Of a stretch of 64,000 nt of DNA, positions 1 to 64,000 are shown piece by piece (positions within the stretch are counted from its first letter, which is position 1; each line of letters opens with the position of its first letter). The translations under genes were made by a program, and so were the position numbers. The notes under the pieces were generated by a model. The model did no database searches and was not told the origin of the DNA. It saw nothing but the letters and a program-made list of their open reading frames with translations. Origin of the DNA: an uncultured Candidatus Saccharibacteria bacterium (lineage in GTDB: Bacteria > Patescibacteriota > Minisyncoccia > Phycocordibacterales > Phycocordibacteraceae); contig CAYUQB010000002.1 of the NCBI GenBank assembly GCA_964446735.1, positions 18,516 to 82,515 on the forward strand. The letters are read 5' to 3'.

Positions 1-462
1 GGACTCCGTTTTTTCACCGTATACGGGCGATGGGGAAGACCTGACATGGCACTCTTTAAATTCGCGCGGCGCATCGCAGCAGGGAAGCCAATAGAGCTCT
101 ATAACGCGGGACGTATGAAGCGCAGCTTCACGCATGTATCCGATGTCGTGTCAGCGATTGCAACCCTACTTACCACTCGCCCACAGGGTGCGTATCGTCT
201 CTACAATCTTGGCGGGAGCGAAGCGGTCCCGCTCTCGAAGTTTGTACGACTGATAGAAAAAGCACTTGGAAAGAAAGCAAAGATACAGGCACTCCCGCTT
301 CAACCCGGAGACGTCGCAGCAACTATCGCCGATTGCAGTCGTGCAGCTAAAGACCTTGGGTACCGTCCACATGTCTCCATCGAGGAAGGCATAGCGGACT
401 TCATTGACTGGTACCGGAAGGAAGAAGCGTTCCTGGCAACACTCGCAGAGCCAAAGCAGTAG
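1..462 (+). CDS. NAD-dependent nucleotide-sugar epimerase/dehydratase (UDP-glucuronate 4-epimerase-like), C-terminal fragment; 5' end lies upstream of window
   Basis: Frame from nt 1 reads ..FFTVYGRWGRPDMALFKFARRI.., the conserved FTVYGPWGRPDMA motif of WbpP/CapI-type SDR epimerases. Continuous ORF to TAG at 460-462. First gene of a glycan cluster. Confidence 0.7.
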   Translation, partial: GLRFFTVYGRWGRPDMALFKFARRIAAGKPIELYNAGRMKRSFTHVSDVVSAIATLLTTRPQGAYRLYNLGGSEAVPLSKFVRLIEKALGKKAKIQALPLQPGDVAATIADCSRAAKDLGYRPHVSIEEGIADFIDWYRKEEAFLATLAEPKQ

Positions 463-471
463 AATAGAGGG

Positions 472-1539
472 ATGCGACTCCTTATTGTCACCCAGGCAGT
501 TGATCGCACACATCCGGTACTCGGGTTCTTCCACGATTGGCTCGTTGAGTTCGCGGCGCATGTTGACGTGCTTACGGTTATTACGCTCTACGAGGGTGCC
601 CACGATTTACCACCCAATGTTCGTGTCCATTCGCTTGGGAAAGAGCACGGAAGGCGTCCCACCTTTTCCTACACGCTTGAGTTTCTTCGACTCGCGTGGG
701 CGTTGCGTAGTGAATACGACGCGGTATTTGTGCACATGAATCCGGAGTATTTGATAATTGCAGGACCCCTTTGGAAAGCCCTCAGGAAACGTACGGCACT
801 TTGGTATCTGCATAAACATGTGTCCTGGCGACTGCGGCTCGGAGTGGTGTGGGCCGACGCAGTGTTCACTGCAACTGAAGCAAGCATGCGGCTCTCAACT
901 CGGAAGAAACGCATCGTAGGACACGGTATTCGATTGGATGCGCTTCCGTATGTTTCAGCACCTCCATACCCGCCACTGGCACTTCTTACCATCGGACGGC
1001 TTTCACCGGTAAAGCGAGTCCATCTGCTTATCGAAGCGTTCGCGCTGCTGCGTGATGGCGGGGTTGAGGCGTATCTCACTATCGCAGGAAGTGCAGCGGG
1101 ACCCGAGGGTGCCACGTATGAACAAGAACTTCACGGAATGGTCGAGGCGCTCGGCATTGCTGGTCGAGTGGTTTTCCTTGGATCAGTCCCGCATTCCGAA
1201 CTGCCTGCACTCTTTCGTGAATCCCATCTCTTCCTTCACGCGTCAGCAACGGGCTCGCTGGATAAAGCGTCGCTTGAACCGCTTGCGTGCGGCGTGCCCC
1301 TCATCACTACCAGCGAGGAATTGGCAGCGATTGGGCTTGAGGCGATTGTTCTCTCAGAACCAACCCCAGACGGGTTCGCGGGTGCGGTTCGTCGCGTCGT
1401 TGGCGCTCGGCTCTGGGATGATGCAGGGGCGCGGCATGAGGCGCGTGCGTACGTAGCAGAACAGCACGAGCTCTCTCGACTCATCACCCGGATCCTTGCA
1501 GATTCTCGGTTTACCGGGCATCGTAGGCAGCATGGATGA
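472..1539 (+). CDS. glycosyltransferase family 4 (GT-B, retaining)
   Basis: 355 aa. C-terminal half has the GT4 pattern (GSxxxxPEG.., E..LACGVPLITT E-x7-E region). Preceded by AGAGGG RBS. Overlaps next gene by 8 bp. Confidence 0.6.
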   Translation: MRLLIVTQAVDRTHPVLGFFHDWLVEFAAHVDVLTVITLYEGAHDLPPNVRVHSLGKEHGRRPTFSYTLEFLRLAWALRSEYDAVFVHMNPEYLIIAGPLWKALRKRTALWYLHKHVSWRLRLGVVWADAVFTATEASMRLSTRKKRIVGHGIRLDALPYVSAPPYPPLALLTIGRLSPVKRVHLLIEAFALLRDGGVEAYLTIAGSAAGPEGATYEQELHGMVEALGIAGRVVFLGSVPHSELPALFRESHLFLHASATGSLDKASLEPLACGVPLITTSEELAAIGLEAIVLSEPTPDGFAGAVRRVVGARLWDDAGARHEARAYVAEQHELSRLITRILADSRFTGHRRQHG

Positions 1540-2170
1540 GAAGCAAATAATTTCCCGACACCGATACCGGGAAAGCAATTCGTATCGTTCTCTTGATCGT
1601 TGGTGCTCGTATTGGCATCAGATTGATTTGATGCGCAAACTCGCACCTAAGAACGTACTTGAGGTTGGTATTGGTGAAGGGGTGGTCGCAGAGTATCTAA
1701 AGGGAAGTGGGATTGAGCTCACGACCCTTGATATTGATGCGAGTCTGGCGCCCGACATAGTTGGTGATGTCCGAAAGATTCCACTTCCTGACGGATCGGT
1801 CGATGCGGTACTTGCAGCAGAGATCCTCGAACATATGCCGTTTGACGATGCGCGGGAGGCGCTTAAAGAAATGCGTCGCGTCGCCCGCACAGGTGCCGTT
1901 ATTTCCGCTCCCGCACCGGGATGGGTGTTCTCGTTCCGCCTCAAGATCCCGCTTCTGAAGGGAGAGGGAATTACGAAGGTCCCATTTTTTTGGAAGACGT
2001 ACCAATATGATCCCAACGAGGCGGGCGTGCACCATTGGGAGCTTGGCTATCGCGGAATCCCGGAAGCACGCCTCCTACAGGCAATTAAAGAGGCCGGGTT
2101 CACGGTTGCGACTGCACGCACGTACCAAGACGACCCGAGCCACCGGTTCTATGTACTCAAGGTTGCATAA
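1532..2170 (+). CDS. class I SAM-dependent methyltransferase
   Basis: Motif I LEVGIGEGVVAEYL and motif II/III spacing (DAVLAAEILEHMP). In-frame ATG at 1532 overlaps the upstream TGA (ATGGATGA), suggesting translational coupling. Confidence 0.6.
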   Translation: MDEKQIISRHRYRESNSYRSLDRWCSYWHQIDLMRKLAPKNVLEVGIGEGVVAEYLKGSGIELTTLDIDASLAPDIVGDVRKIPLPDGSVDAVLAAEILEHMPFDDAREALKEMRRVARTGAVISAPAPGWVFSFRLKIPLLKGEGITKVPFFWKTYQYDPNEAGVHHWELGYRGIPEARLLQAIKEAGFTVATARTYQDDPSHRFYVLKVA

Positions 2171-2209
2171 CTTGCAGACAAAGCGTCCATCGGGCATCGT
2201 TAGAGAACT

Positions 2210-2947
2210 ATGGCATACGACGGATTGAAGGATCATTTCAATGATGTTGCGGGGGGAGCCCGCTTCTCCTCATATGAGGAGCGTCGTTGGAGTGCTGACG
2301 AGAAGCGCAAGGCACAGGAAGCGGCAACACGAAACTTTGTAACGACGCGCGCACTCCCGCAGATTACAGGCGCTAAGAACATTACCGAGCTGGGTCCTGG
2401 CCCAGGCACCTGGACGAAGTATTTGTACAATACCGCTCCGGAGGCACAGTTCCTGCTCCTTGATATTGCAGGCGAGATGCTCACGCGTGCGAAGGCAGCA
2501 CTCCCAGAAAGCGCGTCCGTCTCAACGAGGGAAGGTGACTTCGCAACCATGCAATTGGCTCCGAGTGCCGCTGATGCGTTCTTCTCAAGTCGTGCCATTG
2601 AATACGTCGCTCCTAAAGAAACTGCTGTGCAGAGTATCTACGACCACCTTGCACCAGGAGGGGTCGGTATCATCATCACCAAGATGCCTAAGCGTCTTGC
2701 TAATCAACTTTCTGGGCGCACGCCAACTGCAATTCATCAGGGCCAAATCTCGCCCGCGGCATTCAGAAAGATGCTTCAGTCAGTCGGGTTTAAGAATATT
2801 GTCCTGTATCCGGTAACGTTCTCGTTTCCGTTCCTGCGCTCAGCAGCAGCAGACCGACTACTCTCGAGTCTTTTCTCGAGTATGCCACTTAATCCAATCT
2901 CTGCACTCTTTGCGGAATCGTACGGCGTTGTATTTCATAAGCCATGA
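2210..2947 (+). CDS. class I SAM-dependent methyltransferase
   Basis: 245 aa. Gly-rich SAM motif ITELGPGPGTW and acidic loop LLDIAGEM. Stop overlaps next start (ATGA). Confidence 0.6.
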   Translation: MAYDGLKDHFNDVAGGARFSSYEERRWSADEKRKAQEAATRNFVTTRALPQITGAKNITELGPGPGTWTKYLYNTAPEAQFLLLDIAGEMLTRAKAALPESASVSTREGDFATMQLAPSAADAFFSSRAIEYVAPKETAVQSIYDHLAPGGVGIIITKMPKRLANQLSGRTPTAIHQGQISPAAFRKMLQSVGFKNIVLYPVTFSFPFLRSAAADRLLSSLFSSMPLNPISALFAESYGVVFHKP

Positions 2948-3555
2948 TCATCGAGCTCTTCGGTCTTCCGGGGGCAGGGAAAACGACGATCGCTAACGCA
3001 CTTGAGAAACAGGGCGCGATCATAGTGCGTGCACCGTCTGGGTGGCGCCTTCTCTGGGAGGCTTTTCTATTTGAATGCGCCCATCCTATACGTGCACTTC
3101 GTATAGCAATCGCAGTAGTCACCACTGCAGCCCGGGGCACCCATTACACCCTGTATGTGAACGGCTATCTCCAGTCAGCAGCGAAGTGGATACGTGCCAC
3201 GCGACTCTCTCAAGTGGGCAAGATCGCGGTCATCGATCAAGGGCACGCACAGCTGGTGGCTTCACTTGGCGGAGTGACACCAGCGACACTCGCAGCGTTT
3301 CCACGACCCAACCTACTCGCGCTCGTCGAAGCACCTCGTGAAGTACGAACAGAACGTATGCAGGCCCGTGGGCGTACGCCTCGAGAAGAGTTCGGAGAAA
3401 GCGTTGCACAGTCATGGGATGATCGTGCTGCTCGTGCAATCGAGGAAGCACTACCAGAATTCATTTCCCACTATCCCAAGGTGGTTCGAATCGTCGGCGA
3501 AGCCTCACCCGACGAGTCTGCTCGCGTTCTTCTCATTGGGCAGGCTTCTCAATAA
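2944..3555 (+). CDS. P-loop NTPase (Walker A GLPGAGKTT) of unknown specificity; kinase- or sulfotransferase-like
   Basis: N-terminus MIIELFGLPGAGKTTIANALEK is a canonical Walker A. No further family motifs recognised. Embedded in the glycan/sulfation cluster. Confidence 0.45.
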   Translation: MIIELFGLPGAGKTTIANALEKQGAIIVRAPSGWRLLWEAFLFECAHPIRALRIAIAVVTTAARGTHYTLYVNGYLQSAAKWIRATRLSQVGKIAVIDQGHAQLVASLGGVTPATLAAFPRPNLLALVEAPREVRTERMQARGRTPREEFGESVAQSWDDRAARAIEEALPEFISHYPKVVRIVGEASPDESARVLLIGQASQ

Positions 3556-4141
3556 CCGTGAGCACCCACGAGCGGGTACCATTACGAAAGACTTCTTCAT
3601 GGCCAACAAGTAATCCATAGGAAGTAAAAAGTGCTCCGTACTCGTGGGCCTCTTTTTCCGTTCGGCCGCGCGTTATTGCGGTTGAAATAAAGAGTCGACC
3701 AGAAGGCTCGAGCATGTCAGCAATACGAGAGATAAACGTACGAAAGGAATTGGGAAACCGTAAATCACCGAGATAGTAGAGCACGTCACCGAGCAGAATG
3801 AGATCGAAGCGCTGATTGAAATTGAATGTGCGAATGTTCGCCACTTCGTACGTGACATTCGAAAGATGCGAGAGTCGTTTGCGTGCTCGGGATACCGCTC
3901 GTGGTGAGAGATCGGTTGCGTGAATCGTGTCACACACGGGAGCGAGGGCTTCGGCATAGTGGCCGAGGCCGGTGCCGGCATCAAGGCACCTGCCATAGCG
4001 TCGGTCGGACAAGAGTTCTCGAGCACGTTCCACTTCTGGATTGGTATCGACTCGCCCCCACACCTGATCGTGGAGGTAGTGGTGCTCCATATTTCGCTTC
4101 TTGTGGAAGTCGAACCAGGACACAAGCAGGCGTTCAAACAT
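3533..4141 (-). CDS. class I SAM-dependent methyltransferase
   Basis: Minus-strand ORF with LDAGTGLGHYAEALA (motif I) and DLILLGDVLYY (motif II). Start chosen at Met 95 of the long ORF (nt 4141) because the longer N-terminus would overlap the divergent deacetylase gene. Confidence 0.55.
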   Translation of the reverse strand: MFERLLVSWFDFHKKRNMEHHYLHDQVWGRVDTNPEVERARELLSDRRYGRCLDAGTGLGHYAEALAPVCDTIHATDLSPRAVSRARKRLSHLSNVTYEVANIRTFNFNQRFDLILLGDVLYYLGDLRFPNSFRTFISRIADMLEPSGRLFISTAITRGRTEKEAHEYGALFTSYGLLVGHEEVFRNGTRSWVLTVIEKPAQ

Positions 4142-4195
4142 ACCGCAAGGATAGCAGGGCAGGGGTGTCGCGGAAATGATATAGTCCCTGTATCC

Positions 4196-5011
4196 ATGGG
4201 CCTGTCTGATATTCGAGCATGGCTGAAGAAGCTGGCGTATCTTCTTTCCGCGCTTCTGACGGGATTTGCACCTCCAAAAGACGGAGAGGTGGCGGTACTC
4301 ATGTATCACGCCATAGATGACTCGGGATGGCGACTTTCTGTCACCCCCAAACAGTTCGAACGTCAGATGGCGCGTCTGCGACGTCATCACGTCGTCGTCC
4401 CGCTTGCAGATATCGTTGCTCATGCAAAAGGTGAGAAGCGACTCCCTGCACGGGCGGTGGCAGTGACGTTTGACGACGGGTACGCAGATCTCATTCCGGT
4501 TGTGCTTCCCGTACTGAAAAAGTATCGGGTCCCGATGACGCTTTTTCTGAATACCGATGTATCGGTACAGACTAATTCGCTCGGTACTCCGCGCGTAACA
4601 TGGGACGACATCCGGGTTCTTGTTGAGAGCGGGTTTGTGTCAATCGAATCGCACGGAAAAACCCATGCACACCTCCCCGCACTTGAACCGTCGGTTGCAC
4701 GCGCTGAATTGGTTGATGCAGTCGATGACATCCGTGTGCATCTAGGGACCACGCCGAGCTTCTTTGCGTATCCCTTTGGGGACCGTTCCCTGGAAGTTGA
4801 GGCAATGGTCGAAGAGGTTGGCTATACGGCAGCTTTCGGCATTTCGGAAGGATTCATCGCGGAACAGGCACCGCTCTATCGCCTGCCACGTATCCAGGTC
4901 GATGCAACCATGACCCCACTCCTTTTCGCTCTCCGGCTTACACCGGCCCTCGCTATGCACCGGCGCATCGTTGGTGCCTTCCGCCGGGTTCTAGAAAAAC
5001 ATACGAAATAG
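4196..5011 (+). CDS. polysaccharide deacetylase (CE4/NodB homology domain)
   Basis: VAVTFDDGYADLIPVVLPVLKKYRVPMTLFLNT (the TFDDG Asp-Asp motif) and ESHGKTHAHL (His motif). Start at ATG 4196, divergent from the minus-strand methyltransferase. Confidence 0.7.
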   Translation: MGLSDIRAWLKKLAYLLSALLTGFAPPKDGEVAVLMYHAIDDSGWRLSVTPKQFERQMARLRRHHVVVPLADIVAHAKGEKRLPARAVAVTFDDGYADLIPVVLPVLKKYRVPMTLFLNTDVSVQTNSLGTPRVTWDDIRVLVESGFVSIESHGKTHAHLPALEPSVARAELVDAVDDIRVHLGTTPSFFAYPFGDRSLEVEAMVEEVGYTAAFGISEGFIAEQAPLYRLPRIQVDATMTPLLFALRLTPALAMHRRIVGAFRRVLEKHTK

Positions 5012-5024
5012 TAGGATTCCTAGC

Positions 5025-6689
5025 ATGCAGAGCTCAACCACCACCCAAGAAGCGCTCACAGCGCTTCCACGCATGACGCTCACCCCGCGTCAGTTATTTG
5101 ACCTTGAACAGCTCCTGGTCGGAGGATTCGCTCCGCTCACCGGCTTCCTGGGTAAGGAAGACTACGAGAGTGTTGTTGAGACCATGCATCTTGCGTCTGG
5201 GGAGCTGTGGCCGATGCCTATTGTGCTCGATGTGAGTACAGGGCATGGCCGTTCCATCGGGGATCGTGTCATCCTGTGCGACCCGTACGGAAACCCGATC
5301 GCATTCATGACGATCGAAAGTATCTACGAACCTGATAAGCAGAAAGAAGTGCTCAAGGTGTATGGAACGGATAACCCTGAGCATCCGGGGGTGCGGTATG
5401 TGCTGCAGGAAGCAGGCAATATATATCTCGGGGGGCCGGCTGAACTCATCAACCGCTCGCCCATGCATGATTTCAAAGAACTGCGTCGCACTCCGGAGGA
5501 GCTCAAACAATTCATTGCAGAACGGGGATGGGATAAGGTGGTTGCGTTCCAAACTCGTAATCCGATCCATCGTGCGCACTTCGAACTTATCTCACGCGCT
5601 GCCAGCGCACTCGGTGCAGCCGTACTCCTTCATCCGGTGGTAGGTCTCACCAAAGAAGGTGATATCGATTACATCTCTCGCGTGCGGGGATACAAACGAC
5701 TTCATGCCGCTCGTCTCTCGGATAACGGTGTACTCTCGCTGCTTCCGCTTGCGATGCGCATGGCAGGTCCGCGAGAAGCGGTATGGCACGCGCTCGTGCG
5801 CAAGAACTACGGCGCCACCCATTTCATTGTTGGACGCGATCATGCGGGTCCTGGCTCCGATTCATCTGGGAAAGCGTTTTATTCAGCGTATGAAGCCCAG
5901 GAACTTGCTAAATCCCTCGAAAATGAAATCGGTATTGGCATCGTACCCATCCATGAAATGAGTTATGTCGAGAGCGAGGGACGATATCTCTCACCCGAGG
6001 AGCTCACGCCTGAGCACGAAGTAAAGAGCATTTCGGGCACCGAGTTTCGTCGCATGCTTCGCAGTGAAGAACCGATACCGGAGTGGTTTGCATTTCCCGA
6101 AGTCATTGAGGAGCTCCGTGCCGCCATGCGTAAAGAAAAGCGTCGGGGTGCCGTCGTGTTCTTCACGGGACTTTCGGGAGCCGGGAAATCGACGATTGCA
6201 CACATTGTGTACAACCGACTCCTTGAGGAACAGGATCGTCCGGTGACGTACTTGGATGGGGATATTATTCGTCAGCATCTCTCGAAGGGTCTTGGATTTT
6301 CAAAAGACGATCGCATGACCAATATCGAGCGCATCGGATTTGTTGCGAGTGAGATCGCTAAGCATGGAGGCATTGCGGTGTGTGCGGCTATTGCACCCTA
6401 TCGCGAAAGTCGAGAGCGCAATCGACGACTCATTTCACAAGCGGGTACCTATATCGAAGTGTTCGTCGATACACCTATCGAGATCTGTGAAGAACGTGAT
6501 CCGAAGGGGTTGTATAAGAAAGCGAAGACGGGATCACTCGCTGGGTTTACCGGTGTCGATGATCCGTATGAACCACCTACGGATGCAGAGCTCGTTCTCG
6601 ATACCACTACCGAAAGCGCAGAAGAGGCAGCGATGCGGGTGCTGGCGTACCTCAAGGAGCGCGGGTTCTACGAGCACTATACGGACTAA
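5025..6689 (+). CDS. sat/cysC: bifunctional sulfate adenylyltransferase / adenylylsulfate kinase (PAPS synthase)
   Basis: N-terminal ATP-sulfurylase motifs QTRNPIHRAHFEL and GRDHAGPG. C-terminal APS-kinase motifs GLSGAGKSTIA and LDGDIIRQ. 554 aa. Confidence 0.9.
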   Translation: MQSSTTTQEALTALPRMTLTPRQLFDLEQLLVGGFAPLTGFLGKEDYESVVETMHLASGELWPMPIVLDVSTGHGRSIGDRVILCDPYGNPIAFMTIESIYEPDKQKEVLKVYGTDNPEHPGVRYVLQEAGNIYLGGPAELINRSPMHDFKELRRTPEELKQFIAERGWDKVVAFQTRNPIHRAHFELISRAASALGAAVLLHPVVGLTKEGDIDYISRVRGYKRLHAARLSDNGVLSLLPLAMRMAGPREAVWHALVRKNYGATHFIVGRDHAGPGSDSSGKAFYSAYEAQELAKSLENEIGIGIVPIHEMSYVESEGRYLSPEELTPEHEVKSISGTEFRRMLRSEEPIPEWFAFPEVIEELRAAMRKEKRRGAVVFFTGLSGAGKSTIAHIVYNRLLEEQDRPVTYLDGDIIRQHLSKGLGFSKDDRMTNIERIGFVASEIAKHGGIAVCAAIAPYRESRERNRRLISQAGTYIEVFVDTPIEICEERDPKGLYKKAKTGSLAGFTGVDDPYEPPTDAELVLDTTTESAEEAAMRVLAYLKERGFYEHYTD

Positions 6690-7519
6690 TGGGGAAGATC
6701 AAGGCGAGCGTCGGCATTCTTACCTACAACAGCGAGAAGAATCTCGCACGCGCCTTAGCGAGCGTAGCTGATTTTGAAGACATCATCATTGCTGATGGCG
6801 GCTCTACGGATAGGACCGTTTCAATCGCGGAGCAGTTCGGTGCCCGAGTTATGTCGCAATCCAATCCCGGTCACCCCATTATTGACTTTGCGAAGGAGCG
6901 CAATCGGTTGCTCGATGCGGCACGCGAGTCCTGGTTCATCTATCTCGATTCAGACGAGATCATGAGTCCTGCACTTGCTGAAGCGGTGAGGAAGATCAGC
7001 GATGACGCGCACCATTCCTACGGGGCATACCGGGTACGTTACCAGAAGACAAATGCAGATGGGACCCATCCGTATCGCACCTACCGTGAGTATTACCAGG
7101 TTCGCCTTACCCGTACCGACACCGGTGCATGCTTCGCGCGTGCCATCCATGAAGTATTGCTTGTCCCAAAAGGAATCGCTGTCGGACAGCTTGAAGCTCC
7201 GTGGTACGTGCCGCTTGAGCCAGAAGATCTTATGTTCGGACCTTTTGCCCGTAAGGCGTGGAAACGTACTGCTGGGACACTTTCTGCGTGGGAACCGAAG
7301 GGAGTAGGGAACGTGCTCACGAAGGTGGTGATCGGACCTACGACCCTCATTGGAAAGTCGCTCTGGAAGGCGTTCATGGTGAAGATCCGATACGGTAAAG
7401 ACGCCATCCCGCTTTCATATGAGCTTCTGCGCGTCGTGTACGCCCTCATGCTGTCGATCCAGGCGATTCGGCGGGTGCTGGCCGTTGGGATATGGTCCCG
7501 CCGTACGAAGGGTGGATAA
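6689..7519 (+). CDS. glycosyltransferase family 2
   Basis: N-terminal ASVGILTYNSEKNLARAL...IIIADGGSTDRT and DSDE (DxD) motif typical of GT2. Start overlaps sat/cysC stop. Confidence 0.7.
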   Translation: MGKIKASVGILTYNSEKNLARALASVADFEDIIIADGGSTDRTVSIAEQFGARVMSQSNPGHPIIDFAKERNRLLDAARESWFIYLDSDEIMSPALAEAVRKISDDAHHSYGAYRVRYQKTNADGTHPYRTYREYYQVRLTRTDTGACFARAIHEVLLVPKGIAVGQLEAPWYVPLEPEDLMFGPFARKAWKRTAGTLSAWEPKGVGNVLTKVVIGPTTLIGKSLWKAFMVKIRYGKDAIPLSYELLRVVYALMLSIQAIRRVLAVGIWSRRTKGG

Positions 7520-7528
7520 TAGCCAGGT

Positions 7529-8431
7529 ATGAATAAGATCCCTGTCATCTTCATTGTGAGTGCTGGCCACAGCGGGTCGACCTTACTCGACCTGCTGCTC
7601 TCAGCACATCCGGAGGTCGTGGGTCTTGGTGAAGCTGAGAAGATTGGAGCAAAGGTGGTACCGAAGATTCCGGAGCATCACTGTTCTTGCGGCAAAGCGT
7701 ACGATGAGTGTCCGTTCTGGGGAGACTTTGTGAAGACTCCGGAACATGTGGAATTTTTTAGTCACCGAGTCCGTCACATTCATCAGCGTAAGCTCGACTT
7801 CCTCCTGGGGAAGAAACGCTACACCTTCATAAAGCATGTCCCAGGTCCGGTGTCTCCCGAAGCCTATGTACGTAATACCGAAGCACTCTACCGCTATGCG
7901 ATCGAGCGGAGTGGAGCGAAAGTAGTCGTTGATTCCTCCAAGCGCCCGTATCGTCCTCAGGCCCTCAAAGACTACGGAGCGCTCGTTGAGCCGTACATCA
8001 TTCACCTGGTGCGTGATGGACGTGGGGTACTCTGGTCATTCCTTAAGAAGTATCGGAAACAATACCCCGGTGAGGAAGCATTCTGGACGCGGCATGCGAT
8101 TGATGAGTGGTTCGGAAGCAATCTGAAAGCAGAATTGCTCCGCATGCGTCTGGGCGCTCGTTCTAGGCGTATTCGATACGAAGATCTTGTTGCCAATCCA
8201 GAAAAGGTACTCGCCCCTGTCTTTCGCGATCTTGGCCTTGATCCAGCACTCTGGAATCCGAACTTCCGTGAAGCACCTCGTCACTACCTTGCTGGCAATC
8301 TCCCAACGATCGGATCAAGCGAAGGCATTCGTTCAGACGAAGCATGGAAAGAAAAGCTTCCGGAAGATGCTCGGCGGTTATTTACTCGGCGTGCTGGTTG
8401 GTTGAACTGGCTCTATCGGCATCTGCCGTAA
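7529..8431 (+). CDS. PAPS-dependent sulfotransferase
   Basis: 5'-PSB-like motif IFIVSAGHSGSTLL at the N-terminus and 3'-PB-like IHLVRDGRGVLWS. Immediately follows the PAPS synthase. Confidence 0.7.
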   Translation: MNKIPVIFIVSAGHSGSTLLDLLLSAHPEVVGLGEAEKIGAKVVPKIPEHHCSCGKAYDECPFWGDFVKTPEHVEFFSHRVRHIHQRKLDFLLGKKRYTFIKHVPGPVSPEAYVRNTEALYRYAIERSGAKVVVDSSKRPYRPQALKDYGALVEPYIIHLVRDGRGVLWSFLKKYRKQYPGEEAFWTRHAIDEWFGSNLKAELLRMRLGARSRRIRYEDLVANPEKVLAPVFRDLGLDPALWNPNFREAPRHYLAGNLPTIGSSEGIRSDEAWKEKLPEDARRLFTRRAGWLNWLYRHLP

Positions 8432-8435
8432 TGTT

Positions 8436-9572
8436 ATGCAGGGACTAATTCATCTTGCGTATCACGGACGGTTTCCTTCAGAAAAGGCAGCTGCACTGTT
8501 TGCCGCCCGTAGCGTCTACGCCTTCCAGGAAATTGGCATCTCGACCATCCTGATCGCCCCCCGACGATTCGGTAGGGCAGCGCAATCGGCAGAAGCGTAC
8601 TATGCACTCTCTGCTCCCATCACCGTGCGCTATCTGCCAACCATCGATCTTCTGTGGCTCCCTGGTTTTCGGTTCGTTGCCTTTCGCATCAGCTACGTCG
8701 TTTTCAGTTTGTTTGTGCTCCTCTATGCCTGGCGAAATATGCAGCAGGGAGACGTGTTCTACACCAACGAGGCACTACCTGCACTAGCCGCCGCGCTCGT
8801 AGGGAAACGAGTGGTGTACGAACTCCATGATTTCCCGGAGCGTTCGCTTTCTCTCTATCGCGCGGTCTTTGCTCGGGCCGAACGGATCATCGCTACCAAT
8901 AGCTGGAAGCGAGACGAGCTTGTGCGTGCATTTGGAGTGCAACCAGAGAAAATCATTGTGGAATTAAATGCGGTTGATCTTGCGCAGTTCGACATTACCG
9001 AGAGTAGGGAGGACGCACGTCGGACACTTAATCTTCCCGAGAACGCGAAGATCATACTGTACACGGGACATCTCTATGGGTGGAAAGGAGTCGATACACT
9101 TGCCGAAACAGCGCGTCGCCTTCCCGAAGAACGCTTTTACTTCGTGGGAGGCACTGCACACGATGTTGCTTCATTCACGAAGAAATATAAAGACATAGAG
9201 AACATTGTTGTGATCGGTCACCGCCCACACAAAGAAATACCGCTCTGGCAGCGGGCGGCGGATGTATTGGTACTCCCTAATTCTGGAGCAGAAGCAATCT
9301 CTCGTCACTACACTTCACCCATGAAGTTGTTTGAGTACATGGCCTCGAGTACTCCGATCGTTGCATCTGATCTACCCTCGATTCGGGAGATTCTCCCGGA
9401 GGCGGCAGGTTTCTATGCTTCCCCTGATGACCCAGAATCGTTCGCTGAGGCCATACGATCTGCAGTTACGGATTCGGAGCAGGCTCGCGCTCGTGCGAAG
9501 GCAGCCAGAACGAGCGTCGCTGCCCACGATTGGCTTGCCCGGGCACAGCGTATTGTCGGGGCGCTCGTGTGA
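8436..9572 (+). CDS. glycosyltransferase family 4
   Basis: 378 aa. C-terminal domain has GT4 signature (ILYTGHLYGWKGVD ... KLFEYMASSTPIVASDLPSIREIL). Confidence 0.65.
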   Translation: MQGLIHLAYHGRFPSEKAAALFAARSVYAFQEIGISTILIAPRRFGRAAQSAEAYYALSAPITVRYLPTIDLLWLPGFRFVAFRISYVVFSLFVLLYAWRNMQQGDVFYTNEALPALAAALVGKRVVYELHDFPERSLSLYRAVFARAERIIATNSWKRDELVRAFGVQPEKIIVELNAVDLAQFDITESREDARRTLNLPENAKIILYTGHLYGWKGVDTLAETARRLPEERFYFVGGTAHDVASFTKKYKDIENIVVIGHRPHKEIPLWQRAADVLVLPNSGAEAISRHYTSPMKLFEYMASSTPIVASDLPSIREILPEAAGFYASPDDPESFAEAIRSAVTDSEQARARAKAARTSVAAHDWLARAQRIVGALV

Positions 9573-9589
9573 TACCATACCAATCACTT

Positions 9590-10468
9590 ATGAAACGTCT
9601 TGGCACTCTCGTTGACCACCTGGCGCGCCTTCTTGCGAAGCGCCATTTTTCAGGTCGTAAACGCTGGCTTTTGGTCTCAACGTACCTCTCCATTGTCTGG
9701 AAGCGCTTCTGGCGCACGCGTGCCGCGTTCCTTTTTGACTATCGTCATCAAAACGTCGCAGGCTTCCAGATGACATTGGACCGGTTTGAGAGCCTGTATT
9801 GGACGTACATCGAAATCTTCGTAAATGAGTATTACTACTTCAAGCGGGATGAGAAGGACGTACAGCCGCCCCTCATTCTCGATTGTGGTGGCCATATTGG
9901 TCTCTCTGTCATCTACTTCAAGTTCTTATATCCGGATGCGCGCGTTGTTGTATTTGAGCCAAACCCCAAGAGCGCGGAGATGCTTCGAAAGAATATTGAG
10001 AAGAATAATCTGAAGAATGTTGAAGTGATTGAGGGTGCCGCTGGACGCGAGGAAGGGGAATTGGTCATTTATCTCCAGAGCACCGGCTCAACACTGTTTG
10101 AGGACTTTGCGCATCGCCAGGTGGAGTTGGTGGGATATCAGGATTTTGGCGAGGAGGCGCGTACTCCCATTCATCGGCTTTCAACCTTTATCAAGGGGCC
10201 AGTGGCAATGTTGAAGCTCGATGTTGAGGGATCCGAAGGAGATATCATTGCTGACCTCGTCGATTCAGGGAAGCTGGTAGAGGTTCGTCGAATTGCAATG
10301 GAGTACCACCAGTTCTCTCCTGAGCGCAATCGTCTTTCTGAAATTGCCAAGGCTCTTGAGGATGGCAACTACCACTTCATCGCAGCAAATGACGTGCACA
10401 ATCTCGCTGAGATGCCTACACGTGCGTTCAAGACTTTCATGTTCCTCGCGGAACAGGCAGACGCATGA
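9590..10468 (+). CDS. FkbM-family methyltransferase
   Basis: ILDCGGHIGLSVIYF...VVVFEPNPKSAEMLRKNIEKNNLKNVEVIEGAAG matches the FkbM methyltransferase core. Start placed at ATG 9590 just after upstream stop; the ORF as tracked begins at 9530. Confidence 0.65.
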   Translation: MKRLGTLVDHLARLLAKRHFSGRKRWLLVSTYLSIVWKRFWRTRAAFLFDYRHQNVAGFQMTLDRFESLYWTYIEIFVNEYYYFKRDEKDVQPPLILDCGGHIGLSVIYFKFLYPDARVVVFEPNPKSAEMLRKNIEKNNLKNVEVIEGAAGREEGELVIYLQSTGSTLFEDFAHRQVELVGYQDFGEEARTPIHRLSTFIKGPVAMLKLDVEGSEGDIIADLVDSGKLVEVRRIAMEYHQFSPERNRLSEIAKALEDGNYHFIAANDVHNLAEMPTRAFKTFMFLAEQADA

Positions 10469-11232
10469 GCGCCACGCACGCAAACGAAGTTCGTAAACGG
10501 TACGGCGCACAGTACTACGCTTCCGATGCCGTACTTTCGGATGCAGGCCTTGCAGCGGTTGACGAATACCGGAAGCAGTTTAAAGGAGGGCGGACCATAG
10601 ATCATCGTCCCTATTTCCCACGTACAGAACAGCGCTACGCACTCATTGGCGAGCGGTTTCAGAACTATTTCGGTGAGAAGGTACTCGATGTGGGAAGTCG
10701 CAATGACCAACTCGAGAAAGTACTCGGACGACCTTGTTCACTGGTTGATAAGAACAACCCAGAGCTACCTCCGTTTGATTGGGAGAAAGAGCGTCTCCCG
10801 TTTGCAGATGCATCATTTGATACGGTCGTGTGTCTCGATACGCTCGAGCATGTAGATGATATGCATACCTGTTTTAGCGACCTTGTACGTGTCGCAAAGT
10901 CGACGGTCATTATCTCACTCCCCAATCCGTGGCGTCGTTTCGTGAGCGAGTTCGTCCGTGGGCGTGATCGCTTTCCGCAGTACGGCATTCCCTTTGAAAA
11001 ACCGATGGACCGTCACAAGTGGTTCTTCAATACTGAAGAGGCAGAAGACTTTGTCTTTTATCACTCTGCAGCAGATCGCGGGAATTACATTGTGCGTGAA
11101 GTGGTGAATCATGCGCCAAAGACCATCGCACGGCTCAAGCTACAGTACCCACTGTTGCGTACCGTTCTTGCTGAGCACCATTTCAAGAATCTCTTTGTTG
11201 AGACGAACTTCTTTGTTATCGAAAAACGCTAG
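10465..11232 (+). CDS. class I SAM-dependent methyltransferase
   Basis: KVLDVGSRNDQL (motif I) ... FDTVVCLDTLEHVDD (motif II). Start overlaps upstream stop (ATGA). Confidence 0.6.
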   Translation: MSATHANEVRKRYGAQYYASDAVLSDAGLAAVDEYRKQFKGGRTIDHRPYFPRTEQRYALIGERFQNYFGEKVLDVGSRNDQLEKVLGRPCSLVDKNNPELPPFDWEKERLPFADASFDTVVCLDTLEHVDDMHTCFSDLVRVAKSTVIISLPNPWRRFVSEFVRGRDRFPQYGIPFEKPMDRHKWFFNTEEAEDFVFYHSAADRGNYIVREVVNHAPKTIARLKLQYPLLRTVLAEHHFKNLFVETNFFVIEKR

Positions 11233-12125
11233 CGCTTTTTCTCCCACTGTCTTCGTACCGCACGCTTCGCCTGGAGGGGAAGGGAACCGATCCAGGCCTT
11301 TGTCTTCTCGTCATTGAACCAGTACGCCTGATTCTCGCGGTAGCTCGCTGCGCCGTATACGAGCGTCGACATGAGGCGGTGTCCTTCATGCACCACCCCG
11401 CCGTAGTGAAGGCCCGTTGTGTCACAGAAGATCACGGATCCTGCTGGACCAGTCATGGCCGTTCGTTCAGACTCAGGAATGAGTGCCTCGAGCTTTGTGG
11501 GGTCGGGGTACACACCCGCCGGCACCTGCTGCGGGAAGAGGTGGCCGTACTTTTTCCCAACGACTGAATCTTTGATGTACACGAAGGGACCATTGTCAGG
11601 GCCGATGTCATTTAAATAAATGAACACCTTACAAAGACGAGCTTCCTGCGGGTCACGGTGCCAGTTTTGCGAGTGTGTGCGCGTCTCACTCACTTTCGAT
11701 GTTTTCTGGACATAGAAGTCTATGAGCGTTCCGAACATGCCAAGATACGAGTTTGCGATATCAAGTATGCGAGGAGAAAGCGCTGCACGGAGAAATGGAT
11801 TTTGGGAATCGAGTGCGCGAGTCTCGGGCCAGTAGTCGAGGAGGAACGGCTTCTTATGGTTCACGATTGCCTGCGGTTCGCGCATGGCTGCGTATCCTTG
11901 CAGCTTTGCGAGCATGTCTTCACCGGGGAAAAGCTCAGTAAGAGAAGTTTGAGCAATACCGTATTCACGCAAATCGTTAAGGATGTGTTGCTGCACGCTG
12001 TCGAGTGTTGGTGGGTTGTTTGCAAGCATGCGGACCCGTGCGCCGTTAATTAGGCGCCACAATGGGAGCGGATGCTTGAGACGCGCATAAGCCGCAAAGA
12101 GGTGTTTTTTGATTGCTGAAGCCAT
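11229..12125 (-). CDS. phytanoyl-CoA dioxygenase (PhyH)-family Fe(II)/2-oxoglutarate oxygenase
   Basis: NWHRD (HxD iron ligands) followed by distal GGVVHEGHRL. Start ambiguous: Met at 12125 or 12152. Confidence 0.5.
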   Translation of the reverse strand: MASAIKKHLFAAYARLKHPLPLWRLINGARVRMLANNPPTLDSVQQHILNDLREYGIAQTSLTELFPGEDMLAKLQGYAAMREPQAIVNHKKPFLLDYWPETRALDSQNPFLRAALSPRILDIANSYLGMFGTLIDFYVQKTSKVSETRTHSQNWHRDPQEARLCKVFIYLNDIGPDNGPFVYIKDSVVGKKYGHLFPQQVPAGVYPDPTKLEALIPESERTAMTGPAGSVIFCDTTGLHYGGVVHEGHRLMSTLVYGAASYRENQAYWFNDEKTKAWIGSLPLQAKRAVRRQWEKKR

Positions 12126-12150
12126 ATGGCCTAGATGGTAGCATGAGGCC

Positions 12151-13527
12151 ATGGAAGGGCAGAGAAAGATACTATTGGTTATCTCCAAAGACGTCATCCG
12201 ACGCAACATATTAGATACGGACTTTTGGCCTTTACTGGTACAAGCAAATCCTGCTGTGCATATCATTCTAGTGGTCGAAGCAGGAAAGGGTGATATATAC
12301 CAGAAACGTTTCGCTGGGCCAAATATCACCGTGGAGGAATATGAACGAACGAACTACACGGGTCGTCTTGCTCGTCTCATGTTTTTTGCGCGTAGCGGCA
12401 TTCGTTCGAAGAGCACTACTTTTCACCGGTGGTATGCACATGCAAAAGGGCGCGCGACCCTTTCCTCCACTCTCGTAAAGAGTACGCTTTCACTAACGCT
12501 CGGTATGGCGAACCCGCTCAAGCGGCTCGTACGCAAGCGGCTTCTTGCAACACAAATGCCCGAGGCCATCGAACGCATCTTCGACGCCCATAGTCCCGAT
12601 ATCGTCTTCGCTCCTTCGCTTGTTGATAACGATTTTGATGTGTTATTTGGTATCGAAGCCAAACGACGTGGCATACGTCTTATCGGTATGGTGCGTAGCT
12701 GGGACAACCTGAATCATCATGGGCTTCTCGCCGTAATACCAGATCGGTTCCTCTTCCAGAACCGGTGGCTCGTTGAAGCAGCCAAACGCTTCCAGGCGAT
12801 TGCTACCAGAGAGATCAAAAAGGATATTGTTGGTGTCGCGCACTACGATCTGTATTGCCATCCAGAATCACATCTAAAAGATCGAGCCGCATTCTTTGAA
12901 GAAATGGGTCTTGATCCAGAGAAGAAACTACTTCTGGTCGGCGGTGCAGAGTATTACTACAGCGAAGACGAGCTTCCTTGTCGGCTTGAAGAGCTTATCG
13001 AGTCGGGGGCGATTCGCGGACGTGTGCAGGTCCTCTTTCGTCCTCATCCGAGTTCTATGTATGAAATCGAGGATTTTAAACTCGAGGGTCTCAAGCATGT
13101 GGTACTCGATGCTGGATCTCGTGTGGGGAAGACCCGTTCATTCTCAGATACCGATGCGTTCATAAATCTCCTTCACTATGCCGATGTCGTCATAAACATC
13201 TGCTCGACCCTTTCTATCGACGCCAGCACCTTCGATACACCTGCCATCGCACTCGATTATGAGGACCCCAAGAAAGGACGGGCACCGTATTGGGAGCATA
13301 TCCATCGTCTGAACGACTTCGATCATCAGGCACACCTGATTCAAACAGGTGGCGTACGAACTCCACGTTCACCTCAGGAACTTGCTGAAAACATTAATGC
13401 GTATCTAGAAAATCCTACGCTCGATAAAGAGGGAAGAAAGCGAATTATAGAAGAATTCGTAGCACCATTTGATGGACGTACTGGAGCCCGCATTGCTTCT
13501 GTTCTTACTGAAGAGATACAAAAATAA
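12151..13527 (+). CDS. GT-B-like transferase with conserved R-P-H-P motif (TagF/KpsS/bacterial sialyltransferase-like); candidate nonulosonate or glycerol-phosphate transferase
   Basis: 458 aa. VQVLFRPHPSS motif: the HP motif is shared by TagF, KpsC/S, GT30 and GT38/52/80. Two Rossmann-like halves. Confidence 0.4.
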   Translation: MEGQRKILLVISKDVIRRNILDTDFWPLLVQANPAVHIILVVEAGKGDIYQKRFAGPNITVEEYERTNYTGRLARLMFFARSGIRSKSTTFHRWYAHAKGRATLSSTLVKSTLSLTLGMANPLKRLVRKRLLATQMPEAIERIFDAHSPDIVFAPSLVDNDFDVLFGIEAKRRGIRLIGMVRSWDNLNHHGLLAVIPDRFLFQNRWLVEAAKRFQAIATREIKKDIVGVAHYDLYCHPESHLKDRAAFFEEMGLDPEKKLLLVGGAEYYYSEDELPCRLEELIESGAIRGRVQVLFRPHPSSMYEIEDFKLEGLKHVVLDAGSRVGKTRSFSDTDAFINLLHYADVVINICSTLSIDASTFDTPAIALDYEDPKKGRAPYWEHIHRLNDFDHQAHLIQTGGVRTPRSPQELAENINAYLENPTLDKEGRKRIIEEFVAPFDGRTGARIASVLTEEIQK

Positions 13528-13577
13528 CGGCGCCGGTCTCCCGACGCCGCCAAAGGCAACTGGCACTTGAACTATGG

Positions 13578-14630
13578 TTACTTGGCTCGGATACGTCCGA
13601 GCTCGATGACTTTTTTCGCCACAAGGTCTGGCGCGAATGGGTAAGGGTCTTCGAAGACCGAACGACGTTGCTGTCGCATGCCCTCGAACTCATCGCGACC
13701 TAAGAAGGTGCTGCCGAGTGCACGAGGCTCGGTCACTTCGACTGCGAGGCCGGATGTGACGAGCATGTGATGCTCGGCACCCGTCTCCTCGAGAAGCACC
13801 TGGCCGATGTCTGGCGACCATGCCAGCAGGGGGACCCGGTCGCTGTGGCAGGCGACCTTAATGGCCGTGCCGCCCACAGCGAGCGTAGCGTCAGCGAGCG
13901 CGGCCAGATGATCGCTCGAGATACCCGGCAGGTGTGTGACCTTGTCCGGATACTTGCTCTCGAAAGAGGCGATCGCCTCCTCGCACTCAGCCTTGAACGC
14001 CGGTGCAGCCCCAGGGTGAAACCGAGGGATCAGCACCGTGTCAGGACTCAACCGGGCGATCTCGAGAGAAAGTTCGAGCACCGTTCTCGTGCGCGGGTTT
14101 TTATTGCCCGCTACCTGCATGATACGCCGACCCGAACTTCGGATGCTCTCGACAGCCTCCACCGCTTCTGATGATGGCTTGATGCCGACCGCATCGTCTC
14201 CCATGATGTACGCGCGCGCCGGCCGAGCCTTCTGTAGAAGTTCATGCGAGAGTGCATCGATGGTGAGGTAGAGATTTGGAAGCATGCCGGGCGATCGCCG
14301 GTTGAAGGAACCCCAGTCGTCGTCGATGAAGACGAGCGGGATACCCTCCCGCAGCGCGATTTCGCTGAGGCACAGTTCCAAGATGTTATTACCCGTACCT
14401 GGACTGCTGAGGCCAGCGACGATTACGTCAGGACGACGATCGCTGAACTGGTACGGCAGGTCGAAGGGAGTGGTTGTCTGCTGGGGTTTGAAGCCCGCAT
14501 CCTCCCAACGCTTTCGCGATGGTCCTTCGGCAGCAACCGAAATGGTCGCACCGAGGTTTTGCGCCGCGTGTGCAATCTGCACACCCAACACTGCCGGCTT
14601 CACATCGCCGGTGACGAACAGAATGTGCAC
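13578..14630 (-). CDS. GT-B-like transferase with R-F-H-P motif (paralogous class to 12151..13527)
   Basis: 350 aa. VLIPRFHPGAAP motif. Family assignment from motif only. Confidence 0.35.
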   Translation of the reverse strand: MHILFVTGDVKPAVLGVQIAHAAQNLGATISVAAEGPSRKRWEDAGFKPQQTTTPFDLPYQFSDRRPDVIVAGLSSPGTGNNILELCLSEIALREGIPLVFIDDDWGSFNRRSPGMLPNLYLTIDALSHELLQKARPARAYIMGDDAVGIKPSSEAVEAVESIRSSGRRIMQVAGNKNPRTRTVLELSLEIARLSPDTVLIPRFHPGAAPAFKAECEEAIASFESKYPDKVTHLPGISSDHLAALADATLAVGGTAIKVACHSDRVPLLAWSPDIGQVLLEETGAEHHMLVTSGLAVEVTEPRALGSTFLGRDEFEGMRQQRRSVFEDPYPFAPDLVAKKVIELGRIRAK

Positions 14631-15034
14631 GTGGCACCTCCTTCTTTCTGGCTGCTACGTTGGTCAAAATATACGCACTAATATTGCTTTTGTCAAGAAT
14701 GTATGTCATAATGAGGGCAGCCGCATTTTGCGGAAAAGGATACCCACATGACTAGAACGATTAACGTCCTCTCCCAACAGCTTCCCGTTTGGTATTTTGT
14801 CACCGGTGTATTCATAGCTCCTCGCGAAAAGCTGATCGAGTGGGTCCATAACATTGGAGCAAATCCATACAAATATCGTCTCCAAAAGATCAATTGTGTC
14901 GATATTGATAATGAACATCGACTTCGATGTTGCTCGCGAGTGGGGCGACCGTGTTTGCAAATGTCTCACCGAAGGCTGGTCGAAACGTTGAGTTTTGTAT
15001 TTCTATTGTATAAATATTTTGGCCAGACGGCCTG

Positions 15035-15733
15035 ATGGAATACACCATGGAGATCTTTGAAGACATTAAAGCCGTCTCGTTCGACTTCGACGGCGTGATG
15101 ACGCTCGACTCTGATGCGATTCATAAGAAGAATGCGTGGGGGATTGCACTTGCGGACTATCCCGGTCACGAAGAGCACGTGCGAGTTGGCAATACGCTCT
15201 ACGGCAACGGCAAGCCCGGTGGCCGTGTTGAGATCCTCCGCTACGTGCTTGAGCAGCACGGGGTGGCTGCTGACCGGATCGAGAAGGAGGTGCGGAACGC
15301 GTCCGCCGTGTTCGACGAACATGTGCAGACAAAGATCCTCGAGGATGGGCTTGTGCCCGGGGCGTATGAGATGCTCGAGACACTGCATGCCCGTGGTATC
15401 GCGCTCTACCTCAACTCAGGGACCGCGACCGCTCCCCTCCGTACTTCAGCTCGCAATCTCGGCATTGATCGATTCCTCAAGGAGTCCCTCGGGAGCACCA
15501 AGGATCCGGTAGGCGGTGGTAAAGTCGAAAATTTGACCTACATCGCTGTATCCGAAAATCTTTCGCCGAACAACATCCTCATGGTAGGGGACGGCGCTTC
15601 AGACCTGCGAGGGGCGGAACAGTTCGGCTGCCCCTTTCTTGGGGTCGCTAATCGCTGGAACGAATGGGACAAAGTCGAACAGCTTTTCCCATTCGTCACC
15701 GACCTGCGAGAGATCCCAATGCTCATTGCATAA
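15035..15733 (+). CDS. HAD-superfamily phosphatase (subfamily IA-like)
   Basis: VSFDFDGVMT (DxDGV motif I) and MVGDGASD (motif IV). Lies directly upstream of the NeuB-like synthase, so a candidate nonulosonate-9-phosphate phosphatase. Confidence 0.6.
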   Translation: MEYTMEIFEDIKAVSFDFDGVMTLDSDAIHKKNAWGIALADYPGHEEHVRVGNTLYGNGKPGGRVEILRYVLEQHGVAADRIEKEVRNASAVFDEHVQTKILEDGLVPGAYEMLETLHARGIALYLNSGTATAPLRTSARNLGIDRFLKESLGSTKDPVGGGKVENLTYIAVSENLSPNNILMVGDGASDLRGAEQFGCPFLGVANRWNEWDKVEQLFPFVTDLREIPMLIA

Positions 15734-15835
15734 GTTCGTTCGCCGGCCCGTGGGAAACCCACAGGCCACGTTCGTTCCTGAAACCCGAATACCTTGAAAA
15801 GGGTTCTAGTGAGCGTACACTGACTCTACTTTTCT

Positions 15836-16924
15836 ATGTCTATATCCACCACACTTCGCCGTTTCTTCGACCTTCTCCCGAGCCGAGTTAAAGTACAGAA
15901 CTTCTATGTCGGGGAAGGCGAGCCCGTTTTCGTCATCGCTGAGATTGGGAATAACCATAACGGTGACTTTGAGCTTGCAAAGAAGTCCATTCTCGCCGCA
16001 AAGGAATCCGGAGCCGATGCAGTGAAATTTCAGAAACGCGACATTCAGAAGCTCCTCTCAAAAGAGATGCGCGAGATGCCGTACGAGAACGAGCGTTCAT
16101 TCGGGAAGACATACGGCGAACACCGCGAGAAGCAGGAGCTTTCCAAGGAGCAGTTCGAAGAGCTCAAGCAATATTCCGAAGAGCTCGGCATGGTCTTCTT
16201 TGCGACGCCATTCGATACTGCGAGCGCAGACGCGCTTGAAGAGATCGGTGTGCATGCATACAAAATCGCATCGTTTGATGTAACGAACCTCCCGCTGCTT
16301 GAGTACGTCGCGAAGAAAGGGAAGCCCATTCTTATTTCAACCGGCGCGTCGACCCTTGAAGAGATTGATCGTGCAATCGAGACCATTCTCGCGCACAACA
16401 ACCGCCTCATCGTTAATCACTGCACTTCGTTGTATCCAACTCCAGACGAGGCAATCGACCTCAACATGGTGCGTGTTCTTAAGGAACGGTATCGTCCGCT
16501 TCCTGTCGGCTATTCCGGCCATGAGCTCGACATTCTTCCCACACTCGCATCCATCGCACTTGGCGCCAGCACAGTTGAACGTCATTTCACGGTTGATAAG
16601 AAACTGCACGGATCTGATCACCACATGTCCATTGAACCTGCTGAGTTTAAGGAGATGGTTGAAGGCATCAAGCGTATGACCAAGATTATGGGTGCTTCGG
16701 AAAAGCGTATCCACGACGCCGAGCTTCCTATCCGTGCAAAGCATGCAAAGAGCATCGTTTCTGCGGTAGATATTGAGGAGGGGGCCCTCATCACCAAAGA
16801 AGCCATTGCCTTTAAAAGTCCGGGCACTGGCATCAATCCCTCACATATAGAAATGGTTGTCGGGAAGCGCGCAAAGGTCGCTATTCCTGCTGATACTGTT
16901 ATTCAGGAATCCTTCCTCGGCTAG
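15836..16924 (+). CDS. neuB: N-acetylneuraminate (nonulosonic acid) synthase family protein
   Basis: FVIAEIGNNHNGDFELAKKSILAAKESGADAVKFQ and HCTSLYPTP...GYSGHE match the NeuB/PseI/LegI TIM-barrel. C-terminal SAF-like domain. Confidence 0.8.
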   Translation: MSISTTLRRFFDLLPSRVKVQNFYVGEGEPVFVIAEIGNNHNGDFELAKKSILAAKESGADAVKFQKRDIQKLLSKEMREMPYENERSFGKTYGEHREKQELSKEQFEELKQYSEELGMVFFATPFDTASADALEEIGVHAYKIASFDVTNLPLLEYVAKKGKPILISTGASTLEEIDRAIETILAHNNRLIVNHCTSLYPTPDEAIDLNMVRVLKERYRPLPVGYSGHELDILPTLASIALGASTVERHFTVDKKLHGSDHHMSIEPAEFKEMVEGIKRMTKIMGASEKRIHDAELPIRAKHAKSIVSAVDIEEGALITKEAIAFKSPGTGINPSHIEMVVGKRAKVAIPADTVIQESFLG

Positions 16925-18195
16925 CTCGCGCGTCGCGCAAATACGACCCACTGACCAAGTTGTATCGAAAGTCGTGCAAGCGACAGCACGATCCGACTAC
17001 CGACCGCACCCCATACGCCATAGAGCGGGATGGTAATAAGAAGTGAGCCAATATAAACCAACTGTGGGACGGGTCGTAGGTAAAGCCAGGAGACAGGAAG
17101 CGCATTCAGTTTTGATTCAACTACCGAGCTAAGGAAAGTAAGCGGGAGTTGCAGTACCAGGGTGACTGCAAGCATCTGTGAGAATGAAATCGACGCAAGA
17201 TACTTCGGGAAGAGAAGCGTGTAGACATAGGGTGCGATGAACGCATACAAGAGCGCAACGACGCCGCCAACCAAGAAGAGTTGCACGATGCGCATTCGGA
17301 AGATGCTTACGATTTGCCGCACGTTACGGTTTGCGAGTCGAGGCGTCGCAATGGCAGGTACGTTGTTGTACAGTCCAAGGATCTGATCAATAGGAGCACG
17401 GGCAAATGCATACTCAGCCACCTTCACTGGACCCAAGTAGTGGAAGAGAAGAAGTGAATCGAGGTAGGAACCTACCGTACCCACGATGTCCGTAAGACTC
17501 AGGTGCTTTCCGTACCGAAGCGTTTGCGATTCTGTATCCTCATTCGGAGGCATGCTTTTGAGTACACGCCGCAGGAAGATGAGATTAATGATAGTGAGTG
17601 AGGCATAGTACGCGACAAGAATAGGAATGAGTATCGGGAAAAAGAATGCAACGCCAACCAGGATCGGCACATAGAAAAGTCGCTGGCCGATCGAATAAGC
17701 AACCGAAGTCTTAAAGAGGCGCTTGGCTTGCAGATAGATTTGGTAAATACCCAGTGGTTGCGAAAAGGGAATGAATGGCGCAACCGCGAGAAATGCAAAC
17801 CCAAGCTGTTCGTTACCATTAATGAAGTAGTACGCGGAGAGTGCGAAGCCGGCGACCATGCCAGCGAGTCCCCATCGTATGCGCGTGTAGAGGCCTTCCT
17901 TTAATGATCCTTCGATGCCGCGCGCGATTGCTTGCGAGAGAGCTGTATTAATTCCTCCCAAGGTGGGAATCGCGAGGATGCCGACTGCCGATAGTACGAA
18001 TTTGTAGGTGCCGTAGGTTTCGGGAGCGAGCAGGTTCGCAAATGCGATCGCGAGTAGGAATGATGCGAACGATGCTGCAACCTGGCCAACCGCGAGCCAA
18101 AAGCCGCTTGTGGTGAAGTACACCATGTCGGTTTTGGTATAGCGTTCGGTGGCGCGCAGCAGTGAAAACAGAGCGGTTTTGAAGCGTAAAAGCAT
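16921..18195 (-). CDS. polysaccharide/oligosaccharide flippase (Wzx-like polysaccharide biosynthesis protein)
   Basis: 424 aa, highly hydrophobic multi-TM minus-strand ORF with the Wzx/RfbX-type pattern. Convergent 4-bp overlap with neuB stop. Confidence 0.6.
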   Translation of the reverse strand: MLLRFKTALFSLLRATERYTKTDMVYFTTSGFWLAVGQVAASFASFLLAIAFANLLAPETYGTYKFVLSAVGILAIPTLGGINTALSQAIARGIEGSLKEGLYTRIRWGLAGMVAGFALSAYYFINGNEQLGFAFLAVAPFIPFSQPLGIYQIYLQAKRLFKTSVAYSIGQRLFYVPILVGVAFFFPILIPILVAYYASLTIINLIFLRRVLKSMPPNEDTESQTLRYGKHLSLTDIVGTVGSYLDSLLLFHYLGPVKVAEYAFARAPIDQILGLYNNVPAIATPRLANRNVRQIVSIFRMRIVQLFLVGGVVALLYAFIAPYVYTLLFPKYLASISFSQMLAVTLVLQLPLTFLSSVVESKLNALPVSWLYLRPVPQLVYIGSLLITIPLYGVWGAVGSRIVLSLARLSIQLGQWVVFARRAS

Positions 18196-18268
18196 TGAAA
18201 TATAAGGCGGCGTGGTGCCGCCATGATAGCACTTAGAACCGGAAGCGACGTGCTATAGTTGCGGTACT

Positions 18269-20416
18269 ATGAACACCGCCATGTTTACCCAGGCAGCCCG
18301 TTGGACTGCTCTTGCCGCTCTTTTTGTCATTCCGTTTATCCCACTGTATGTGGCAAATGACCTGTTTTTCCCCTTCATTACCGGGAAGGGATTCGCGTTT
18401 CGTATTCTCGTTGAACTAGCAGTTGCGGGGTATGTCATTCTTGCGTTGGTGAATCGGGCGTATCGTCCGAAGTTTTCCTGGATTTTCGTCGCTTATGGTG
18501 CCTTCATTGCATGGATGCTCGTTGCCGCTCTTGCGGGGACGAATCCCCACAAAGCCCTCTGGAGCAATTTCGAACGCATGGAAGGGTGGGTCATGCTCGC
18601 TCATGTATTTCTCTTTTTCCTAGTTTCGGGAGCAGTTCTCACTACGGATAAGCTCTGGCGTACCTGGTGGTTGACGTTCATTTCAGCTTCAGCCCTTGTT
18701 GCAGGGTATTGTGTGATTCAGTTGCTTGGTGGTGCACCTATTCATCAAGGTGGTGTACGCGTGGACGGGACCTTTGGAAACGCGGCGTACCTTGCTTCCT
18801 ATCTTCTTTTTGCAATCGCTATCTCACTCTGGCAGGCACTTGCCTCAAAGGGATGGCTTCGCTATGTCCTCTTCGCGCTCGCGTTCGTGCAAGTAGTTAT
18901 TGTCTTCTTCACCGCTACTCGCGGCGCTATCTTGGCATTGGTAGGAGCTGCACTCGTTGGCTCTTTGCTCTGGGCGTTTGAATCGGGAAAGAAAAGTCGG
19001 AAGATCGCACTGGCGGTAGTGGTGGGTATCGTGGTGATCGCAGGTACGTTCTTCCTTGCGAAGAGCACGCCATTCATTGCGAATGATCCTACGCTCTCTC
19101 GCATTGCTTCTATCGGACCTAAGGATCTTACGGTGCGCTTCACGCTCTGGAGCATGGCAGGGGAGGGAATTATGGAGCGACCCATTACGGGATGGGGCCA
19201 GGAAGGTTTCAATTACATCTTCAATGAGCACTACCGACCCTCGCTCTTTGCACAGGAGCCATGGTTCGACCGAGCGCACAATGTGTTTATCGATTGGCTT
19301 GTTGCCGGTGGTATTCCAGGATTCCTCCTGTTTCTTGCCACGTTCATGATGGCGATTTACGCACTGTATCGGGGAAATGCTCCCCGTGAAGAACGAGTGC
19401 TTCTACTTGCAGCGCTCGCCGCGTACGGCATTCAGGCGATGGTCGTATTCGATCATATCTTCACCTATGTACCGCTAGCGGCCATCCTCGCAACTGCGCA
19501 TGCCGCTTCTGCTCGACCGTGGAAGCGTGTCGAAGAAGCACCAACCATCAGTGAGTCGAATATCCAGATCGTGGCGCCGATCGTGCTCGCCGGAGTACTC
19601 GTGATTATGTGGTTCATCAACGTACCAAACATCGTTGCCGCGTCTTCCCTTGTTCGCGCAATTGGAATCTCCGGAAGCGACATCACGCAGAATGTTCTTC
19701 TCTTCCAAAAGGCTCTGAACCAAGGAAGCTTCGGCCAACAGGAAGTGCGGGAACAGCTCCTCATGTTTACGAATAACATTGCATTCGCGCAGGGTCACCC
19801 GTCACCTGCACTGACACAACTCCAAACCTACGCACTTGCTGAAATGGGTAAGGAGGTCGAATCGCAACCGAAGGATGCACGCTTGCGTCTTCAGTATGCG
19901 CTTGGATACCGTGTCGCGAGCGACTATCCCAATGCACTCAAGCAGATTGAGATAGCGCACGAGCTTTCCCCGAAGAAACAATCCATCTTGATTGAGCTCG
20001 GCTTCAATCACTGGCAGATGGGGCAGTACGAAAAGGCGCGCGACGCATTCCGGCAAGCATATGAGCTCGATCCTTCTTTCGACCAGCTGGCTCCGTATCG
20101 AGGAGCAGGTGATATCATTGCGGGCGATTTGGCAGGAGGAAAGGCGTTTCTTTCGGAGCGGCTTGGTACAACCACAAGCGTGAACGAAGCACTCATCCTT
20201 GCGTACTACCAGGCACGTGCATTCCCAGACCTGATCCGTTGCCTTGAAGAGCAGCTCCGCGCTCAGAATGGTGCAATGGATGCATATTTCAGGCTTGCGG
20301 CGGCGTACACCGCTGCGGGGAATCCAGTTCGTGCTCGTGCCATAGTCCAGGAGGGTCTCGCTAAGCATCCTGAAGCCGCTGCACAGGCTGCCGAGTTTCT
20401 CTCCCACGTGAAGTAA
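18269..20416 (+). CDS. O-antigen ligase (Wzy_C)-like polytopic membrane protein with C-terminal TPR repeats
   Basis: N-terminal 400 aa are about 10-12 TM helices with the FTATRGA / periplasmic-loop pattern of O-antigen ligase-like proteins. C-terminal 250 aa are TPR-like (AxxxYxxAL repeats). Confidence 0.55.
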   Translation: MNTAMFTQAARWTALAALFVIPFIPLYVANDLFFPFITGKGFAFRILVELAVAGYVILALVNRAYRPKFSWIFVAYGAFIAWMLVAALAGTNPHKALWSNFERMEGWVMLAHVFLFFLVSGAVLTTDKLWRTWWLTFISASALVAGYCVIQLLGGAPIHQGGVRVDGTFGNAAYLASYLLFAIAISLWQALASKGWLRYVLFALAFVQVVIVFFTATRGAILALVGAALVGSLLWAFESGKKSRKIALAVVVGIVVIAGTFFLAKSTPFIANDPTLSRIASIGPKDLTVRFTLWSMAGEGIMERPITGWGQEGFNYIFNEHYRPSLFAQEPWFDRAHNVFIDWLVAGGIPGFLLFLATFMMAIYALYRGNAPREERVLLLAALAAYGIQAMVVFDHIFTYVPLAAILATAHAASARPWKRVEEAPTISESNIQIVAPIVLAGVLVIMWFINVPNIVAASSLVRAIGISGSDITQNVLLFQKALNQGSFGQQEVREQLLMFTNNIAFAQGHPSPALTQLQTYALAEMGKEVESQPKDARLRLQYALGYRVASDYPNALKQIEIAHELSPKKQSILIELGFNHWQMGQYEKARDAFRQAYELDPSFDQLAPYRGAGDIIAGDLAGGKAFLSERLGTTTSVNEALILAYYQARAFPDLIRCLEEQLRAQNGAMDAYFRLAAAYTAAGNPVRARAIVQEGLAKHPEAAAQAAEFLSHVK

Positions 20417-21466
20417 ATGACGGTGCGGCAGGAGGTACCCCTTGCCCAACTAACTACCTTTAAGGTAGGTGGCCCCGCTCGGTTCGTGTGTGCAATCGAG
20501 TCGGAGACTGACCTCATATCCGCGCTCACGTTCGTCCGGGAGCAGAATCTACCTTTTGTAATCCTGGGTGAAGGAAGCAATATTCTCCCTCCTGATGAGG
20601 GGTATTCAGGCGTAATTCTTCTGATGCGGATTCCTGGCATAACGTTCGAGGATCAGGGCGAGTATGTCCGTGTTGCGGCTGGAGCCGGAGTTGTCTGGGA
20701 TGATCTGGTGTCTGCATGTGCTGACCGAGGTCTCTGGGGAATTGAGAACCTTGCCGGTATTCCAGGAACTGTCGGAGCTGCACCGGTACAAAATATTGGA
20801 GCATACGGTGCCGAAGTGAAGAACGTTATTGAAAAAGTCATCGCGTACGACGTACGCGAGAATCAGTACCGCACACTGCAAAATGCCGAGTGCGGATTTT
20901 CATACCGAGACAGTCGCTTCAAGCATGAACCACAGCTCATTATCGTGACTGTGACATTCCTCCTTGCTAAGACAGGAGTGCCGCAGGTCGAGTACAAAGA
21001 TCTGATTGCAGTGCGTGAGACGGGGGGGGATCTTTCTGCGCCTGGAGCCATTGGCTCAGCGGTACGGGAGATACGGGCACGGAAATTCCCAGATCTTAGA
21101 GAGTTCGGAACCGCAGGATCCTTTTTCAAGAATCCCATTCTCACTCAAGAGAAATACGATCAGCTTTCTGCTACCTATGCCGATATCGCAGGGCCCTTAG
21201 GCGGCATTCCACGGTATCCCATGCCTGGTGCAATCAAAATACCGCTCGCCTTTATTTTGGATAAGGTGCTTGGAATGCGTGGTCATCGTCGTGGCCCGAC
21301 ATTTCTTTTTGGTAATCAACCGCTGGTACTCGTTGCTGATCAAGAAGCAACCGCACGTGATATCGATGCACTTGCACGCGAAATTGAAATGCGAGTACAT
21401 GATGCAACGGGCATCACCATTGAACGTGAAGTGCGTAATCTTACATCACACGAGAGCACTGCGTAA
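20417..21466 (+). CDS. murB: UDP-N-acetylenolpyruvoylglucosamine reductase
   Basis: FAD-binding LTTFKVGGPARFV...ILGEGSNIL, NLAGIPGTVGAAPVQNIGAYG, and C-terminal MurB domain. Start ATG immediately after upstream TAA. Confidence 0.85.
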   Translation: MTVRQEVPLAQLTTFKVGGPARFVCAIESETDLISALTFVREQNLPFVILGEGSNILPPDEGYSGVILLMRIPGITFEDQGEYVRVAAGAGVVWDDLVSACADRGLWGIENLAGIPGTVGAAPVQNIGAYGAEVKNVIEKVIAYDVRENQYRTLQNAECGFSYRDSRFKHEPQLIIVTVTFLLAKTGVPQVEYKDLIAVRETGGDLSAPGAIGSAVREIRARKFPDLREFGTAGSFFKNPILTQEKYDQLSATYADIAGPLGGIPRYPMPGAIKIPLAFILDKVLGMRGHRRGPTFLFGNQPLVLVADQEATARDIDALAREIEMRVHDATGITIEREVRNLTSHESTA

Positions 21467-21636
21467 AATTCTTTGAAAGAATTTCTTTGTACGTTATCCA
21501 CACATTAAAAAAAATTCACACAAAAATAATTTTCGCGCGCAATAATATCCATAGAACACATTCGCGCGAAAAATTCTTTGCAGAAAATTTCGTACGAGTG
21601 GGTCGACAATATCAGTCATAGCACTACACTAAATCT
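21467..21636 (+). promoter_or_regulatory. AT-rich leader with palindromes (AATTCTTTGAAAGAATT; TTCGCGCGCAA/TTCGCGCGAAA) upstream of the micro-ORF/secA
   Basis: 170-bp roughly 30% GC stretch between murB and the lysine-rich micro-ORF. Perfect 17-bp palindrome at 21468-21484 and two related TTCGCGCG boxes. Confidence 0.3.
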
Positions 21637-21750
21637 ATGGCAGCAAAGAAGAAGGCCGCTAAGAAGTCGACAAAGCGCAAGACCGCAAAGAAGACGACGA
21701 AGAAGGCCGCAAAGAAGACCACCAAGCGCAAGACCGCAAAGCGCAAGTAA
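21637..21750 (+). CDS. 37-aa lysine-rich histone H1-like / nucleoid-associated small protein
   Basis: ATG 21637; encodes MAAKKKAAKKSTKRKTAKKTTKKAAKKTTKRKTAKRK (KKAA/TAKK repeats). Followed by a strong terminator. Not in the >=60-aa ORF track. Confidence 0.55.
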   Translation: MAAKKKAAKKSTKRKTAKKTTKKAAKKTTKRKTAKRK

Positions 21751-21764
21751 TCTTCAAAACGCGC

Positions 21765-21792
21765 AAAGCCTCCCCTCCGGGAGGCTTTTGCG
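21765..21792 (+). terminator. rho-independent terminator
   Basis: AAAGCCTCCC-CTCC-GGGAGGCTTT 10-bp GC-rich stem then TTTGCGTTAT. Confidence 0.7.
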
Positions 21793-21807
21793 TTATAGTG
21801 CCTATCT

Positions 21808-24333
21808 ATGGCCGGCCTACTCGGCAACCTATTTTCAAAGAACCAATCCGCAGCCTTTTTACGGGGTGCGGCTCCTGTCGTGTCTCGAGCGGGGGCACTC
21901 TCGGATGAGCTGGAGGCGCTTTCGGAGACCGAGCTGCGCGCACGACTCGATAGGGTTCGGGAGCGCACGGGTGGGCGCCCAAAGGCAGATGATGATATTG
22001 CAGAGGTGTTCGCAATTGTCCGCGAAGCTGCTCGGCGAACGCTCGGCGAACGGCATTACGATGTTCAGCTTATTGGCGGACTTGCGCTTGCAAAAGGAAG
22101 GATCGCCGAGATGCGCACCGGAGAAGGAAAGACCTTGGTTGCTACCTTGGCCGTTACCTTGCGGGCGCTTGCCCGGGAGGGAGTGCACGTGGTTACGGTG
22201 AACGACTATCTTGCACGACGCGACGGCGCATGGATGGGACAGGTGTACGGATATCTCGGGCTTTCACTGGGTGTCGTCACTTCGAGTGGTTCCTATATAT
22301 ACGATCCATCACATGTTCCGTCTGAAGAAGACAGCGCACGTGACGAGACGGGAAGTTTCAAGGTCTTCTATGATTACCTTCGTCCGGCATCAAAGCATGA
22401 AGCGTATGCCGCTGATATTACCTATGCGACGAATAACGAGCTTGGGTTCGACTACCTACGCGATAACACCGCGTATGATCCTTCTCAGATCGTTCAGCGT
22501 GGCCATCACTACGCTATTGTGGACGAGATCGACTCAATATTGATCGACGAGGCACGTACGCCACTTATCATTTCAGGACCTGCCGAGGATGCGGAGCAGC
22601 TCTACGAGCGGTTTGCGGGAATAGCCGCAACGCTTTCAGTTGGCGAGGACTACACTGTAGATGAAAAACAGAAGGCGGTGCAGCTTTCACCCATCGGTAT
22701 TGAAAAGGCAGAGCAGGCGCTTGGTATCGAGAATCTATATACCGAAGGTGGAATGAAGTACGCGCACCACCTCGAAACGGCGGTACGCGCCCAGGCGCTT
22801 TTCCATAAAGACAAAGAATACGTGGTGCGGGATGGTGAGATTTTGATTGTTGATGAATTCACGGGACGACTCCAGCCTGGGCGGCGCTGGAGCGAAGGAC
22901 TCCATCAAGCCATTGAGGCGAAAGAGGGAGTGCCGATTCAGAAGGAGACCCGCACGTACGCTTCAGTGACCTTCCAGAACTATTTCCGTATGTATGAAGG
23001 CCTCGCTGGTATGACGGGTACAGGTGTTTCTTCGGAAGAGGAATTCTATACCGTGTATGGTCTCGATGTGGTTGTGGTACCGACGAATCGCCCGGTGATG
23101 CGTATCGATCATGACGATCTCATTTTCCAGACCATTGGAGGTAAATATGCCGCACTCACTCGTGCCGTAGCAGCGCTCCATGAGAAAGGTCAACCAGTAC
23201 TGGTTGGCACTGTCTCCATTGAAGATAACGATGTCGTGTCCGAACATTTCCGAGCGGCAGGCATCCCGCATGAAGTATTGAACGCAAAGAATCATGAACG
23301 CGAGGGCGAGATCATTGCACAGGCGGGACGCGTTGGACGGGTGACTGTGGCCACCAACCTTGCTGGTCGTGGCGTCGACATTAAACTCGGTGGGGCACCG
23401 GTCGTAGCAGAGGAATATGAAAAGGTTAAGGCACGCGGCGGCCTTGCGGTTATCGGTACTGAGCGACACGAAGCGCGGCGCATTGATAACCAGCTACGCG
23501 GACGCTCTGGCCGACAAGGAGATCCCGGCGAGACCCAATTCTACGTCTCTTTGGAAGACAAGCTCATGCGTGTGTTCGCCAGCGACCTCATCAAGAACGT
23601 CATGGGCTCTTTCAAGATTCCTGAGGATGAGCCGATTGCAAGCGGACTCATCACGAGATCATTGGAAACCGCCCAAAAGCGCATCGAGGGATTCAATTTT
23701 GATTCTCGCAAACAAGTGCTTGCGTATGACGACGTACTCAATACCCAGCGTCTTGCAGTCTATCGCGACCGACGTACCGCACTTCTTGGTTCAGAAGAAG
23801 AGCTCACGGCTCGGGTTGAAGAGATGGTGGCTGGAGATCCTGAAGCCGAACAAGCACTGCGCGACAAACGTGATGCGTTCGGCCCAGAACAATTCGCACA
23901 AATCCTGCGCCGACTGCTCCTCCAAGTCACTGATACGTTCTGGCTTGAACACCTGGAGACGATGGAATATCTGCGACGCTCGGTATCACTTCGTGCATAT
24001 GGTCAACGTGATCCATTGATTGAATACCGTCGCGAAGGCCTCGCTCGATTCAATGGCATGCAAGAGGGTATTGCTGCAGCAGTCCGTGAGGCGTTGCCAC
24101 GCATTGTACCTGCAGACGATGCGCGCATCCGCGCGGAAGAAGAGCGAGTACGTCGCCAGCTGCTTGCGGCAACCGAGGGTGAGACCAGTTCGATACAGGC
24201 ACCTATCAAGAAAGAAGGGAAGGTGTACGGACGTAATGATGAGGTCACGATCCGGAAAGGCGAAGAGACTCAGACGCTCAAGTATAAAAAGGCTGAACCC
24301 TTGCTCGCGCAAGGCTGGTCCCTCATCGATTAG
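21808..24333 (+). CDS. secA: preprotein translocase ATPase SecA
   Basis: 841 aa. LIGGLALAKGRIAEMRTGEGKTLVATLA (DEAD-motor Walker A region), IVDEIDSILIDEARTPLIISG, GTERHEARRIDNQLRGRSGRQGDPG. Confidence 0.95.
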   Translation: MAGLLGNLFSKNQSAAFLRGAAPVVSRAGALSDELEALSETELRARLDRVRERTGGRPKADDDIAEVFAIVREAARRTLGERHYDVQLIGGLALAKGRIAEMRTGEGKTLVATLAVTLRALAREGVHVVTVNDYLARRDGAWMGQVYGYLGLSLGVVTSSGSYIYDPSHVPSEEDSARDETGSFKVFYDYLRPASKHEAYAADITYATNNELGFDYLRDNTAYDPSQIVQRGHHYAIVDEIDSILIDEARTPLIISGPAEDAEQLYERFAGIAATLSVGEDYTVDEKQKAVQLSPIGIEKAEQALGIENLYTEGGMKYAHHLETAVRAQALFHKDKEYVVRDGEILIVDEFTGRLQPGRRWSEGLHQAIEAKEGVPIQKETRTYASVTFQNYFRMYEGLAGMTGTGVSSEEEFYTVYGLDVVVVPTNRPVMRIDHDDLIFQTIGGKYAALTRAVAALHEKGQPVLVGTVSIEDNDVVSEHFRAAGIPHEVLNAKNHEREGEIIAQAGRVGRVTVATNLAGRGVDIKLGGAPVVAEEYEKVKARGGLAVIGTERHEARRIDNQLRGRSGRQGDPGETQFYVSLEDKLMRVFASDLIKNVMGSFKIPEDEPIASGLITRSLETAQKRIEGFNFDSRKQVLAYDDVLNTQRLAVYRDRRTALLGSEEELTARVEEMVAGDPEAEQALRDKRDAFGPEQFAQILRRLLLQVTDTFWLEHLETMEYLRRSVSLRAYGQRDPLIEYRREGLARFNGMQEGIAAAVREALPRIVPADDARIRAEEERVRRQLLAATEGETSSIQAPIKKEGKVYGRNDEVTIRKGEETQTLKYKKAEPLLAQGWSLID

Positions 24334-24352
24334 ATCAAATCGTCTTTGATCT
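24332..24352 (+). terminator. hairpin after secA (possible weak terminator/attenuator)
   Basis: AGATCAAA-TCGTC-TTTGATCT 8-bp stem; no strong T-tract. Confidence 0.3.
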
Positions 24353-24367
24353 GATATCTTCATCTAT

Positions 24368-25345
24368 ATGGCTCTTGTCGACCACATCACACTACATGCA
24401 CAAGCCGGTCGCGGCGGCGATGGTGTAGTGCGGTGGCTCCATATAAAAGGAAAGGAAAAAGGTGGACCAGCAGGTGGTGATGGAGGTCGCGGTGGTGATG
24501 CAGTACTCGAAGGCGTACGAGATCTTGCGGCGCTTGCTCAGTATCGCTTTTCCAAAAAGTTTCGTGCAGAGAAAGGTGAGAACGGAGGGAGTAACAACAA
24601 GCATGGTGCTGATGGTGCAGACGTGGTTCTCAGGGTTCCTGTCGGTACGGTTGCGCGTAACGTAAGCACCGGGGAGATCATCGAGATTCTTGAGGAAGGG
24701 CAGCGAGAAGTTGTCTTCCGAGGGGGAGCGGGTGGGTTCGGTAATGCTCACTTCAAAAGCTCTGTTAACCAGAATCCATTCGAGTCGCGCGAGGGAAAAC
24801 CGGGGCAGGGTGGGGATATCGAAATCAGCCTCAAGCTCATCGCCGACGTCGGTCTCGTGGGCTTTCCGAATGCTGGGAAGTCTTCGCTATTGAACGAACT
24901 TACGAATGCCCGATCGAAGGTCGCGAACTATGCCTTCACCACGCTCGATCCGCACCTCGGGGACTTTTATGGATACATCATTGCGGATATACCTGGTCTT
25001 ATTGAGGGAGCCTCGTCTGGCAAAGGACTTGGTTCTCGGTTCCTCAAGCACATAGAAAGGACCAAATTTATTGTGCATCTCGTCTCGGCTGAACAAGAAG
25101 ACCCCGCTTCGGCATATAGGGCAATACGGAACGAACTACATTCCTTTGGGCGAGGGCTTTCCGATAAGTCCGAGCTCGTGGTGCTTTCAAAAGTGGACCT
25201 GCTTTCGGTGGGGGAGAGGGAAAAGGCACTCTCAGCCCTTGCCGAGGCCTCTGGGCAGGAAGTCATACCGCTCTCCATCATCGACAGTGAGCTCGTGAAG
25301 AGCTTCTCAGACCGGCTGGCCAAAACCTTGTCTACCCCGAAATAG
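24368..25345 (+). CDS. obg: GTPase Obg/CgtA
   Basis: N-terminal Obg fold with Gly-rich GGDGGRGGD repeats. G-domain GFPNAGKSSLLNELT, DIPGLIEGAS. Confidence 0.9.
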   Translation: MALVDHITLHAQAGRGGDGVVRWLHIKGKEKGGPAGGDGGRGGDAVLEGVRDLAALAQYRFSKKFRAEKGENGGSNNKHGADGADVVLRVPVGTVARNVSTGEIIEILEEGQREVVFRGGAGGFGNAHFKSSVNQNPFESREGKPGQGGDIEISLKLIADVGLVGFPNAGKSSLLNELTNARSKVANYAFTTLDPHLGDFYGYIIADIPGLIEGASSGKGLGSRFLKHIERTKFIVHLVSAEQEDPASAYRAIRNELHSFGRGLSDKSELVVLSKVDLLSVGEREKALSALAEASGQEVIPLSIIDSELVKSFSDRLAKTLSTPK

Positions 25346-25377
25346 CCGCTTGCGTCCCTCCCCCTCGGGAGTGCAAG

Positions 25378-26787
25378 ATGGGGTCAATGAATGCAGTGTC
25401 TAAGTACGTCCCCACTATTGGTCTTGAGGTCCACGCCGAACTCGCAACGGCAACCAAGATGTTTTGTGACTCGGCCAATAACTCCGAGGAGACTCGTCCG
25501 AACGTAAACATCTGCCCAGTCTGTCTTGCGCATCCTGGGACACTCCCAACCATCAACCGTCGAGCGGTCGAACATGTCCTTCGAGTCGGAACGGCACTTG
25601 GGGCATCCATCGCTGATTACACAGAATTCGATCGCAAGAGTTATTTCTATCCGGATATTCCGAAGGGGTACCAGATCAGTCAGTACGAACATCCGCTCGT
25701 TTCAGGAGGAAGTCTTTGTAATGTCGCTATCACTCGAGTGCATCTTGAAGAAGACACCGCACGTTCCTCACATGCAGGTGGTACATCGCTCGTTGATTTC
25801 AATCGAGCAGGTGTTCCTCTCATGGAATTGGTCACAGAGCCAGTTATTCATGATGCAAAGACTGCAGGTGGTTTCGCTCGAGAGCTGCAACTGCTCCTGC
25901 GTACTCTCGGTGCATCTCATGCCAACCTCGAAAAAGGGGAGATGCGTATCGAAGCGAATGTGTCAGTTTCGAGTACGAGCGAATTTGGTACCAAGGTAGA
26001 AGTGAAGAATTTAAATTCGTTTCGTTCTGTTGAGCGTGCCATCGAATACGAGATCTCTCGACAGATCGAAGTTATCGAACAGGGGGGTGTGGTGTTGCAA
26101 GAAACACGAGGCTGGAATGAGGACACGCAGACTACCTTCAGTCAGCGGGTAAAGGAAGGTAGCGCTGACTACCGGTACTTTCCGGAACCCGATCTCCCAA
26201 AACTCATTTTGTCCGATCTGTCGGAATGGAATACGACATCGCTCGCGGCATCGATGCCTGAACTTCCTTGGGAACGTCGTGCTCGATATGAGGGTCTTGG
26301 TCTCACAAGTGACACGGCACAGACACTTGCGAGCGATGTCCTGCGTGCCGCATATTTCGATGCACTCCTCGCTCATATCGACACGGCACAAGCAAAAATC
26401 GCCGCTAATTATTTAGTTAATGATGTTGGCGAATCCGAACCTCCTTCGGTAGCGTCATTCGTGGAGCTAGTTCGCATGATTGCGACCGGAAAACTATCTT
26501 CGCGTGGTGCTAAGGATGTGCTCGTGGTGCTTCTCAAGGAGCCTGATGCTTCGGCTGATGCAATCGCACAGCGCGAGGGGTTGATACAGGAAAGTGATCC
26601 GGAAGCACTCCGAGAGGTCGTGAGGAACGTTCTTGCGGAGCATAAGGATGTTGCGGAGGAGTACCGGAGTGGCAAGGACAGTGTCCTGCAGTTTTTGATT
26701 GGTCAGGGAATGAAAGCGAGCAAGGGAGCAGGGAATCCCGCACTTATTCGCGAGCTCCTGATCGAGGAGCTTGGAGAGGAAGGCTAA
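25378..26787 (+). CDS. gatB: Asp-tRNA(Asn)/Glu-tRNA(Gln) amidotransferase subunit B
   Basis: YVPTIGLEVHAELATATKMFC...CPVCLAHPGTLP, and C-terminal YqeY-like domain. Start could alternatively be Met at 25390. Confidence 0.9.
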   Translation: MGSMNAVSKYVPTIGLEVHAELATATKMFCDSANNSEETRPNVNICPVCLAHPGTLPTINRRAVEHVLRVGTALGASIADYTEFDRKSYFYPDIPKGYQISQYEHPLVSGGSLCNVAITRVHLEEDTARSSHAGGTSLVDFNRAGVPLMELVTEPVIHDAKTAGGFARELQLLLRTLGASHANLEKGEMRIEANVSVSSTSEFGTKVEVKNLNSFRSVERAIEYEISRQIEVIEQGGVVLQETRGWNEDTQTTFSQRVKEGSADYRYFPEPDLPKLILSDLSEWNTTSLAASMPELPWERRARYEGLGLTSDTAQTLASDVLRAAYFDALLAHIDTAQAKIAANYLVNDVGESEPPSVASFVELVRMIATGKLSSRGAKDVLVVLLKEPDASADAIAQREGLIQESDPEALREVVRNVLAEHKDVAEEYRSGKDSVLQFLIGQGMKASKGAGNPALIRELLIEELGEEG

Positions 26788-26851
26788 CAGATTTTTTTGT
26801 CCCCATATGAACATCTATCCGAACCGAGACAAGATAGCTTACACTTAGGCC

Positions 26852-27658
26852 ATGGATGAACTTATTCTCGATGACAAGAAATATCTCTCGTCAAAGCGCG
26901 CCGCCCAAGTCACTGGCTACGCGAAGGATTATGTAGGGCAACTCTGCCGCGAGGGCCGCATCACTGCCCGCCTTGTAGGGCGAAATTGGTACGTTCTTGA
27001 GGACTCACTTCTAGAACATCGATTTGGTGCAGAAGAAGCAGAAGAGAAAACGCAAAAACCTCCAGAAAAAAAGGTCCAGGAAACCTGGGGAGCTCCACGA
27101 TATACAGCAGAAGCGCCAATCTTAGTCCCAGAAATCCCCATAAAACAGGTACAGGAACCCGTTCAGGACGTCGCAGAGTCCTCAAAGGTGCTCGTAGACA
27201 TGCAATCTGCCTGGCAAGAATGGTTTGATCAGCAGGGAAATGAGGAGAAGCTCCTTCCTGATGCGAGCCCGATGCTTCTGGAGGCCTCTGAAGAACCTGT
27301 TTCTTTGCCTGCACCGGAAGCTGAGGAGGAGGTTCCGGTACATATTGACCGTCACAGGGAGCCTCTACAGACCTCAGAGACTGTTGTTGAGCAGCAGCGG
27401 TATATTCCCGCAACGATAACGAAAAGCTACGTACAGCCAAAAATAAGACATACAGGGGATAGCTACGGGCGGGGAGGCACAATGCGAGAGAAGAGAGGGG
27501 GTGTTACGCCGCTTATCCGGGTAGCACTACTTACGATTAGCGGGTTGGCCGTTACGATAACGGTCATAGGAAGTGGTTTGAGTGACGTATATCTTCGGGA
27601 CATCGCAAGCTTGCCAATAACGAGCTTTTTTGCAGGCGTAAAAGACATTGAAAAATAA
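26852..27658 (+). CDS. bitopic membrane protein: N-terminal excisionase-like HTH (HTH_17-like) module, acidic/Pro-rich linker, single C-terminal TM helix; short paralog of the giant protein N-terminus
   Basis: Residues 10-55 (LSSKRAAQVTGYAKDYVGQLCREGRITARLVGRNWYVLEDSLLE) align with residues 12-57 of the 4,937-aa protein (GY..DY..LCREG.I....GR.W.V...SLE). TM helix LIRVALLTISGLAVTITVIGSGL near C-terminus. Confidence 0.55.
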   Translation: MDELILDDKKYLSSKRAAQVTGYAKDYVGQLCREGRITARLVGRNWYVLEDSLLEHRFGAEEAEEKTQKPPEKKVQETWGAPRYTAEAPILVPEIPIKQVQEPVQDVAESSKVLVDMQSAWQEWFDQQGNEEKLLPDASPMLLEASEEPVSLPAPEAEEEVPVHIDRHREPLQTSETVVEQQRYIPATITKSYVQPKIRHTGDSYGRGGTMREKRGGVTPLIRVALLTISGLAVTITVIGSGLSDVYLRDIASLPITSFFAGVKDIEK

Positions 27659-27659
27659 A

Positions 27660-27688
27660 CTGAACTCGTCTCGTTCAGACGAGTTCAG
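27660..27688 (+). terminator. hairpin terminator (12-bp stem)
   Basis: CTGAACTCGTCT-CGTTC-AGACGAGTTCAG immediately after stop of 26852..27658. Confidence 0.55.
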
Positions 27689-28352
27689 CATTTATGATAG
27701 ATATCATTCTGAATCATCTTGAACACCAGAGTGAAGTAGAGAATCTACGGATCTAAGGATTTAAATCGTGAATCTAGTGCCAAAGTAGGCTGATTTAGCG
27801 TATCTCGTCAGTAATCGCTCAGAGTTGCGCTTTTCTTACATGTGGCAAATATCTCTCTCCATGGCGCAAAAGTGCATCGAGGGATGTTAAGTCTGGCGGG
27901 AGCAGGCTTAGGATGCATCGGAATGATCGAACAGAAACATAAAGCCATGGAAAATATTGTGCGCACTTATAACGAAGAAAATACAAAGCATTTATTAGTC
28001 TTTTCGGATGTTCGAATTGCCGAGTCTACGATTTAATCAAGGCGTGTAATCTCTTGGGTAGCTCCTCATTTGAGCAGAAGTGCTCGTAATTTCGCAAGAA
28101 ATCCTTTTAGAAAATATACAAAAGCGCAAATTAGGATCTCAAAGCTTCTCCAAATCAAATATGTGCATCATTTGCGTCAATCTTTCGAGTCTAGAGCGCA
28201 TTTCTAGCCCTGTTCAGGCATATATTCGCTGTGGAGTTGGTGATTGAAAGATTAATTTCCATAGCGATCGAAATCAGTCGCCTGATTGAACTTTCTACGA
28301 AAAATTTCTTGAGAAAACTTTCATTATTTATCCACAAAGGAAAGCGCGTCAG

Positions 28353-28390
28353 TATCCGAAATAGGAGATAGAATTTACTTAATTCGGATA
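28353..28390 (+). promoter_or_regulatory. inverted repeat spanning the 5' leader/RBS region of the giant gene
   Basis: TATCCGAA-N22-TTCGGATA enclosing AGGAG, ending 6 nt before ATG 28397. Confidence 0.3.
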
Positions 28391-28396
28391 TCCGAC

Positions 28397-31300
28397 ATGT
28401 CCCTTCCACTCGATAAAAATTTCATCCCAAATAAGGTAGCGAGTGAATTGTCCGGATACAACTCGGACTACATCGCTCGACTTTGTCGTGAAGGAAAAAT
28501 CGAGGGTACGCAAATCGGTCGCGCATGGTTCGTAAATCGCGAGTCGCTAGAAAAGTTCATCAAGCAACAGGACACGCGCAAGAAGGAAATCGCGCGTGAA
28601 CTCTCTGCAGCTCGCGAACGCGAGTATTCTGCACGTCAGAATGCCGCAACTGAAGTAAAAGAAGTCAAGGAAGTACGCATTTCTACGGAGACTTCGATTC
28701 CAAAGGCCAAGCTCATCCCTTCGCAGATTGCACCGCTGCAGGCAGTAATTCACCGACCAGTACATGTGCGCGTAAAAGCTCGCAGTCCGCGCCTTTCGGA
28801 GGTTCACCCAACACTTCGCCCAGGATTCGCACTCGCTCTTACTGCACTCGTCTTGATGATCTCTGTATACGCTGCGGAGAGCGGACTCGTAAACAATTTT
28901 GCCTCACGTGTCATTACGTCAGCAATGCGCACTCACGCTGATGCGCCTGAACTTCCGTTGCGAAGCGCGTTTGCCATTCGTGGCATTGGTGAACATCTTG
29001 CACTTGGGACTTCACATCTCGTCACCGGCGCGCCAAAAGTGTATGAACGTGGCCTCATGGCACTGGTGCGGACACCTGCAGATTCTGCTGCAGCTGTTGC
29101 AACGGTCACGACAACTCCGGAACACGGAATCGGTGAGCGCGTTGCGCTTACGACCTACCGTGGCATCACTCGCTTTTTCAGTAACGCTACCGACCGGCTC
29201 GCAGTCTTCTTTGGATTTAAAAGTCCGAACATCGCGGTGCTTCCATTCGAGGCTGCCAGCGCACTTCATCCCTCGACCAATCTTCCCGCACCAACATCAT
29301 CTGGTGAGTATCGACCCACGACGCAAGGTATTACCACCGTCAACTACCTCACGGGAGTTTCGAGTGAGTACGTCGATAGCTACGTCTCCTCGTATGTAAC
29401 CAATGCACTTCGTGGTGTACGCGAGCAGATCGGACGTGATGTGCTGGATAGTAATGCGGTAAAGCGCAGCCGTAGTTCATCGAGCGGAAGCTCTTCAGGT
29501 GGAGCAGCAACCTCGGTGAATGGCGCGGTGGTAGCAACCTCGCTCACGCTCTCTGGTATCACTGGTTCTACGCAGTGTCTCCAAGTTGATACTTCAGGCG
29601 TCGTGTCCGGGACAGGATCCGCCTGTGGTGCAGGCGGCAGCGGAATCACTGGGCTTAAGGGTCAGTATTCAAGTACACAGACAGGCGCAACTCAGACCTT
29701 CGCGACGTCGAGTGATACCAACCTCACACTTACAATCACTTCTTCAGGAGACACGCATACTTTCACGCCGGGTTGGACTGGCGTACTTTCAGTAGCACGG
29801 GGCGGGCTCGGGCTCTCTGCCGTTACTGCCAACGGACTCCTTATCGGAAATTCTGCAGGCACTGGGTACACAAGTGTTGCAACCAGCTCGCTCGGCCTTT
29901 CAACTTCCGACATCAGCGAAGGCAGCAATCTCTACTACACGACTGCACGCTTTGCTGCATCGCTCGCTGGTACTACCACTGACGCACTTGCTGAAGGAGC
30001 GATCAATCGGTACTACACTGACGCACGCGCACGCGCAGCCTACAGTACGACTGCAACTGGTCTCTCATACAGCAGTGCCAGTGGCGTACTCTCGCTCTCG
30101 AGCGGCTACAACATTCCACTCACCGCATCGACCACGAACTGGAATTCTTTCTACGACACACCCTCGACGCGTATCACTGCTGGTACCAATCTTTCCTGGA
30201 GCGGCAACACACTCAACGGTCCGGCTGACTCAACCATTCGAGGACTATTCTCAGGCACCTACCCAGTTAGCTACGACAGTGGCACGGGAGCCTTCAGTCT
30301 TGCGTTTGGTACCACTACTTCAAACACCTGGGCAGGCACACAGACGTTCACCAACACTCCAGTTCTCGGTACGCTCACCGGACTCGTAGGATCAAACAAC
30401 GGTAGCCTCTATCAAATCGCCACCTCTTCCAACTTCGTTACATCGATCGCGCAAAGTTTCGGTTCTGCACAGACCGGTGCCGTCACACTCGCAACAAGTT
30501 CTGCCGCGACCTGGAATGGAGTGACCTTCACTAACTCGATCACTAACTCTGGCGGCACGTTCACCTTCACGCCGGCACTCTCTGGTACGCTCGCGGTCGC
30601 AGGTGGCGGCACCGCCACCACCACCTTCTACAACGGTGGCGTGGTCTTCTCTGACGGCACCAAACTCACCCAAGCAGCCGCCGCAAGCAACTTCTTCTGG
30701 GACAACACCAACAACCGTCTTGGTCTTGGCACCTCTTCTCCATGGGGTCAGCTCTCGATCAATCCGAATGGCATTAGTGGACCAGCGTTTGCAATTGGCT
30801 CTTCTACCGACACCCTCTTCTCCATTACCAGTGGCGGACACATAACAATCGGCACATCCACACCCGCATCAACCAACGGAATAACCCTCACGACAACAGC
30901 AGGTACCGCAGCCCCGATCCTGTACATGTATCGAAACGATAGTTCAGTAACCGCAAGCGAGTCCCTGGGTGCAATTTACTTCGACAGTAACGATGGCCCG
31001 GTGAGTACAAACGATGCTGCGGTAGCTATCCTGGCCCAAGCCGCAGAAGTGCATGGAAGCACCGCGAAAGGTGGACAACTCATTTTCCAGACTAAATCGA
31101 TTGGAACAGGTCCTAATAGTAGTTCCGACGAACGTTTCCGAATTACCGCAAGTAATACCAGCGGTTTCAGTACCTCATCTCCGTATGCGACGCTCTCAAT
31201 TCACACGAACAAGGATGTAACGAATAGAACCCTTTTTGCAATCGGCTCATCGACAGCTTCCGCGACCTCAACGCTCTTTAGTATTACGAACACCGGTTCG

Positions 31301-34300
31301 ACTACTCTCTTCCAACTCCCAAGTTCGGTACTGACTACGAATGAGAATGGCACCATTGTCGGTACCACATCGGTTGGCATTACTTACGGCGGTACCGGCA
31401 TCACTAGCTACACTTCCGGTGATCTTCTCTACGCTAACAGCAGCGGCATCCTCGCAAAGCTTGGAATTGGTTCGGCCGGTCAGGTGCTCAAGGTCACCGG
31501 TGGACTACCTGTATGGGGTGCCGATCTTACGACTGGCGGCGGCGGCGGTGCCGGCGCGTGGGCAACAACGAGTGATAGTCTTGCTGTCTACCCGACCGAC
31601 ACTTCAGACGTCATCATTGTCGGCAACAGCGCGACTAGTACGCTCACCAGTATTTTCGAAGTGCATGGCAAGTCGTACTTCTCAAATTTCCTCGGTATCG
31701 GCACGACGAACCCTTCGACACAACTCTCGGTACAAGGTGATGCGCTCTTCTCGGGTAATCTCTCACTTGCAAACCTTACTGCAACTGGAACGATCTCAAC
31801 CACAAATCTCACGGTAGGTACCCTTAACGGACCACTTCATGCGAACAATGGCGTCGTTTCAGCAACCACGTCTATTGGTGTGCTTTACGGCGGTACAGGT
31901 CTTACGACCGCTCCATCGTACGGACAGCTTTTACTCGGTAACAGCAGTAGTGGCTATACACTCACCGCAACTTCTTCGTTGGGACTCCAGTCGGTTCTCC
32001 AGGGTACCCAAGGTCAGGTCGCATATTTCTCAGACACAAACACTGCGGTCGGTACCTCAAGCATTTTCATCGGAACAAATACGAATGTCGGTATCGGTTC
32101 CTCGTCGCCAAGCGCGAGACTAAGTATTCTCGGTGCAGATGCTGCATCTTCGGGAGCGACTGCACCCCATGCGCTGTATGTACGGGGTGGTACTGGTGGG
32201 TCGACTAGCGGGTTCGGTGGCCCCATAACACTTGTTGGAGGCGCGGCAGGGGTGGCGACCTCAAATGGAGGTACGGTGACCATTGTCTCTGGCTCGTCAT
32301 TTGCAGGACTGCCTGGGGCAGAAATCGAACTGACCGGTTCAGCGAATAGCGCTGGTGGTGGTCTCACGTTCACCGGTGGGAATGGCAGTATCCTTGGAGG
32401 CGGGTTCACATTCACTAGCGGAGATGGTCAGTCGGGCGGTTCATACTACTTCACCTCAGGCGATGGCTCCTTGAATGGTGGTGACTTCAACTTCACAAGT
32501 GGTGCCGCGACTTCTTCCGGAAGCGGTGGACAATTCACTTTCACAGGCGGTGTCGCAAGTTCTACAACTGCAAACGCAACGGGCGGTGGCTTTACCGTCA
32601 CCGGTGGAGCTGCAAGTTCTACGATCTCGACTGTCCACGGTGGTTCCATTCAACTGACCGGCGGCTCGGGTGGTACCGGTGCACTTACGGTAGGAAGTGG
32701 AGGGAATATTGTCCTAAACGGAGGTGCTGCGGGTGTCGCAGGCGGTTCGGTAGGGAACGTGCTTCTCGCTGGGCTACGTGGCAAGGTGGGTATCGGTTCA
32801 AGTAGTCCCTATGCGCTCCTCTCACTGCATGCTTCCAGCACCGCGACCACACCAATGTTGTTTGCAATTAGTTCTTCGACCTCTACGTTTGCGACGTCAT
32901 CGCTGTTCTCCATCAACAATGTCGGTTCTACCACCCTCTTCCAGCTTCCAAGTTCGGTGCTTACCACAAATCAGAATGGAACTATCGTCGGCACCACTTC
33001 AATTGGTGTTACGTACGGTGGTACTGGTCTCACGAGTGGCCCATCGTACGGCCAGTTGCTTGTAGGTAACGCGTCCGCTGGGTATTCACTCACTGCAACG
33101 AGTTCACTCGGACTGGTTACATCAGTGAACGCATCCGGTGGCACTACCGGTCTTTCATTCTCGGGCGGCCCCATCACCTCGTCAGGCACACTTACTCTTT
33201 CTGGGACACTTGGACTTGCGAACGGCGGCACCGCCACCACCACCTTCTACTCCGGTGGCGTGGTCTTCTCCGACGGTGCTCGCCTCACCCAAGCTTCCTC
33301 CACCAGTGACTTCTTCTGGGACTCAACTAACAAGCGTCTTGGTCTTGGCACGTCTACTCCATGGGGCCAACTCTCCATTAACCCCAATGGTATTAGTGGA
33401 CCAGCGTTTGCAATTGGCAGTACCACTAACACGAGCTTTGTGGTGACGAATGGGGGATATGTGGGGATTGGAAGCGCGGTGCCGACCAACGCGCTTACGG
33501 TTGTTGCGAGCTCAACTTCTGTGACGAGCACTTTCCCGTTTGACGACACACAGCTTGAAATTGCAGCAACCTCTTCAAGTTCCGGTTCACTCAATATTGG
33601 TTTGAATTCGAGACAATCACGCTACTACATAGTTGGTAACTCGGGCAATCTGACGTCCAACGATATGTATATTGGTGTTGACGGATCAAGTGATGGATTC
33701 GGAAAGGTTCACATCATCACCGGGTTTGCAGGTGGATCGGTACCACGTATTACTGCCACACGTGATGGTCAGGTGGGTATTGGTACGACTTCTCCCTACG
33801 CAAAATTCGCTGTTCACGCCGCTAATGCTGAAACCAATCGTGTCCTCTTTGCTATTGGTTCCTCAACCGCTTCCGCAACTACCACTCTCTTCTCTGTAAA
33901 CAACATCGGCTCCACAACGCTCTTCCAGCTTCCGAGTTCGGTACTGACTACGAATGAGAATGGCACGATTGTCGGTACCACATCGGTGGGCGTAACGTAC
34001 GGCGGTACGGGACTTTCAACAGCACCCGCCTATGGCCAGCTTCTGGTGGGTAACTCTAGCGGTGGGTATACCCTTACGGCAACCAGCTCACTTGGGCTTG
34101 GTACTGGTAATGGCACCGTCACTTCTGTAGATGCTTCAGGTGGCACTACCGGTCTTTCATTCTCGGGCGGCCCCATCACCTCGTCAGGCACACTTACTCT
34201 TTCTGGGACACTTGGACTTGCGAACGGCGGCACCGCCACCACCACCTTCTACTCCGGTGGCGTGGTCTTCTCCGACGGTGCTCGCCTCACGCAGGCATCT

Positions 34301-37300
34301 TCCACCGGTGACTTCTTCTGGGACTCAACCAACAAACGCCTGGGACTCGGTACCTCAACACCGTTTGCGAAACTTTCTGTCAATCAAAACACGAGCGGTC
34401 CAAGCACGATACCGGCCTTTGTCGTGGGTGCATCTGATTCAACGAAGTTTATCGTCACAGCAAGTGGAAATGTGGGTGTTGGAACTTCTTCCGCTGCGTA
34501 TACACTCGATGTAGGCGGGTTCGCAAACGTCGATAAATTCTCGGGCTACAAACAGGATACGTTCACCATCCTCACTGCATCGTCCACATCACTTTCAACA
34601 TTGGTCGGTATTAATGCAGGCGCGTCACTCACTCAAGGCGCTCGCTATGCAACCGTCCTTGGCTACGGCGCACTCCAGAACACAACGTCCGGCACCTATA
34701 ACACCGCAGTTGGCTATCAAACATTAAATGCGAACTCGACCGGTGCGCAGAACACTGCACTTGGTGCATTCGCACTCACAAATAATTTCACCGGCGCAGA
34801 CAATGTCGCACTTGGCTATGGTGCGAGCTACTTCAATGCATATGCGACGCGCACCGTTGCTATCGGTAGCGAAGCAGGTGAGGGCGTCGGCAACTATGCA
34901 AACCAGGGTGGAGTACTCGTAGGCTACAAGTCTGGCTTCAACCTGACCGATGGTTCCAACTACAATACACTTCTTGGCTACCAATCAGGCTTTGGTATCA
35001 CCACGGGTGCCAACAACATCATCATCGGTGCAGACTCTGATGGGAGTGGTGGAAACTCAAATCTCACCACCGGATCGGGAAATATTCAGATCGGGTACAA
35101 TATCTCGCTCCCAAGCGCGACCGCAAGCAATCAACTCAACATCGGAAATCTTATCTACGGTACCGGAGTGAGTGGCACGGCTTTTGTACCATCGACAGGT
35201 CGTATCGGTATCGCTTCTACGTCACCGTTCGCAAAGCTCTCAGTACATGCGAACAATGGAGATACTAACCCCGCGCTGTTTGCGATAGGTTCTTCAACAG
35301 CAAGTGCGACAACCACTCATTTCCTGGTCACGCGTACCGGCGAAGTCGGCATCGGTACTACTTCTCCGAGCGCGCAGCTTGCACTTTCCGGTGTATCAGG
35401 AACAACCGCAGCAGCACCGGATTTCCTAGGCCTGTTTGGAGGCACAGGAGGCGCGCCAGTCACCGGTGACGCTGGCGCTGGTTCGAGTGGCAGGATTGGT
35501 GCAGGTGCAGGTGGAGCGACAGCTAACGGGAATGGTGGGGCAGGCGGCTCGCTCACCTTCGCTGCCGGTACGGGCGGTGCGTCGTCTCAAACAACCGGTA
35601 TCTCCGGCGCAGGCGGTTCACTTAGCCTTTCGGCCGGTAACGGCGGTGATGGCAGTGAACTGGTGTCGACTCCTGGTAACGGCGGTGCGATTACCATTAC
35701 TGCTGGTTCTGCTGGAGGAAATGGAGCAGCATCTGGCGGTAGTGTGACTATCAATCCGGGTGCAAAGGGTACTACGGGGAGTGATGGAAACGTTCTCATC
35801 GCAACACTTCGTGGGAAAACCGGTATTGGTACTACTTCACCGTACGCAAAGCTCTCCATCCACTCAAATAATGGCGATACCAATAGGACGCTTTTTGCTA
35901 TCGGTTCTTCAACGGCTTCTGCCACGACCACACTCTTCAGTATTACGAACACTGGTGACGCAACACTTCTAGGTACTTCTACTGCTGCAGGTGGTTCCTT
36001 CACGAGACTGACAGTTGGTTCTGATTACTTCACTGATCTTACGGGCACTGGCCTTGCTCTTTCTGGAAGCGCACTTACCCTCGACACAGGAAATGCCAAC
36101 TCTTGGACCGGTACTCAAACGTTTAACACGGTGACCATCAATACTGGATATGTCTTCACCGTTGGAACACTGAATGGTCCTCTGCACGCCAACAACGGAG
36201 TTGTGGCGGCGACAACCTCTATCGGCGTTACGTACGGTGGTACAGGCCTCACGACTGCACCGAGTTACGGTCAAATTCTTGTGGGTAACGCGTCCTCCGG
36301 CTATACCCTCACCGCAACCTCATCACTTGGCCTCCCGACTGGTTCGGGTGCAGCAGGACGTGTCGCGTTCTGGGATGGTACGGGCAGTCTGTCCTCAAAT
36401 GCCAATTTCACTTTCTCCTCGACTAACAGTCAGTTCTCAATTCCAAATAATGGGTGGTATGCAATTGGTGGCAACCTCCTCGGATATGCTTCATCCACAA
36501 ATCAAGCGACGATCTTCGGTCTCGGTGCTGGCGGCAATAACGCAACCACAACTGGAGCCGGAAGTAATCTGACGGCAGTGGGATTCAATGCGCTTAATGC
36601 CATGACGACTGGAGCGAACAACACGGCGGTCGGTTCACTTGCGCTTAGAAGTGCCACAACTGGCGGTGCGAATACGGCGGTCGGTGCGAGTGCGCTCAGT
36701 GCACTTACTACGGGTGGCTTCAACACCGCAGTTGGCTACCTCGCGGGCACCAGCGTAACAACCGGAGCCGGCAACTCGATACTTGGTCACGATGCCGCAG
36801 CCTCACTCACTGTTGGTTGGAATAACACACTCATTGGTCAGTATGCTGGGTACACCATCACGACCGGGTCAGGTAACACCGTGCTTGGCGGTGTCGAAGA
36901 TACAGGAATAAGTAACCTTACGACAGGTGACAACAACATTGCCATTGGACTCAATATTCTGTTCGCGGACGGTACGGCGGATAACCAACTTAACATTGGT
37001 AACTTCATCTTCGGCACCATACCCGCCACAACGACAAACAGTTCACTTCAACTGCCGAAAACCGGCAAACTCGGTATCGCCACCTCTTCTCCGTACGCCA
37101 AACTTTCCATTCACGCGAATAACGGATCAACTGATACCACCCTCTTTGCGATCGGTTCTTCGACCGCAAGTGCTACCTCGACACTCTTTTCCGTTAGTAA
37201 TTCCGGCCAGCTCTCTTCGAATCTCTCGGGAACAACAACACTCTTGCGGGTCGCAGGTCGGGAATTCATCAAGGCGGATACCGCATCACTCAACCTCGCA

Positions 37301-40300
37301 CTCGGCTTTGATCCGCTTCGAGCGCTTACGACCGGAAGCGGGAACATAGCTATCGGTGAGAATGCTGGGTATGGAATTACCACCGGCACGTATAACACCA
37401 GCATCGGATACGGAACACAGAATCAAAACGGTCATTATAATGTGGCGCTCGGATACCAGACCGGCGGAGCTGGCAATAGAGCCGTGGCAGTCGGGTATAA
37501 CGCCTATTCGGATGGACAAGGTGGTATATCAATAGGTGCTGGTGCGAACGCGTTTGGAAGTTCAACTATTGCTGTCGGTTACGGGGCATACGCCAACAAC
37601 ACAGACGGTATTGCACTCGGTAGTGACGTGTTTTCATACGGAACCGCTGCGATCGTGATCGGTGCCTCTGCTTCAAGTGACTCGGGCGCCTCGAGCACTA
37701 TCGCTATCGGTTACAACGCATATGGGGGTGGCACAATTTCTAACACAGTCATTGGCGACACCGCTGGTTTCAACATAGCAGGAAGACGCAATCTTCTTAT
37801 CGGACCGACTGCGTTCGATCCCAATGGTGCTTCAGACGGTGGATTGAGTATTGGCAATCTCATTTTCGGTACACTTCCTGCCACGACCACGGTTGCCTCA
37901 CTACCGCTCACGGGCGCAATCGGTGTTGCTACCACTTCTCCGTATGCAACCCTTTCAGTTCACGCAAACAGCGGCTCAGTAAACACTACGCTCTTCGCGA
38001 TCGGTTCTTCGACCGCGAGTGCCACCTCGACTCTCTTCTCCATTAACAATATCGGCTCCACCACACTCTTCCGTCTCCCAAGTTCAGTCCTTACAACGAA
38101 TGAGAACGGCACAATCGTTGGCACCACATCTGTTGGTGTCACCTATGGCGGTACCGGCCTGGCGACGGCTCCTTCGTACGGTCAACTTCTCCTTGGAAAC
38201 GCATCAAGTGGGTATACACTCACGGCAACGTCCTCTCTCGGTATCGCTATCAGTGATACTACTGGTACGCTCAGTCTTGCTCGTGGCGGCACCGCCACCA
38301 CCACCTTCTACAACGGTGGCGTGGTCTTCTCTGACGGCACCAAACTCACCCAAGCAGCCGCCGCAAGCAACTTCTTCTGGGACAACACGAACAACCGTCT
38401 AGGGCTGGGTACCTCAAGTCCATGGGGCCAGCTCTCCATTAACCCCAATGGCATTAGTGGACCGGCGTTTGCCATCGGGAGTACCACGAGCACAAGTTTT
38501 GTGATTACTAACGCAGGATATGTGGGCATCGGGACGGCAACTCCACAAACCAGCCTCGATATTGATGGAGGTAATGTCCGTATAACGAATCTCTCGGGAA
38601 GTGTACAAAACCTGCTTTCACTCAATAACACGTCAGCGGGAACTGCGGCTGGAAACGCAATTGTATTTAACGGGCCCTCGAGTGTTCAGTATGGAAAAGT
38701 TGAGGTGGCCGCAGATAGTGCAACCAGTCAAACCTATCTTGCGCTCACGGTCCGTGGTGCGAGCGCTGCGTATGAAGCACTTCGTGCGGTGGGTTCGAGC
38801 GGGAGTATTGGTATCGGTACCACCACTCCGAAGTGGAAACTCACTGTTTCCACTTCGACTGCACCGCAACTCACCTTGACTGATGGCTCTGCCACTAATG
38901 CGCCCTTTAACTTCCGTGCCATTAACAACCTTTTGTACTTCTCGACCTCTTCGCCAACTACCTACGCTACCTCAACTCCGTTCTTAAGCTTCGACAGCTC
39001 TACTGCTTCGACCAGTATTCTGAGACTTGATGTGACGGGCACTGGAACCTCTACCTTTGCCAACGGTCTCAATATCGCCAATGGTTGCTATGCCGTGAAC
39101 GGTGTTTGCTTGGTCGGTACGTTCACCAACACGCTCGCTTCAGGCGGCACCGCCACCACCACCTTCTACAACGGTGGCGTGGTCTTCTCTGACGGCACCA
39201 AACTCACCCAAGCAGCCGCCGCAAGCAACTTCTTCTGGGACAACACGAACAACCGTCTCGGACTTGGAACATCGACACCATTTGGTCAGCTCTCCATCGA
39301 TTCGAACGGAATTACTGGTCCTGCGTTTGTTATTGGTTCATCAACCGCCACTCATCTGTTAGTTGAGAATAGTGGAAGAGTGGGTGTTGGTACTACCTCG
39401 CCTGCATCCGCGTATGGATTTAATGTCGGCACAAACTCGTATTTTGGAGCCACTACAACATTCGCTGGAGGTGCTGCTATCGGTGCATTTACCTCGGGGG
39501 GTAAGACAGGTACCTGGATTAATCTTCCAACGACTGGTCCGTCTGGTATTGGTACTGGCGGAGCAGGAAGTAACCCGTTTGTCGCATATGCTGCGTCAGC
39601 CACCGACTGGTTCAACGGTTCAATAATAGGTGACGCTGTGTATCGTAACGCAAACGGAACTCGTATTCTCATGGGCATTAGCAACAATAATGGTACTGCT
39701 CAACCACAGATTATTATTCAAGGTAACGCCTCATCTACCTGGCAAACCAGTTTCGGTACGACTTCACCATGGGGCATGGTCTCGATTGGTTCCCATGGGA
39801 TTGGAGACAAACCGGCGTTTGTCATTGGTTCGTCAACCGCGACTAATTTGATCGTCACCAATAGTGGACGAGTAGGTATTGGCACTAGCTCTCCTACCAG
39901 CATGCTCGCAGTTGGGGGAAACGTGACAATTAGTACTGCTGCAGCAAATAGCGGATTGCTGACCATCTACTCAGAGGACACAGGGTCCCTGTCCAATATG
40001 CAGGGTATCGTCGTTGCTGATCGTCAAAATGCCTACGGATCCTGGCAGACTCCTAGCGGGCTCGATGGAGTTCAGATCGGCGGCGGCGGCGAAGTAACCG
40101 CCTGGAATCAAGACTTCTTTATCAACTACTACTCCACCGGAGATGTGCGGCTTGCTCGCGGCGGCGGAGATGTGTTTGTAGGAAGCTCTCCACCGACAGC
40201 TCGGTTAAGCGTTAAGGGAAGCGCGGGTAGTACGACACCGGTGTTCCTCGTTTCTTCCTCCACGAACGCGAATCTATTTAATGTGCAATCGACTGGATTC

Positions 40301-43210
40301 GTGGGTGTCGGTTCTTCAACTCCGTGGGGTCAGTTCTCAGTGAATGCGTACGCAAGTACTGCACCAGCCTTCGTCGTCGGCAGCTCGAGTGCCACCAGTC
40401 TCGTGGTTTCTAACGGCGGCAATGTCGGTATCGGAACGAGTACGCCAGCACGCGCACTCCACGTCGCAAACTCAGGTGCCAGCTCACAATTCCTCCTCGA
40501 GGATACGGCGGCAGCTGCTGATCAACACATCGGTTCGATTGGGTTCTCACGCGGTGTCTTTAGCTTCAACACCCTTACCGATTCACTCGCAACGACCACT
40601 CGCCTCACCATCGACACCAGTGGCAATGTAGGTATCGCAACGTCTACACCGACCGCAAAGTTCGCGCTTACCGGAAGTGGCACCGGAACCGGTCGTCTCT
40701 TCGTACTTGCGGACTCGGCCAATACCGAACGACTCACCATTCTTGATAACGGAAAGGTAGGTATTGGTACAACCAGTCCAAACTGGCTCCTCTCGGTGTC
40801 AGGAACATCCGGCACTCGCTTCAAGACAACATCGGCTATCCAGAATGCGTTTGTCGTCGAGAATGCGGTTGGCACATCGACATTCCAAGTGGACACGCTT
40901 GATAACAGCGATTCCATCTTCTCGGTCGCGACCTCGTCGGGCAGTACGTACTTCTACGTTGGTGCGTCAGGACGCATTGGCGTAGGCACCACAACGCCGG
41001 GCGCTGCCCTCGATGTCTATAATGGTGCGCTGTGCGTTGATGACAGCTCGCCGACTTGTCAGGACGCTGCGCGTACCGCCGGTACAATCTATGCAGTTTC
41101 AACCTCCATTACCGGCATCGACCTTGCCGAGCGATACCCGACCAAGGATGCAACGCTTGCAGCAGCCGAGATCGTAGCGTTCGATCCTGCAAATCCGGTG
41201 TTTGTGAAGCGTGCTGCTTCAGGCAGCAGTTCGTTCCTCGGTGTCGTATCCACCCAGCCGGGTATTCTCCTCGGCGGCTATAACGACTCCTTATATAAGG
41301 ACGAGGTGAAAGTACCGGTGGCCCTTGCTGGTCGTGTCCCTGTTGCCGTTACGATGGAGGGAGGTGCTATCGACGTTGGTGACTACATCACCATCTCCAG
41401 TACGCCGGGTGTGGGAAAGAAGGCGACTGCGTCAGGCCAGACCATCGGCGTCGCGCTTGAGCCGGCAACCGCTGATGGCACTATCCAGGTATACATCAAA
41501 CCTGAGTATGTATTTGTGCCAAGCCAGCTCGCGATTGATGCTGATACAGGAAATGTCGGTATCGGAGTTGAGAACCCAACTCGTAAGCTTGAAGTGGCAG
41601 GAGATGCATTCTTCTCGGGCTTCCTTACTTCAGATCGATTTGTTGCATCCGGCTCGGGCACTAGCACGCTCCCACGAATTACCACCAATGCCATCGATCT
41701 TGCCGGCCAGTACCTCACTTCGGTTACCGGTACCGGACTCGAACTTTCGGGCGGCATACTCTCGATCGCAACGTCTTCGCTCACCAGTAATCTCTTCGCG
41801 CAGGGCGGCAATTCCTTTGGAACCACGACGGTGCTTGGCACTCGCGATACGCAGGATCTTGCCTTCATGACTGCAAGTTCGACTCGGCTCACTATTACCG
41901 CAGCCGGTAAGGTGGGTATTGGCACCGCGGCTCCCGCGCATGCGCTTGAAGTGGTTGGTGATGTTGCTGCCATTAGCTTCGTAAACACCTCAACTCGTAC
42001 TGCGAAGGAAGATATTACCTATCTCACGCAGGAAGATACGAAGGGTATTCTCGACACGCTTCGAGGCCTCAAGGTTGCCGAGTACCACTACAAGATTGAA
42101 AATCAATCAAATCCGCTCCGGCTTGGACTCATCGCAGAAGAGGCGCCTACTGAAGTACTCTCGCTTGATGGTAAGGGAGTTGATATCTATAAACTCGCAA
42201 CCTTCACCCTTGCCGGTGTCCAGTCGCTTGCAGGCAAAGTCGACACGCTCGAAGCAAAGGTTGCGGATATCGACGCACGACTCGCGCAGCTCGGGGGAGT
42301 AACACTTGCAACTACCAGTACCAGCACGAAAATCGCATCAAGCGGTGTCGGCCTGGGTGACCTTCCAGACGCACTACGCAGCTTCGGAGCATTCATTGGT
42401 AATGGCATCGCACAATTCCAAACACTCGTTGCACGACAATTTGTCGCAAGCAAGGATGCGGACGGCACGTCTTCTGCAGGTGAGGGAACCGTTGCATCAA
42501 CCACCAACTCGACCACCATTGAGAACAAACTGGTACGAGCATCAAGCAAGATCTTCATCACGTTCACGAGCCCAGTGGAGGGTGGGTGGTATCTGGCTGA
42601 TAAGAAGGAGGGAAGCTTCCGGGTGGTGCTGAAGAGCATGCCGGCTGAAGATGTCACGTTTGACTACTTCTTCATCCAGACCGAAGGGCAGCTCGCGGCG
42701 TCCGGCGCAGCGTCTGGCACCACAGACGGCAGCGATACGGAGCCGCCGGTGATTACGCTCAATGGTGAGACCTCTACGTACGTGCCAGTGGGGGAGACAT
42801 ACGTCGATCCTGGCGTGTCAGCGGTGGATGCAGTTGATGGCCCAGTTAGGTACAACCGACAGATAAATGGACAAACGATGGATATCAATGCTCCGCTTGA
42901 TACCTCGCACGAAGCGACCTATACGCTTACCTACGTTGCCTTCGATGCAAAGGGTAACTACGCAAGTGCCACTCGCACCGTCATTGTGGCAGCGCCCGGT
43001 GGTGGGGGAGCAGTACTTCCCGGTGCAACTCCCGAGCCGACACCTGCCCCAGAACCTGCACCGATACCTGAACCTACACCTGAACCTACACCTGAACCTG
43101 CACCAGAGCCAGCTCCGGAGCCAACACCAACTCCCGAGCCGACGCCTGCCCCAGAACCTGCACCGGAACCGGCTCCTGAACCAGCGCCATCCCCAGCTCT
43201 AGAAGGATGA
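28397..43210 (+). CDS. giant (4,937-aa) membrane-anchored fibre/adhesin-like protein with four parts: N-terminal HTH_17-like module and TM helix; Gly/Thr/Ser-rich modular repeat fibre; C-terminal peptidase-S74 intramolecular chaperone domain; DUF5011/Ig-like domain and (PEPT)n tail
   Basis: Single uninterrupted ORF of 14,814 nt. TM helix PGFALALTALVLMISVYAA (about aa 140-160). At least seven copies of the module LFAIGSSTASATSTLFSI-N-GSTTLFQLPSSVLTTNENGTIVGTTSVGVTYGGTGL..YGQLLVGN..GYTLTATSSLGL. NTAxG/AIG repeats (about 34.6-35.2 kb and 36.5-37.9 kb) resemble YadA-head/phage tail-fibre repeats. aa about 4532-4650 STRTAKEDITYL..LRGLKVAEYHYK..RLGLIAEEAP..LEAKVADIDARLAQL match the Peptidase_S74 (endosialidase chaperone) profile including the Ser-x4-Lys dyad. 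aa about 4780-4865 PVITLNGETSTYVPVGETYVDPGVSAVDAVDG...TYTLTYVAFDAKGNYASATRTVIV match DUF5011. C-terminus PEPTPAPEPAPIPEPTPEPTPEP... Confidence 0.85.
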   Translation: MSLPLDKNFIPNKVASELSGYNSDYIARLCREGKIEGTQIGRAWFVNRESLEKFIKQQDTRKKEIARELSAAREREYSARQNAATEVKEVKEVRISTETSIPKAKLIPSQIAPLQAVIHRPVHVRVKARSPRLSEVHPTLRPGFALALTALVLMISVYAAESGLVNNFASRVITSAMRTHADAPELPLRSAFAIRGIGEHLALGTSHLVTGAPKVYERGLMALVRTPADSAAAVATVTTTPEHGIGERVALTTYRGITRFFSNATDRLAVFFGFKSPNIAVLPFEAASALHPSTNLPAPTSSGEYRPTTQGITTVNYLTGVSSEYVDSYVSSYVTNALRGVREQIGRDVLDSNAVKRSRSSSSGSSSGGAATSVNGAVVATSLTLSGITGSTQCLQVDTSGVVSGTGSACGAGGSGITGLKGQYSSTQTGATQTFATSSDTNLTLTITSSGDTHTFTPGWTGVLSVARGGLGLSAVTANGLLIGNSAGTGYTSVATSSLGLSTSDISEGSNLYYTTARFAASLAGTTTDALAEGAINRYYTDARARAAYSTTATGLSYSSASGVLSLSSGYNIPLTASTTNWNSFYDTPSTRITAGTNLSWSGNTLNGPADSTIRGLFSGTYPVSYDSGTGAFSLAFGTTTSNTWAGTQTFTNTPVLGTLTGLVGSNNGSLYQIATSSNFVTSIAQSFGSAQTGAVTLATSSAATWNGVTFTNSITNSGGTFTFTPALSGTLAVAGGGTATTTFYNGGVVFSDGTKLTQAAAASNFFWDNTNNRLGLGTSSPWGQLSINPNGISGPAFAIGSSTDTLFSITSGGHITIGTSTPASTNGITLTTTAGTAAPILYMYRNDSSVTASESLGAIYFDSNDGPVSTNDAAVAILAQAAEVHGSTAKGGQLIFQTKSIGTGPNSSSDERFRITASNTSGFSTSSPYATLSIHTNKDVTNRTLFAIGSSTASATSTLFSITNTGSTTLFQLPSSVLTTNENGTIVGTTSVGITYGGTGITSYTSGDLLYANSSGILAKLGIGSAGQVLKVTGGLPVWGADLTTGGGGGAGAWATTSDSLAVYPTDTSDVIIVGNSATSTLTSIFEVHGKSYFSNFLGIGTTNPSTQLSVQGDALFSGNLSLANLTATGTISTTNLTVGTLNGPLHANNGVVSATTSIGVLYGGTGLTTAPSYGQLLLGNSSSGYTLTATSSLGLQSVLQGTQGQVAYFSDTNTAVGTSSIFIGTNTNVGIGSSSPSARLSILGADAASSGATAPHALYVRGGTGGSTSGFGGPITLVGGAAGVATSNGGTVTIVSGSSFAGLPGAEIELTGSANSAGGGLTFTGGNGSILGGGFTFTSGDGQSGGSYYFTSGDGSLNGGDFNFTSGAATSSGSGGQFTFTGGVASSTTANATGGGFTVTGGAASSTISTVHGGSIQLTGGSGGTGALTVGSGGNIVLNGGAAGVAGGSVGNVLLAGLRGKVGIGSSSPYALLSLHASSTATTPMLFAISSSTSTFATSSLFSINNVGSTTLFQLPSSVLTTNQNGTIVGTTSIGVTYGGTGLTSGPSYGQLLVGNASAGYSLTATSSLGLVTSVNASGGTTGLSFSGGPITSSGTLTLSGTLGLANGGTATTTFYSGGVVFSDGARLTQASSTSDFFWDSTNKRLGLGTSTPWGQLSINPNGISGPAFAIGSTTNTSFVVTNGGYVGIGSAVPTNALTVVASSTSVTSTFPFDDTQLEIAATSSSSGSLNIGLNSRQSRYYIVGNSGNLTSNDMYIGVDGSSDGFGKVHIITGFAGGSVPRITATRDGQVGIGTTSPYAKFAVHAANAETNRVLFAIGSSTASATTTLFSVNNIGSTTLFQLPSSVLTTNENGTIVGTTSVGVTYGGTGLSTAPAYGQLLVGNSSGGYTLTATSSLGLGTGNGTVTSVDASGGTTGLSFSGGPITSSGTLTLSGTLGLANGGTATTTFYSGGVVFSDGARLTQASSTGDFFWDSTNKRLGLGTSTPFAKLSVNQNTSGPSTIPAFVVGASDSTKFIVTASGNVGVGTSSAAYTLDVGGFANVDKFSGYKQDTFTILTASSTSLSTLVGINAGASLTQGARYATVLGYGALQNTTSGTYNTAVGYQTLNANSTGAQNTALGAFALTNNFTGADNVALGYGASYFNAYATRTVAIGSEAGEGVGNYANQGGVLVGYKSGFNLTDGSNYNTLLGYQSGFGITTGANNIIIGADSDGSGGNSNLTTGSGNIQIGYNISLPSATASNQLNIGNLIYGTGVSGTAFVPSTGRIGIASTSPFAKLSVHANNGDTNPALFAIGSSTASATTTHFLVTRTGEVGIGTTSPSAQLALSGVSGTTAAAPDFLGLFGGTGGAPVTGDAGAGSSGRIGAGAGGATANGNGGAGGSLTFAAGTGGASSQTTGISGAGGSLSLSAGNGGDGSELVSTPGNGGAITITAGSAGGNGAASGGSVTINPGAKGTTGSDGNVLIATLRGKTGIGTTSPYAKLSIHSNNGDTNRTLFAIGSSTASATTTLFSITNTGDATLLGTSTAAGGSFTRLTVGSDYFTDLTGTGLALSGSALTLDTGNANSWTGTQTFNTVTINTGYVFTVGTLNGPLHANNGVVAATTSIGVTYGGTGLTTAPSYGQILVGNASSGYTLTATSSLGLPTGSGAAGRVAFWDGTGSLSSNANFTFSSTNSQFSIPNNGWYAIGGNLLGYASSTNQATIFGLGAGGNNATTTGAGSNLTAVGFNALNAMTTGANNTAVGSLALRSATTGGANTAVGASALSALTTGGFNTAVGYLAGTSVTTGAGNSILGHDAAASLTVGWNNTLIGQYAGYTITTGSGNTVLGGVEDTGISNLTTGDNNIAIGLNILFADGTADNQLNIGNFIFGTIPATTTNSSLQLPKTGKLGIATSSPYAKLSIHANNGSTDTTLFAIGSSTASATSTLFSVSNSGQLSSNLSGTTTLLRVAGREFIKADTASLNLALGFDPLRALTTGSGNIAIGENAGYGITTGTYNTSIGYGTQNQNGHYNVALGYQTGGAGNRAVAVGYNAYSDGQGGISIGAGANAFGSSTIAVGYGAYANNTDGIALGSDVFSYGTAAIVIGASASSDSGASSTIAIGYNAYGGGTISNTVIGDTAGFNIAGRRNLLIGPTAFDPNGASDGGLSIGNLIFGTLPATTTVASLPLTGAIGVATTSPYATLSVHANSGSVNTTLFAIGSSTASATSTLFSINNIGSTTLFRLPSSVLTTNENGTIVGTTSVGVTYGGTGLATAPSYGQLLLGNASSGYTLTATSSLGIAISDTTGTLSLARGGTATTTFYNGGVVFSDGTKLTQAAAASNFFWDNTNNRLGLGTSSPWGQLSINPNGISGPAFAIGSTTSTSFVITNAGYVGIGTATPQTSLDIDGGNVRITNLSGSVQNLLSLNNTSAGTAAGNAIVFNGPSSVQYGKVEVAADSATSQTYLALTVRGASAAYEALRAVGSSGSIGIGTTTPKWKLTVSTSTAPQLTLTDGSATNAPFNFRAINNLLYFSTSSPTTYATSTPFLSFDSSTASTSILRLDVTGTGTSTFANGLNIANGCYAVNGVCLVGTFTNTLASGGTATTTFYNGGVVFSDGTKLTQAAAASNFFWDNTNNRLGLGTSTPFGQLSIDSNGITGPAFVIGSSTATHLLVENSGRVGVGTTSPASAYGFNVGTNSYFGATTTFAGGAAIGAFTSGGKTGTWINLPTTGPSGIGTGGAGSNPFVAYAASATDWFNGSIIGDAVYRNANGTRILMGISNNNGTAQPQIIIQGNASSTWQTSFGTTSPWGMVSIGSHGIGDKPAFVIGSSTATNLIVTNSGRVGIGTSSPTSMLAVGGNVTISTAAANSGLLTIYSEDTGSLSNMQGIVVADRQNAYGSWQTPSGLDGVQIGGGGEVTAWNQDFFINYYSTGDVRLARGGGDVFVGSSPPTARLSVKGSAGSTTPVFLVSSSTNANLFNVQSTGFVGVGSSTPWGQFSVNAYASTAPAFVVGSSSATSLVVSNGGNVGIGTSTPARALHVANSGASSQFLLEDTAAAADQHIGSIGFSRGVFSFNTLTDSLATTTRLTIDTSGNVGIATSTPTAKFALTGSGTGTGRLFVLADSANTERLTILDNGKVGIGTTSPNWLLSVSGTSGTRFKTTSAIQNAFVVENAVGTSTFQVDTLDNSDSIFSVATSSGSTYFYVGASGRIGVGTTTPGAALDVYNGALCVDDSSPTCQDAARTAGTIYAVSTSITGIDLAERYPTKDATLAAAEIVAFDPANPVFVKRAASGSSSFLGVVSTQPGILLGGYNDSLYKDEVKVPVALAGRVPVAVTMEGGAIDVGDYITISSTPGVGKKATASGQTIGVALEPATADGTIQVYIKPEYVFVPSQLAIDADTGNVGIGVENPTRKLEVAGDAFFSGFLTSDRFVASGSGTSTLPRITTNAIDLAGQYLTSVTGTGLELSGGILSIATSSLTSNLFAQGGNSFGTTTVLGTRDTQDLAFMTASSTRLTITAAGKVGIGTAAPAHALEVVGDVAAISFVNTSTRTAKEDITYLTQEDTKGILDTLRGLKVAEYHYKIENQSNPLRLGLIAEEAPTEVLSLDGKGVDIYKLATFTLAGVQSLAGKVDTLEAKVADIDARLAQLGGVTLATTSTSTKIASSGVGLGDLPDALRSFGAFIGNGIAQFQTLVARQFVASKDADGTSSAGEGTVASTTNSTTIENKLVRASSKIFITFTSPVEGGWYLADKKEGSFRVVLKSMPAEDVTFDYFFIQTEGQLAASGAASGTTDGSDTEPPVITLNGETSTYVPVGETYVDPGVSAVDAVDGPVRYNRQINGQTMDINAPLDTSHEATYTLTYVAFDAKGNYASATRTVIVAAPGGGGAVLPGATPEPTPAPEPAPIPEPTPEPTPEPAPEPAPEPTPTPEPTPAPEPAPEPAPEPAPSPALEG
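30605..30720 (+). repeat. 116-bp near-perfect direct repeat family, copy 1 of 3 (inside giant ORF)
   Basis: GGCGGCACCGCCACCACCACCTTCTACAACGGTGGCGTGGTCTTCTCTGACGGCACCAAACTCACCCAAGCAGCCGCCGCAAGCAACTTCTTCTGGGACAACAC(C/G)AACAACCGTCT. One mismatch versus copies at 38285..38400 and 39143..39258. Confidence 0.85.
33137..33288 (+). repeat. 152-bp perfect direct repeat, copy 1 (inside giant ORF)
   Basis: Identical to 34139..34290 by direct comparison; encodes GGTTGLSFSGGPITSSGTLTLSGTLGLANGGTATTTFYSGGVVFSDGARL. Confidence 0.9.
34139..34290 (+). repeat. 152-bp perfect direct repeat, copy 2 (inside giant ORF)
   Basis: Identical to 33137..33288; spacing 1,002 bp (334 codons), one protein repeat module. 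Confidence 0.9.
38285..38400 (+). repeat. 116-bp direct repeat family, copy 2 of 3
   Basis: Identical to 39143..39258 over this span; one mismatch versus 30605..30720. Confidence 0.85.
39143..39258 (+). repeat. 116-bp direct repeat family, copy 3 of 3
   Basis: See copies 1 and 2. Confidence 0.85.
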
Positions 43211-43257
43211 TTTACGCTATACTTATTTATGACGTTCGTCTCACCAACCACCTCACC

Positions 43258-44550
43258 ATGAAAACAGTTGCGCTCTTCCTTGCTCTCCTCCTCATGCCTA
43301 TTCAGGCATTTGCGATGAGTCAACCTCTCTTTTCTGCCATAGGTCAGATCTCAGGCGTCTCGGGGTCAACCCGTTACTACGGATGCGGAAATTCTGGAGT
43401 TACAAACTCCTCAATTGCACTAGTCGCACCTCCCCTCTCGGTTGCGGGAGTACTAGATAACCTTCAAGTGTCGACAAGTGCCGCTCCCGGGGCGGGGACT
43501 ACCATTACCTACACCGTCGAAAAGAATGACGTTGACACAACACAGACCTGCCAAATTTCTGACACAGCGACTACCTGTTCGGATGCCGCTCATCCAATAA
43601 CATTCGCAGCCGGCGATACTTGTGGTATTCGCACTCAAGCCACAACCGGTGCTCCAGCAGCAATAGAATCAAATGTTTCCAACTCATTCGTTCCCACCGC
43701 CGACGGTGAAGCGGTTATCACAGGTTCAGGTTCAAGTGCACTAAATAGTGCAACGGGCTATTATGCTGTGTATGGAGATACTGCAACGACCTCCATAACT
43801 CGCGCCTCTACAACCTTTCCTACCAACGGAACAGTCGATAAATTTTACGTTGCACTAAGCGGTACTCCCGGGACGGGCACCTCATATGACTTCACAGTGT
43901 TTAAGAACGGTGTAACAACTGGCATCACCTGCCAGGTTGCTAACACCGCAACAACGTGCAATGACCCAACGAACACTGCATCCTTCTCCGCAGGTGACTC
44001 TATCACCATCCAGGTGGTTCCTACTGGCACACCGACTGCGCGGTCGCCCAAATGGGGTCTTCGCTTCACGCCGACGATAAATGGCGAGAGCGTTTTGTTT
44101 GTTCGTGAACTCAACAATTCAAACGTCACTCGCTACCATGCCATACAAGGCTCTGGGGAGCGCAGCACTAACGAAGTCAACGTGCAGGTGGTAGCACCGC
44201 TCGCGTTCCAGCTGAAGAAACTTTATTTCAACATCGTACACGGTCAACCGACCGCCGGCACCAGCCGTATTCTTACCGTGAGAAAGAACGGTGCCGGTAC
44301 GTCGTTAGGCGGGACACTCACCGATACGGCTGCGTGGGTGACTGATCTTAGCGATACCGTTGACTATGCGGCCGGTGATCTCGTATCTACAGAAATGACC
44401 AACACTGGCTCACCACCCACGGCTGTTGTTGAATTCTGGTCAACGGTTGCGTTCGTAGATCCTGGAACTGCGGCCACGACCCCTACTTCGAAGTTCCGTA
44501 TCTTCGGCGGTAAGTGGAATATTTTTGGGGGCAGCGTATTCCTCCGATAA
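43258..44550 (+). CDS. secreted protein with N-terminal signal peptide and three about 100-aa Thr/Cys-containing repeat domains; unknown function
   Basis: Start placed at MKTVALFLALLLMPIQAFA (signal peptide); the ORF as tracked begins at 43207. Three repeats with pattern ..T(F/V)xKNG..TCQ(I/V)..TATTC(S/N)D....F(A/S)AGD(T/S). Immediately downstream of the giant gene. Confidence 0.5.
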   Translation: MKTVALFLALLLMPIQAFAMSQPLFSAIGQISGVSGSTRYYGCGNSGVTNSSIALVAPPLSVAGVLDNLQVSTSAAPGAGTTITYTVEKNDVDTTQTCQISDTATTCSDAAHPITFAAGDTCGIRTQATTGAPAAIESNVSNSFVPTADGEAVITGSGSSALNSATGYYAVYGDTATTSITRASTTFPTNGTVDKFYVALSGTPGTGTSYDFTVFKNGVTTGITCQVANTATTCNDPTNTASFSAGDSITIQVVPTGTPTARSPKWGLRFTPTINGESVLFVRELNNSNVTRYHAIQGSGERSTNEVNVQVVAPLAFQLKKLYFNIVHGQPTAGTSRILTVRKNGAGTSLGGTLTDTAAWVTDLSDTVDYAAGDLVSTEMTNTGSPPTAVVEFWSTVAFVDPGTAATTPTSKFRIFGGKWNIFGGSVFLR

Positions 44551-44555
44551 TCCCT

Positions 44556-45572
44556 ATGAAACCTATTCGCGTTGCCATCAATGGATTCGGTCGCATCGGT
44601 CGTTCCTTTGTTCGTCAAAGTTTTGATCGCCCTGATATAGAGCTGGTTGCAGTGAACGATCTCGGATCGCTGGAGAACCTGGCATATCTTCTAAAACACG
44701 ACACGGTCTACGGTAAGGCACCATTCGATGTCTCGATCGAAGACGGAAAGCTCATGGTTGCAGGGAGGGCAGTTACGTTCCTATCCGAAAAGGAACCCCA
44801 GAATCTTCCTTGGAAAGATCTGGCAATCGATGTGGTTATTGAGTCTACGGGCTTCTTTACTGATTACGAAAAGGCGAACGCCCATGTTACTGCCGGTGCC
44901 AGGCACGTAGTTATCTCTGCTCCGGTCAAAGAAGAGAACCCGCTTGGTGCAACTATTCTCATGGGTCTCGATGAGAGCAAGCTCGGAACATGCCCAATTA
45001 CATCGAATGCTTCGTGCACCACCAACTCCGCGAGTCCAGTCATCGCTATTCTCGATGAAGCGATTGGCATTGAGAAGGCCATCCTTTCAACCGCACACGC
45101 TTATACCGCGAGTCAGTCCATTGTGGATGGACCCTCCAAAAAGGATATGAAAGAGGGGAGGGCAGCAGCACAGAATATTGTCCCAACTTCGACCGGAGCT
45201 GCTGTTGCGGTGACCAAGGCGTACCCATCACTTGCAGGTAAGTTTGATGGCATCTCACTTCGCGTGCCGGTACCTGCTGGCTCCATTGCCGACATCACCT
45301 TCATAGCGAAGCGTCCTACCTCTGCAGATGAAGTGAACGATATTCTCCGACGTGCAAGCTGCGAGGAACGTTGGCAGGGGATCTTCACGACTACTGATGA
45401 AGAATTAGTCTCGTCCGACATCATCGGTGAACTGCACGCTTCCATTGCTGATCTAGGTATGACTCGGGTCGTGGATGGCACCCTCGTGAAGGTGCTTGCC
45501 TGGTACGACAACGAAGCAGGGTATACTCATACGTTAGTCCAACATGTGATTAAGGCCGGACAATACTTATAG
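44556..45572 (+). CDS. gap: type I glyceraldehyde-3-phosphate dehydrogenase
   Basis: MKPIRVAINGFGRIGRSFVRQ (NAD-binding), active-site NASCTTNS, WYDNEAGYT C-terminal motif. Start ATG 44556 within the longer tracked ORF. Confidence 0.9.
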   Translation: MKPIRVAINGFGRIGRSFVRQSFDRPDIELVAVNDLGSLENLAYLLKHDTVYGKAPFDVSIEDGKLMVAGRAVTFLSEKEPQNLPWKDLAIDVVIESTGFFTDYEKANAHVTAGARHVVISAPVKEENPLGATILMGLDESKLGTCPITSNASCTTNSASPVIAILDEAIGIEKAILSTAHAYTASQSIVDGPSKKDMKEGRAAAQNIVPTSTGAAVAVTKAYPSLAGKFDGISLRVPVPAGSIADITFIAKRPTSADEVNDILRRASCEERWQGIFTTTDEELVSSDIIGELHASIADLGMTRVVDGTLVKVLAWYDNEAGYTHTLVQHVIKAGQYL

Positions 45573-45610
45573 AAGCTTGTTAAATAAGGGTTTTCTGAAG
45601 AGTCTCGCTC

Positions 45611-45629
45611 AAAAAGCGGGGCTTTTTTG
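45611..45629 (+). terminator. weak hairpin plus T-tract after gap
   Basis: AAAAAGC-GGG-GCTTTTTT. Confidence 0.35.
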
Positions 45630-45680
45630 CTACCTGCTTTTCACTCACCTAAAGGTCGAAATTATTAGCCAAGTTAACCA

Positions 45681-45875
45681 TTGTCCCGAAAGGGATCAGC
45701 CGGAGTACGACGGCAGATGCTAGCGATGGATCAGAAAAACCATGAGGAAGTATGTAATCGATGGAATGGAGATTTACTCAAGTCTCGATTTCCGGAGACG
45801 AAGAAAAAGCTTCTTGAGACGGCTATTCGATGTATTCGTAGGTCCAGTTATCCACAGGGTCAGACGAATCAATGA
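45681..45875 (+). CDS. hypothetical small protein (64 aa)
   Basis: ORF only; first ORF of the low-GC region. Confidence 0.25.
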   Translation: MSRKGSAGVRRQMLAMDQKNHEEVCNRWNGDLLKSRFPETKKKLLETAIRCIRRSSYPQGQTNQ

Positions 45876-46120
45876 AAGCTCTCAAAAGTACCCGATTAGT
45901 TACTTACCGTAGATCTGGGAAACCCGCCCTGATCCTTGAGGGTAAGTGGCTAACGGAACGATATCGATTGAAAGTTGGCGACGTGATCGATGTCGATTAT
46001 CAGCCAAAGGAAATTAGGATACGCAAAAATCACAAATTAAGTGTTGAGCGTAGAAAGTTTCTGGCGGAAGTCGCCGAGCTTCGTAGACAGCAAATCGAAG
46101 CGATAAAGAATAGGAATTAG
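45872..46120 (+). CDS. SymE-like / AbrB-fold (SpoVT-AbrB) small protein
   Basis: SGKPALILEGKWLTERYRLKVGDVIDVDYQPKEIRIRKN resembles the SymE toxin core (P-A-I-T-L-K-G-x-W-L-x-x-x-G-F..G..v.V....i.l). 82 aa, basic C-terminus. Confidence 0.4.
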   Translation: MKALKSTRLVTYRRSGKPALILEGKWLTERYRLKVGDVIDVDYQPKEIRIRKNHKLSVERRKFLAEVAELRRQQIEAIKNRN

Positions 46121-46235
46121 AAATGATTAATCACTTAAAAGTAGTAATTAAAAAATAAAAGACCCCCGAAGGGAGCCTTTCATCAACAGATACATCGTAT
46201 CAAAGACCCCTTTGGTGAGTCAATAGCTAAAAACT

Positions 46236-47423
46236 ATGACAACCACATTACAAAGAAACATGACACAAAACGCAACAGAAGAAAATTTCTTCACAGCGAT
46301 AGGAAACACTAAGCCCTTCTTCAAGGCAGCTTTTGAAGGAGAGCCAGGCACCGGCAAGAGCTGGAGTGCTGCATTGGTCGCTATCGGACTTCATAAGAAA
46401 ATCGGAAGTAAAAAGCCGGTTGTTCTTATCGATACCGAGAAAGCTGCGAAGTTTTTGGTCCCACTCTTTCAAGAGCATGGGATTGAAGCGATGGTGAGAG
46501 AAACGCATTCTCTCGCTGACTTGGTAACAGCTATGAGGCTCTGTACAGAAGGATATTCAGACATCATGGTGATCGATAGCATCACTCATATCTGGATGGA
46601 TTTCCAAGAGGCTTATAAGCGAAAGCTGAATAGGCAAAATTTCCAAATCCAAGACTGGATGGCAATCAAGTCTGATTGGAACAGAAATTTCTCTATCCCA
46701 TTGGTTCAGTCGCCTCTACACATTATCGCCACAGGGCGTGTGTCAGATCGAATGGAGCAAGAAATAGATGAAGATGGTCGAAAAGAGTTCACTAAGACTG
46801 GAGTAAAGATGCAGGCAGAAAAAAATGCTGCATACGAATTCGATGTCTTGGTTCTTATGGAACGCCATGAACTCATTGAGCGTAAAAAGCGTGAAGTTTG
46901 GAGACAGGCAACTGTTCTTAAGGGTCGAGGCAATCTACTTGATGGAAAGGTGTTTAAAAACCCTACATATGAGGACTTTGCACCGGCAATTGAAGCAGTT
47001 ATTAAGGATCCTGCATCTGCACGATTGAATCCAACTGAGCGTGATGCAGGTGAATTGATCCGCACAGAAGAAGATAAGCGTAAATGGGTGCTTGAAAGAA
47101 AGCGATGGCTTGAGGAGATAGAGGGATATCTTGTCTCAATTTGGCCAAGTACTGGCGCACAGGAAAAGAAAAACAAGACTGATGCGCTTGAGTATGCCTT
47201 CCAGACCCGAAGCTGGTCTGCAATTGAAGCAATGCGACCTGACGTCCTCGAGGACGGCTACGCACGAATTCAGGAGTTTGTTCAAAAGAAGATCGCTGAA
47301 ACTAAAGGCGAACTTCCTCCGGAACTGACACCTGAGCAGAAGTTCGAGAAGGATCTTAGAGATTCAAAGACAGATGAAAAGCCAAAGCGTTCTAACACTA
47401 AGGCTGTCAAAAGTGGCAAGTAA
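46236..47423 (+). CDS. phage AAA_24 / Sak4-like RecA-fold ATPase
   Basis: Walker A FEGEPGTGKSWSA, Walker B DIMVIDSITHIW, and the AAA_24 arrangement. Charged coiled C-terminal extension. Confidence 0.55.
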   Translation: MTTTLQRNMTQNATEENFFTAIGNTKPFFKAAFEGEPGTGKSWSAALVAIGLHKKIGSKKPVVLIDTEKAAKFLVPLFQEHGIEAMVRETHSLADLVTAMRLCTEGYSDIMVIDSITHIWMDFQEAYKRKLNRQNFQIQDWMAIKSDWNRNFSIPLVQSPLHIIATGRVSDRMEQEIDEDGRKEFTKTGVKMQAEKNAAYEFDVLVLMERHELIERKKREVWRQATVLKGRGNLLDGKVFKNPTYEDFAPAIEAVIKDPASARLNPTERDAGELIRTEEDKRKWVLERKRWLEEIEGYLVSIWPSTGAQEKKNKTDALEYAFQTRSWSAIEAMRPDVLEDGYARIQEFVQKKIAETKGELPPELTPEQKFEKDLRDSKTDEKPKRSNTKAVKSGK

Positions 47424-47467
47424 GTAGGTTAGCCACTGACTCAGTCCTCATCGCAGTGGCGTGAGGA

Positions 47468-48025
47468 TTGAGATCAGGGGCCAACCACCCCAACAACCCT
47501 ATGGATCAACCAAAAACCGACTTCATACCAAATAGCACTCAAATTCCAAATCTGGTCCTCGATTTTATCGTTCCTCGAATTTCAGAAGCGGAATCAAGAT
47601 GTCTTTTGTACATATGTCGTCGGACTTTTGGTTTTCATAAAGAATCTGATCGCATTAGTTTCTCTCAATTTATCGAAGGGATAAAAGATCGTAGGGGTAA
47701 TGTGCTTGATTATGGGACTGGCCTTTCAAGGCAATCAGTCGCTGCTGGCTTAAAGAATCTTGCGGCGGCCGGACTGGTCTTGGTGAGCAAAAGTAAGGGT
47801 GGAAATCTCTACAAAATAAACCTGCATATGGATGTGGATAAGGTAGTCAACTTAGTAGACCAGTCAAGAAGGTTGACCAAAAGTGGTCTAAAAAATAGAC
47901 CGAAATCGGTCTACCAAGTAGACACACAAAATCTAGGAAAAAAAGAGAAATCTAGTATTAGGGATCCTGTGAATAACTTATCCACAGAACTCAGCGAACT
48001 CACTAAAAAAATGACCATCAAATAG
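47468..48025 (+). CDS. putative phage replication initiation / winged-helix DNA-binding protein
   Basis: SEAESRCLLYICRRTFGFHKESDRISFSQFIEGI resembles the replisome-organiser/DnaD-like N-terminal HTH domain. Follows the ATPase. Confidence 0.35.
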   Translation: MRSGANHPNNPMDQPKTDFIPNSTQIPNLVLDFIVPRISEAESRCLLYICRRTFGFHKESDRISFSQFIEGIKDRRGNVLDYGTGLSRQSVAAGLKNLAAAGLVLVSKSKGGNLYKINLHMDVDKVVNLVDQSRRLTKSGLKNRPKSVYQVDTQNLGKKEKSSIRDPVNNLSTELSELTKKMTIK

Positions 48026-48028
48026 CTC

Positions 48029-48457
48029 ATGAGAAACATCAATAATCCTCGACACAAATTAACAGCATCACAGGTTCAAGAGGCACAACGCCTCTATGAG
48101 GATTATGGATGGAGGGTGAATTGGATCTCGGTTTACTTCCATATTCACCGAAGCTCAGTGATCTTTCATGCGAGATTCAACGGCTGGGTAAGGAGGATCA
48201 AAACAGCCAAGAGGATACCTGACGAAATTGCTGAGATTTATCGGGATAGGAAGAAATCAAAGTACGAGCAAAAAATGAAGGGGTCATACGAGTACATTAA
48301 GCAGTCAGCAGAACAACAAAGAGTAAAAAGTTGCGGACATATTCGATGGGTTAAGCGGTGTAGTTTGTGCGGTGAGATTCTGAGTTCTGATGCGATTTGC
48401 GAGAGGCATGAAGCGTTTGCACATAGTAATGCAACAGCTGGGTCCCGAAAGGATTAA
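48029..48457 (+). CDS. hypothetical protein with C-terminal Cys4 cluster (zinc-ribbon-like)
   Basis: CGHIRWVKRCSLCGEILSSDAICERHEAFAH; N-terminal HTH-like LTASQVQEAQRLYEDYGW. Confidence 0.3.
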   Translation: MRNINNPRHKLTASQVQEAQRLYEDYGWRVNWISVYFHIHRSSVIFHARFNGWVRRIKTAKRIPDEIAEIYRDRKKSKYEQKMKGSYEYIKQSAEQQRVKSCGHIRWVKRCSLCGEILSSDAICERHEAFAHSNATAGSRKD

Positions 48458-48475
48458 TAACATTTCAATAAAGCC

Positions 48476-48877
48476 ATGAATAAACAAAAAACAAAAATAG
48501 AAAAAGTAGAGAATCCATTGAATCTATCAGCTCGTTTTCTAGCTGCTCGACCTGATCTAGTTGGGGCGTGGATTATTGGGGCGCACGGCTTGCTTCCAAT
48601 CTTCAAGTCAAAAAGCCGAGAAGCAATCATTGCTTATCTCGATACGGTCCAAAGGGAATTCTTTACCGCTTTGAGGCATCACTGGGAAAAGGGAAATCCG
48701 GATCAGAAGCTTACTTACACTTTCGGCACTATTTGCCGGAATCGAAAGGGTGAGGAAAGGCTAGTGATTGGTGTGCTTGCTCAAAAGAATAATAAGCCGA
48801 CCTACGAGTATATGGCCGATGATGGCAAGGTTGGGGCTTGTAATGAATCAAGTATGGTTGGCTGGATGGAAAAATAA
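48476..48877 (+). CDS. hypothetical protein
   Basis: 133-aa ORF in phage operon context; no motif recognised. Confidence 0.3.
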   Translation: MNKQKTKIEKVENPLNLSARFLAARPDLVGAWIIGAHGLLPIFKSKSREAIIAYLDTVQREFFTALRHHWEKGNPDQKLTYTFGTICRNRKGEERLVIGVLAQKNNKPTYEYMADDGKVGACNESSMVGWMEK

Positions 48878-48880
48878 TTT

Positions 48881-50110
48881 ATGAAGATAGAGCTTATAAA
48901 AATTACTGAACTTAAAGCGGCTGATTATAACCCTCGAGTAATGCCCGAGGAGGAATTGGGGAAGCTGAAAAGGTCTATAACCGAGTTTGGTTTTATTGAG
49001 CCGGTTGTAGTTAATAGCAATCCGCAGAGATTGAATGTCATCATTGGTGGGCATCAGCGTGTAGAGGCTGCCCGACAACTTGGGATGACGGAGGTGCCAG
49101 TAGTTTTTCTTTCTCTAGATGTTGCAAAAGAGAAGATCCTTAACATTGCGCTCAATCGTATTCATGGGTCTTGGGATGAAGTTAAATTGGCAACTCTTTT
49201 TACTGAACTTGGTCTTGATGGATCAGTAGATATTTTGCTTGCAGGTTTTGATACTGCGGAGATCGATAAGATTCTTGATAAGGTCAATTCCAAGTCTGAG
49301 TTTGATCCTGAAAAGGAAGCGGCGGCAATTAAAGATCCTGTATCAAAGGCAGGAGAAGTTTATGAGCTTGGACCGCATAGATTGATTTGTGGTGATAGTA
49401 CGGTCCTAGAAGATTTTGAAAAGCTGATGGGAGGAAAAAAGGCAAAGGTTTGTTTTACAAGCCCGCCTTACAACATGGGCAATCAGTCTCTCTATGCCGA
49501 CTACGACGATAACTTGCCGAGCAGAGAGTATATCGAATTCAATCTTTCCATAGTTCGTAATGTTCAACAGCATCTCAAAGGATTTCTGTTTTGGAATATG
49601 AGCTATAACAAGAATTCACGCTGGGAATGGATTGAAGTATTCCATCGGATCATAAAAGAAACTGACTTTAGATTTTTAGAGTGCATTGTTTGGGATAAAG
49701 GGCATGGTCTGCCGGTTCTGAGCAAAGATGCTCTGACGAGGCAATATGAAAATATTTTAGTTGCTGAAAATCAGGATGACCCGAAGGATATTGATTTTGT
49801 TTTTATTGGAGCGAATCAAAAAGCAGTCTTTCATAAGGGTCATAAAAAGAAGCTCACTAACTATTGGTATTTCAGTACACAAAATACTCAGATTGAAGGG
49901 CATGGTGCCTGTTTTCCAGTCGAGTTACCAAAACGTGCGATTGAATTGATGACTGATCGTGGAGATATCGTTTTGGATCCTTTTGGAGGGTCCGGATCAA
50001 CCCTCATTGCGGCCGAGCAATGCGGCAGAGTGGCGTATCTCGTTGAGAAAAGCCCACTCTTTTGTGATGTGATCCGTAAACGATATGAGCAATACACCAA
50101 ACAAAGCTGA
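48881..50110 (+). CDS. ParB-like nuclease domain fused to beta-class N6-adenine/N4-cytosine DNA methyltransferase
   Basis: N-terminal ParB/Srx-like region (GGHQRVEAARQLG). FTSPPYNMG (motif IV SPPY) and DPFGGSGSTLIAAEQCGR (motif I). Order IV then I indicates a beta-class amino-MTase. Confidence 0.8.
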   Translation: MKIELIKITELKAADYNPRVMPEEELGKLKRSITEFGFIEPVVVNSNPQRLNVIIGGHQRVEAARQLGMTEVPVVFLSLDVAKEKILNIALNRIHGSWDEVKLATLFTELGLDGSVDILLAGFDTAEIDKILDKVNSKSEFDPEKEAAAIKDPVSKAGEVYELGPHRLICGDSTVLEDFEKLMGGKKAKVCFTSPPYNMGNQSLYADYDDNLPSREYIEFNLSIVRNVQQHLKGFLFWNMSYNKNSRWEWIEVFHRIIKETDFRFLECIVWDKGHGLPVLSKDALTRQYENILVAENQDDPKDIDFVFIGANQKAVFHKGHKKKLTNYWYFSTQNTQIEGHGACFPVELPKRAIELMTDRGDIVLDPFGGSGSTLIAAEQCGRVAYLVEKSPLFCDVIRKRYEQYTKQS

Positions 50111-50762
50111 AATAGAGCCAAAAATGAACGCACAGCAGTTTGAGATATTTCTCAAGTACTGGGGCATGGGTAGGGATAGAAGTCTCGTAAAACTGCATGA
50201 GCAGATACACCACGACTACACCACCGCTACACCAAAAAAGAGGGTGCCTTCGATCGACACTTTCAAGCTTTGGTCAATCAAATTTGATTGGCAAAAGCAG
50301 ATCATTGAGATGGATGATGAGGCGAATAAACAGGTGCTTCTTGATGCTATGGGTGCAGCTCGTGAAGCTCGCACAGATATTCTCAAAATCTTCAAAGCTG
50401 TGGTGATGAAGTTTGCTATGCAAATGAAGGATCACAAAGATAAAGAGATTACATCAATGGATGTTTATTCCTTTTGGAAGATGGCAAGAATTGAGATGAA
50501 TCTTCCATCTGATAGACCTGATCTCACATCGGGCAACAAGCCCTTTGGGGGAGATAAAAATGTTTCTCCTGAGGAGGACAATCGAATATTCGATTTGTTC
50601 AGTCCGAAGGATTGGCCGGTCGAACCAATAAAGCAAGAAAAAGTATTAACCAAAGAAAATGCAAAACCAGAGACCAACAAAGATGATGGAAAAGATAACG
50701 CCGGAGGGACTGATGTTCCTGAAGAACAGCAGTCGGGAAGCGCGTACGAAAGCAGCAAGTAA
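50085..50762 (+). CDS. putative terminase small subunit
   Basis: 225 aa, position immediately 5' of TerL; N-terminal HTH-like segment; acidic C-terminus. No diagnostic motif. Confidence 0.35.
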   Translation: MSNTPNKAEIEPKMNAQQFEIFLKYWGMGRDRSLVKLHEQIHHDYTTATPKKRVPSIDTFKLWSIKFDWQKQIIEMDDEANKQVLLDAMGAAREARTDILKIFKAVVMKFAMQMKDHKDKEITSMDVYSFWKMARIEMNLPSDRPDLTSGNKPFGGDKNVSPEEDNRIFDLFSPKDWPVEPIKQEKVLTKENAKPETNKDDGKDNAGGTDVPEEQQSGSAYESSK

Positions 50763-52341
50763 GCATTTCGGATATTTTCTCACCTACTACTTGCCACATT
50801 ATGTGCGTAGTGAGTTTTCGTCATTTCATTACGACATGATGGGTGATGTTCATGATCTCTTGGATTTTAGGATAAGAGAGCTTGCGTGGTTTATGTTCGG
50901 TGAGAGTGCAAAGACAAGTTTTGCCAAAGCTCTTATCCTCTACATGATTGCCTATGATATTGAGCCGTATATAAATGCCGATGCTTTTGATAGCACCAAC
51001 TCAGAGCGTGTCCTGTTCGATGTGGTTTGGGAGCTACAAAAGAATAAAAGGTATCGTGATGATTTCGGTGAAAAATACAACACAGCTCGGAGTAGAGATG
51101 AAGTAACTCAAAAAAGAATAAAAGATTTCATCACAAATCCTATTCGTGACCTTGAAAATAATATTGTTCAAGAGGGTATTCGTGTTGAAGCACATAGTAC
51201 TCAAGAAAGTGTGCGAGGGCGTGTGCATGGAGCAATGCGTCCTGGGTTTGTTTTGCTTGATGATTTTGAAACAAAGAAAACTTTGAGGAGTGAAGTGTCT
51301 ACAAAGCAGATCAGAACTCATATACAAGAATTTAAGCGTGGTCTTGATTCAAGAAGGCGTAGAGTTCTTTATCTTGGAAATATTTTAAGCGAGTATGGAA
51401 ATGTTCAAAGCGTAATCGAACGATCAAAGACCGATCATGAGTTGAGGGTCCGTATTGTGCCTATTTGTGAAGGAACACTTATGGGTGGTTTGCATACTCC
51501 AAGTTGGCCGGAACGATGGGTGTTGACCGATAAAGATGCTGAAGCAACTGGCAAGTTGAGTATTGAGGCAAAGAAAAGATCTATGTGGACACCTGAGGAG
51601 GGTGATTTTGATTTTCAAGCGGAGATGTTGTGTCAGCCGATTGATGAGGCAAAATCGTTGTTTAAGAAAGATTGGTTTATGCCAATTACTTGGGATGCCT
51701 TGATGCAAAAGAAATTGGCGGCTTACGTTACTCTCGATACTCCAAGCAGAAAAGAAGATGGGGTAGTAAATGCAGGTGGAGATTTTGTCGGTTTTTGTGT
51801 GAATTGGGTTGACCGAGAGGGGAAATGGCATATCAAAGCGTGGCGTGAAAAATTGGGACCTACTGGAATTATTGAAAAAATGTTTGGGGTCTATGCCTTT
51901 TTGATTCAAGCTGGTACGCCGCCAATAAAGTTTGGTTGGGAAGATACAGCTTTTACTCGTGGGCTTGAGCCGATGCTCAGACATGAGCAGCGTATGCGAC
52001 AGACATTCTTGCCTCTTATGTGGTTGAAACATGAGGGTAGATCTAAAGAGGATCGTATTCGTACTGGTTTGCTCTATCGATACGAAACACGAAGCATTTA
52101 TCACCTACAAGGTGAGTGTAGTGATCTTGAGAATGAGTTGATTCGTTTTCCGGATGCAGAACATGACGATACAAGTGATGCAACTGCGTATCAGAGTGAT
52201 ATTGCTCGGCCAGCTGGTACTGAAAAGCCACGAGATCCAAGACCTGAGAGGGTGATTGAGACTGCTTACGGCAAGGTTAAACCGGCATATGAGGATGAGA
52301 TTGATGATCTTGGGCCTCAATACCCCGACATTGGAATCTAA
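50659..52341 (+). CDS. terL: terminase large subunit
   Basis: ATPase region FHYDMMGDVHDLLD...WFMFGESAKTSFAK (deviant Walker A of Terminase_6-type TerL), C-terminal nuclease-like acidic residues (DAEHDDTSD). Start ambiguous (50659/50683/50713); overlaps TerS. Confidence 0.65.
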   Translation: MQNQRPTKMMEKITPEGLMFLKNSSREARTKAASKHFGYFLTYYLPHYVRSEFSSFHYDMMGDVHDLLDFRIRELAWFMFGESAKTSFAKALILYMIAYDIEPYINADAFDSTNSERVLFDVVWELQKNKRYRDDFGEKYNTARSRDEVTQKRIKDFITNPIRDLENNIVQEGIRVEAHSTQESVRGRVHGAMRPGFVLLDDFETKKTLRSEVSTKQIRTHIQEFKRGLDSRRRRVLYLGNILSEYGNVQSVIERSKTDHELRVRIVPICEGTLMGGLHTPSWPERWVLTDKDAEATGKLSIEAKKRSMWTPEEGDFDFQAEMLCQPIDEAKSLFKKDWFMPITWDALMQKKLAAYVTLDTPSRKEDGVVNAGGDFVGFCVNWVDREGKWHIKAWREKLGPTGIIEKMFGVYAFLIQAGTPPIKFGWEDTAFTRGLEPMLRHEQRMRQTFLPLMWLKHEGRSKEDRIRTGLLYRYETRSIYHLQGECSDLENELIRFPDAEHDDTSDATAYQSDIARPAGTEKPRDPRPERVIETAYGKVKPAYEDEIDDLGPQYPDIGI

Positions 52342-52347
52342 AAGAAA

Positions 52348-52375
52348 AGTAATGCACTCAATTTTGCATTTTTTG
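52348..52375 (+). repeat. phage intergenic motif AGTAATGCA-N8-TGCATTTTTT, copy 1 (before portal gene)
   Basis: AGTAATGCACTCAATTTTGCATTTTTTG; small stem AATGCA/TGCATT plus T-tract. Recurs at 55596 and 60476. Confidence 0.6.
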
Positions 52376-52395
52376 AAGGTGATACTGAAATCAAC

Positions 52396-54420
52396 ATGGC
52401 ATTAGCCCACTATAAGAAAAGAGAGGAATTAGCAAAACAGGCTCTCAAAGAGATCGATTATTCGTATCGCTACAAGAAAGCTCGCATGACTTCGTGGAAT
52501 AAGAACGAGGACATGATGAATCCGGACCGAATAAATCCATCAGTAGTTTCTCCGTATGGTGGTAGTACTTATCAGCAACAGCAAGGAGATACTCGAGCGC
52601 AAGTGCCTCTCTACAAGATGCACGGATTTGTTCACACCATCCTTTCAAAGATTGATAGTCCATTAACTTTTAAATATGTGAAGGGTGAATCGGCTGATTT
52701 GAAGAAATCTAAGCTGATGAACGCAATAAAAGATAAGGATTCAAAAGTCGGCAGGTGGAATTTTAAGGATCTGATGGGAAAGCGTGATGCGGCGATTTAT
52801 GGACGCACGATGTACCTTTACATGTCTAGAAATGATAAGGGTGTTTATCGAAGTATCTTGAATCTCATAGATCCGAAAGACTTTTTGATTGATCCTGATG
52901 TTGGTGGTCTATGTACTGAGGAAGAAGATGGGAGTGGAATTGAAAAAGCTCTTTATCTTGGCTGGTGGAATACAAAGATTTCTCGTGCCCAACTCCAAAA
53001 AGGTATTAAGGACGGTATTTATTACAAGAAAGTTGTTGAAGGGTTGCTCGATGGTGGTACTAACACCACTACGAAAACTCAACAGGACATTGATAAAGAT
53101 AATCGAAAGATTAGTGGCGCACCAAGAGAGCGTTTTAAGAATGAAAATCAATTTATTTTTTATACTTGGATCACTACAGACGAGAATGATGATCGCTACT
53201 ATCTAGTTCTCACTCCATCAGGTGATTGTATTCGTTGTGAGCCGTGGACTGATGTAAGAAAAAGTGGAAAATATCCTATTTGGACATGGGCGGCATTTCC
53301 TGATCCTCGTGAGTTTTGGACACCATCATATTGTGATTTTGCTCGTGGCATTTTCATGGCTCAAGAAAAGAGTATCAACCAATCACTTGATAACTCTGAG
53401 CAGATAAATCGTCCTCAAACTGCTGTGAATGTTGATTATGTGAGGAACTTAGCACAAGTTCGTTATCGCAAGGACGGCTATATTGAGATCGAAGGAAATA
53501 TTGATGTAAATAAAGTTCTACAGACTAGGCAAACACCACCAATTGAGGGTCCATTTAAGGTTTACGACAAGCTTGAGCAGATCGTTGAATCAGAAAGTGG
53601 CGTTACTGCCGATGTGAAGGGAACAAGTGATGAAGATACGCTTGGCATCTATGAGGGCAACCTGATGCAAGCCGGTGATCGCTTTGGTCTTTTGAATAAA
53701 AGTTACGCAGAAGGCTATTACCGATTTGCTGTATTGCACAAAGAGGGTGTCATGCAGGATCTCAAAAAGAAAATGGCCGTTCAGATTCTCGGTCCTATGG
53801 GTCTTGAAATTGAAATGGTCAGCTCGAGAGATTTGAAACCGTTTAGAGATGACTATGACATTCTCGTTGAATCAAGTATTGCTGAGGCTCAGAGTAATTT
53901 GGCAGATAGTAAAAATAAACTCACATTTCTTGGAGCGTATAAAGGCGATCAAACTATAAATCAGAAAGTTTTGTTTGAAACTCAGGCAACTATTGCTGGT
54001 GTTGATGATGACACTATCAAGCGATTACTCGATACGAGTGATTACGATGCTATCGAAGTTGTGGCTCAGGCAGATGAGGCATTTCAGATCATTATTGGTG
54101 GCGATAAAGCTCCTCTCTACAAAGATGCAAATACTGCTTTCCTTCAACGCATCCATGATCTCTCGGATAAATACGATCACGAACTTAGTACCGAACAACA
54201 TAACGCTGTATTTGCTTACATCGACGAGATAACGCCGATTGTTGAGAAAAATGCAGCTCGTTCGGTGATGGCACAGGCAGCAAAAGAAGGCTTGATCAGC
54301 GGAAGGGGTCGGATGGTCGATGGAGCCGATCTCGAAAATCCTGATCTTGCCGCAACTGGAGCTGTCCGTCTCGGAGATCCGGGAGCGGAAGCGGCAGAAA
54401 CCGCAGCATTATCAAAATAA
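52396..54420 (+). CDS. putative portal protein
   Basis: 674-aa ORF directly downstream of terL; size and position typical of portal. No motif confirmation. Confidence 0.45.
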   Translation: MALAHYKKREELAKQALKEIDYSYRYKKARMTSWNKNEDMMNPDRINPSVVSPYGGSTYQQQQGDTRAQVPLYKMHGFVHTILSKIDSPLTFKYVKGESADLKKSKLMNAIKDKDSKVGRWNFKDLMGKRDAAIYGRTMYLYMSRNDKGVYRSILNLIDPKDFLIDPDVGGLCTEEEDGSGIEKALYLGWWNTKISRAQLQKGIKDGIYYKKVVEGLLDGGTNTTTKTQQDIDKDNRKISGAPRERFKNENQFIFYTWITTDENDDRYYLVLTPSGDCIRCEPWTDVRKSGKYPIWTWAAFPDPREFWTPSYCDFARGIFMAQEKSINQSLDNSEQINRPQTAVNVDYVRNLAQVRYRKDGYIEIEGNIDVNKVLQTRQTPPIEGPFKVYDKLEQIVESESGVTADVKGTSDEDTLGIYEGNLMQAGDRFGLLNKSYAEGYYRFAVLHKEGVMQDLKKKMAVQILGPMGLEIEMVSSRDLKPFRDDYDILVESSIAEAQSNLADSKNKLTFLGAYKGDQTINQKVLFETQATIAGVDDDTIKRLLDTSDYDAIEVVAQADEAFQIIIGGDKAPLYKDANTAFLQRIHDLSDKYDHELSTEQHNAVFAYIDEITPIVEKNAARSVMAQAAKEGLISGRGRMVDGADLENPDLAATGAVRLGDPGAEAAETAALSK

Positions 54421-54436
54421 TTAACTAAATTAACTT

Positions 54437-54772
54437 ATGTCTGAATCAAACAATGTGAAATTCGTAGAATCTGATGGTAAATGGCTCTGGAAGCTCTATG
54501 GGGTTGACGGATCTGTTATTCATCGCAGTAATCTGTTCGATACTGAGCAGGAAGCAAGGGCTGATCATGAGGCTTATGGCAATGGGGTAGGCTCATCTAC
54601 TGCCGAAGGGGCAAACACGGCTCCAGAAGCTCCCCAGCAAGCCACAGAGGGGGTCCCAACTGCTCCTCAGGATGATCTTGGGGCTGGATCTGCTGGTCCT
54701 GCTGAAGAAAATGCCGGTCTTGACAAAACTGTTGGAGAATCGGCTGATACCTTGAATAATCCTGATGCTTAA
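54437..54772 (+). CDS. DUF1508 (YegP-like) domain protein
   Basis: VKFVESDGKWLWKLYGVDGSVIHRSNLFDTEQEARADHEAY fits the YegP/DUF1508 repeat (F.i..d..G.wRwrL...NG.ii..Se.Y.s...a). Confidence 0.45.
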   Translation: MSESNNVKFVESDGKWLWKLYGVDGSVIHRSNLFDTEQEARADHEAYGNGVGSSTAEGANTAPEAPQQATEGVPTAPQDDLGAGSAGPAEENAGLDKTVGESADTLNNPDA

Positions 54773-55139
54773 ATTCTCTTACAAAATCAAAAAGCGATCG
54801 AGAGATAAGGGTGATCATAGAATCACTAAGCATGGTCAAGTTGCAGAGTTCTCTTTGCGAGAAATCAATCGCAACATTGAACAAATGCGAAAGCAGGTTA
54901 AGGAAATGGAGGCAAATGCTCGTTTGCAAGAAAGTCTTGCTGAGAATATTCGCCGATCTAATCCTGATCTGGTCTCTTATATGAAAAAGCTGTCTCCGAA
55001 AAAGCGACATGCTTTGACGATGCTTGCGATTCAAGAGAATAAGGCAAAACAGTTCAAGGATCAGGAAAAGGAATCAAAGCGGATTCTCAAAACTATTATC
55101 AGAGAGGACCAAGAAGTCCGTAACCAATTAAAGCTATGA
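54765..55139 (+). CDS. hypothetical coiled-coil protein
   Basis: 124 aa, K/E/Q-rich heptad-like. Confidence 0.3.
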   Translation: MLKFSYKIKKRSRDKGDHRITKHGQVAEFSLREINRNIEQMRKQVKEMEANARLQESLAENIRRSNPDLVSYMKKLSPKKRHALTMLAIQENKAKQFKDQEKESKRILKTIIREDQEVRNQLKL

Positions 55140-55546
55140 ACGAAAGCGAACAAGAGCAATCACAGCAAGAAGCGGAGCCGGTGCTAACTGGTCCTCATAA
55201 TGCTGAACAGGAGGCGGATCAAGAAAAGCAAGAAGCTGATGAAGCTGAAGTTGAAGAATTAAATCATGCCATCGATGTAACCAATGATTTGGTGTCGTGG
55301 TCTAAAACTCCGGCAGGAAAAGACACTATTGAGCGTCTTCAAAATGAATCTCGAAAGGCAATGAATGAGTTGTTTGCCGTGCTACATGAAAGTCCTGAGC
55401 TTGGCAAACTTATATCTGTAATTGCTCGATTTGAAGCATCAGTACAAATGCTTAGGCGTTTTATTGGTGCCGATGAAGATCTTGATGTGTTACTTAATGA
55501 GTTGGCACGAAAAAGACCGAGTGCATCAGCTGAAGCATCAAAGTAA
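55136..55546 (+). CDS. hypothetical acidic protein
   Basis: 136 aa, E/Q/D-rich N-terminus; start overlaps upstream stop. Confidence 0.3.
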   Translation: MNESEQEQSQQEAEPVLTGPHNAEQEADQEKQEADEAEVEELNHAIDVTNDLVSWSKTPAGKDTIERLQNESRKAMNELFAVLHESPELGKLISVIARFEASVQMLRRFIGADEDLDVLLNELARKRPSASAEASK

Positions 55547-55564
55547 AGAAATTGTAAAGAAAAA

Positions 55565-55591
55565 TCACCGCTTAGTCGGTGGTTTTTCTTT
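55565..55591 (+). terminator. rho-independent terminator
   Basis: CACCG-CTTAGT-CGGTG then GTTTTTCTTTT. Confidence 0.45.
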
Positions 55592-55595
55592 TGAT

Positions 55596-55623
55596 AAGTA
55601 ATGCAACATATTGTGCATTTTTT
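55596..55623 (+). repeat. phage intergenic motif, copy 2 (before scaffold-like gene)
   Basis: AGTAATGCAACATATTGTGCATTTTTTG. Confidence 0.6.
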
Positions 55624-55712
55624 GTAGATCACACTTATCAGCATAGAGGGGCCAACCTCTTTTATTAAAAAGGTTAATGCGCTAGTGCTTAGCGTTTCCA
55701 AATGAAGCACCG

Positions 55713-56609
55713 ATGGGGCGAAACCATCGAAATATAAAACGTATGCCAAAAGCACAAAGCAAGGATGCAGCGCCTGCCGACGATAAGTCGAAAGCTGCAG
55801 GGGAATCTCAGCCAGCCGATAAGGGTGGCAAAAAAGATTCAGACAACCCTTCAAATGGTCAATCGATTGCACAGGTTGCAGGGGGTGAAAACTCCAAGTC
55901 TGACGATTCAAAAGACGGCAAGCCCAAAGAGGGTGATGAGAAGGACAGTCTCATAGTCGATCTTAAGAAAGAGAATCGTGAGATGAAAAAAATGATCAGA
56001 GACGAGGTCATTCCTACCATTCGCCAGCTCCAAGAGCAGGTCAAGAAAGGGGGTACATCGGCCGGGGACGCATTAGACGAACTCGACGAACTCGCCAAAG
56101 AGTGGGAGCTTGAGCCGAAATTTGTCCAGAAGCTCGCAAGCATTCTTCTCAACAAGTCCAAGAAGCAATTTGAGGACGAGTACCTTTCAGATATCAAGGA
56201 CATCAAGTCTAAGACGGAAGCTCAATCTAAAGAGATCTCAAATGCTCAGATCACAGCGGCAATCTCGAAAGAGTTTGATCGTGTAGTGGCTGATAATCCG
56301 GATCTTGCGAAAGTTGCCAAGAAAGAAGCTGTTAAGAAGTACATCATGTCGAGCGAGGAAAATCTTTCTCGCACCATGGAGGAAATTCTTGAAGAACTTT
56401 ACGGCGATACATCAAAAGATTCTAGCGGCATTGAGGGCTACAGCTCTCAGGGTGGCAATCATCCTAAGGAACCCGATTACAAGGCTCCAAGTGATGAGGA
56501 TCATAAGCGCATTGCAGAATCTCGAGAAAAGGGCGGACAGGAATTTGAGAAATATCAGGACGGCCTGATTGATCGCCTGACCCATCGTTCACGTCATCGC
56601 TCGAAGTAA
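55713..56609 (+). CDS. putative scaffolding protein
   Basis: 298 aa, extremely K/E/D-rich with predicted coiled coil (KKENREMKKMIRDEVIPTIRQLQEQVKK). Directly precedes the capsid gene. Start may be 55743. Confidence 0.4.
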   Translation: MGRNHRNIKRMPKAQSKDAAPADDKSKAAGESQPADKGGKKDSDNPSNGQSIAQVAGGENSKSDDSKDGKPKEGDEKDSLIVDLKKENREMKKMIRDEVIPTIRQLQEQVKKGGTSAGDALDELDELAKEWELEPKFVQKLASILLNKSKKQFEDEYLSDIKDIKSKTEAQSKEISNAQITAAISKEFDRVVADNPDLAKVAKKEAVKKYIMSSEENLSRTMEEILEELYGDTSKDSSGIEGYSSQGGNHPKEPDYKAPSDEDHKRIAESREKGGQEFEKYQDGLIDRLTHRSRHRSK

Positions 56610-56654
56610 TTGATCTCTGAGAGGGTAAATTTATTCACTTAACTTTATTCTCTC

Positions 56655-57857
56655 ATGTTAGCAGTATTCAAAGAGCAGTTCGACAATGCCTATCAGGCAG
56701 TGTTCGACAAGGTGCTTGTGGCAATGGAGATTGCCAATACACGCCTCGAGAAAAAGCTCGAGTATGGAGCATCTGTAAAGCGTGTGAAATATTCTCTCGC
56801 ACCGATTCGTGTGCGTAACATCACTATTGGTGTGAACCGAACCATTGACCAGCTCAATGACTCGGGTGAGACCCTTCTTGTAAACAAGAACAAGGGTGCC
56901 GACTTCCGCGTCTCGAAGAAAGAGATGATTCAGGCAGGCCCACTGAATCCAGCGGAAACTATTGGTGCTGAGGTGGCAAAGAAGCTATCTCGTTATATCG
57001 ATGCTGACGTATTTGCTCAGGTGAAAAATGCGCTCCAGACATTCGATACCGGAGATCTCACTACGATGAGTTCTAATGGAACCGCTATTACACTTTCGAC
57101 TACAAATGTCCCTCAGCTTTTGTCTCAGGGTCGTGCGAAGCTCCGAAAGGCAAATCAAGATCTCACCAGTCTTGCCTTGGTGTTGGATAGCTATGGTGGC
57201 TCGGTTATCGAGCAGTATGTCATGTCGAAGAATATCGACTTGGCGGCAGCTGCCTTCAAGAACGGTTATGCCGGTCCTGTGGGTGGTGCGGAGCTTTATC
57301 TCTCCGAGAACCTTCTCGCTGAAGCTGTGATTACGATGGCGTCTAACCCTTCAAACGGTCAGATCTTCTCGATCAATGGCTTTATCTACACCTTCGTAAC
57401 TTCGATTGGATCAACGCCGGGCAATGTGCTTATCGAGGCTGGTGTGGATGCAACCCGAGACAACCTGATTGATGCGATTCATCAGACTACCGGTACTGCC
57501 GGATCTAAGTACATCGCATGGACTGATACGGACCCTGGCTACGATCAGTCTAACTGGGTTGATCTTCAGCTTGCAGCTGTCGATAACGATGGTGCGGATA
57601 CTATCACCATTACTGGTACTGGCTCTGGTCGCCTTGTATTTGGCGGAAACGCTACTTACACGGTTACCAAGAATCTTGTTCACGCTTACTACGGTAAGAA
57701 GGGAGCAATCGATGTGGTCATTCAGGACCTTGCCGAGATGGAAATGGTTGATGACCCTTACCAGCGAGCAAAAATCATTCGAGCTGACGCTATCTACGGC
57801 ATCTTCACCTTTGCCGATGGAAAGCCACAGTTCCTTGATGTGCTTCTCCAGTCTTAA
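56655..57857 (+). CDS. putative major capsid protein
   Basis: 400 aa. Position after scaffold; followed by a strong hairpin. No sequence motif confirmation. Confidence 0.4.
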   Translation: MLAVFKEQFDNAYQAVFDKVLVAMEIANTRLEKKLEYGASVKRVKYSLAPIRVRNITIGVNRTIDQLNDSGETLLVNKNKGADFRVSKKEMIQAGPLNPAETIGAEVAKKLSRYIDADVFAQVKNALQTFDTGDLTTMSSNGTAITLSTTNVPQLLSQGRAKLRKANQDLTSLALVLDSYGGSVIEQYVMSKNIDLAAAAFKNGYAGPVGGAELYLSENLLAEAVITMASNPSNGQIFSINGFIYTFVTSIGSTPGNVLIEAGVDATRDNLIDAIHQTTGTAGSKYIAWTDTDPGYDQSNWVDLQLAAVDNDGADTITITGTGSGRLVFGGNATYTVTKNLVHAYYGKKGAIDVVIQDLAEMEMVDDPYQRAKIIRADAIYGIFTFADGKPQFLDVLLQS

Positions 57858-57889
57858 AGACTGCACTGGCCTCAGCGTTGCTGGGGCTT

Positions 57890-57925
57890 AGTGCTAGAGG
57901 CAGAGCTAATTCTGCTTCTAGCACT
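57890..57925 (+). terminator. strong hairpin downstream of capsid gene
   Basis: AGTGCTAGAGGCAG-AGCTAATT-CTGCTTCTAGCACT, 14-bp stem with one mismatch. Confidence 0.45.
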
Positions 57926-57945
57926 GAGACAAACAGAAAATCATC

Positions 57946-58575
57946 ATGGCTACACCACTTACAGGACAACAAATCATAGATCGATTCGAGTTTTATACCG
58001 ATGACACCACGGATCTTTCTAGTGATGAAGAATTGATACTCGCAAATGATAAGGTCCGTTTGATTTTCATGGAGCAGCCATGGGAGTTTCTACGCAGGAA
58101 AAAGAATGGAGTAGTTGAAAGCGATGGAAAAATAACTTTGCCGACTGATTTTGATGAATTGATGGAGAACTATAGCGATGATCCAACTATTGGAGAGCCG
58201 ATCACGAAAGTTATTTATGTCGGTGGTCAAAAGTCTCCATATTTGGTGGTCCCGATGGGTCAGAGAAATGCAAATAATTTCAGCAATGTGTGCTGGATTG
58301 ATCCTGCTGATGGAAAAATAAACTTTCTGCAAAATCCGGGTACTGGTGCTGCTTATGAATTCGACTACAAGACCAGCCCCGATGACATTGCCGTTGGTAC
58401 ATCTCCAAAACTTCCTGCTGAGTACCATCCAATGATCGTGTTTGCGATGCTCATTGATGAGGAGATCATCAAAAAGTCTGAAAAGGCTCGTAGCAATATG
58501 CAAGAAAACTTTGCTCAATTTCAGCGTTATATGAAAAATCTTAAATTGCGTGATGCACGATTTAAACTCGCATAA
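57946..58575 (+). CDS. hypothetical phage structural protein
   Basis: 209-aa ORF in structural module. Confidence 0.3.
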   Translation: MATPLTGQQIIDRFEFYTDDTTDLSSDEELILANDKVRLIFMEQPWEFLRRKKNGVVESDGKITLPTDFDELMENYSDDPTIGEPITKVIYVGGQKSPYLVVPMGQRNANNFSNVCWIDPADGKINFLQNPGTGAAYEFDYKTSPDDIAVGTSPKLPAEYHPMIVFAMLIDEEIIKKSEKARSNMQENFAQFQRYMKNLKLRDARFKLA

Positions 58576-58578
58576 TTT

Positions 58579-60480
58579 ATGGCAGATCATGAGATTAAAA
58601 AATATGGATCGGGAGTACATAATCGAGAGGATAATGAGGATACACCGAAAGATAGTGCAAAAGATTCACTCAACTGGGTAACGATTGATGGAAAGATTGA
58701 ACTTGCCCGAGGAAAAGTAACCGTGGGATCTGAAGGAGCGGCCGGTGCCTGTCCGGCTATTCATGTTGGATACAAAGCAAACGGTACAGGAATTCTTTGG
58801 CGAAAAGTTGCAACAGCTATCCAGTATTTTAATGGCCTGACGTGGGTAAATGTTGTTACCGGTCTCAATCCAAATGATATTTATGTGTTTACAAACTACA
58901 GCTCTCTTACCGGAGCTTGGACTTTTGCCGGTGGTCCGGGTGGCTTATTTAAGTTCGCTAACGCCAATCCAAATGATTTTATTCAGCTCTATACAACAAC
59001 AGATTTCTTCTGTGGTTTTCCTTTGATCGATAAAGCAAGAATGTATTTATGGGGGATTGCAAAAGATCCTACAAGTCTTTATCGAAGCTTTGTTGATGTT
59101 CAAAGAGATGGTGTCAGCTTTACTCAAATCTCAAATGAAAGTTTGGCTAGCGGAAATGGATCGCAAACATTATTTTCAGGTGTTTTGGCTTTTAAATCTG
59201 GCCAACCAAAAAGAAATTGTGGTTTGGTAACAGTCAAATGCACAGATGGCGGTGGTGAAATATTTACTGATGATAAAAATGGAAATCTTAAAAGCACTGC
59301 CGGTGGAGTTGGAACGATAAATTATATTACTGGTGCGTGGAGCGTTACTTTTGTTACGGTTCCATCAAACTCTGCTGGAAATATCAAAGCGGATTATGTT
59401 TGGGAAAATAGCACAAGCAAAGGAGTAGCAGATTTTACTTATAGTTCATCTCGTCTCGCAGGTGAAGGAGATGTGATTAGACAAGATGAAGGTGGCGATG
59501 CTATTCAACAGCTCGTAATTGGTATCGATGGCAATTACTATTCGCTTAAAAAACAAAGTGCATATCAACATAAATACACTGATGACGATAAAACTTTCAA
59601 TAACCAAGTTGTCAGAAGAAATATCGGTGTTCTTACTCGAAGAAGTGCCGTAACTACCGGCCGAGGAGTGGTCTTTATTAATACTGCCAATCCTGATCGA
59701 CCTCAACTCACAGTTCTTGAGAAAAATCCTCTCGGTGATGACATTCTTGCAACTGAGCTTATTCCACATTTTGCATGGGAGAAATTTGATTACTCGGATA
59801 CGTTCATGGAAACCTACGGGCAATTTATTGTCATGACGTGTCGTTCTCAAGGAAGCATTGTAAATGATCGGATGCTTGTCATCGATATTGTAAAAAATAC
59901 TGTCGATCTCACTAATTACGGAATGAAATCATTAGTTAAAGATTCGGGGATTCTTTATGGTGGCAGTCCGCATACTCAGACTGTCTACAAAATATTAAAT
60001 GGATTTGATGATGATGGTTATGTGGTTCAAAACAGTTGGGATAGTAAATACGAAACTTACGGTGTTCGTCGGCTCAAGAAATATCGTCGCCTGAGATATC
60101 GAGGCGAAATTGATCCAGCTCAATATGTGGAAATCTACGCAGATTTTGATGGATCTGGATATTCCTTAGTAGGCACAATTCGAGGCGATGCTACTTATGT
60201 GAATCGGTCTAGTCCTTCAAGCGTTGGAACAACAATGATAGGTGAAGCGGCTGTTGGAGGCGATGGATCAGCTCAAGTGTATCCCTACGAGCTGCAGATT
60301 AAGGCGATGAAAATTCCTAAATTCCGTAGACGAAGTATCCGATTTATCGCAAAAGGAATCGGATATGTGAGTGTCATGGAATCGGTCGATTGGGATATTT
60401 TGACCTTTGAGGACAAATTACCAAAGGTCTACCGCCAAAAACAGCATGTAAGTCTTGATGGCAAAAGCACAAACCAGTAA
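58579..60480 (+). CDS. hypothetical phage structural protein (633 aa)
   Basis: ORF, context. Confidence 0.3.
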   Translation: MADHEIKKYGSGVHNREDNEDTPKDSAKDSLNWVTIDGKIELARGKVTVGSEGAAGACPAIHVGYKANGTGILWRKVATAIQYFNGLTWVNVVTGLNPNDIYVFTNYSSLTGAWTFAGGPGGLFKFANANPNDFIQLYTTTDFFCGFPLIDKARMYLWGIAKDPTSLYRSFVDVQRDGVSFTQISNESLASGNGSQTLFSGVLAFKSGQPKRNCGLVTVKCTDGGGEIFTDDKNGNLKSTAGGVGTINYITGAWSVTFVTVPSNSAGNIKADYVWENSTSKGVADFTYSSSRLAGEGDVIRQDEGGDAIQQLVIGIDGNYYSLKKQSAYQHKYTDDDKTFNNQVVRRNIGVLTRRSAVTTGRGVVFINTANPDRPQLTVLEKNPLGDDILATELIPHFAWEKFDYSDTFMETYGQFIVMTCRSQGSIVNDRMLVIDIVKNTVDLTNYGMKSLVKDSGILYGGSPHTQTVYKILNGFDDDGYVVQNSWDSKYETYGVRRLKKYRRLRYRGEIDPAQYVEIYADFDGSGYSLVGTIRGDATYVNRSSPSSVGTTMIGEAAVGGDGSAQVYPYELQIKAMKIPKFRRRSIRFIAKGIGYVSVMESVDWDILTFEDKLPKVYRQKQHVSLDGKSTNQ

Positions 60481-60501
60481 TGCACTAAATTTTGCACTTT
60501 T
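60476..60501 (+). repeat. phage intergenic motif, copy 3 (before tail-fibre gene)
   Basis: AGTAATGCACTAAATTTTGCACTTTT. Confidence 0.55.
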
Positions 60502-60520
60502 AGGCACTCATACTTAAACT

Positions 60521-61294
60521 ATGGCCTCTAAACTCACTAAAGTAGTCGCAAATTTTGAGACATCACTTGCAACCAAACTTGCGAATGGGGCCGTTTCAGG
60601 TGCCTTAACGAGTGTTACCGACAAGAATAGTGTGGTTTTACCAGCAGGTAAATACTGCATGATCGTGGATCGAGGCACCGGTGATGAGGAGCATCTTGTA
60701 TTCGATCTTTCCGGTACTGCCATAAGCAACATTTTTAGTGTCTCAAGACAGGGGGTACAAACCGCCGGAGTTCAGAATATTAACGGCCATAGAGCTGGCT
60801 CAAAATGCTATCTTACTGATTTTGTAAATCTCAAAATCATAGTCGATATCCTTAATGGAGATGACACCTTGGATTCAACCAAGCCCGTAAAATATGATGC
60901 GGATCCAACTTTTAATGATTCAAAGCAGGTTGTGTCAAAAGGATATGTAGATACTAATCTTGCTGGTAAGGCATCCACTAACGGAAATAATACTTTCACT
61001 GGAAACAACAATTTCATAAATTCTCCAAATATCCCTAATGCGGTAAGTGCATCACAACCGGTAACACTTTCGCAGCTTATGGCTGCTGCACTTACTGGTA
61101 TTCAGGCTGGTCTTGAATATGTAGATGTCGCCTTGAATGGCGACGGCAGTGTGAGATCACTTCATGACAATGTGAACGGCAAGACATTTGTATTCGAGTA
61201 TGACGATAACCGGTTACTCAGAAGTATCTATGACGGCGTAAAGAAATGGTCAATTCGTGATGTTCACGAAAGGATCGCAAGCATTATCCATTAA
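60521..61294 (+). CDS. tail fibre-like protein
   Basis: Contains the phage tail-fibre/collar motif ...NAVSASQPVTLSQL and NTFTGNNNF Asn-rich segment. Confidence 0.45.
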   Translation: MASKLTKVVANFETSLATKLANGAVSGALTSVTDKNSVVLPAGKYCMIVDRGTGDEEHLVFDLSGTAISNIFSVSRQGVQTAGVQNINGHRAGSKCYLTDFVNLKIIVDILNGDDTLDSTKPVKYDADPTFNDSKQVVSKGYVDTNLAGKASTNGNNTFTGNNNFINSPNIPNAVSASQPVTLSQLMAAALTGIQAGLEYVDVALNGDGSVRSLHDNVNGKTFVFEYDDNRLLRSIYDGVKKWSIRDVHERIASIIH

Positions 61295-61308
61295 TTTAAT
61301 TTTTTACC

Positions 61309-63390
61309 ATGATTAATTTACAAGTAGATCGAAGGTTAGATAAAACAACAGTAGTTAAGGGGCAACAGATATCACCCTTTCCCAAATTTATCGAATGGGA
61401 CAAATCGGGCATTGCACAATGGCCAGCAGTAAAGGCACAAGGAAAACTGACTTTGCAGAACCAGCCGTCAGTTGGTGAGACGATCACGCTTGGTACAAAA
61501 ACATATTCTTTCGTGGCAAGTCTTGTTACCAATACAGACGGTCAGATTGTTATTGGTGCAACTGTGGCAGCTACTCGTGCAAATATCATGGCAGCTGTAA
61601 ATCTCTCAGGTCTTCCGGGAAGCCAGTACGCTTCGGCAACATCTCTAAATGGTGATGTGGAAGCAACATCTACATCTGGAAATGACATTTTCTTTACCGC
61701 AAAAATTGGTGGAACAGCCGGAAATTCAATCGCTTCAACATCTACCCTTGTTGCCCCTAACACCTTTGATGCGGCAACTCTTGGTACTTATAGAGCAGGG
61801 GCAGCCGCAAGTGATGCTGATTCAGTCCTCATGCCGTCTTATCGAGGAACTTTCAACACATCAACTGCTCAGCAATATGCGAACCGAGAATTATTTTATA
61901 TCGGTAAATCATCTTGGGATGGTGATGAAGATAGGGCATTTGGAATTCAGAATGAACTCCTCAGACAATTCCCATATCATGAATATCAGATTGGAGCCGG
62001 TGCAACACGAAAAATGTACGCTTTCAATTTTCTCGAGCGTAGAGTGAAAAGTGTCAAAACACTTACTCTCTACACAAAACTTCGTGATATTGAAGCTCAA
62101 ACACTCTCATCTCCTTTTGCGAAAAGCACAAACAATCGTGTTTTCAAAACGATTGAACTGGACTCAACGAGATTCATAACTTTTTATCGCCAACAAGCAG
62201 GAACAACCGGCATCTATGCTGTAGTGGGAAGCACCAATGCAAACGGCACAATCACTTGGGGTGCGCCCTTGCTCATGCAGGTACGAGATATGTATAACGA
62301 GAACTTTGACGCTGTTCTCATTAATACAGACAAGGTCCTTATTGCGATTGAACAAGGAGGATCAAACTTTATTAACACGGCAGTAGTAACGATCTCTGGC
62401 ACAGGCCTCGCTCTCAATACGCCGGTCCAAGTTGTTGCCGTTGCTTCTAGTTATAAGCAACTGGTTAAAGTCGGAACTGACAAAGCAATCCTTGCTTTTG
62501 AAAACGGTTCAGCGATTAATCTCTACTGCGTTTCAGTATCGGGTACTGTGCCTTCATATGGAACTCTTGCAAGCATTGCCTCAACATCAAAGCCGTTATT
62601 GGCACCTAATGGCACTGATAAATGCCAGATTGCTTATATAGGTTCAGGTGGATGGTATTCAGCAGTCGTTACCACATCCGGCACGACTATTACGGTGCAA
62701 GCTGGATTACAGATTAGTTACGATACAAATTACTCATATCGATACAACTATCTCTTTCCACTCACAACCGACACTTTTGTTTATTGGAGCCATTGGGGTG
62801 CAGTCCAATATCAAGGTCGTGATCGCATTCGAGCGGGACTAATTACTGTCTCAGGTACAAATACAACTCTTGCTAGCAGCTCCTATGTCCCTTCCGGATG
62901 GTGGGGAGATCGTCTGATGTATCCAAAACCTATTGATGCAACCAGCTTCTATGTTTATTGCTATGAAAGTAATCGTATTACTGGTGCAAAAGTTACTTTG
63001 ACTGGTACTACATTTAATTTTCCAACCATGACATATAAGGGTTTTGGATGGAATGAGAATCAAGGCGAACAAGCAATTTATAAACGACAACAATATGATA
63101 ACTTTCCTCAAATTGGTGATCCTGTTAGTTGCAGTGGCAATATGTTTTTTATTACCACTGATAACTATGTGAACGGTGCAATTGCTGTATTCAGTGATAA
63201 ACCGTTTAGTTTTGATTTGTATAGCGGTGATGATCTTGTCGGGACCTTCACGAAAAACGATCTTGGCTTCATGCAAAAAATTGCTGTCGATGTTCCGATC
63301 AACAAGGAGGAATTTGGATTGAAAATGAAAAGTAATGATAGTGTCCAGCGTTTTGCTCAGATAGATCACATGTATCTAGTAATCGACTAA
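61309..63390 (+). CDS. large phage structural protein (693 aa); putative tail spike / receptor-binding protein
   Basis: Position between fibre gene and lysin; Thr/Ser/Gly-rich beta-type composition. Confidence 0.3.
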   Translation: MINLQVDRRLDKTTVVKGQQISPFPKFIEWDKSGIAQWPAVKAQGKLTLQNQPSVGETITLGTKTYSFVASLVTNTDGQIVIGATVAATRANIMAAVNLSGLPGSQYASATSLNGDVEATSTSGNDIFFTAKIGGTAGNSIASTSTLVAPNTFDAATLGTYRAGAAASDADSVLMPSYRGTFNTSTAQQYANRELFYIGKSSWDGDEDRAFGIQNELLRQFPYHEYQIGAGATRKMYAFNFLERRVKSVKTLTLYTKLRDIEAQTLSSPFAKSTNNRVFKTIELDSTRFITFYRQQAGTTGIYAVVGSTNANGTITWGAPLLMQVRDMYNENFDAVLINTDKVLIAIEQGGSNFINTAVVTISGTGLALNTPVQVVAVASSYKQLVKVGTDKAILAFENGSAINLYCVSVSGTVPSYGTLASIASTSKPLLAPNGTDKCQIAYIGSGGWYSAVVTTSGTTITVQAGLQISYDTNYSYRYNYLFPLTTDTFVYWSHWGAVQYQGRDRIRAGLITVSGTNTTLASSSYVPSGWWGDRLMYPKPIDATSFYVYCYESNRITGAKVTLTGTTFNFPTMTYKGFGWNENQGEQAIYKRQQYDNFPQIGDPVSCSGNMFFITTDNYVNGAIAVFSDKPFSFDLYSGDDLVGTFTKNDLGFMQKIAVDVPINKEEFGLKMKSNDSVQRFAQIDHMYLVID

Positions 63391-63396
63391 AAATTA

Positions 63397-64000
63397 ATGG
63401 CATCTTACACGATACAATATGGCGATACTTTAAGTGGAATTGCCTCAAGAACCGGCAAGAGTATTCAGGAGTTGATGCGCCTGAATCCTTCCATCACTGA
63501 TCCGAACAAAATATATGCCGGACGAAGTTTGAATTTGGGTGATTCTGCACCAGCAACTGCTGTACCAGCTCCTGCTTCTACTCCGGCAAAGCAGACCATT
63601 GCTCAAGTTGCCAAAGTATCAGTGCCTAACTATGTCGAGGATCCGACAACTACTCAGATTGGCAGTTCATATAAAAGTCAGGCTACTAACACAGTAAACG
63701 AGGAAGCAATAAGAGCTGCTACTCGTTCAAGAATTCAGGGGCAGATTGATGCTATCAATGCGGCTGTTCAGGATCAGATAGTTAATTTTAGAAATACGAC
63801 TGGAAAAAATCGCCTCGGTCAAAGTTATGCTCTGGCTGCTGCTGGTGGCCGTATTGGAAGTCCTACAGGCGAAGCAGAATTTAGAACTACTGAGGACTAT
63901 AACAACCAAGAGGAGCAGACTTATAGAAATGAGGCCAATGTGAAAATCTCACAGCTTCTTGGTGCTGCTACTCGTGATGCTGATGCTGAGATTAAGGCAA
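63397..64000 (+). CDS. LysM domain-containing protein, probable endolysin; 3' end beyond window
   Basis: N-terminus YTIQYGDTLSGIASRTGKSIQELMRLNPSITDPNKIYAGRSLNL is a canonical LysM motif. Confidence 0.6.
   Translation, partial: MASYTIQYGDTLSGIASRTGKSIQELMRLNPSITDPNKIYAGRSLNLGDSAPATAVPAPASTPAKQTIAQVAKVSVPNYVEDPTTTQIGSSYKSQATNTVNEEAIRAATRSRIQGQIDAINAAVQDQIVNFRNTTGKNRLGQSYALAAAGGRIGSPTGEAEFRTTEDYNNQEEQTYRNEANVKISQLLGAATRDADAEIKA

Follow-up and report, generated by a model that had tools for sequence, protein, structure and literature searches.

Gene content and borders of the glycan island

Bases 1-21466 of the window, the 64 kb stretch of DNA analyzed here, form a 21.5 kb glycan gene island that is tiled with open reading frames (ORFs) and has almost no gaps (coordinates are on the + strand unless marked -). 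The site of the island is conserved, directly upstream of a gene for a Wzy_C-TPR protein and then secA-obg-gatB, and this Wzy_C-TPR/secA/obg/gatB border is syntenic with the Paceibacterota genome GCA_035627655.1. The gene for the peptidoglycan precursor reductase MurB (20417-21466; FAD_binding_4 and MurB_C) forms the border between the island and the housekeeping genes, with secA, obg and gatB next. Homologues of the sulfotransferase, the NeuB-family synthase and the TagF-like protein described below bear the names of Kaiserbacteria, Paceibacterota and other Parcubacteria-group lineages, and these names, together with the synteny, assign the window to a Paceibacteria-type CPR bacterium.

The island encodes three classical glycosyltransferases (two GT4, one GT2), a CE4 deacetylase and five SAM methyltransferases, of which one belongs to the FkbM family and another is NodS-like. 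At the window edge lies the 3' part of a gene for an NAD-dependent sugar-nucleotide epimerase/dehydratase (1-462), cut by the edge and open in frame from base 1, whose product gives C-terminal Epimerase and GDP_Man_Dehyd matches and resembles RmlB/GalE-type models, under cut-off. The first GT4 gene (472-1539; Glycos_transf_1, 73.9 bits) was also called on Logan contig L001, from which the start of the following methyltransferase (1631-2170; Methyltransf_11, 54 bits) was taken. A second methyltransferase (2210-2947; Methyltransf_25/11, 51 bits) precedes a small P-loop kinase-like protein (2944-3555; AAA_18/AAA_33, 30 and 28.6 bits, barely over cut-off); homologues of the kinase adjoin the sulfotransferase in loci L003 and L030, where a methyltransferase of the same type adjoins both. 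The NodS-like candidate N-methyltransferase (3533-4141, -; Pfam NodS, 58 bits; NF041650, 82.7 bits against a cut-off of 300) is followed by the CE4 polysaccharide de-N-acetylase (4196-5011; Polysacc_deac_1, 91.7 bits), which is PgaB/IcaB/NodB-like, under the respective cut-offs. Downstream of the sulfation genes are the second GT4 enzyme (8436-9572; Glyco_trans_1_4, 79.8 bits, and Glyco_transf_4), the FkbM-family methyltransferase (9569-10468; TIGR01444, 84.7 vs. 37.7 bits), with orthologues 46-48% identical in the related loci L082 and L086, a further methyltransferase (10465-11232; Methyltransf_11, 36 bits) and a possible PhyH-like Fe(II)/2-oxoglutarate oxygenase (11229-12125, -; 298-aa gene model taken from L090), which is borderline at 21.9 bits vs. 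a cut-off of 22.

Of the export genes, described in an earlier note on this DNA as Wzx and ligase-like, the first encodes a Wzx-type flippase (16921-18195, -; Polysacc_synt, 59.4 bits) and the second a membrane protein with a Wzy_C domain (71.7 bits) and C-terminal TPR repeats (18269-20416). Syntenic orthologues of the latter, 36-49% identical, lie upstream of secA in L082, L083 and L086. The Wzy_C family also includes protein O-oligosaccharyltransferases, and the protein is a candidate polymerase, ligase or O-oligosaccharyltransferase. This family membership is the sole hint of a glycan that might decorate the giant protein or an S-layer, a speculative idea raised in the earlier note. An initiating phosphoglycosyltransferase, a separate Wzy/WaaL pair and a chain-length regulator were not found in the window.

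A nonulosonate module with a truncated cytidylyltransferase gene

In three syntenic relatives a nonulosonate (NulO) module runs in the order TagF-like GT-B protein, CMP-NulO synthetase (CTP_transf_3), HAD phosphatase (or cupin) and NeuB; a cupin gene occupies the expected HAD position in one relative, CTP_transf_3 and NeuB are fused in one relative, and L082 carries two NeuB and two HAD genes. Judging from sequence, the nonulosonate branch is an ancestral feature of the island, in which neither an aminotransferase gene nor neuC was recognised.

The synthase and phosphatase that the earlier note had placed at 15035-16924 were both recovered. The former (15836-16924; NeuB, 274.6 bits, and SAF) belongs to a CPR-wide clade of NeuB-family, PEP-condensing nonulosonate (-9-P) synthases, with homologues named Paceibacterota, Kaiser-, Adler-, Sung-, Buchanan- and Colwellbacteria. 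It shares the fold family of Neisseria meningitidis NeuB and Campylobacter PseI and their twelve key catalytic or ligand residues, which are invariant (E25, K53, Q55, T110, K129, S132, S154, S213, H215, E234, H236 and D247), but it falls under the equivalog cut-offs for both enzymes and has Ser in place of N. meningitidis Arg314, the residue mutated in PDB entries 4IPI and 4IPJ. As 105 of the 120 clade members carry Ser at this position and none carries Arg, the substrate of the clade is probably not ManNAc, and with the scores below the equivalog cut-offs the NulO sugar of the island would not be classical Neu5Ac. The HAD-superfamily phosphatase (15047-15733, ORF start 15035/15047; PF00702, 71 bits, and HAD_2) has a C1 cap and the motifs DFDGV and GDGASD, and L082 and L086 have orthologues, 50% identical, at the corresponding place; it is a candidate NulO-9-phosphate phosphatase. 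Both genes appear intact, with no signs of decay.

The CMP-NulO synthetase, for which the earlier note had proposed a search, is present only as a 3' stub. About the last 70 codons remain (about 14763-14973), inside a 95-codon ORF (14748-15035), with DNA homology beginning at ~14760 and a +1 indel that shifts the frame near 14914. A tblastn search with the L082 synthetase covered only residues 162-231, in two frames, and an HMM built from four orthologues gave this match alone in the 64 kb, over its positions 169-242; the 64 kb thus hold no second copy. The remnant is 86% identical to L086 at the amino-acid level, with pN 0.08 vs. pS ~1. The first ~160 codons of the gene have been replaced by a GC-rich segment (60-64% vs. 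~50% in the flanks) carrying an opposite-strand GT-B gene (13578-14630, -) with an AAGGAGG Shine-Dalgarno sequence ahead of its GTG start. Its product, a shorter HP-motif protein of an uncharacterised family, has no Pfam match and 182 representative homologues; the AF2 model (pLDDT 93.5) predicts a GT-B fold, and hhalign relates it to the family of the 12151-13527 protein with a probability of 98.9%. The whole junction, truncation and insert, is also found on an independent Logan contig, although this contig and the MAG may derive from the same reads, and the left junction recurs in a second sample, SRR8426593. Given the undecayed NeuB and HAD genes and the few non-synonymous changes in the remnant, the truncation is either recent or compensated.

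With the cytidylyltransferase truncated, frameshifted and without a second copy in the 64 kb, NulO incorporation does not follow from the gene content of this strain and is doubtful; barring a further cytidylyltransferase gene elsewhere in the genome, addition of the sugar has probably ceased. The complete proposal of the earlier note, a sulfated and methylated glycan that also contains NulO, would hold if CMP activation were supplied from outside the window. The intact NeuB and HAD genes with all catalytic residues conserved, the intact candidate transferase at 12151-13527, the duplicated NulO genes in L082 and the remnant's lack of excess non-synonymous change agree with such a supply, but only ~70 frameshifted codons of the cognate gene are left at its conserved place, the 64 kb hold no other copy, and CPR genomes are small, with little redundancy. 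We therefore regard NulO retention as possible, though the less probable outcome, and favour an ancestral branch that has probably been switched off.

The first gene of the module (12151-13527) encodes a TagF-like GT-B enzyme of 458 aa with an R-P-H-P motif, typical of CMP/CDP-dependent GT-B transferases, and is a candidate CMP-NulO transferase. Like Tannerella forsythia Tanf_01245/BFO_1060, which transfers Pse/Leg derivatives, and like the CDP-alditol phosphotransferases TagF/TarL, it is ~450 aa long with a GT-B fold and an HP motif, and its family adjoins the CMP-NulO synthetase gene, as with the Tannerella transferases. However, it reaches only 34 bits against the cut-off of 200 of the NCBIfam Pse/Leg-transferase family, the match covering the conserved C-terminal domain of that family, and a profile match to TarL has an E-value of only 0.006. 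A fold search does not separate a transferase from 2-epimerases, and the protein might instead be a NeuC/LegG-like hydrolysing NDP-sugar 2-epimerase feeding NeuB, making the module a classical neuC-neuA-neuB set with a phosphatase. Against this stand the R-P-H-P motif, the NCBIfam and TarL matches and the lack of an Epimerase_2 Pfam match in the protein or on record for 73 relatives, many of which have PF04464 (Glyphos_transf) instead. Moreover, the insert protein, unrelated in function, draws the same epimerase top matches, which thus look like generic GT-B ones. An epimerase role appears a tentative alternative, and a transferase role is preferred.

Sulfate activation and sulfotransfer

The PAPS synthase noted earlier at 5025-6689 proved to be a Sat/CysC fusion of ATP sulfurylase and APS kinase, scoring 769 bits against the 669-bit cut-off of NF004040, an equivalog model blind to the difference between assimilatory and sulfation roles. 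PUA_2, ATP-sulfurylase and APS_kinase domains are all found, and the motifs QTRNPIHRAH, GRDHAG, GLSGAGKS and LDGD are intact. Its stop codon overlaps the start of the GT2 gene (6689-7519; Glycos_transf_2, 67.9 bits), a translational coupling inside the glycan operon. The PAPS-dependent sulfotransferase that follows (7529-8431; Sulfotransfer_3, 57.3 bits vs. a cut-off of 27), the sole copy of its family in the window, was likewise as the earlier note had read it, and the three family calls proposed there for checking by HMM (Sulfotransfer_3, NeuB and FkbM) all scored over threshold. Its 5'-PSB (GHSGSTLL) and 3'-PB (VRDGRG..S) motifs are conserved across 32 homologues, as is a CxC...C motif.

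The pairing recurs in CPR relatives. In four CPR loci (L005, L009, L016 and L022) the sulfotransferase lies 60-114 bp from a PAPS synthase that is 63-66% identical to that of the window, and sulfate-activation genes occur no more than 10 kb away in 7 of 12 CPR vs. 4 of 67 non-CPR loci (Fisher p = 7e-5). In L082 and L086 the same island holds other sulfate-activation and sulfotransferase genes. The sulfation and methylation proposed in the earlier note are supported, and the gene set suggests that the glycan is likely sulfated and methylated. A sulfate transporter and a PAP phosphatase were not seen in the window.

The sequence does not reveal acceptor specificity, and the nearest solved relatives, all remote, are the CurM/OLS polyketide sulfotransferases (E 3.5e-8) and, by the N-terminal motif only, tyrosylprotein sulfotransferases; a protein tyrosine, lipid or small metabolite might accordingly be the acceptor. 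We consider this improbable: the gene is tightly packed between those for GT2 and GT4, 14 of 80 related loci have a GT4 homologue no more than 10 kb from the sulfotransferase, and in CPR loci the sulfotransferase is flanked by Wzx or Wzy_C genes. A role of the PAPS synthase in assimilatory sulfate reduction, with its place beside the sulfotransferase due to chance, as its blind equivalog model and the general role of Sat/CysC in sulfur assimilation in many bacteria would allow, is very unlikely given its coupling to GT2, the enrichment of the adjacency in CPR genomes and the absence of PAPS/APS reductase and sulfite reductase families from the window ORFs scanned.

Predicted pathway and closest known systems

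From this gene content we infer that an oligosaccharide would be built on a cytoplasmic lipid carrier by the two GT4, the GT2 and one or two TagF-like GT-B enzymes, and tailored by the five SAM methyltransferases, the P-loop kinase, the CE4 de-N-acetylase, whose probable partner is the NodS-like N-methyltransferase, and possibly the oxygenase. The Sulfotransfer_3 enzyme would O-sulfate the glycan, using a local supply of PAPS from the neighbouring Sat-CysC fusion; Wzx would then flip it, and the Wzy_C-TPR protein would polymerise, ligate or transfer it to the final acceptor. In the ancestral NulO branch, the NeuB-family synthase, the HAD phosphatase, the CMP-NulO synthetase and the TagF-like transferase would have acted most likely via an intermediate phosphorylated at position 9, as when Bacteroides makes KDN and animals make sialic acid; a phosphorylated nonulosonate route has precedent (PMC6200933).

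A NeuB-family synthase paired with a HAD phosphatase recalls the KDN-9-P synthase and phosphatase that accompany CMP-KDN synthetase in Bacteroides thetaiotaomicron, and NANS and NANP of the animal Neu5Ac route, whose CMAS corresponds to the CTP_transf_3 cytidylyltransferase of the relatives. The present module differs from both in its truncated cytidylyltransferase and in the cupin that replaces HAD in one relative. Animal NANP is a C1-capped HAD enzyme, whereas the Bacteroides phosphatase is capless and KdsC-like; the HAD_2-type protein here resembles the former.

The enzyme classes of the rhizobial Nod-factor set (NodPQ for dedicated PAPS synthesis, the sulfotransferase NodH, the de-N-acetylase NodB, the N-methyltransferase NodS and the GT2 enzyme NodC) are clustered here too: a dedicated sulfate-activation enzyme stands beside a PAPS-dependent carbohydrate-type sulfotransferase, the CE4 deacetylase adjoins the NodS-like methyltransferase, and a GT2 enzyme is in the cluster. 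However, equivalog cut-offs are missed not only for NodS but also for NodB (27 vs. 240) and NoeE (17.7 vs. 500), the PAPS synthase is a Sat-CysC fusion rather than a CysD/CysN-type NodPQ, and the GT2 enzyme is small and of soluble type, unlike NodC. The Nod factor is a lipochitooligosaccharide signal, whereas the product here is predicted to be exported by Wzx/Wzy_C in a CPR bacterium. As in Wzx/Wzy O-antigen or capsule loci and PglL/PilO-type O-glycosylation, Wzx and a Wzy_C protein flank glycosyltransferase and tailoring genes, but the Wzy_C protein here is extended by a long TPR tail, and its gene keeps a conserved place beside secA. CPR bacteria, moreover, are not known to have LPS.

On balance, we think it somewhat better than even that bases 1-21466 are the variable gene island for a cell-surface glycan in a Paceibacteria-type CPR bacterium, with dedicated sulfation and an ancestral NulO branch that is probably off in this strain. 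The host lineage is an unusual one for such a sulfated and methylated glycan locus.

Layout and borders of the glycan island

The locus is a cluster of genes for a tailored surface glycan, here in an unusual lineage. Open reading frames tile bases 1-21466 with hardly any gap, and the ORF map agrees with the genes called independently on two Logan contigs, whose proteins are identical. An earlier note, made from the sequence alone, had assigned this region to a sulfated, methylated glycan containing nonulosonate (NulO); all genes that it named were found at the positions it gave by the ORF map and by domain and HMM searches, and the families Sulfotransfer_3, NeuB and FkbM were all recovered in the island by HMM annotation. 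Its Wzx and ligase-like genes both carry domains above the gathering score, namely a flippase at 16921-18195 on the minus strand (Polysacc_synt, 59.4 bits vs. 28.2) and a Wzy_C protein with TPR repeats at 18269-20416 (Wzy_C, 71.7 bits vs. 31.7). By sequence, the latter belongs to the Wzy_C family and is a candidate O-antigen ligase, polymerase or O-OTase. The other island genes encode three glycosyltransferases (two GT4, one GT2), a CE4 deacetylase, a small P-loop kinase and five SAM methyltransferases, of which one is of the FkbM family and one NodS-like. A protein with a borderline resemblance to PhyH and two proteins without annotation complete the set.

The 3' border of the island lies at about 20.4-21.5 kb, because MurB, SecA, Obg and GatB come next, and on the other side the 5' edge of the window cuts the island. 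Neither an initiating transferase nor a tRNA was found in the window. The gene order Wzy_C-TPR, secA, obg, gatB is common to the window and the Paceibacterota genome GCA_035627655.1, and Kaiserbacteria and Paceibacterota have genes 63-66% identical to that of the PAPS synthase. Homologues of the sulfotransferase, of NeuB and of a 458-aa island protein described below carry almost exclusively the names Kaiserbacteria, Paceibacterota, Adler-, Sung-, Buchanan-, Colwell- and Nomurabacteria, and Saccharibacteria. Taken together, gene order, PAPS synthase identity and homologue names point to a Paceibacteria/Parcubacteria-type member of the Candidate Phyla Radiation (CPR).

Two features of the window outside the island were also recorded. 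A giant ORF at 28397-43210 (4937 aa) matches a C-terminal Bact_surface_Ig-like domain and an excisionase-type HTH_17 domain at residues 15-58, and nothing else; the ORF just upstream (26852-27658, 268 aa) carries HTH_17 too, which may reflect a wrongly placed start of the giant ORF or the duplication or fusion of an HTH gene. Over 46000-64000 the GC content falls from about 53% to about 42% and ORFs match phage families, namely AAA_24 (46236-47423), Phage_rep_O (47468-48025), ParB_N with an N6_N4 DNA methylase (48881-50110), SU10 portal (52396-54420) and SU10 adaptor (57946-58575). This stretch, which adjoins the GAPDH gene of a CPR genome, resembles a prophage or a segment of phage-derived or chimeric origin.

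Sulfate activation and transfer

The proposed PAPS synthase, a Sat/CysC fusion at 5025-6689, passes the NF004040 equivalog cut-off (769 bits vs. 669) and has PUA_2, ATP-sulfurylase and APS-kinase domains. The catalytic motifs sought were all in place, QxRNPxHxxH and GRDHAG for the sulfurylase (QTRNPIHRAH at 176, GRDHAG at 270) and a P-loop and LDGD for the kinase (GLSGAGKS at 382, LDGD at 410). The PAPS-type sulfotransferase (7529-8431) scores 57.3 bits against Sulfotransfer_3 (PF13469; gathering score 27), its sole other Pfam match being PF00685, and retains the 5'-phosphosulfate and 3'-phosphate motifs, as G16 S17 T18 and R162 D163 G164 R165...S170 show no variation among 32 homologues. The stop codon of the PAPS synthase gene overlaps the start of the GT2 gene, followed by the sulfotransferase and GT4 genes, spaced within 10 bp.

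The 10-kb flanks of 80 loci with sulfotransferase relatives were searched with the window proteins. Four CPR genomes (L005, L009, L016, L022) have a full Sat-CysC gene 60-114 bp after the sulfotransferase, 63-66% identical to that of the window, with Wzx and Wzy_C-TPR genes nearby. Sulfate-activation genes lie less than 10 kb from the sulfotransferase in 7 of the 12 CPR loci and in 4 of the 67 that belong to other phyla (Fisher p = 7e-5). Other sulfation sets occur in two closer relatives whose island is syntenic upstream of secA, an ATP-sulfurylase fusion with a Sulfotransfer_2 protein in L082 and a CTP_transf_like-APS_kinase protein in L086. The scanned window ORFs contain no member of the assimilatory reductase families, the cysH/cysI type included. 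The best reading is that the local PAPS supply is dedicated to glycan sulfation, because of the CPR pairing, its enrichment in CPR loci, the lack of an assimilatory reductase in the scanned window ORFs and the tight gene run; the pairing and the reductase search support the sulfation reading of the earlier note.

Carbohydrate is the candidate acceptor of the sulfotransferase, and it is the genomic context, with its GT2 and GT4 neighbours, that points there. The closest solved structures are polyketide and tyrosine sulfotransferases, which are only remotely related, and the NoeE model is not matched (17.7 bits vs. a cut-off of 500). Sinorhizobium homologues about 31% identical to the sulfotransferase were considered as LpsS and rejected, since the annotation of LpsS places it in Stf0 (PMC12445080), which is another family.

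Two further observations concern this enzyme family. Between the two PAPS-binding motifs, at residues 52-64, the motif C-x-C-G-K...C-x-F-W (C52, C54, C61, W64) hardly varies and could bind a metal or form a disulfide; we know of no characterised sulfotransferase with it. Near members of the family a Methyltransf_25 gene overlaps a small P-loop kinase-like gene, both in the window (2210-3555) and in L003 (8058-10268) and L030 (1293-3857), the last two being one gammaproteobacterial and one Patescibacteria MAG, which suggests a conserved tailoring trio of methyltransferase, kinase and sulfotransferase.

Nonulosonate genes and a truncated cytidylyltransferase

The NeuB-family synthase and HAD phosphatase proposed earlier have domains above cut-off and key residues in place. 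NeuB (15836-16924) has a TIM-barrel domain (274.6 bits) and a SAF/antifreeze-like domain (33.7 bits) and is a member of a large CPR clade, one member of which is a CTP_transf_3-NeuB fusion. In an alignment to Neisseria meningitidis NeuB, twelve residues for metal binding, PEP binding and catalysis do not vary among 120 clade members. The window protein stays below the cut-offs of the N-acetylneuraminate synthase equivalog TIGR03569 (333.6 bits vs. 399.65) and of the pseudaminic acid synthase equivalog TIGR03586 (255.8 bits vs. 340.25). Membership in TIGR03569 was also taken to require Arg314, which contacts the N-acetyl group and was mutated in the N. meningitidis NeuB structures 4IPI and 4IPJ; its equivalent in the window NeuB is Ser328, with Ser in 105 and Arg in none of the 120 clade members. 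The HAD protein (15047-15733; PF00702, 71 bits) has the nucleophile motif I, DxDx(T/V), as DFDGV at 17 and the motif IV acidic pair in GDGASD at 185, and it reaches no cut-off among NCBIfam equivalogs (top match phosphoglycolate phosphatase, 43.8 bits vs. 225). From its conserved adjacency to NeuB it is a candidate NulO-9-phosphate phosphatase of the KDN9P phosphatase/NANP type. Comparison with the PDB gave no indication of substrate specificity for either enzyme.

Three syntenic relatives (L082, L083/84 and L086-88) share one gene order, comprised of a ~456-aa unannotated protein, the CMP-NulO synthetase CTP_transf_3, HAD (a cupin in L083/84), in some cases a methyltransferase, NeuB, GT47, Wzy_C-TPR and secA. 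Their NeuB proteins are 76% (L082), 78% (L086-88) and 66% (L083/84) identical to that of the window, and the CMP-NulO synthetase gene is intact in all three. In the window, the NulO module contains neither an aminotransferase nor a recognisable NeuC. The grouping of NeuB with a phosphatase and a cytidylyltransferase corresponds to the phosphorylated routes to KDN in Bacteroides and to sialic acid in animals (PMC6200933). Our best guess is a KDN-like product made from a hexose-6-phosphate.

The relatives show further variation. The cupin of L083/84 (L083 9463-9918) occupies the HAD position of the others. The cupin of L083/84 may produce the aldose substrate with no phosphorylated intermediate. 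Positions 1-5371 of L082 encode an additional HAD and an additional NeuB, the latter fused to a cupin (with a faint Lyx_isomer match), together with a PQ-loop protein, an oxidoreductase of the GFO/IDH/MocA type and a fusion of PK, PUA_2 and ATP-sulfurylase. Farther afield, the complete DPANN genome CP060219.1 (Woesearchaeota) encodes an APS kinase, a Wzx and a NeuB homologue (39% identity) less than 10 kb from a homologue of the sulfotransferase, and in a Desulfotignum MAG (L006) NeuB is close to the sulfotransferase; the combination of sulfation and NulO therefore recurs outside the CPR.

No intact CMP-NulO synthetase gene was found in the 64-kb window, only a 3' remnant in two frames. A tblastn search with the L082 enzyme recovered two pieces only, residues 162-215 at 14763-14924 (76% identity) and, in a different frame, residues 212-231, and an HMM built from four orthologues matched the six-frame translation of the 64 kb with model positions 169-242 at the same site and nowhere else. 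In the DNA alignment homology begins around position 14760, and a single base is inserted near 14914. The ~160 lost codons encode the nucleotide-binding part, and the segment in their place has a GC content of 60-64% vs. about 50% in the flanks and contains an oppositely oriented gene of 350 codons that has a strong Shine-Dalgarno sequence. Neither inverted repeats nor a transposase was found around the insert, and nothing therefore points to an IS element. The remnant is 86% identical to the L086 protein (pN 0.08, with synonymous sites saturated), a divergence not worse than that between two intact orthologues; the truncation is therefore either compensated or young compared with the divergence of these lineages.

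A Logan contig of ~14.1 kb spans the entire truncation arrangement, and the left junction recurs on a contig from a separate run, SRR8426593, as far as the contaminated end of that contig. There, a terminal Illumina adapter (AGATCGGAAGAGCGTCGTGTAG) occupies positions 3797-3822, and the last ~25 bases are therefore an artefact. Judged within the 64-kb window, which lacks the intact CTP_transf_3 gene beside the synthase that marks a complete NulO biosynthesis cluster, the NulO branch of this strain is without its cognate activation enzyme, because the cytidylyltransferase is truncated and frameshifted. The interpretation in the earlier note is supported in part: its NeuB/HAD pair and its gene set for a sulfated and methylated glycan hold, whereas NulO incorporation in this strain is doubtful.

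Two predicted GT-B proteins are encoded next to or within the lesion. The 458-aa protein (12151-13527, plus strand) is possibly TagF-like, and its gene is conserved immediately upstream of the cytidylyltransferase gene. It has about 70 relatives, mostly from the CPR, many with PF04464 (Glyphos_transf). The sequence itself gave only marginal matches in PDB and Pfam; the family profile matched TarL (E 0.006), and the AlphaFold model (pLDDT 95) has a GT-B fold in a family with an invariant R-x-H-P motif. The BFO_1060 family comprises Tannerella forsythia transferases of Pse/Leg derivatives (PMC5420450); its model NF046086 (BFO_1060/Tanf_01245) gives 34.4 bits vs. 200, a weak match to the C-terminal domain only, and by synteny the 458-aa protein may act like these enzymes. 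A NeuC-like epimerase is the alternative, and on balance we lean slightly towards a CMP-NulO transferase. The inserted 350-aa protein (13578-14630, minus strand), with 182 representative homologues, has no Pfam match and nothing usable in a PDB sequence search; its predicted structure (pLDDT 93.5) is likewise a GT-B fold. The two families are remote homologues (hhalign probability 98.9%, E 1.9e-17) and share the R-x-H-P motif.

Proposed assembly and biological meaning

From the gene identities and synteny we infer each chemical step of the following scheme. The GT4, GT2 and GT-B enzymes would build a lipid-linked oligosaccharide in the cytoplasm, on which the back-to-back CE4/NodS-like pair would carry out de-N-acetylation and probably N-methylation, and the remaining methyltransferases O-methylation. 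Sulfation would be fed by PAPS made at the locus. Wzx would flip the product, and the Wzy_C-TPR protein would act in polymerisation, ligation or transfer to protein.

The closest analogue for the sulfation and methylation part is the rhizobial Nod tailoring set (NodPQ/NodH/NodB/NodS/NodC). At 3533-8431 the window has a NodS-like methyltransferase back-to-back with the CE4 deacetylase, then PAPS synthase, GT2 and sulfotransferase; the enzyme classes are the same as in Nod-factor tailoring, but no window protein reaches the Nod equivalog cut-offs. For NeuB and HAD the closest analogues are the Bacteroides KDN and animal Neu5Ac routes, and for the GT-B proteins the Tannerella NulO transferases and TagF-like enzymes. 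No specific equivalog cut-off of these systems is reached; the island may work like them and is not classed as a member. Sialylation and sulfation have been reported together in environmental EPS (PMC10483923).

A far-reaching joint reading, which we regard as improbable, is that Paceibacteria-type CPR as a group wear a sulfated, methylated glycan with a non-aminated (KDN-like) NulO cap. The cap would be made through the lineage-specific Ser-for-Arg314 NeuB clade and a 9-phosphate intermediate and added by a new TagF-like HP-motif transferase family. The conserved Wzy_C-TPR enzyme would put the glycan on pili, S-layer or giant adhesins, and strains would toggle the cap through gene disruption at the island under host or phage pressure.

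CPR bacteria, or Patescibacteria, live attached to host cells, and to our knowledge almost nothing is known of their surface chemistry. The literature searched contained nothing that links them to nonulosonate synthesis, sialic acid synthase or sulfotransferases. What is newly added here is the CPR-enriched sulfotransferase-PAPS synthase pair and the strain-specific truncation of the NulO activation gene, a concrete case of strain-level glycan remodelling. Three enzyme families also become accessible to testing: the NeuB clade with Ser at the Arg314 position, the HAD protein paired with it, and the two GT-B families that have an HP motif. The findings suggest that genome-reduced bacteria retain a private PAPS supply, apparently solely for surface-glycan sulfation, and that a compact NulO module is retained in many of them. 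Together, sulfate and NulO would make their surfaces strongly anionic and host-like, with consequences for attachment, phage receptors and immune or host recognition.

Follow-up and report, generated by a model that had tools for sequence, protein, structure and literature searches.

A probable lysine-rich microprotein gene with a DnaA-box-type motif in its predicted promoter, found between murB and secA in a branch of the Patescibacteria

Does the 341-nt gap between murB and secA in this genome hold a gene, and if it does, what might its product, a lysine-dominated peptide of 37 residues, do in the cell? The stretch of DNA analysed here (the window; 64,000 nt, to which all coordinates refer) carries on its plus strand murB at 20417-21466, then the gap, then secA at 21808-24333 and, further on, obg and gatB; secA was identified by Pfam (SecA_DEAD and others). 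On the same strand a 37-codon open reading frame (ORF) runs from an ATG at 21637 to a TAA at 21748-21750, and its translation, MAAKKKAAKKSTKRKTAKKTTKKAAKKTTKRKTAKRK, confirms the ORF that the initial annotation had placed at 21637-21750. This ATG is the earliest start codon past the preceding in-frame stop. The encoded peptide contains three AAKK motifs and no proline, and a 51-nt duplication lies inside the ORF (21648-21690 and 21699-21741, 91% identity). It is the only ORF of the 64-kb window to pass a uniform K/R criterion (at least 45% K+R, with acidic, aromatic and large hydrophobic residues numbering at most two). Among the fetched loci, 1.72 Mb in all, 28 contained a lysine-dominated ORF of this kind; the SecA proteins of all 28 are closely related, and most of the loci carry the title Patescibacteria/CPR. 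Such an ORF is far beyond chance. The features that we assign to the locus are as follows.

21494-21502, plus strand: TTATCCACA, matching the DnaA-box consensus perfectly and centred at about -55 from the predicted transcription start (motif scan)
21503-21540, plus strand: A/T-rich tract, weak -35-like CACACA (21517-21522) and a spacer with the left palindrome arm TTTTCGCGCG (21531-21540)
21541-21546, plus strand: putative -10 box AATAAT, with a predicted transcription start near 21553 (conservation)
21559-21600, plus strand: predicted 5'UTR helix P1, whose 5' arm includes CGCGCGAAAA (21565-21574) (fold and covariation)
21601-21605, plus strand: conserved GGTCG pentamer, part of the GGGTCGACA block (leader comparison)
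21615-21641, plus strand: predicted helix P2, GUCAUAG (21615-21621) with CUAUGGC (21635-21641), masking the start codon in the predicted fold (fold)
21637-21750, plus strand: probable K-rich microprotein gene, 37 aa and stop (translation, codon comparison, homologous ORFs)
21758-21794, plus strand: predicted intrinsic terminator, a hairpin with flanking A and T runs (fold, which has the features of an intrinsic terminator)
21794-21799, plus strand: TATAGT, a -10-like box of secA that stops 8 nt short of the secA ATG (21808) and marks where the microprotein unit ends

We retrieved 160 secA loci by SecA synteny and scanned them for small K/R-rich ORFs. The nearest SecA proteins, drawn from one-genome-per-species and metagenome collections, come mostly from MAGs titled Patescibacteria/CPR (Paceibacterota, Kaiserbacteria, Vogelbacteria); their identity to the window SecA is 57-62% for those from genomes and reaches 83% for those from metagenome contigs. 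An ORF of 16-114 aa, made up of K, R, A, T and P only and lying on the secA strand between murB and secA (or between murB and hpf-secA), was present in 26 related loci, which come from metagenome contigs and from MAGs of Patescibacteria type, while in two loci (L026 and L116) the K-rich ORF sat at other positions. The same scan found no lysine-dominated ORF in about 130 other secA loci. A few short Arg-rich ORFs also pass the K/R filter in such loci and are of a different type. The conserved gene order is wzy-TPR, murB, the K-rich ORF, hpf where present, secA, obg and gatB. Judging from these comparisons, the family is kept among Patescibacteria whose SecA is close to that of the window (Paceibacteria-type MAGs), and the homologous lysine-rich micro-ORFs that had been proposed as a check on the ORF are indeed found in related loci, with no lack of conservation.

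The way in which these ORFs differ from one another is as informative as their presence. In the closest informative relative for a codon comparison (L082), 27 codons are identical to those of the window ORF, nine differ synonymously and one non-synonymously, with an in-frame 12-nt indel and a TAA-to-TAG change of the stop codon; 10 of the 11 changed bases are at third positions, and both other sense-strand frames of L082 contain stops. A hydrophobic ORF on the minus strand (21659-21766) was considered and rejected: it follows from the absence of Leu in the sense frame, and only in that frame are the substitutions synonymous. All 17 lysine codons of the window ORF are AAG, compared with 63% in the neighbouring genes (p = 6e-4). 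Among close relatives with SecA identities to the window of 100, 83, 76, 76 and 71% the ORF encodes 37, 41, 66, 22 and 45 aa, respectively; the gene evolves by gain and loss of repeats, and its length changes quickly. At the same time, the frame is kept across loci whose DNA is beyond alignment. Considering the position, frame and composition kept in the 26 related loci together with the nine synonymous changes against one non-synonymous, the initial view of the ORF as a genuine gene holds up well, and we regard it as almost certain that this is a real gene skipped by gene callers.

What kind of protein would this be? Across the family, which has a median length of 37 aa (range 16-114), the composition is 43% K, 23% A, 15% R, 7% T, 5.5% P and 5% V, and acidic, aromatic and large hydrophobic residues are essentially absent; members begin with MA(A/P/T)KK(K/R) and end with a K/R run, and beyond the N-terminus there is no fixed position. 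The window peptide had no Pfam or NCBIfam match, even at E <= 10, and the only weak model similarities came from long family members, to HC2 and to the Burkholderia-type histone H1-like model NF038053: the longest relatives scored at most 20.9 bits with PF07382 (HC2; cut-off 40 bits) and at most 15.1 bits with NF038052 (cut-off 135 bits), and the best relative reached 18.8 bits with NF038053 (cut-off 80 bits). The linker histone H1/H5 winged-helix model PF00538 gave no match in the Pfam search, and 37 aa leaves no room for that domain. With the 41-aa orthologue as query, phmmer returned 2926 candidates, none of them at E <= 0.01; phmmer against 1.84 billion representatives gave 0 matches, and a sequence search of the PDB yielded nothing significant, only a weak similarity to eS8 (E = 0.5). 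We attribute the empty homology and HMM searches to low complexity, and they leave the link to known nucleoid proteins a compositional one only. AlphaFold2 predicts one long helix for the window peptide (pLDDT 91), which we take as uninformative because the proline-rich relatives cannot share such a helix. In the literature searched we found no protein of this kind described from Patescibacteria.

The initial annotation had called the ORF histone-H1-like, which stands as far as composition goes (the family shares the Lys/Ala/Pro/Thr-rich, acid-free and disordered character of H1/H5 tails, a resemblance rather than membership) and fails beyond that, there being no H1 globular domain and no family threshold reached. 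The C-terminal domain of H1 is about 40% K together with A, P and T, and protamines and kinetoplastid H1 are free-standing small polycations. The microprotein is likewise a free-standing small polycation, similar in composition to the H1 C-terminal domain, trypanosomatid H1 and sperm protamines, and its relatives contain (A/T)PKK- or PAKK-type turns; unlike eukaryotic H1, it is bacterial and lacks the winged-helix globular domain, and sequences of this sort cannot test common descent. Among bacterial proteins, the tails of mycobacterial HupB (Hlp/MDP1) and HbhA have AAKK/AKKA/PAKK-type repeats in a similar size range (HbhA residues 161-199, about 39 aa), but those tails are appended to an HU fold or a coiled coil, whereas the microprotein is a tail only, with no detectable homology to either. 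Chlamydial Hc2 (PF07382, NF038052) and the Burkholderia-type proteins of NF038053 share the lysine/alanine-rich repeats and have a nucleoid-condensing role; they are about 165-230 aa long, in contrast to a family median of 37 aa, and the family scores below their cut-offs. The KPAA domain of Pseudomonas AlgP/PhaF is also an H1-tail-like disordered polycation with a variable repeat number, but in AlgP 154 aa of KPAA repeats follow a 124-aa helical N-terminal domain and the protein acts at polyphosphate granules, whereas the microprotein family has no second domain, and its window member no proline. The likeness to the H1, Hc2, AlgP and HupB tails thus appears to be compositional, with the family belonging to none of those families. 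H1-like lysine-rich bacterial proteins are already known; what is distinct here is that the family is tail-only, micro-sized, found in one lineage and preceded by a promoter module with a DnaA-box motif.

This promoter module is shared, in the order TTATCCACA, 17-18 nt of A/T, TTGnnn, 17 nt and GATAAT, by about 20 loci. The 9-mer TTATCCACA, which matches the DnaA-box consensus that we used (TTATNCACA), is perfect upstream of the K-rich ORF in 17 of the 27 loci and has one mismatch in five more; it lies 93-169 nt before the ORF in constant orientation, 17-18 nt before the -35 element in about 20 loci, and in most of the 10-14 kb loci it occurs as a single copy. The window holds five perfect copies, with about 0.5 expected, and the remaining copies do not share the promoter layout. 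In the clade of the window the overall spacing is as in other clades, about 3 nt shorter; CGCGCAATAAT is invariant in the window, L082, L098 and L083, and AATAAT is found in all five clade members, with the window AATAAT equivalent in position to the GATAAT of about 15 other loci. The predicted start of transcription is near 21553. The occurrence of a DnaA-box 9-mer at a fixed upstream position suggests that the replication initiator controls output from this promoter. No dnaA was seen among the window genes examined. We considered and rejected an origin of replication, as there is one perfect box and one box with one mismatch within 250 bp, and the cumulative GC skew, which keeps rising steadily across 21.5 kb, has no switch there. 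A second, leaderless promoter (TCGACA, 16 nt, TACACT; 21603-21630) is possible in the window and was set aside because it is not conserved in L082, L098 and L083.

Downstream of the predicted start, the roughly 83-nt 5'UTR folds at -21.8 kcal/mol (z = -3.1) into two helices. P1 has 17 pairs, eight of which have changed on both sides among the five closest sequences, and 90.6% of its cells are paired, compared with 32-54% when the partners are slid. P2, with seven pairs, has 97% of cells paired in five sequences with G-U changes only; lacking covariation, it is consistent with pairing rather than proven. The AT-rich palindromic leader described at the outset is borne out by this hairpin (21559-21600) and by two inverted repeats, AAATTCTTT/AAAGAATTT at 21466-21484 and TTTTCGCGCG/CGCGCGAAAA (21531-21540 and 21565-21574). 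The latter palindrome flanks the -10 box and start site, its symmetry is maintained through compensatory changes in L082 and L084, and its right arm doubles as part of the 5' arm of P1; it could serve as an operator or as an alternative RNA pairing. The GGTCG pentamer is found in 22 of 27 leaders, 20-102 nt ahead of the ATG, and the test for its presentation in a hairpin loop was weak overall (mean z = -0.75; enclosed in 18 of 22, with 67% expected), the pentamer being in a loop in some loci only. The covariance model R1, trained on the five closest leaders, recovers those five alone, with L005 and L006 placed correctly at E = 5-7, and this failure to reach other clades indicates that the leader structure is clade-specific. 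Rfam gave no match at the gathering threshold in the whole window, and in 21000-22300 only chance-level hits. A structured 5'UTR, with P1 followed by an AUG-masking helix, suggests further control of translation or of mRNA stability.

At the other end, a perfect 10-bp stem (AAAGCCTCCC/GGGAGGCTTT, 21765-21788) extends to a 16-bp hairpin at 21758-21794 with a free energy of -25.9 kcal/mol (z = -5.45), and none of 200 shuffles folds as well. A simple terminator scan missed this hairpin because its T-run lies partly within the stem. An equivalent hairpin with A/T runs lies 1-38 nt past the stop codon in all 27 loci (-12.5 to -30.8 kcal/mol), in good agreement with the strong 10-bp-stem terminator reported initially. 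After the terminator comes the -10-like box of secA, and related loci have a TGnTAnAAT-type box ahead of secA. Of 21 window genes, 7 have a TAnnnT box that finishes 6-11 nt ahead of the ATG, against 5.5% at random positions, an excess which suggests that leaderless mRNAs are common here; the secA mRNA itself is probably leaderless. Because secA comes with a -10-like box of its own, the description of the ORF as upstream of secA is accurate as conserved gene order and does not extend to co-transcription. The microprotein gene reads, on this layout, as an independently transcribed unit that has a predicted promoter, a structured leader and a terminator to itself. Three features go beyond those noted initially: a promoter that carries a DnaA-box-type motif, the covariation of a helix in the 5'UTR, and a -10 box separate for secA.

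We propose, with a probability of about one half, that the gene encodes a free-standing polycationic nucleic-acid-binding microprotein, probably nucleoid-associated, whose expression is tied to DnaA. The peptide would bind polyanionic nucleic acid by charge and without sequence specificity, much as the H1 C-terminal tail, protamines and the AKKA/PAKKA tails of HupB and HbhA do, and would serve mainly for charge neutralisation and compaction of the chromosome in these very small cells. Expression would be driven by the strong promoter (A/T tract, TTGnnn, GATAAT/AATAAT), with output controlled by DnaA through the DnaA-box-consensus 9-mer; P1 and the AUG-masking helix would add control of translation or mRNA stability, and the strong terminator would close the transcription unit. 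DNA binding, DnaA binding, the start site and translational control are all steps that we infer. A broader picture, in which protamine- or H1-tail-like chromatin microproteins are widespread yet unannotated in a branch of the Patescibacteria, with promoters hard-wired to DnaA by a box at fixed position, leader-gated translation and replication-coupled DNA compaction, is offered as a tentative extension that we consider rather doubtful as a whole. Some support by analogy comes from sequences of similar composition: it is reported that HbhA binds DNA regardless of sequence and that its Lys-Pro-Ala-rich C-terminal domain (residues 161-199) is both necessary and sufficient for this, and DNA binding is reported as well for the AKKA/PAKKA tail of HupB (PMC10665949) and for KPAA peptides of AlgP (PMC9239181). 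RplV, a ribosomal protein with AKKA repeats, bound DNA in vitro too (PMC10665949), and DNA binding by the microprotein in vitro would therefore not settle its partner in vivo. At the same time, a polycation would bind rRNA, mRNA, polyphosphate or anionic lipid equally well.

Two of the alternatives to a nucleoid-associated microprotein concern whether there is an independent protein product at all. The ORF could be a chance frame in an AAG-rich repeat or a piece of a non-coding RNA, as might be thought of something so short and low in complexity that gene finders leave uncalled and that has no Shine-Dalgarno sequence ahead of it. The lack of a Shine-Dalgarno is normal here, since an SD-like 4-mer precedes only 2 of the 21 window genes, and yet a GGAG does stand 8-12 nt before the start of the K-rich ORF in L017 and L101; together with the conserved ATG, the in-frame indels, the 9:1 ratio of synonymous to non-synonymous changes, the frame preserved where the DNA cannot be aligned and the absence of an Rfam match, this leaves the no-gene explanation strongly disfavoured. 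Alternatively, translation of the Lys-rich ORF could control read-through of the terminator into secA, by Lys-tRNA attenuation or as a SecM-like monitor. In E. coli, secM precedes secA, and the resemblance is real insofar as here, too, a small ORF directly precedes secA in the same orientation; this site is conserved, the ORF ends 7-14 nt from the terminator hairpin, and the hairpin ends 13 nt from the secA ATG. Unlike in the secM-secA arrangement, however, a terminator and a secA -10 box stand between the two genes, the latter in the window and in related loci, which in itself makes a secA leader peptide unlikely; moreover, hpf intervenes between the K-rich ORF and secA in L017 and L101, the gap to secA widens to 393 nt in L006 and about 830 nt in L084, and the ORF varies from 16 to 114 aa with neither an arrest motif nor a signal peptide. 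We saw no alternative anti-terminator pairing, and the composition is under selection, unlike that of a short codon-run leader. We thus rejected the locus as a leader-peptide attenuator or a SecM-type arrest peptide, given the secA -10 box, the intervening hpf or gaps and the missing arrest motif, and consider control of secA in this manner very improbable.

The two other alternatives accept a polycationic product and give it a different partner. The peptide might be associated with the ribosome or with RNA, as a loosely bound ribosomal or hibernation accessory peptide, an RNA chaperone or a neutraliser of rRNA charge. Very small, K/R-rich proteins are typical of ribosomal microproteins (bS22, bL37, eL41 and bTHX), hpf/raiA adjoins the K-rich gene in L016, L017 and L101, several relatives without the K-rich ORF have hpf in the same slot before secA (L009, L095, L012, L072 and others), and the sole weak PDB similarity is to eS8, though at a level that is not significant. 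What makes this unlikely to our minds is that ribosomal microproteins keep a fixed length and a conserved sequence within a lineage, whereas the family spans a sevenfold length range (22, 37, 41, 45 and 66 aa in close relatives alone) by repeat expansion, with nothing fixed past the N-terminus, as structural ribosomal proteins would not; hydrophobic anchor residues are absent, and the gene appears to have a promoter and terminator of its own, apart from hpf. The partner could also be another polyanion, namely polyphosphate granules (in an AlgP/PhaF-like tethering to the nucleoid), anionic membrane lipids, or anions for which the peptide would act as a polyamine-substitute counter-ion. The composition is one of pure charge without specificity determinants, and AlgP, with its H1-like KPAA tail, is found at polyphosphate granules, which it spaces (PMC9239181), but AlgP and PhaF derive their specificity from folded N-terminal domains, which the microprotein lacks; among the window genes examined we saw neither ppk nor any other polyphosphate gene, and the window peptide has no amphipathic or hydrophobic face for membranes, which together make such a partner distinctly improbable.

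If the nucleoid-associated reading is correct, these pure polycations of 16-114 aa are concrete, synthesizable candidates for DNA packaging in the hard-to-culture CPR/Patescibacteria, and the regulatory hypothesis attached to them, a DnaA box plus a structured leader, is testable in vitro. On the broader and more doubtful picture given above, they would also represent a dedicated, replication-coupled compaction peptide hidden from gene finders and from trypsin-based proteomics; trypsin would reduce such a sequence to very small pieces. The remark in the initial annotation that genes of this kind are easily missed proved apt: a near-identical Logan contig carries no gene call from murB to secA, and 11 family members looked up in a collection of 15 billion proteins were all absent, which, with the empty HMM-based searches, amounts to a systematic blind spot. 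For the annotation of these genomes two rules suggest themselves, namely to look for the TTATCCACA promoter module and to allow for genes that are apparently leaderless and free of Shine-Dalgarno sequences.

Upstream of the lysine-rich microprotein gene (37 aa, 21637-21750, + strand; hereafter the K-rich gene), the pentamer GGTCG is conserved in 22 of the 27 loci compared, at 20-102 nt 5' of the ORF start. In three of these secA loci from relatives (L097, L092 and L086) it falls 6-8 nt past the -10 box, which is the likely transcription start. Three elements around the promoter are considered here:

21461-21484, palindrome GCGTAAAATTCTTTGAAAGAATTT at the murB stop
21566-21589, apex region of the predicted leader helix P1, GCGAAAAATTCTTTGCAGAAAATT
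21601-21605, GGTCG pentamer, also present in the leaders of 21 other loci

At 79% identity, the GCGTAAAATTCTTTGAAAGAATTT palindrome and the P1 apex region form a direct repeat, with the two copies at about -78 and +27, on either side of the K-rich gene promoter; they could be operators.

The K-rich ORF is broken in one relative (L008, 5667-5875) by a 1-nt shift within an A-run, resuming in another frame (…KKAVKKVAKKKTVKKVAKKKVAKKKKK) as far as the terminator, which would reflect either a homopolymer assembly error or poly-A slippage. The neighborhood of secA also varies in its content of an hpf/raiA-like ribosome-hibernation gene, which separates the K-rich gene from secA in L017 (5453-5809) and L101 (3306-3581), and precedes the K-rich gene in L016 (5200-5421). 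Where relatives lack the K-rich gene (L009, L095, L012, L072, L099, L103 and L105), hpf is the gene immediately 5' of secA; the window itself has no hpf.

A survey of 21 gene starts in the window (between 472 and 44550) showed that Shine-Dalgarno motifs are essentially absent (2/21), and that a TAnnnT box ends 6-11 nt 5' of the ATG in seven of the 21 genes, against 5.5% at random positions. These figures point to widespread leaderless mRNAs in the window, secA included. A giant ORF (28397-43210, 4937 aa, within the region 28328-43210) has a strongly negative GC skew, and is preceded by a perfect TTATCCACA 60 nt 5' of it and by GATAGAAT about 20 nt ahead of its ATG.

The stretch from 45600 to 64000 has a GC content of 40-48%, compared with about 53% for the host, carries every gene on the + strand, and encodes AAA_24, a phage replication protein O-like product, a ParB_N + N6/N4 DNA methylase fusion and an SU10-type portal. 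This block looks like an integrated phage within a Patescibacteria genome. Perfect DnaA boxes (consensus 9-mers) occur here at three positions:

45848 (+), near the junction
47833 (-), inside the replication protein O-like gene
47978 (+), inside the same gene

No tRNA genes were found in the window. At its other end, positions 1-20416 form a gene cluster for surface glycan, with two GT1 glycosyltransferases, a methyltransferase, a fused ATP-sulfurylase/APS kinase, NeuB (a sialic-acid-type synthase), a Polysacc_synt flippase and a Wzy_C-TPR protein.

Follow-up and report, generated by a model that had tools for sequence, protein, structure and literature searches.

Two neighbouring genes in a 64,000-nucleotide stretch of Paceibacteria (CPR) DNA (the window) encode membrane proteins of 268 and 4937 residues, and they raise the question of why both proteins begin with the same small domain and what this domain contacts: another protein, or DNA. 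A preliminary description had taken the pair for tandem paralogues built on a common 'HTH-linker-TM' module, with the short protein as a possible regulator, assembly partner or decoy of the giant one. Both proteins start with an excisionase/MerR-like winged helix-turn-helix (HTH) domain on the cytoplasmic side of the membrane, and each has a single transmembrane (TM) helix. The features of the locus are listed in Table 1.

Table 1. Features of the locus, in window coordinates.
Feature	Position	Strand	Basis or remark
Operator-like word CGAGACAAGA (family consensus CGAGNCGAGA), upstream half of the short-gene promoter spacer	26825..26834	+	
-10-like hexamer TACACT, 6 nt before the short-gene ATG	26840..26845	+	
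Short gene, 268 aa	26852..27658	+	ORF confirmed
Winged HTH of the short protein, excisionase/MerR-like, aa 8-58	26873..27025	+	AlphaFold, Foldseek, conservation
Palindrome/hairpin CTGAACTCGTC-TCGTTCA-GACGAGTTCAG, 2 nt past the short-gene stop codon	27660..27688	+	
CTCGTCTCG, reverse complement of the promoter word, in the left arm and loop of the hairpin	27665-27673		
AT-rich spacer between the two genes	27690..28300	.	Sequence not conserved
TTATCCACA box, DnaA-box-like, single copy	28328..28336	+	Fixed at -69 or -79 from the giant start codon
TATCCGAAAT (family consensus CCGAAAT), immediately upstream of the -10-like hexamer	28353..28362	+	Alignment of 66 promoters
-10-like hexamer TAGAAT of the giant gene	28369..28374	+	TATTAT, TAAAAT or TAAACT in other species
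TTCGGATATCCGAC, candidate operator at ~+1, holding the perfect 12-bp palindrome TCGGATATCCGA	28383..28396	+	
Giant gene, 4937 aa	28397..43210	+	ORF confirmed
Giant HTH plus long helix, aa 9-95	28421..28681	+	AlphaFold, Foldseek, hmmsearch
Peptidase_S74 intramolecular chaperone domain (phage tail fibres/spikes), aa ~4532-4583	41990..42145	+	Pfam, PHROG
Bact_surface_Ig-like domain, aa 4786-4864	42752..42988	+	Pfam, E 5.9e-13

The motif described for the two N-termini is confirmed both by pairwise alignment (46 residues at 43% identity, BLASTP E 2e-13) and by profile-profile comparison of the short and giant families (98.5% probability, E 1.5e-15); when all six frames of the window are searched, either N-terminus retrieves the other alone (E 3e-10 and 1e-11), the next best match having E > 0.2. 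The idea of a paralogous three-part module does not hold, since the profile-profile homology ends after 47 columns, which are those of the HTH; by this comparison the pair is homologous in the HTH only, and the linkers and TM helices appear merely analogous. Both linkers are charged, as had been described, but they differ in sign, length and motifs and are thus not paralogous: that of the short protein is acidic (-11 in the window, species median -18), about 160 residues long and has conserved motifs of its own, whereas that of the giant is basic (+8), about 80 residues long and opens with a long helix. The single TM helices are also as described, being predicted at aa 221-239 of 268 in the short protein (AlphaFold helix 220-240) and at aa 142-160 of 4937 in the giant (AlphaFold helix 138-162), and the positive-inside rule supports the cytoplasmic placement of the N-termini.

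In the AlphaFold models, both HTHs have the secondary structure E-E-H-H-E-E-H at pLDDT > 92, that is, a strand, the helix-turn-helix, a β-hairpin wing and a C-terminal helix. Their best Foldseek matches are Pukovnik Xis, TraN, BldC, RdfS, Tn916 Xis and the GlnR-DNA and RacA-DNA complexes, all of them DNA-bound or DNA-binding, with probabilities of 0.97-1.00 for Xis, TraN, BldC and RdfS. The short HTH superimposes on Pukovnik Xis with an rmsd of 1.6 Å over 44 columns and also matches TraN, BldC and RdfS, while the giant N-terminus matches TraN, Xis, GlnR-DNA, RacA-DNA (5i44) and BldC; TraN is recovered by sequence as well, in an hmmsearch of the giant-type profile against the PDB (TraN/AM32, E 2e-4). 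Xis, BldC, RdfS and TraN differ from our pair in being small, soluble proteins of recombination, development or conjugation, none of them fused to a TM helix or a surface protein. Matches in PHROGs are to 'DNA binding protein' and excisionase families, and NCBIfam adds a weak similarity to MamR, a magnetosome protein. Against Pfam HTH_17, with its curated cut-off of 27 bits, the short protein scores 23.1 and the giant 26.8 bits (22.7 in a full-length scan); the relative P0146 reaches 29.8 bits and many relatives carry a precomputed PF12728 match. The two sub-families score about 45-50 bits on each other's HMMs, as opposed to 23-27 bits on HTH_17. Pfam finds HTH_17 alone, and no OmpR-type winged helix (Trans_reg_C), in either protein; against the PADLOC defence models there is no more than a weak match to the small HTH protein mad1 (E 0.0012), and IMG/VR yielded no relative of the N-terminal module. 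The HTH cores are mildly basic, with net charges counted from the sequences of about +4 (short) and +1 (giant); this, and the position of the window sequences just under the HTH_17 cut-off, are observations that speak against a regulatory circuit.

The short protein opens with the winged HTH (aa 1-58; pLDDT 92-97 over aa 8-58). The conserved residues W79-P82-Y84-P93 and a helix spanning aa 107-132 (DMQSAWQEWF; pLDDT 87) come next, and then the acidic disordered linker, the TM helix and a tail of about 28-30 residues. With such a tail, the description of this protein as essentially devoid of an ectodomain is correct; a single TM helix near the C-terminus, followed by a median of 30 residues, is found in 70/70 species, and the short protein is by prediction a tail-anchored membrane protein whose bulk is cytoplasmic. 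Its model lacks a long dimerisation helix of the MerR style, a feature in which it resembles Xis and BldC. Lack of conservation had been named as a point that could overturn the earlier reading; the protein has in fact 1,492 database relatives with full-length alignments, which form a strongly conserved family within Paceibacteria. The HTH of this family is nearly invariant: among the first 59 residues of 106 family members, 24 columns are invariant and a further 18 nearly so.

In the giant, the winged HTH (aa 9-47) runs into a continuous helix (aa 48-95), with pLDDT 97-98 up to about residue 80, and is followed by the basic disordered linker, the single TM helix and an ectodomain of about 4,770 residues that is repetitive and rich in T, S and G and ends, after the Ig-like domain, in a Pro/Glu/Thr/Ala-rich tail. 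The combination of winged HTH and long helix that marks the MerR family is present in the giant alone; a MerR-type C-terminal effector-binding region was not found in it, the helix being followed in the AlphaFold model by the disordered linker and the TM segment. The Peptidase_S74 domain scores 23.7 bits against a Pfam cut-off of 22 (74.3 bits in the relative P0146), and the giant matches the PHROG tail fiber protein phrog_18983 with E 4.7e-13. As is characteristic of the Peptidase_S74 family, the chaperone domain and the tail-fibre matches imply that the giant would form a trimeric fibre, the C-terminal part of which may be cleaved off autocatalytically. The giant is a type-II-anchored surface protein resembling phage tail fibres and spikes. 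It differs from these in that its gene belongs to the chromosomal core and keeps a fixed place among housekeeping genes, and in having a membrane-anchoring N-terminal TM helix and an HTH head.

An HTH that precedes a TM helix need not bind DNA: in RodZ it can serve as a protein-binding module, and RodZ is likewise bitopic, its cytoplasmic HTH at the N-terminus being joined by a linker to a single TM helix. By this analogy, the two HTHs would have lost DNA binding and become cytoplasmic docking domains, either for each other or for a shared partner such as the cytoskeleton or the secretion/insertion machinery, and the short protein would position the giant fibre, help to assemble it, or act as its decoy. 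The W79-P82-Y84-P93 motif and the DMQSAWQEWF helix, set in a disordered acidic linker, do resemble partner-binding motifs, the linkers could interact through their opposite charges (-11 and +8), a near-invariant short HTH would also be compatible with a conserved protein interface, and the weak MamR similarity points the same way. The RodZ parallel is, however, one of architecture: Pfam and NCBIfam find neither the XRE-type HTH nor the periplasmic RodZ_C domain of RodZ here, nor is there its MreB partner, and the short protein ends about 28 residues after the TM helix. The close structural relatives, moreover, all bind DNA. We consider a docking role rather unlikely; it would also require that the conserved DNA words described below be read by other factors or represent core promoter elements, and it leaves unexplained both their near-invariance at this locus and the change of word in L011 and L014.

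The search of other genomes suggested in the preliminary description shows that the order of short gene and large HTH-headed gene is conserved across Paceibacteria: a large membrane protein with an HTH head is encoded 0.3-1 kb downstream of the short gene in 74 of the 75 evaluable species loci, and the same order is seen in 15/15 metagenome loci picked up via the DNA motif. The pair is, however, part of a block, Wzy-MurB-SecA-Obg-GatB-short-big-GAPDH, that is syntenic as a whole, so that adjacency alone is no proof of partnership and is weak evidence of coupling. In one locus (L080) the HTH of the big protein has been lost, with short gene and motifs still in place; the giant HTH is thus dispensable in at least one lineage, an observation that weighs against a circuit. 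Giant-type N-modules head 1,196 representative proteins of many lengths (E up to 1e-10), further paralogues lie elsewhere within the loci, and some paralogues carry tandem double HTHs resembling the internal dimer of TraN. The two proteins could be mere neighbours, with HTH and TM helix forming a common, lineage-specific head of membrane proteins, for example a folded and charged N-domain that fixes an N-in/C-out topology, and with an unrelated role for the short protein; separate transcription units and different DNA motifs would agree with this. If the head did no more than set the topology, though, near-invariance of its recognition helix and wing would not be required, and each sub-family resembles the other more than it does HTH_17; both genes have the same style of promoter, and their adjacency persists in loci with a small or replaced downstream gene (L011, L058, L037). 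Mere neighbourhood is accordingly judged improbable.

The short gene does lie upstream of the giant one, but not directly, as had been described: 738 bp separate them, and the short gene has promoter-like and hairpin elements of its own, so the two are separate transcription units. A TAnnnT hexamer ends 4-7 nt before its ATG in 68/70 species (TATACT in 35, TATAAT in 14), and a Shine-Dalgarno-like word was found in 0/70; the distance of the hexamer TACACT from the start codon in the window suggests a leaderless mRNA. The operator-like word CGAG-N-CGAGA, a short direct repeat, occurs as CRAGNCRAGA at -60..-1 in 50/70 species. Past the stop codon, the window sequence can fold into a hairpin (dG -18.8 kcal/mol, z -5.9), the right arm of which is frequently degenerate or missing in other species, so that the conserved element is the word rather than the hairpin: TCTCGTCTCG is present at >= 8/10 positions, 5-20 nt past the stop, in 68/70 species. 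A 12-mer PWM made from this post-stop copy recovers the promoter site on the opposite strand in 20/70 loci, with 5 other matches in 1.14 Mb.

The intergenic region that follows has a median length of 597 bp in 71 species and a GC content of 0.38, compared to 0.53 for the loci. In its long spacer neither a conserved small ORF nor a match to Rfam or a tRNA was found, and by blastn and phmmer it is similar among close relatives only. The TTATCCACA box of the giant promoter is present as TATCCMCA in 68/70 species, and about 50 loci have it also in the promoter that precedes SecA and a small Lys-rich ORF. TATCCGAAAT is an inverted copy of AATTCGGATA, the two half-sites CCGAAAT and AATTCGG being about 26 bp apart, a distance unusual for a simple dimer and, as such, a point against the circuit. 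TTCGGATATCCGAC ends 1 nt before the giant ATG and is unique in the window. The 21-mer TAGTTAATTCGGATATCCGAC is present at >= 17/21 positions in 62/70 species, with variable central bases, and its position tracks the -10 hexamer, not the start codon. A search of 241 million metagenome records gave 15 exact 21-mer matches, all of them upstream of an ORF with a giant-type HTH, bar one cut at a contig end, and a PWM scan with a 16-mer finds 61 own sites and 1 other in the 1.14 Mb. Neither promoter has a clear -35 hexamer, and the words sit in spacers of about 17 bp without a compact dyad, as opposed to the dyad within an over-long spacer of 19-20 bp between -35 and -10 that is typical of MerR operators. 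Both genes share one style of promoter, with no Shine-Dalgarno word, a conserved word in the spacer and an inverted copy downstream. Near-invariant, locus-specific DNA words thus occupy promoter positions at each gene, conserved far above shuffled controls, and together with the gene pair they recur in > 70 species.

The giant word tracks the -10 hexamer, which would place it at the 5' end of the transcript, and the words could conceivably act in the RNA: TTCGGAUAUCCGAC at the very start of the giant mRNA and UCUCGUCUCG within the 3' UTR of the short gene would be stabilising or translation-control elements, with the nascent HTH possibly tethering the 15-kb mRNA to the membrane. The lack of Shine-Dalgarno words and the folding of the window sequences, which is better than that of shuffled controls (z -5.9 and -3.9), would suit such a role. 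No covariation was found for the helix of the TTCGGATATCCGAC site or for CCGAAAT with its inverted partner, however, and the local hairpin of 4 bp has little stability (-4.7 kcal/mol, z -1.35). In the 3' hairpin the right arm is often absent, the copy of the word in the short-gene promoter lies upstream of the -10 hexamer and would not be transcribed from that promoter, and known relatives of the fold bind double-stranded DNA. An RNA-level role thus seems very improbable. With no covariation and a right arm that is often missing, it is the sequence that is conserved, as expected for protein-DNA recognition, and the words look like candidate protein-binding DNA sites, with putative operators at 26825-26834, 27665-27673, 28353-28362 and 28383-28396; they could, as a point against the circuit, be read by other factors.

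A link between HTH and word is hinted at in L011 and L014, where the downstream protein has a recognition helix of the short type, YLGQL[C/A]KEG, and the downstream promoter has the short-type word GACAAGAA with an inverted ACTTGTC in place of the TCCGA-type words. This swap of helix and word comes from a single lineage; variants of the giant motif appear to follow the HTH sub-groups, a pattern that shared ancestry could explain.

Taken with the excisionase/BldC/TraN/RacA-type fold, the near-invariant words at both genes favour, on sequence and models, the regulator branch of the earlier proposal, acting via DNA, over a pure role in protein anchoring or assembly. Our preferred reading, held at a probability of roughly 0.45, is that the two proteins are membrane-anchored transcription regulators, or DNA tethers, acting on their own locus. 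The short HTH, which has no dimerisation helix, would recognise two copies of CGAGNCGAGA, one within the spacer of the leaderless short-gene promoter and the other, inverted, just past the stop codon. The giant HTH, which is followed by a 48-residue helix as in MerR and RacA, would bind, probably as an oligomer, to two sites in the promoter of its gene: the palindrome TTCGGATATCCGAC near +1 and the inverted CCGAAAT upstream of the -10 hexamer. Other pairings of protein to site, and activation as well as repression, fall within the proposal. As both proteins reside in the membrane, DNA binding would at once feed back on transcription of the very costly 15-kb gene and keep the locus at the membrane. 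Transcription and translation would then be coupled to the Sec/SRP insertion of a chain of 4,937 residues (transertion).

Among known systems, the ToxR-type regulators (CadC, ToxR/TcpP, VtrA/VtrB, ChiS/TfoS) share their layout with the giant: a cytoplasmic domain for DNA binding, which in the giant is the HTH, stands at the N-terminus, and one TM helix links it to a C-terminal part outside the cytoplasm. The short protein has the first two of these features but no ectodomain. ToxR-type regulators capture their target locus at the membrane, where a role in transertion has been proposed (PMC9977878), two of them can cooperate at one promoter (PMC11856585), and DNA binding directs the localisation of membrane-anchored regulators (PMC6320335). 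The differences lie in the HTH, which is HTH_17 and excisionase/MerR-like here and an OmpR-type winged helix there; in the ectodomain, a tail-fibre-like structural protein of about 4,770 residues instead of a small sensor domain; in the tail-anchored partner; and in DNA binding, which is predicted here. RacA of Bacillus subtilis offers a second parallel, as it tethers DNA to the cell envelope through a MerR-like winged HTH with a long helix/coiled coil, to which the giant N-terminus is alike, although a sequence relationship between the two is not detectable. RacA binds short palindromes; it differs in being soluble and membrane-bound via DivIVA, and in having many origin-proximal sites rather than words at a single locus.

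In its most far-reaching form, which we regard as unlikely, the giant tail-fibre-like CPR surface protein would itself be a transmembrane transcription factor, binding operators at its own gene together with its tail-anchored paralogue and keeping the 15-kb gene at the membrane, so that its product is inserted co-transcriptionally and co-translationally. Were this the case, events at the fibre, such as host contact, tension or shedding, could be coupled to gene expression, and the attachment organelle of the episymbiont would have a direct mechanical or occupancy link to DNA.

The N-termini of the short protein, which carries a helix-turn-helix (HTH) domain and a tail-anchor transmembrane (TM) helix, and of the giant, in which an HTH and a TM helix precede the ectodomain, share 43% identity across 46 residues (BLASTP, E 2e-13); the common motif reported in the preliminary description thus rests on a significant alignment. 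Searched against all six frames of the window, each N-terminus matches the other alone (E 3e-10 and 1e-11; next best E > 0.2), and both score slightly under the Pfam HTH_17 cut-off of 27 bits, at 23.1 (short) and 26.8 (giant). Profile-profile comparison of the two families (98.5% probability, E 1.5e-15) is strong but limited to 47 columns, so that the HTH alone is paralogous: of the tandem 'HTH-linker-TM' paralogues originally proposed, the HTH part stands, while the linkers and TM helices are not paralogous. Both proteins do have, as described, a charged linker and one predicted TM helix after the HTH, at aa 221-239 of 268 in the short protein and at aa 142-160 in the giant, where it is the sole one in 4,937 residues. 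The linker is acidic in the short protein (net charge -11 in the window, median -18 over 70 species) and basic in the giant (+8); basic residues ahead of both TM helices place the HTHs in the cytoplasm.

Coordinates of the two genes, of the conserved non-coding words around them, and of the locus in the three largest records
Feature	Location	Strand	Remark
Short gene	26852-27658	+	ORF in window, 268 aa
Giant gene	28397-43210	+	ORF in window, 4937 aa
CGAGNCGAGA, promoter word of short gene	26825-26834		promoter spacer
TCTCGTCTCG, after short stop codon	27665-27673		within hairpin, -18.8 kcal/mol
Giant promoter elements together	28328-28396		in window
TTATCCACA sites	21494, 28328, 45848, 47833(-), 47978		in window
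Locus L074	967-988 kb		OY969413.1, 993 kb chromosome
Locus L003	606-627 kb		645-kb contig
Locus L004	571-592 kb		622-kb contig

The AlphaFold model of the short protein, built on the family alignment, shows a winged HTH (pLDDT 92-97) with no helix following it, a helix at 107-132 (pLDDT 87) and the TM helix at 220-240, the remainder being disordered. In the giant, the winged HTH (aa 9-47) continues into one unbroken helix (aa 48-95, at pLDDT 97-98 as far as about aa 80), followed by a basic disordered segment and the TM helix at 138-162. Both models find their best structural matches among DNA-binding or DNA-bound proteins with the excisionase/MerR-like fold, namely mycobacteriophage Pukovnik Xis, TraN of pIP501, BldC, RdfS and Tn916 Xis, with GlnR-DNA and RacA-DNA as additional matches of the giant; the giant-type profile also matches the TraN sequence (E 2e-4). 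In having no helix beyond the HTH, the short protein resembles the monomeric Xis and BldC; the giant, whose HTH runs into a 48-residue helix, resembles MerR and RacA, which dimerise and read palindromes. These two HTH types are paralleled by two types of word, short near-invariant non-coding sequences found at the two genes: the short gene has a direct repeat, CGAG-N-CGAGA, and the giant gene a palindrome.

Our preferred reading, to which we give a probability of about 0.45, is that each protein is anchored in the membrane, binds DNA sequence-specifically and acts on its own locus through feedback and membrane tethering. The two HTHs would bind the words at their own locus, binding would feed back on transcription of the very costly giant gene, and tethering of the locus to the membrane would couple transcription, translation and insertion of the 4,937-residue chain. 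The domain homology, the fold, the topology, the conservation of the pair and the locus-specific words at promoter positions are shown by the analysis; DNA binding, the assignment of each protein to its word, the sign of the regulation and the tethering are what this reading would add to them. Against it, the HTH cores are only mildly basic and some half-sites are widely spaced. Alternatively, the HTHs could dock proteins rather than DNA, as in RodZ, whose architecture is similar; the module is not itself RodZ, as both the XRE-type HTH and RodZ_C are missing, and with DNA-binding proteins as the best matches of both models we hold such a role to be rather unlikely.

A search of 5.8 billion proteins yields 1,492 relatives of the short protein. 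Among the best 120 of these, lengths range from 255 to 375 aa, most cover 90-100% of the query at 33-57% identity, and those with names carry Parcubacteria, Patescibacteria or Paceibacterota labels; the short ORF, on whose conservation the earlier proposal depended, is a genuine, conserved gene. Across 106 aligned members there is almost no variation in the HTH (aa 1-59), and conservation extends to W79-P82-Y84-E87-P93, to M117-Q118-A120-W121-W124-F125 and to G262 in the tail.

Near its C-terminus the giant has a Peptidase_S74 intramolecular-chaperone domain (Pfam, 23.7 bits; cut-off 22) together with a Bact_surface_Ig-like domain and a tail rich in Pro and Glu, and the chaperone region matches tail-fibre families in PHROG (E 4.7e-13). 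From the S74, Ig-like and PHROG matches, together with the N-terminal TM helix, we read it as an N-anchored, phage-tail-fibre-like surface protein. For its N-terminal module, exhaustive HMMER gives 1,196 cluster representatives (E up to 1e-10; longest 7,275 aa) and was needed because word-indexed homologue searches return only a few fragments. An identity as defence system or prophage gene is rejected: PADLOC is essentially empty, the IMG/VR search finds no relatives of the giant N-module, and the probable prophage of the window begins only at about 46 kb. There (46000-64000) the GC content drops sharply to 0.40-0.48, from 0.49-0.56 upstream, and ORFs match AAA_24, Phage_rep_O, ParB_N-N6_N4 DNA methylase and SU10 portal; this is probably a prophage, or a mis-joined phage contig, beside the GAPDH gene.

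The ectodomain holds many near-identical repeats (window 30000-41000; for example ...LFAIGSSTASATSTLFSI.N.GSTTLFQLPSSVLTTNENGTIVGTTSVG.TYGGTGL...). GC skew is negative throughout the giant gene, so that the cumulative-skew maximum near 28 kb reflects gene composition and is no replication landmark. The giant stop codon is overlapped by the ATG of a 447-aa ORF (43207-44550) with a signal-peptide-like N-terminus and a T/S/G-rich sequence, which has no match in Pfam, NCBIfam or PADLOC and no homologue in the related loci, where GAPDH directly follows the big gene (for example in locus L005).

A short-protein relative is encoded in 225 species (one genome per GTDB species), from which 80 loci were retained; five have too little downstream DNA. 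At 74 of the 75 evaluable loci a same-strand, HTH-headed ORF lies downstream of the short gene, and N-terminal HMMs tell the two sub-families clearly apart: the short-type HMM gives 110-137 bits for short proteins and 20-53 for downstream ORFs, the giant-type HMM 39-53 and 95-155, respectively. The sole exception, locus L080 (11009-14698), also counts against the preferred reading: its large protein (N-terminus MDSLFEK...) starts with the usual first residues, MDSLFEKHAKSMAGFLRSRFFVLPIAIF..., and runs straight into the TM helix, having lost the HTH; the short gene remains at this locus, as do the TCTCGTCTCG word and one TTATCCCCA box. Two large paralogues have a tandem double HTH ahead of the TM helix (L007, 20022-20897; L053, 13594-14598), an arrangement likewise found in TraN. 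Contigs with distant short-family members (37-40% identity) keep the gene order: Wzy-TPR, MurB, SecA, Obg and GatB precede the short gene, which a gap separates from the gene of a large HTH_17 protein (1,839 to about 4,300 aa); on contigs that extend far enough, GAPDH comes next. The entire block is, however, syntenic in every sampled locus, so that adjacency alone is weak evidence of functional coupling. This weighs against the preferred reading and leaves room for the two genes having no partnership apart from synteny and a common domain; we consider this improbable, more so than docking. The distance from the locus to one record end is 15-50 kb in the three largest records (table), which would put the pair near the replication origin if these records begin at dnaA.

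The conserved non-coding architecture at both genes is new in this analysis. The intergenic region between them (median 597 bp; GC 0.38 vs 0.53; 71 species) measures 738 bp in the window; its middle is conserved among close relatives only, and its ends, like the short promoter, hold words conserved far above shuffled controls. A non-coding RNA or small ORF in this spacer is rejected, as it contains no tRNA, Rfam family or conserved small ORF. A TAnnnT hexamer (TATACT or TATAAT) precedes the short ATG by 4-7 nt in 68 of 70 species, and none of the 70 has a Shine-Dalgarno-like word there; a -10-like hexamer so close to the ATG points to an mRNA that is probably leaderless. Upstream of the hexamer, the promoter spacer contains CGAGNCGAGA (CRAGNCRAGA in 50/70), and its reverse complement, TCTCGTCTCG, recurs 5-20 nt past the short stop codon (at least 8 of 10 positions in 68/70). 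A PWM built from the post-stop copies finds the opposite-strand promoter copy in 20 loci, with five stray matches in 1.14 Mb; apparent extra TCTCGTCTCG copies about 1.8 kb upstream are Obg coding sequence (HLVSAEQE).

At the giant gene the order is a TTATCC(A/C)CA box, CCGAAAT, a -10-like hexamer and TAGTTAATTCGGATATCCGAC, which includes the perfect palindrome TCGGATATCCGA. TAGTTAATTCGGATATCCGAC keeps a constant distance to the -10 hexamer and not to the start codon, from which it is offset by 0, 8-11 or 16-18 nt. The giant-word PWM finds 61 own sites and one other in 1.14 Mb, the latter a duplicated promoter fragment in L049, where the giant's promoter and first 40 codons are repeated about 240 bp upstream of the real gene (11059-11196). 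Exact 21-mer matches number 15 in 241 million metagenome records, all at this locus: 14 directly before a giant-type ORF and one cut by a contig end, with the short gene upstream in 13 of the 15. The words could also act at the RNA level; but covariation is absent from both the long-range stem CCGAAAT/AATTCGG and the local TCGG/CCGA hairpin, and the right arm of the post-stop hairpin is often degenerate (7/7 pairs in just 7 species, at most 4 in 17) and missing in many. RNA structures are rejected on these grounds and action at the RNA level is very improbable; the words are conserved as sequence, as expected of protein-DNA recognition and not of RNA structure.

The TTATCC(A/C)CA box occurs as a single copy at a fixed -69 or -79 from the giant. 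The AT-rich spacer and perfect DnaA-box word had suggested an oriC, which is rejected since there is no cluster of boxes and the same box occurs in the promoter upstream of SecA. The perfect word TTATCCACA is present five times in the window (0.7 expected). In about 50 species it also stands, at about -5.4 kb relative to the short gene, 14 nt upstream of the canonical TTACAC-N18-GATAAT promoter that precedes a small, Lys-rich ORF and SecA; the short-gene promoter has a related box (TTATGCACA, TTGTGCACA or TGTTCATAA). This box could serve throughout the lineage as an upstream promoter element, or be where DnaA works as a transcription factor. Just upstream of secA in the window, a basic, Lys/Ala/Thr-rich 37-aa ORF (MAAKKKAAKKSTKRKTAKKTTKKAAKKTTKRKTAKRK; 21637-21750) precedes a terminator-like hairpin; gene calls at this place in related loci are small ORFs of 57-67 aa, and the 37-aa product could be a histone-H1-like nucleoid protein.

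In one lineage helix and word change together. At L011 (11226-11330) and L014 (3971-4075) the gene at the giant's place is small or truncated (549 aa in L011) and its product has a short-type-like recognition helix, YLGQL[C/A]KEG; the promoter reads GACAAGAA...TAGAAT...ACTTGTC (ACTTGTC inverted), in place of words of the TCCGA type, and the two genes stand closer together (intergenic region of about 120 bp in L014). This joint swap is suggestive, in a single lineage. Across 70 species both the giant recognition helix and the central bases of the motif vary, but any apparent link between them is confounded by phylogeny and is not used as evidence.

Among known systems the module comes nearest in function to ToxR-type transmembrane regulators and to RacA, a chromosome anchor, and in fold to Xis, BldC and TraN. 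The module falls outside the ToxR family because it has no OmpR-type domain, and is no canonical MerR regulator because it has no effector domain. Capture of target genes at the membrane has precedents among membrane-anchored regulators, two of which act together on a single promoter (PMC9977878, PMC11856585, PMC6320335); the literature searches turned up neither an excisionase-type HTH joined to a TM helix and a tail-fibre-like ectodomain nor its tail-anchored paralogue.

Patescibacteria (CPR) have tiny genomes, and yet in this lineage 1-2% of the coding capacity goes to a single giant surface protein; most of these organisms are uncultured, which is why sequence-derived hypotheses open to direct test are scarce. 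The analysis yields a conserved two-gene module with separately expressible domains (short aa 1-65, giant aa 1-100) and three to four candidate operators, so that binding of membrane-anchored excisionase-type HTHs to their own promoters is testable in vitro. The finding should surprise specialists, and the proposed function is open to direct test. If the own promoters are not bound, the module becomes a candidate RodZ-like cytoplasmic docking system for surface fibres. If they are, the class of membrane-anchored transcription regulators would be extended to another DNA-binding fold, another phylum and a structural fibre protein, and the pair would offer a natural system for gene-to-membrane tethering (transertion) of very long genes.
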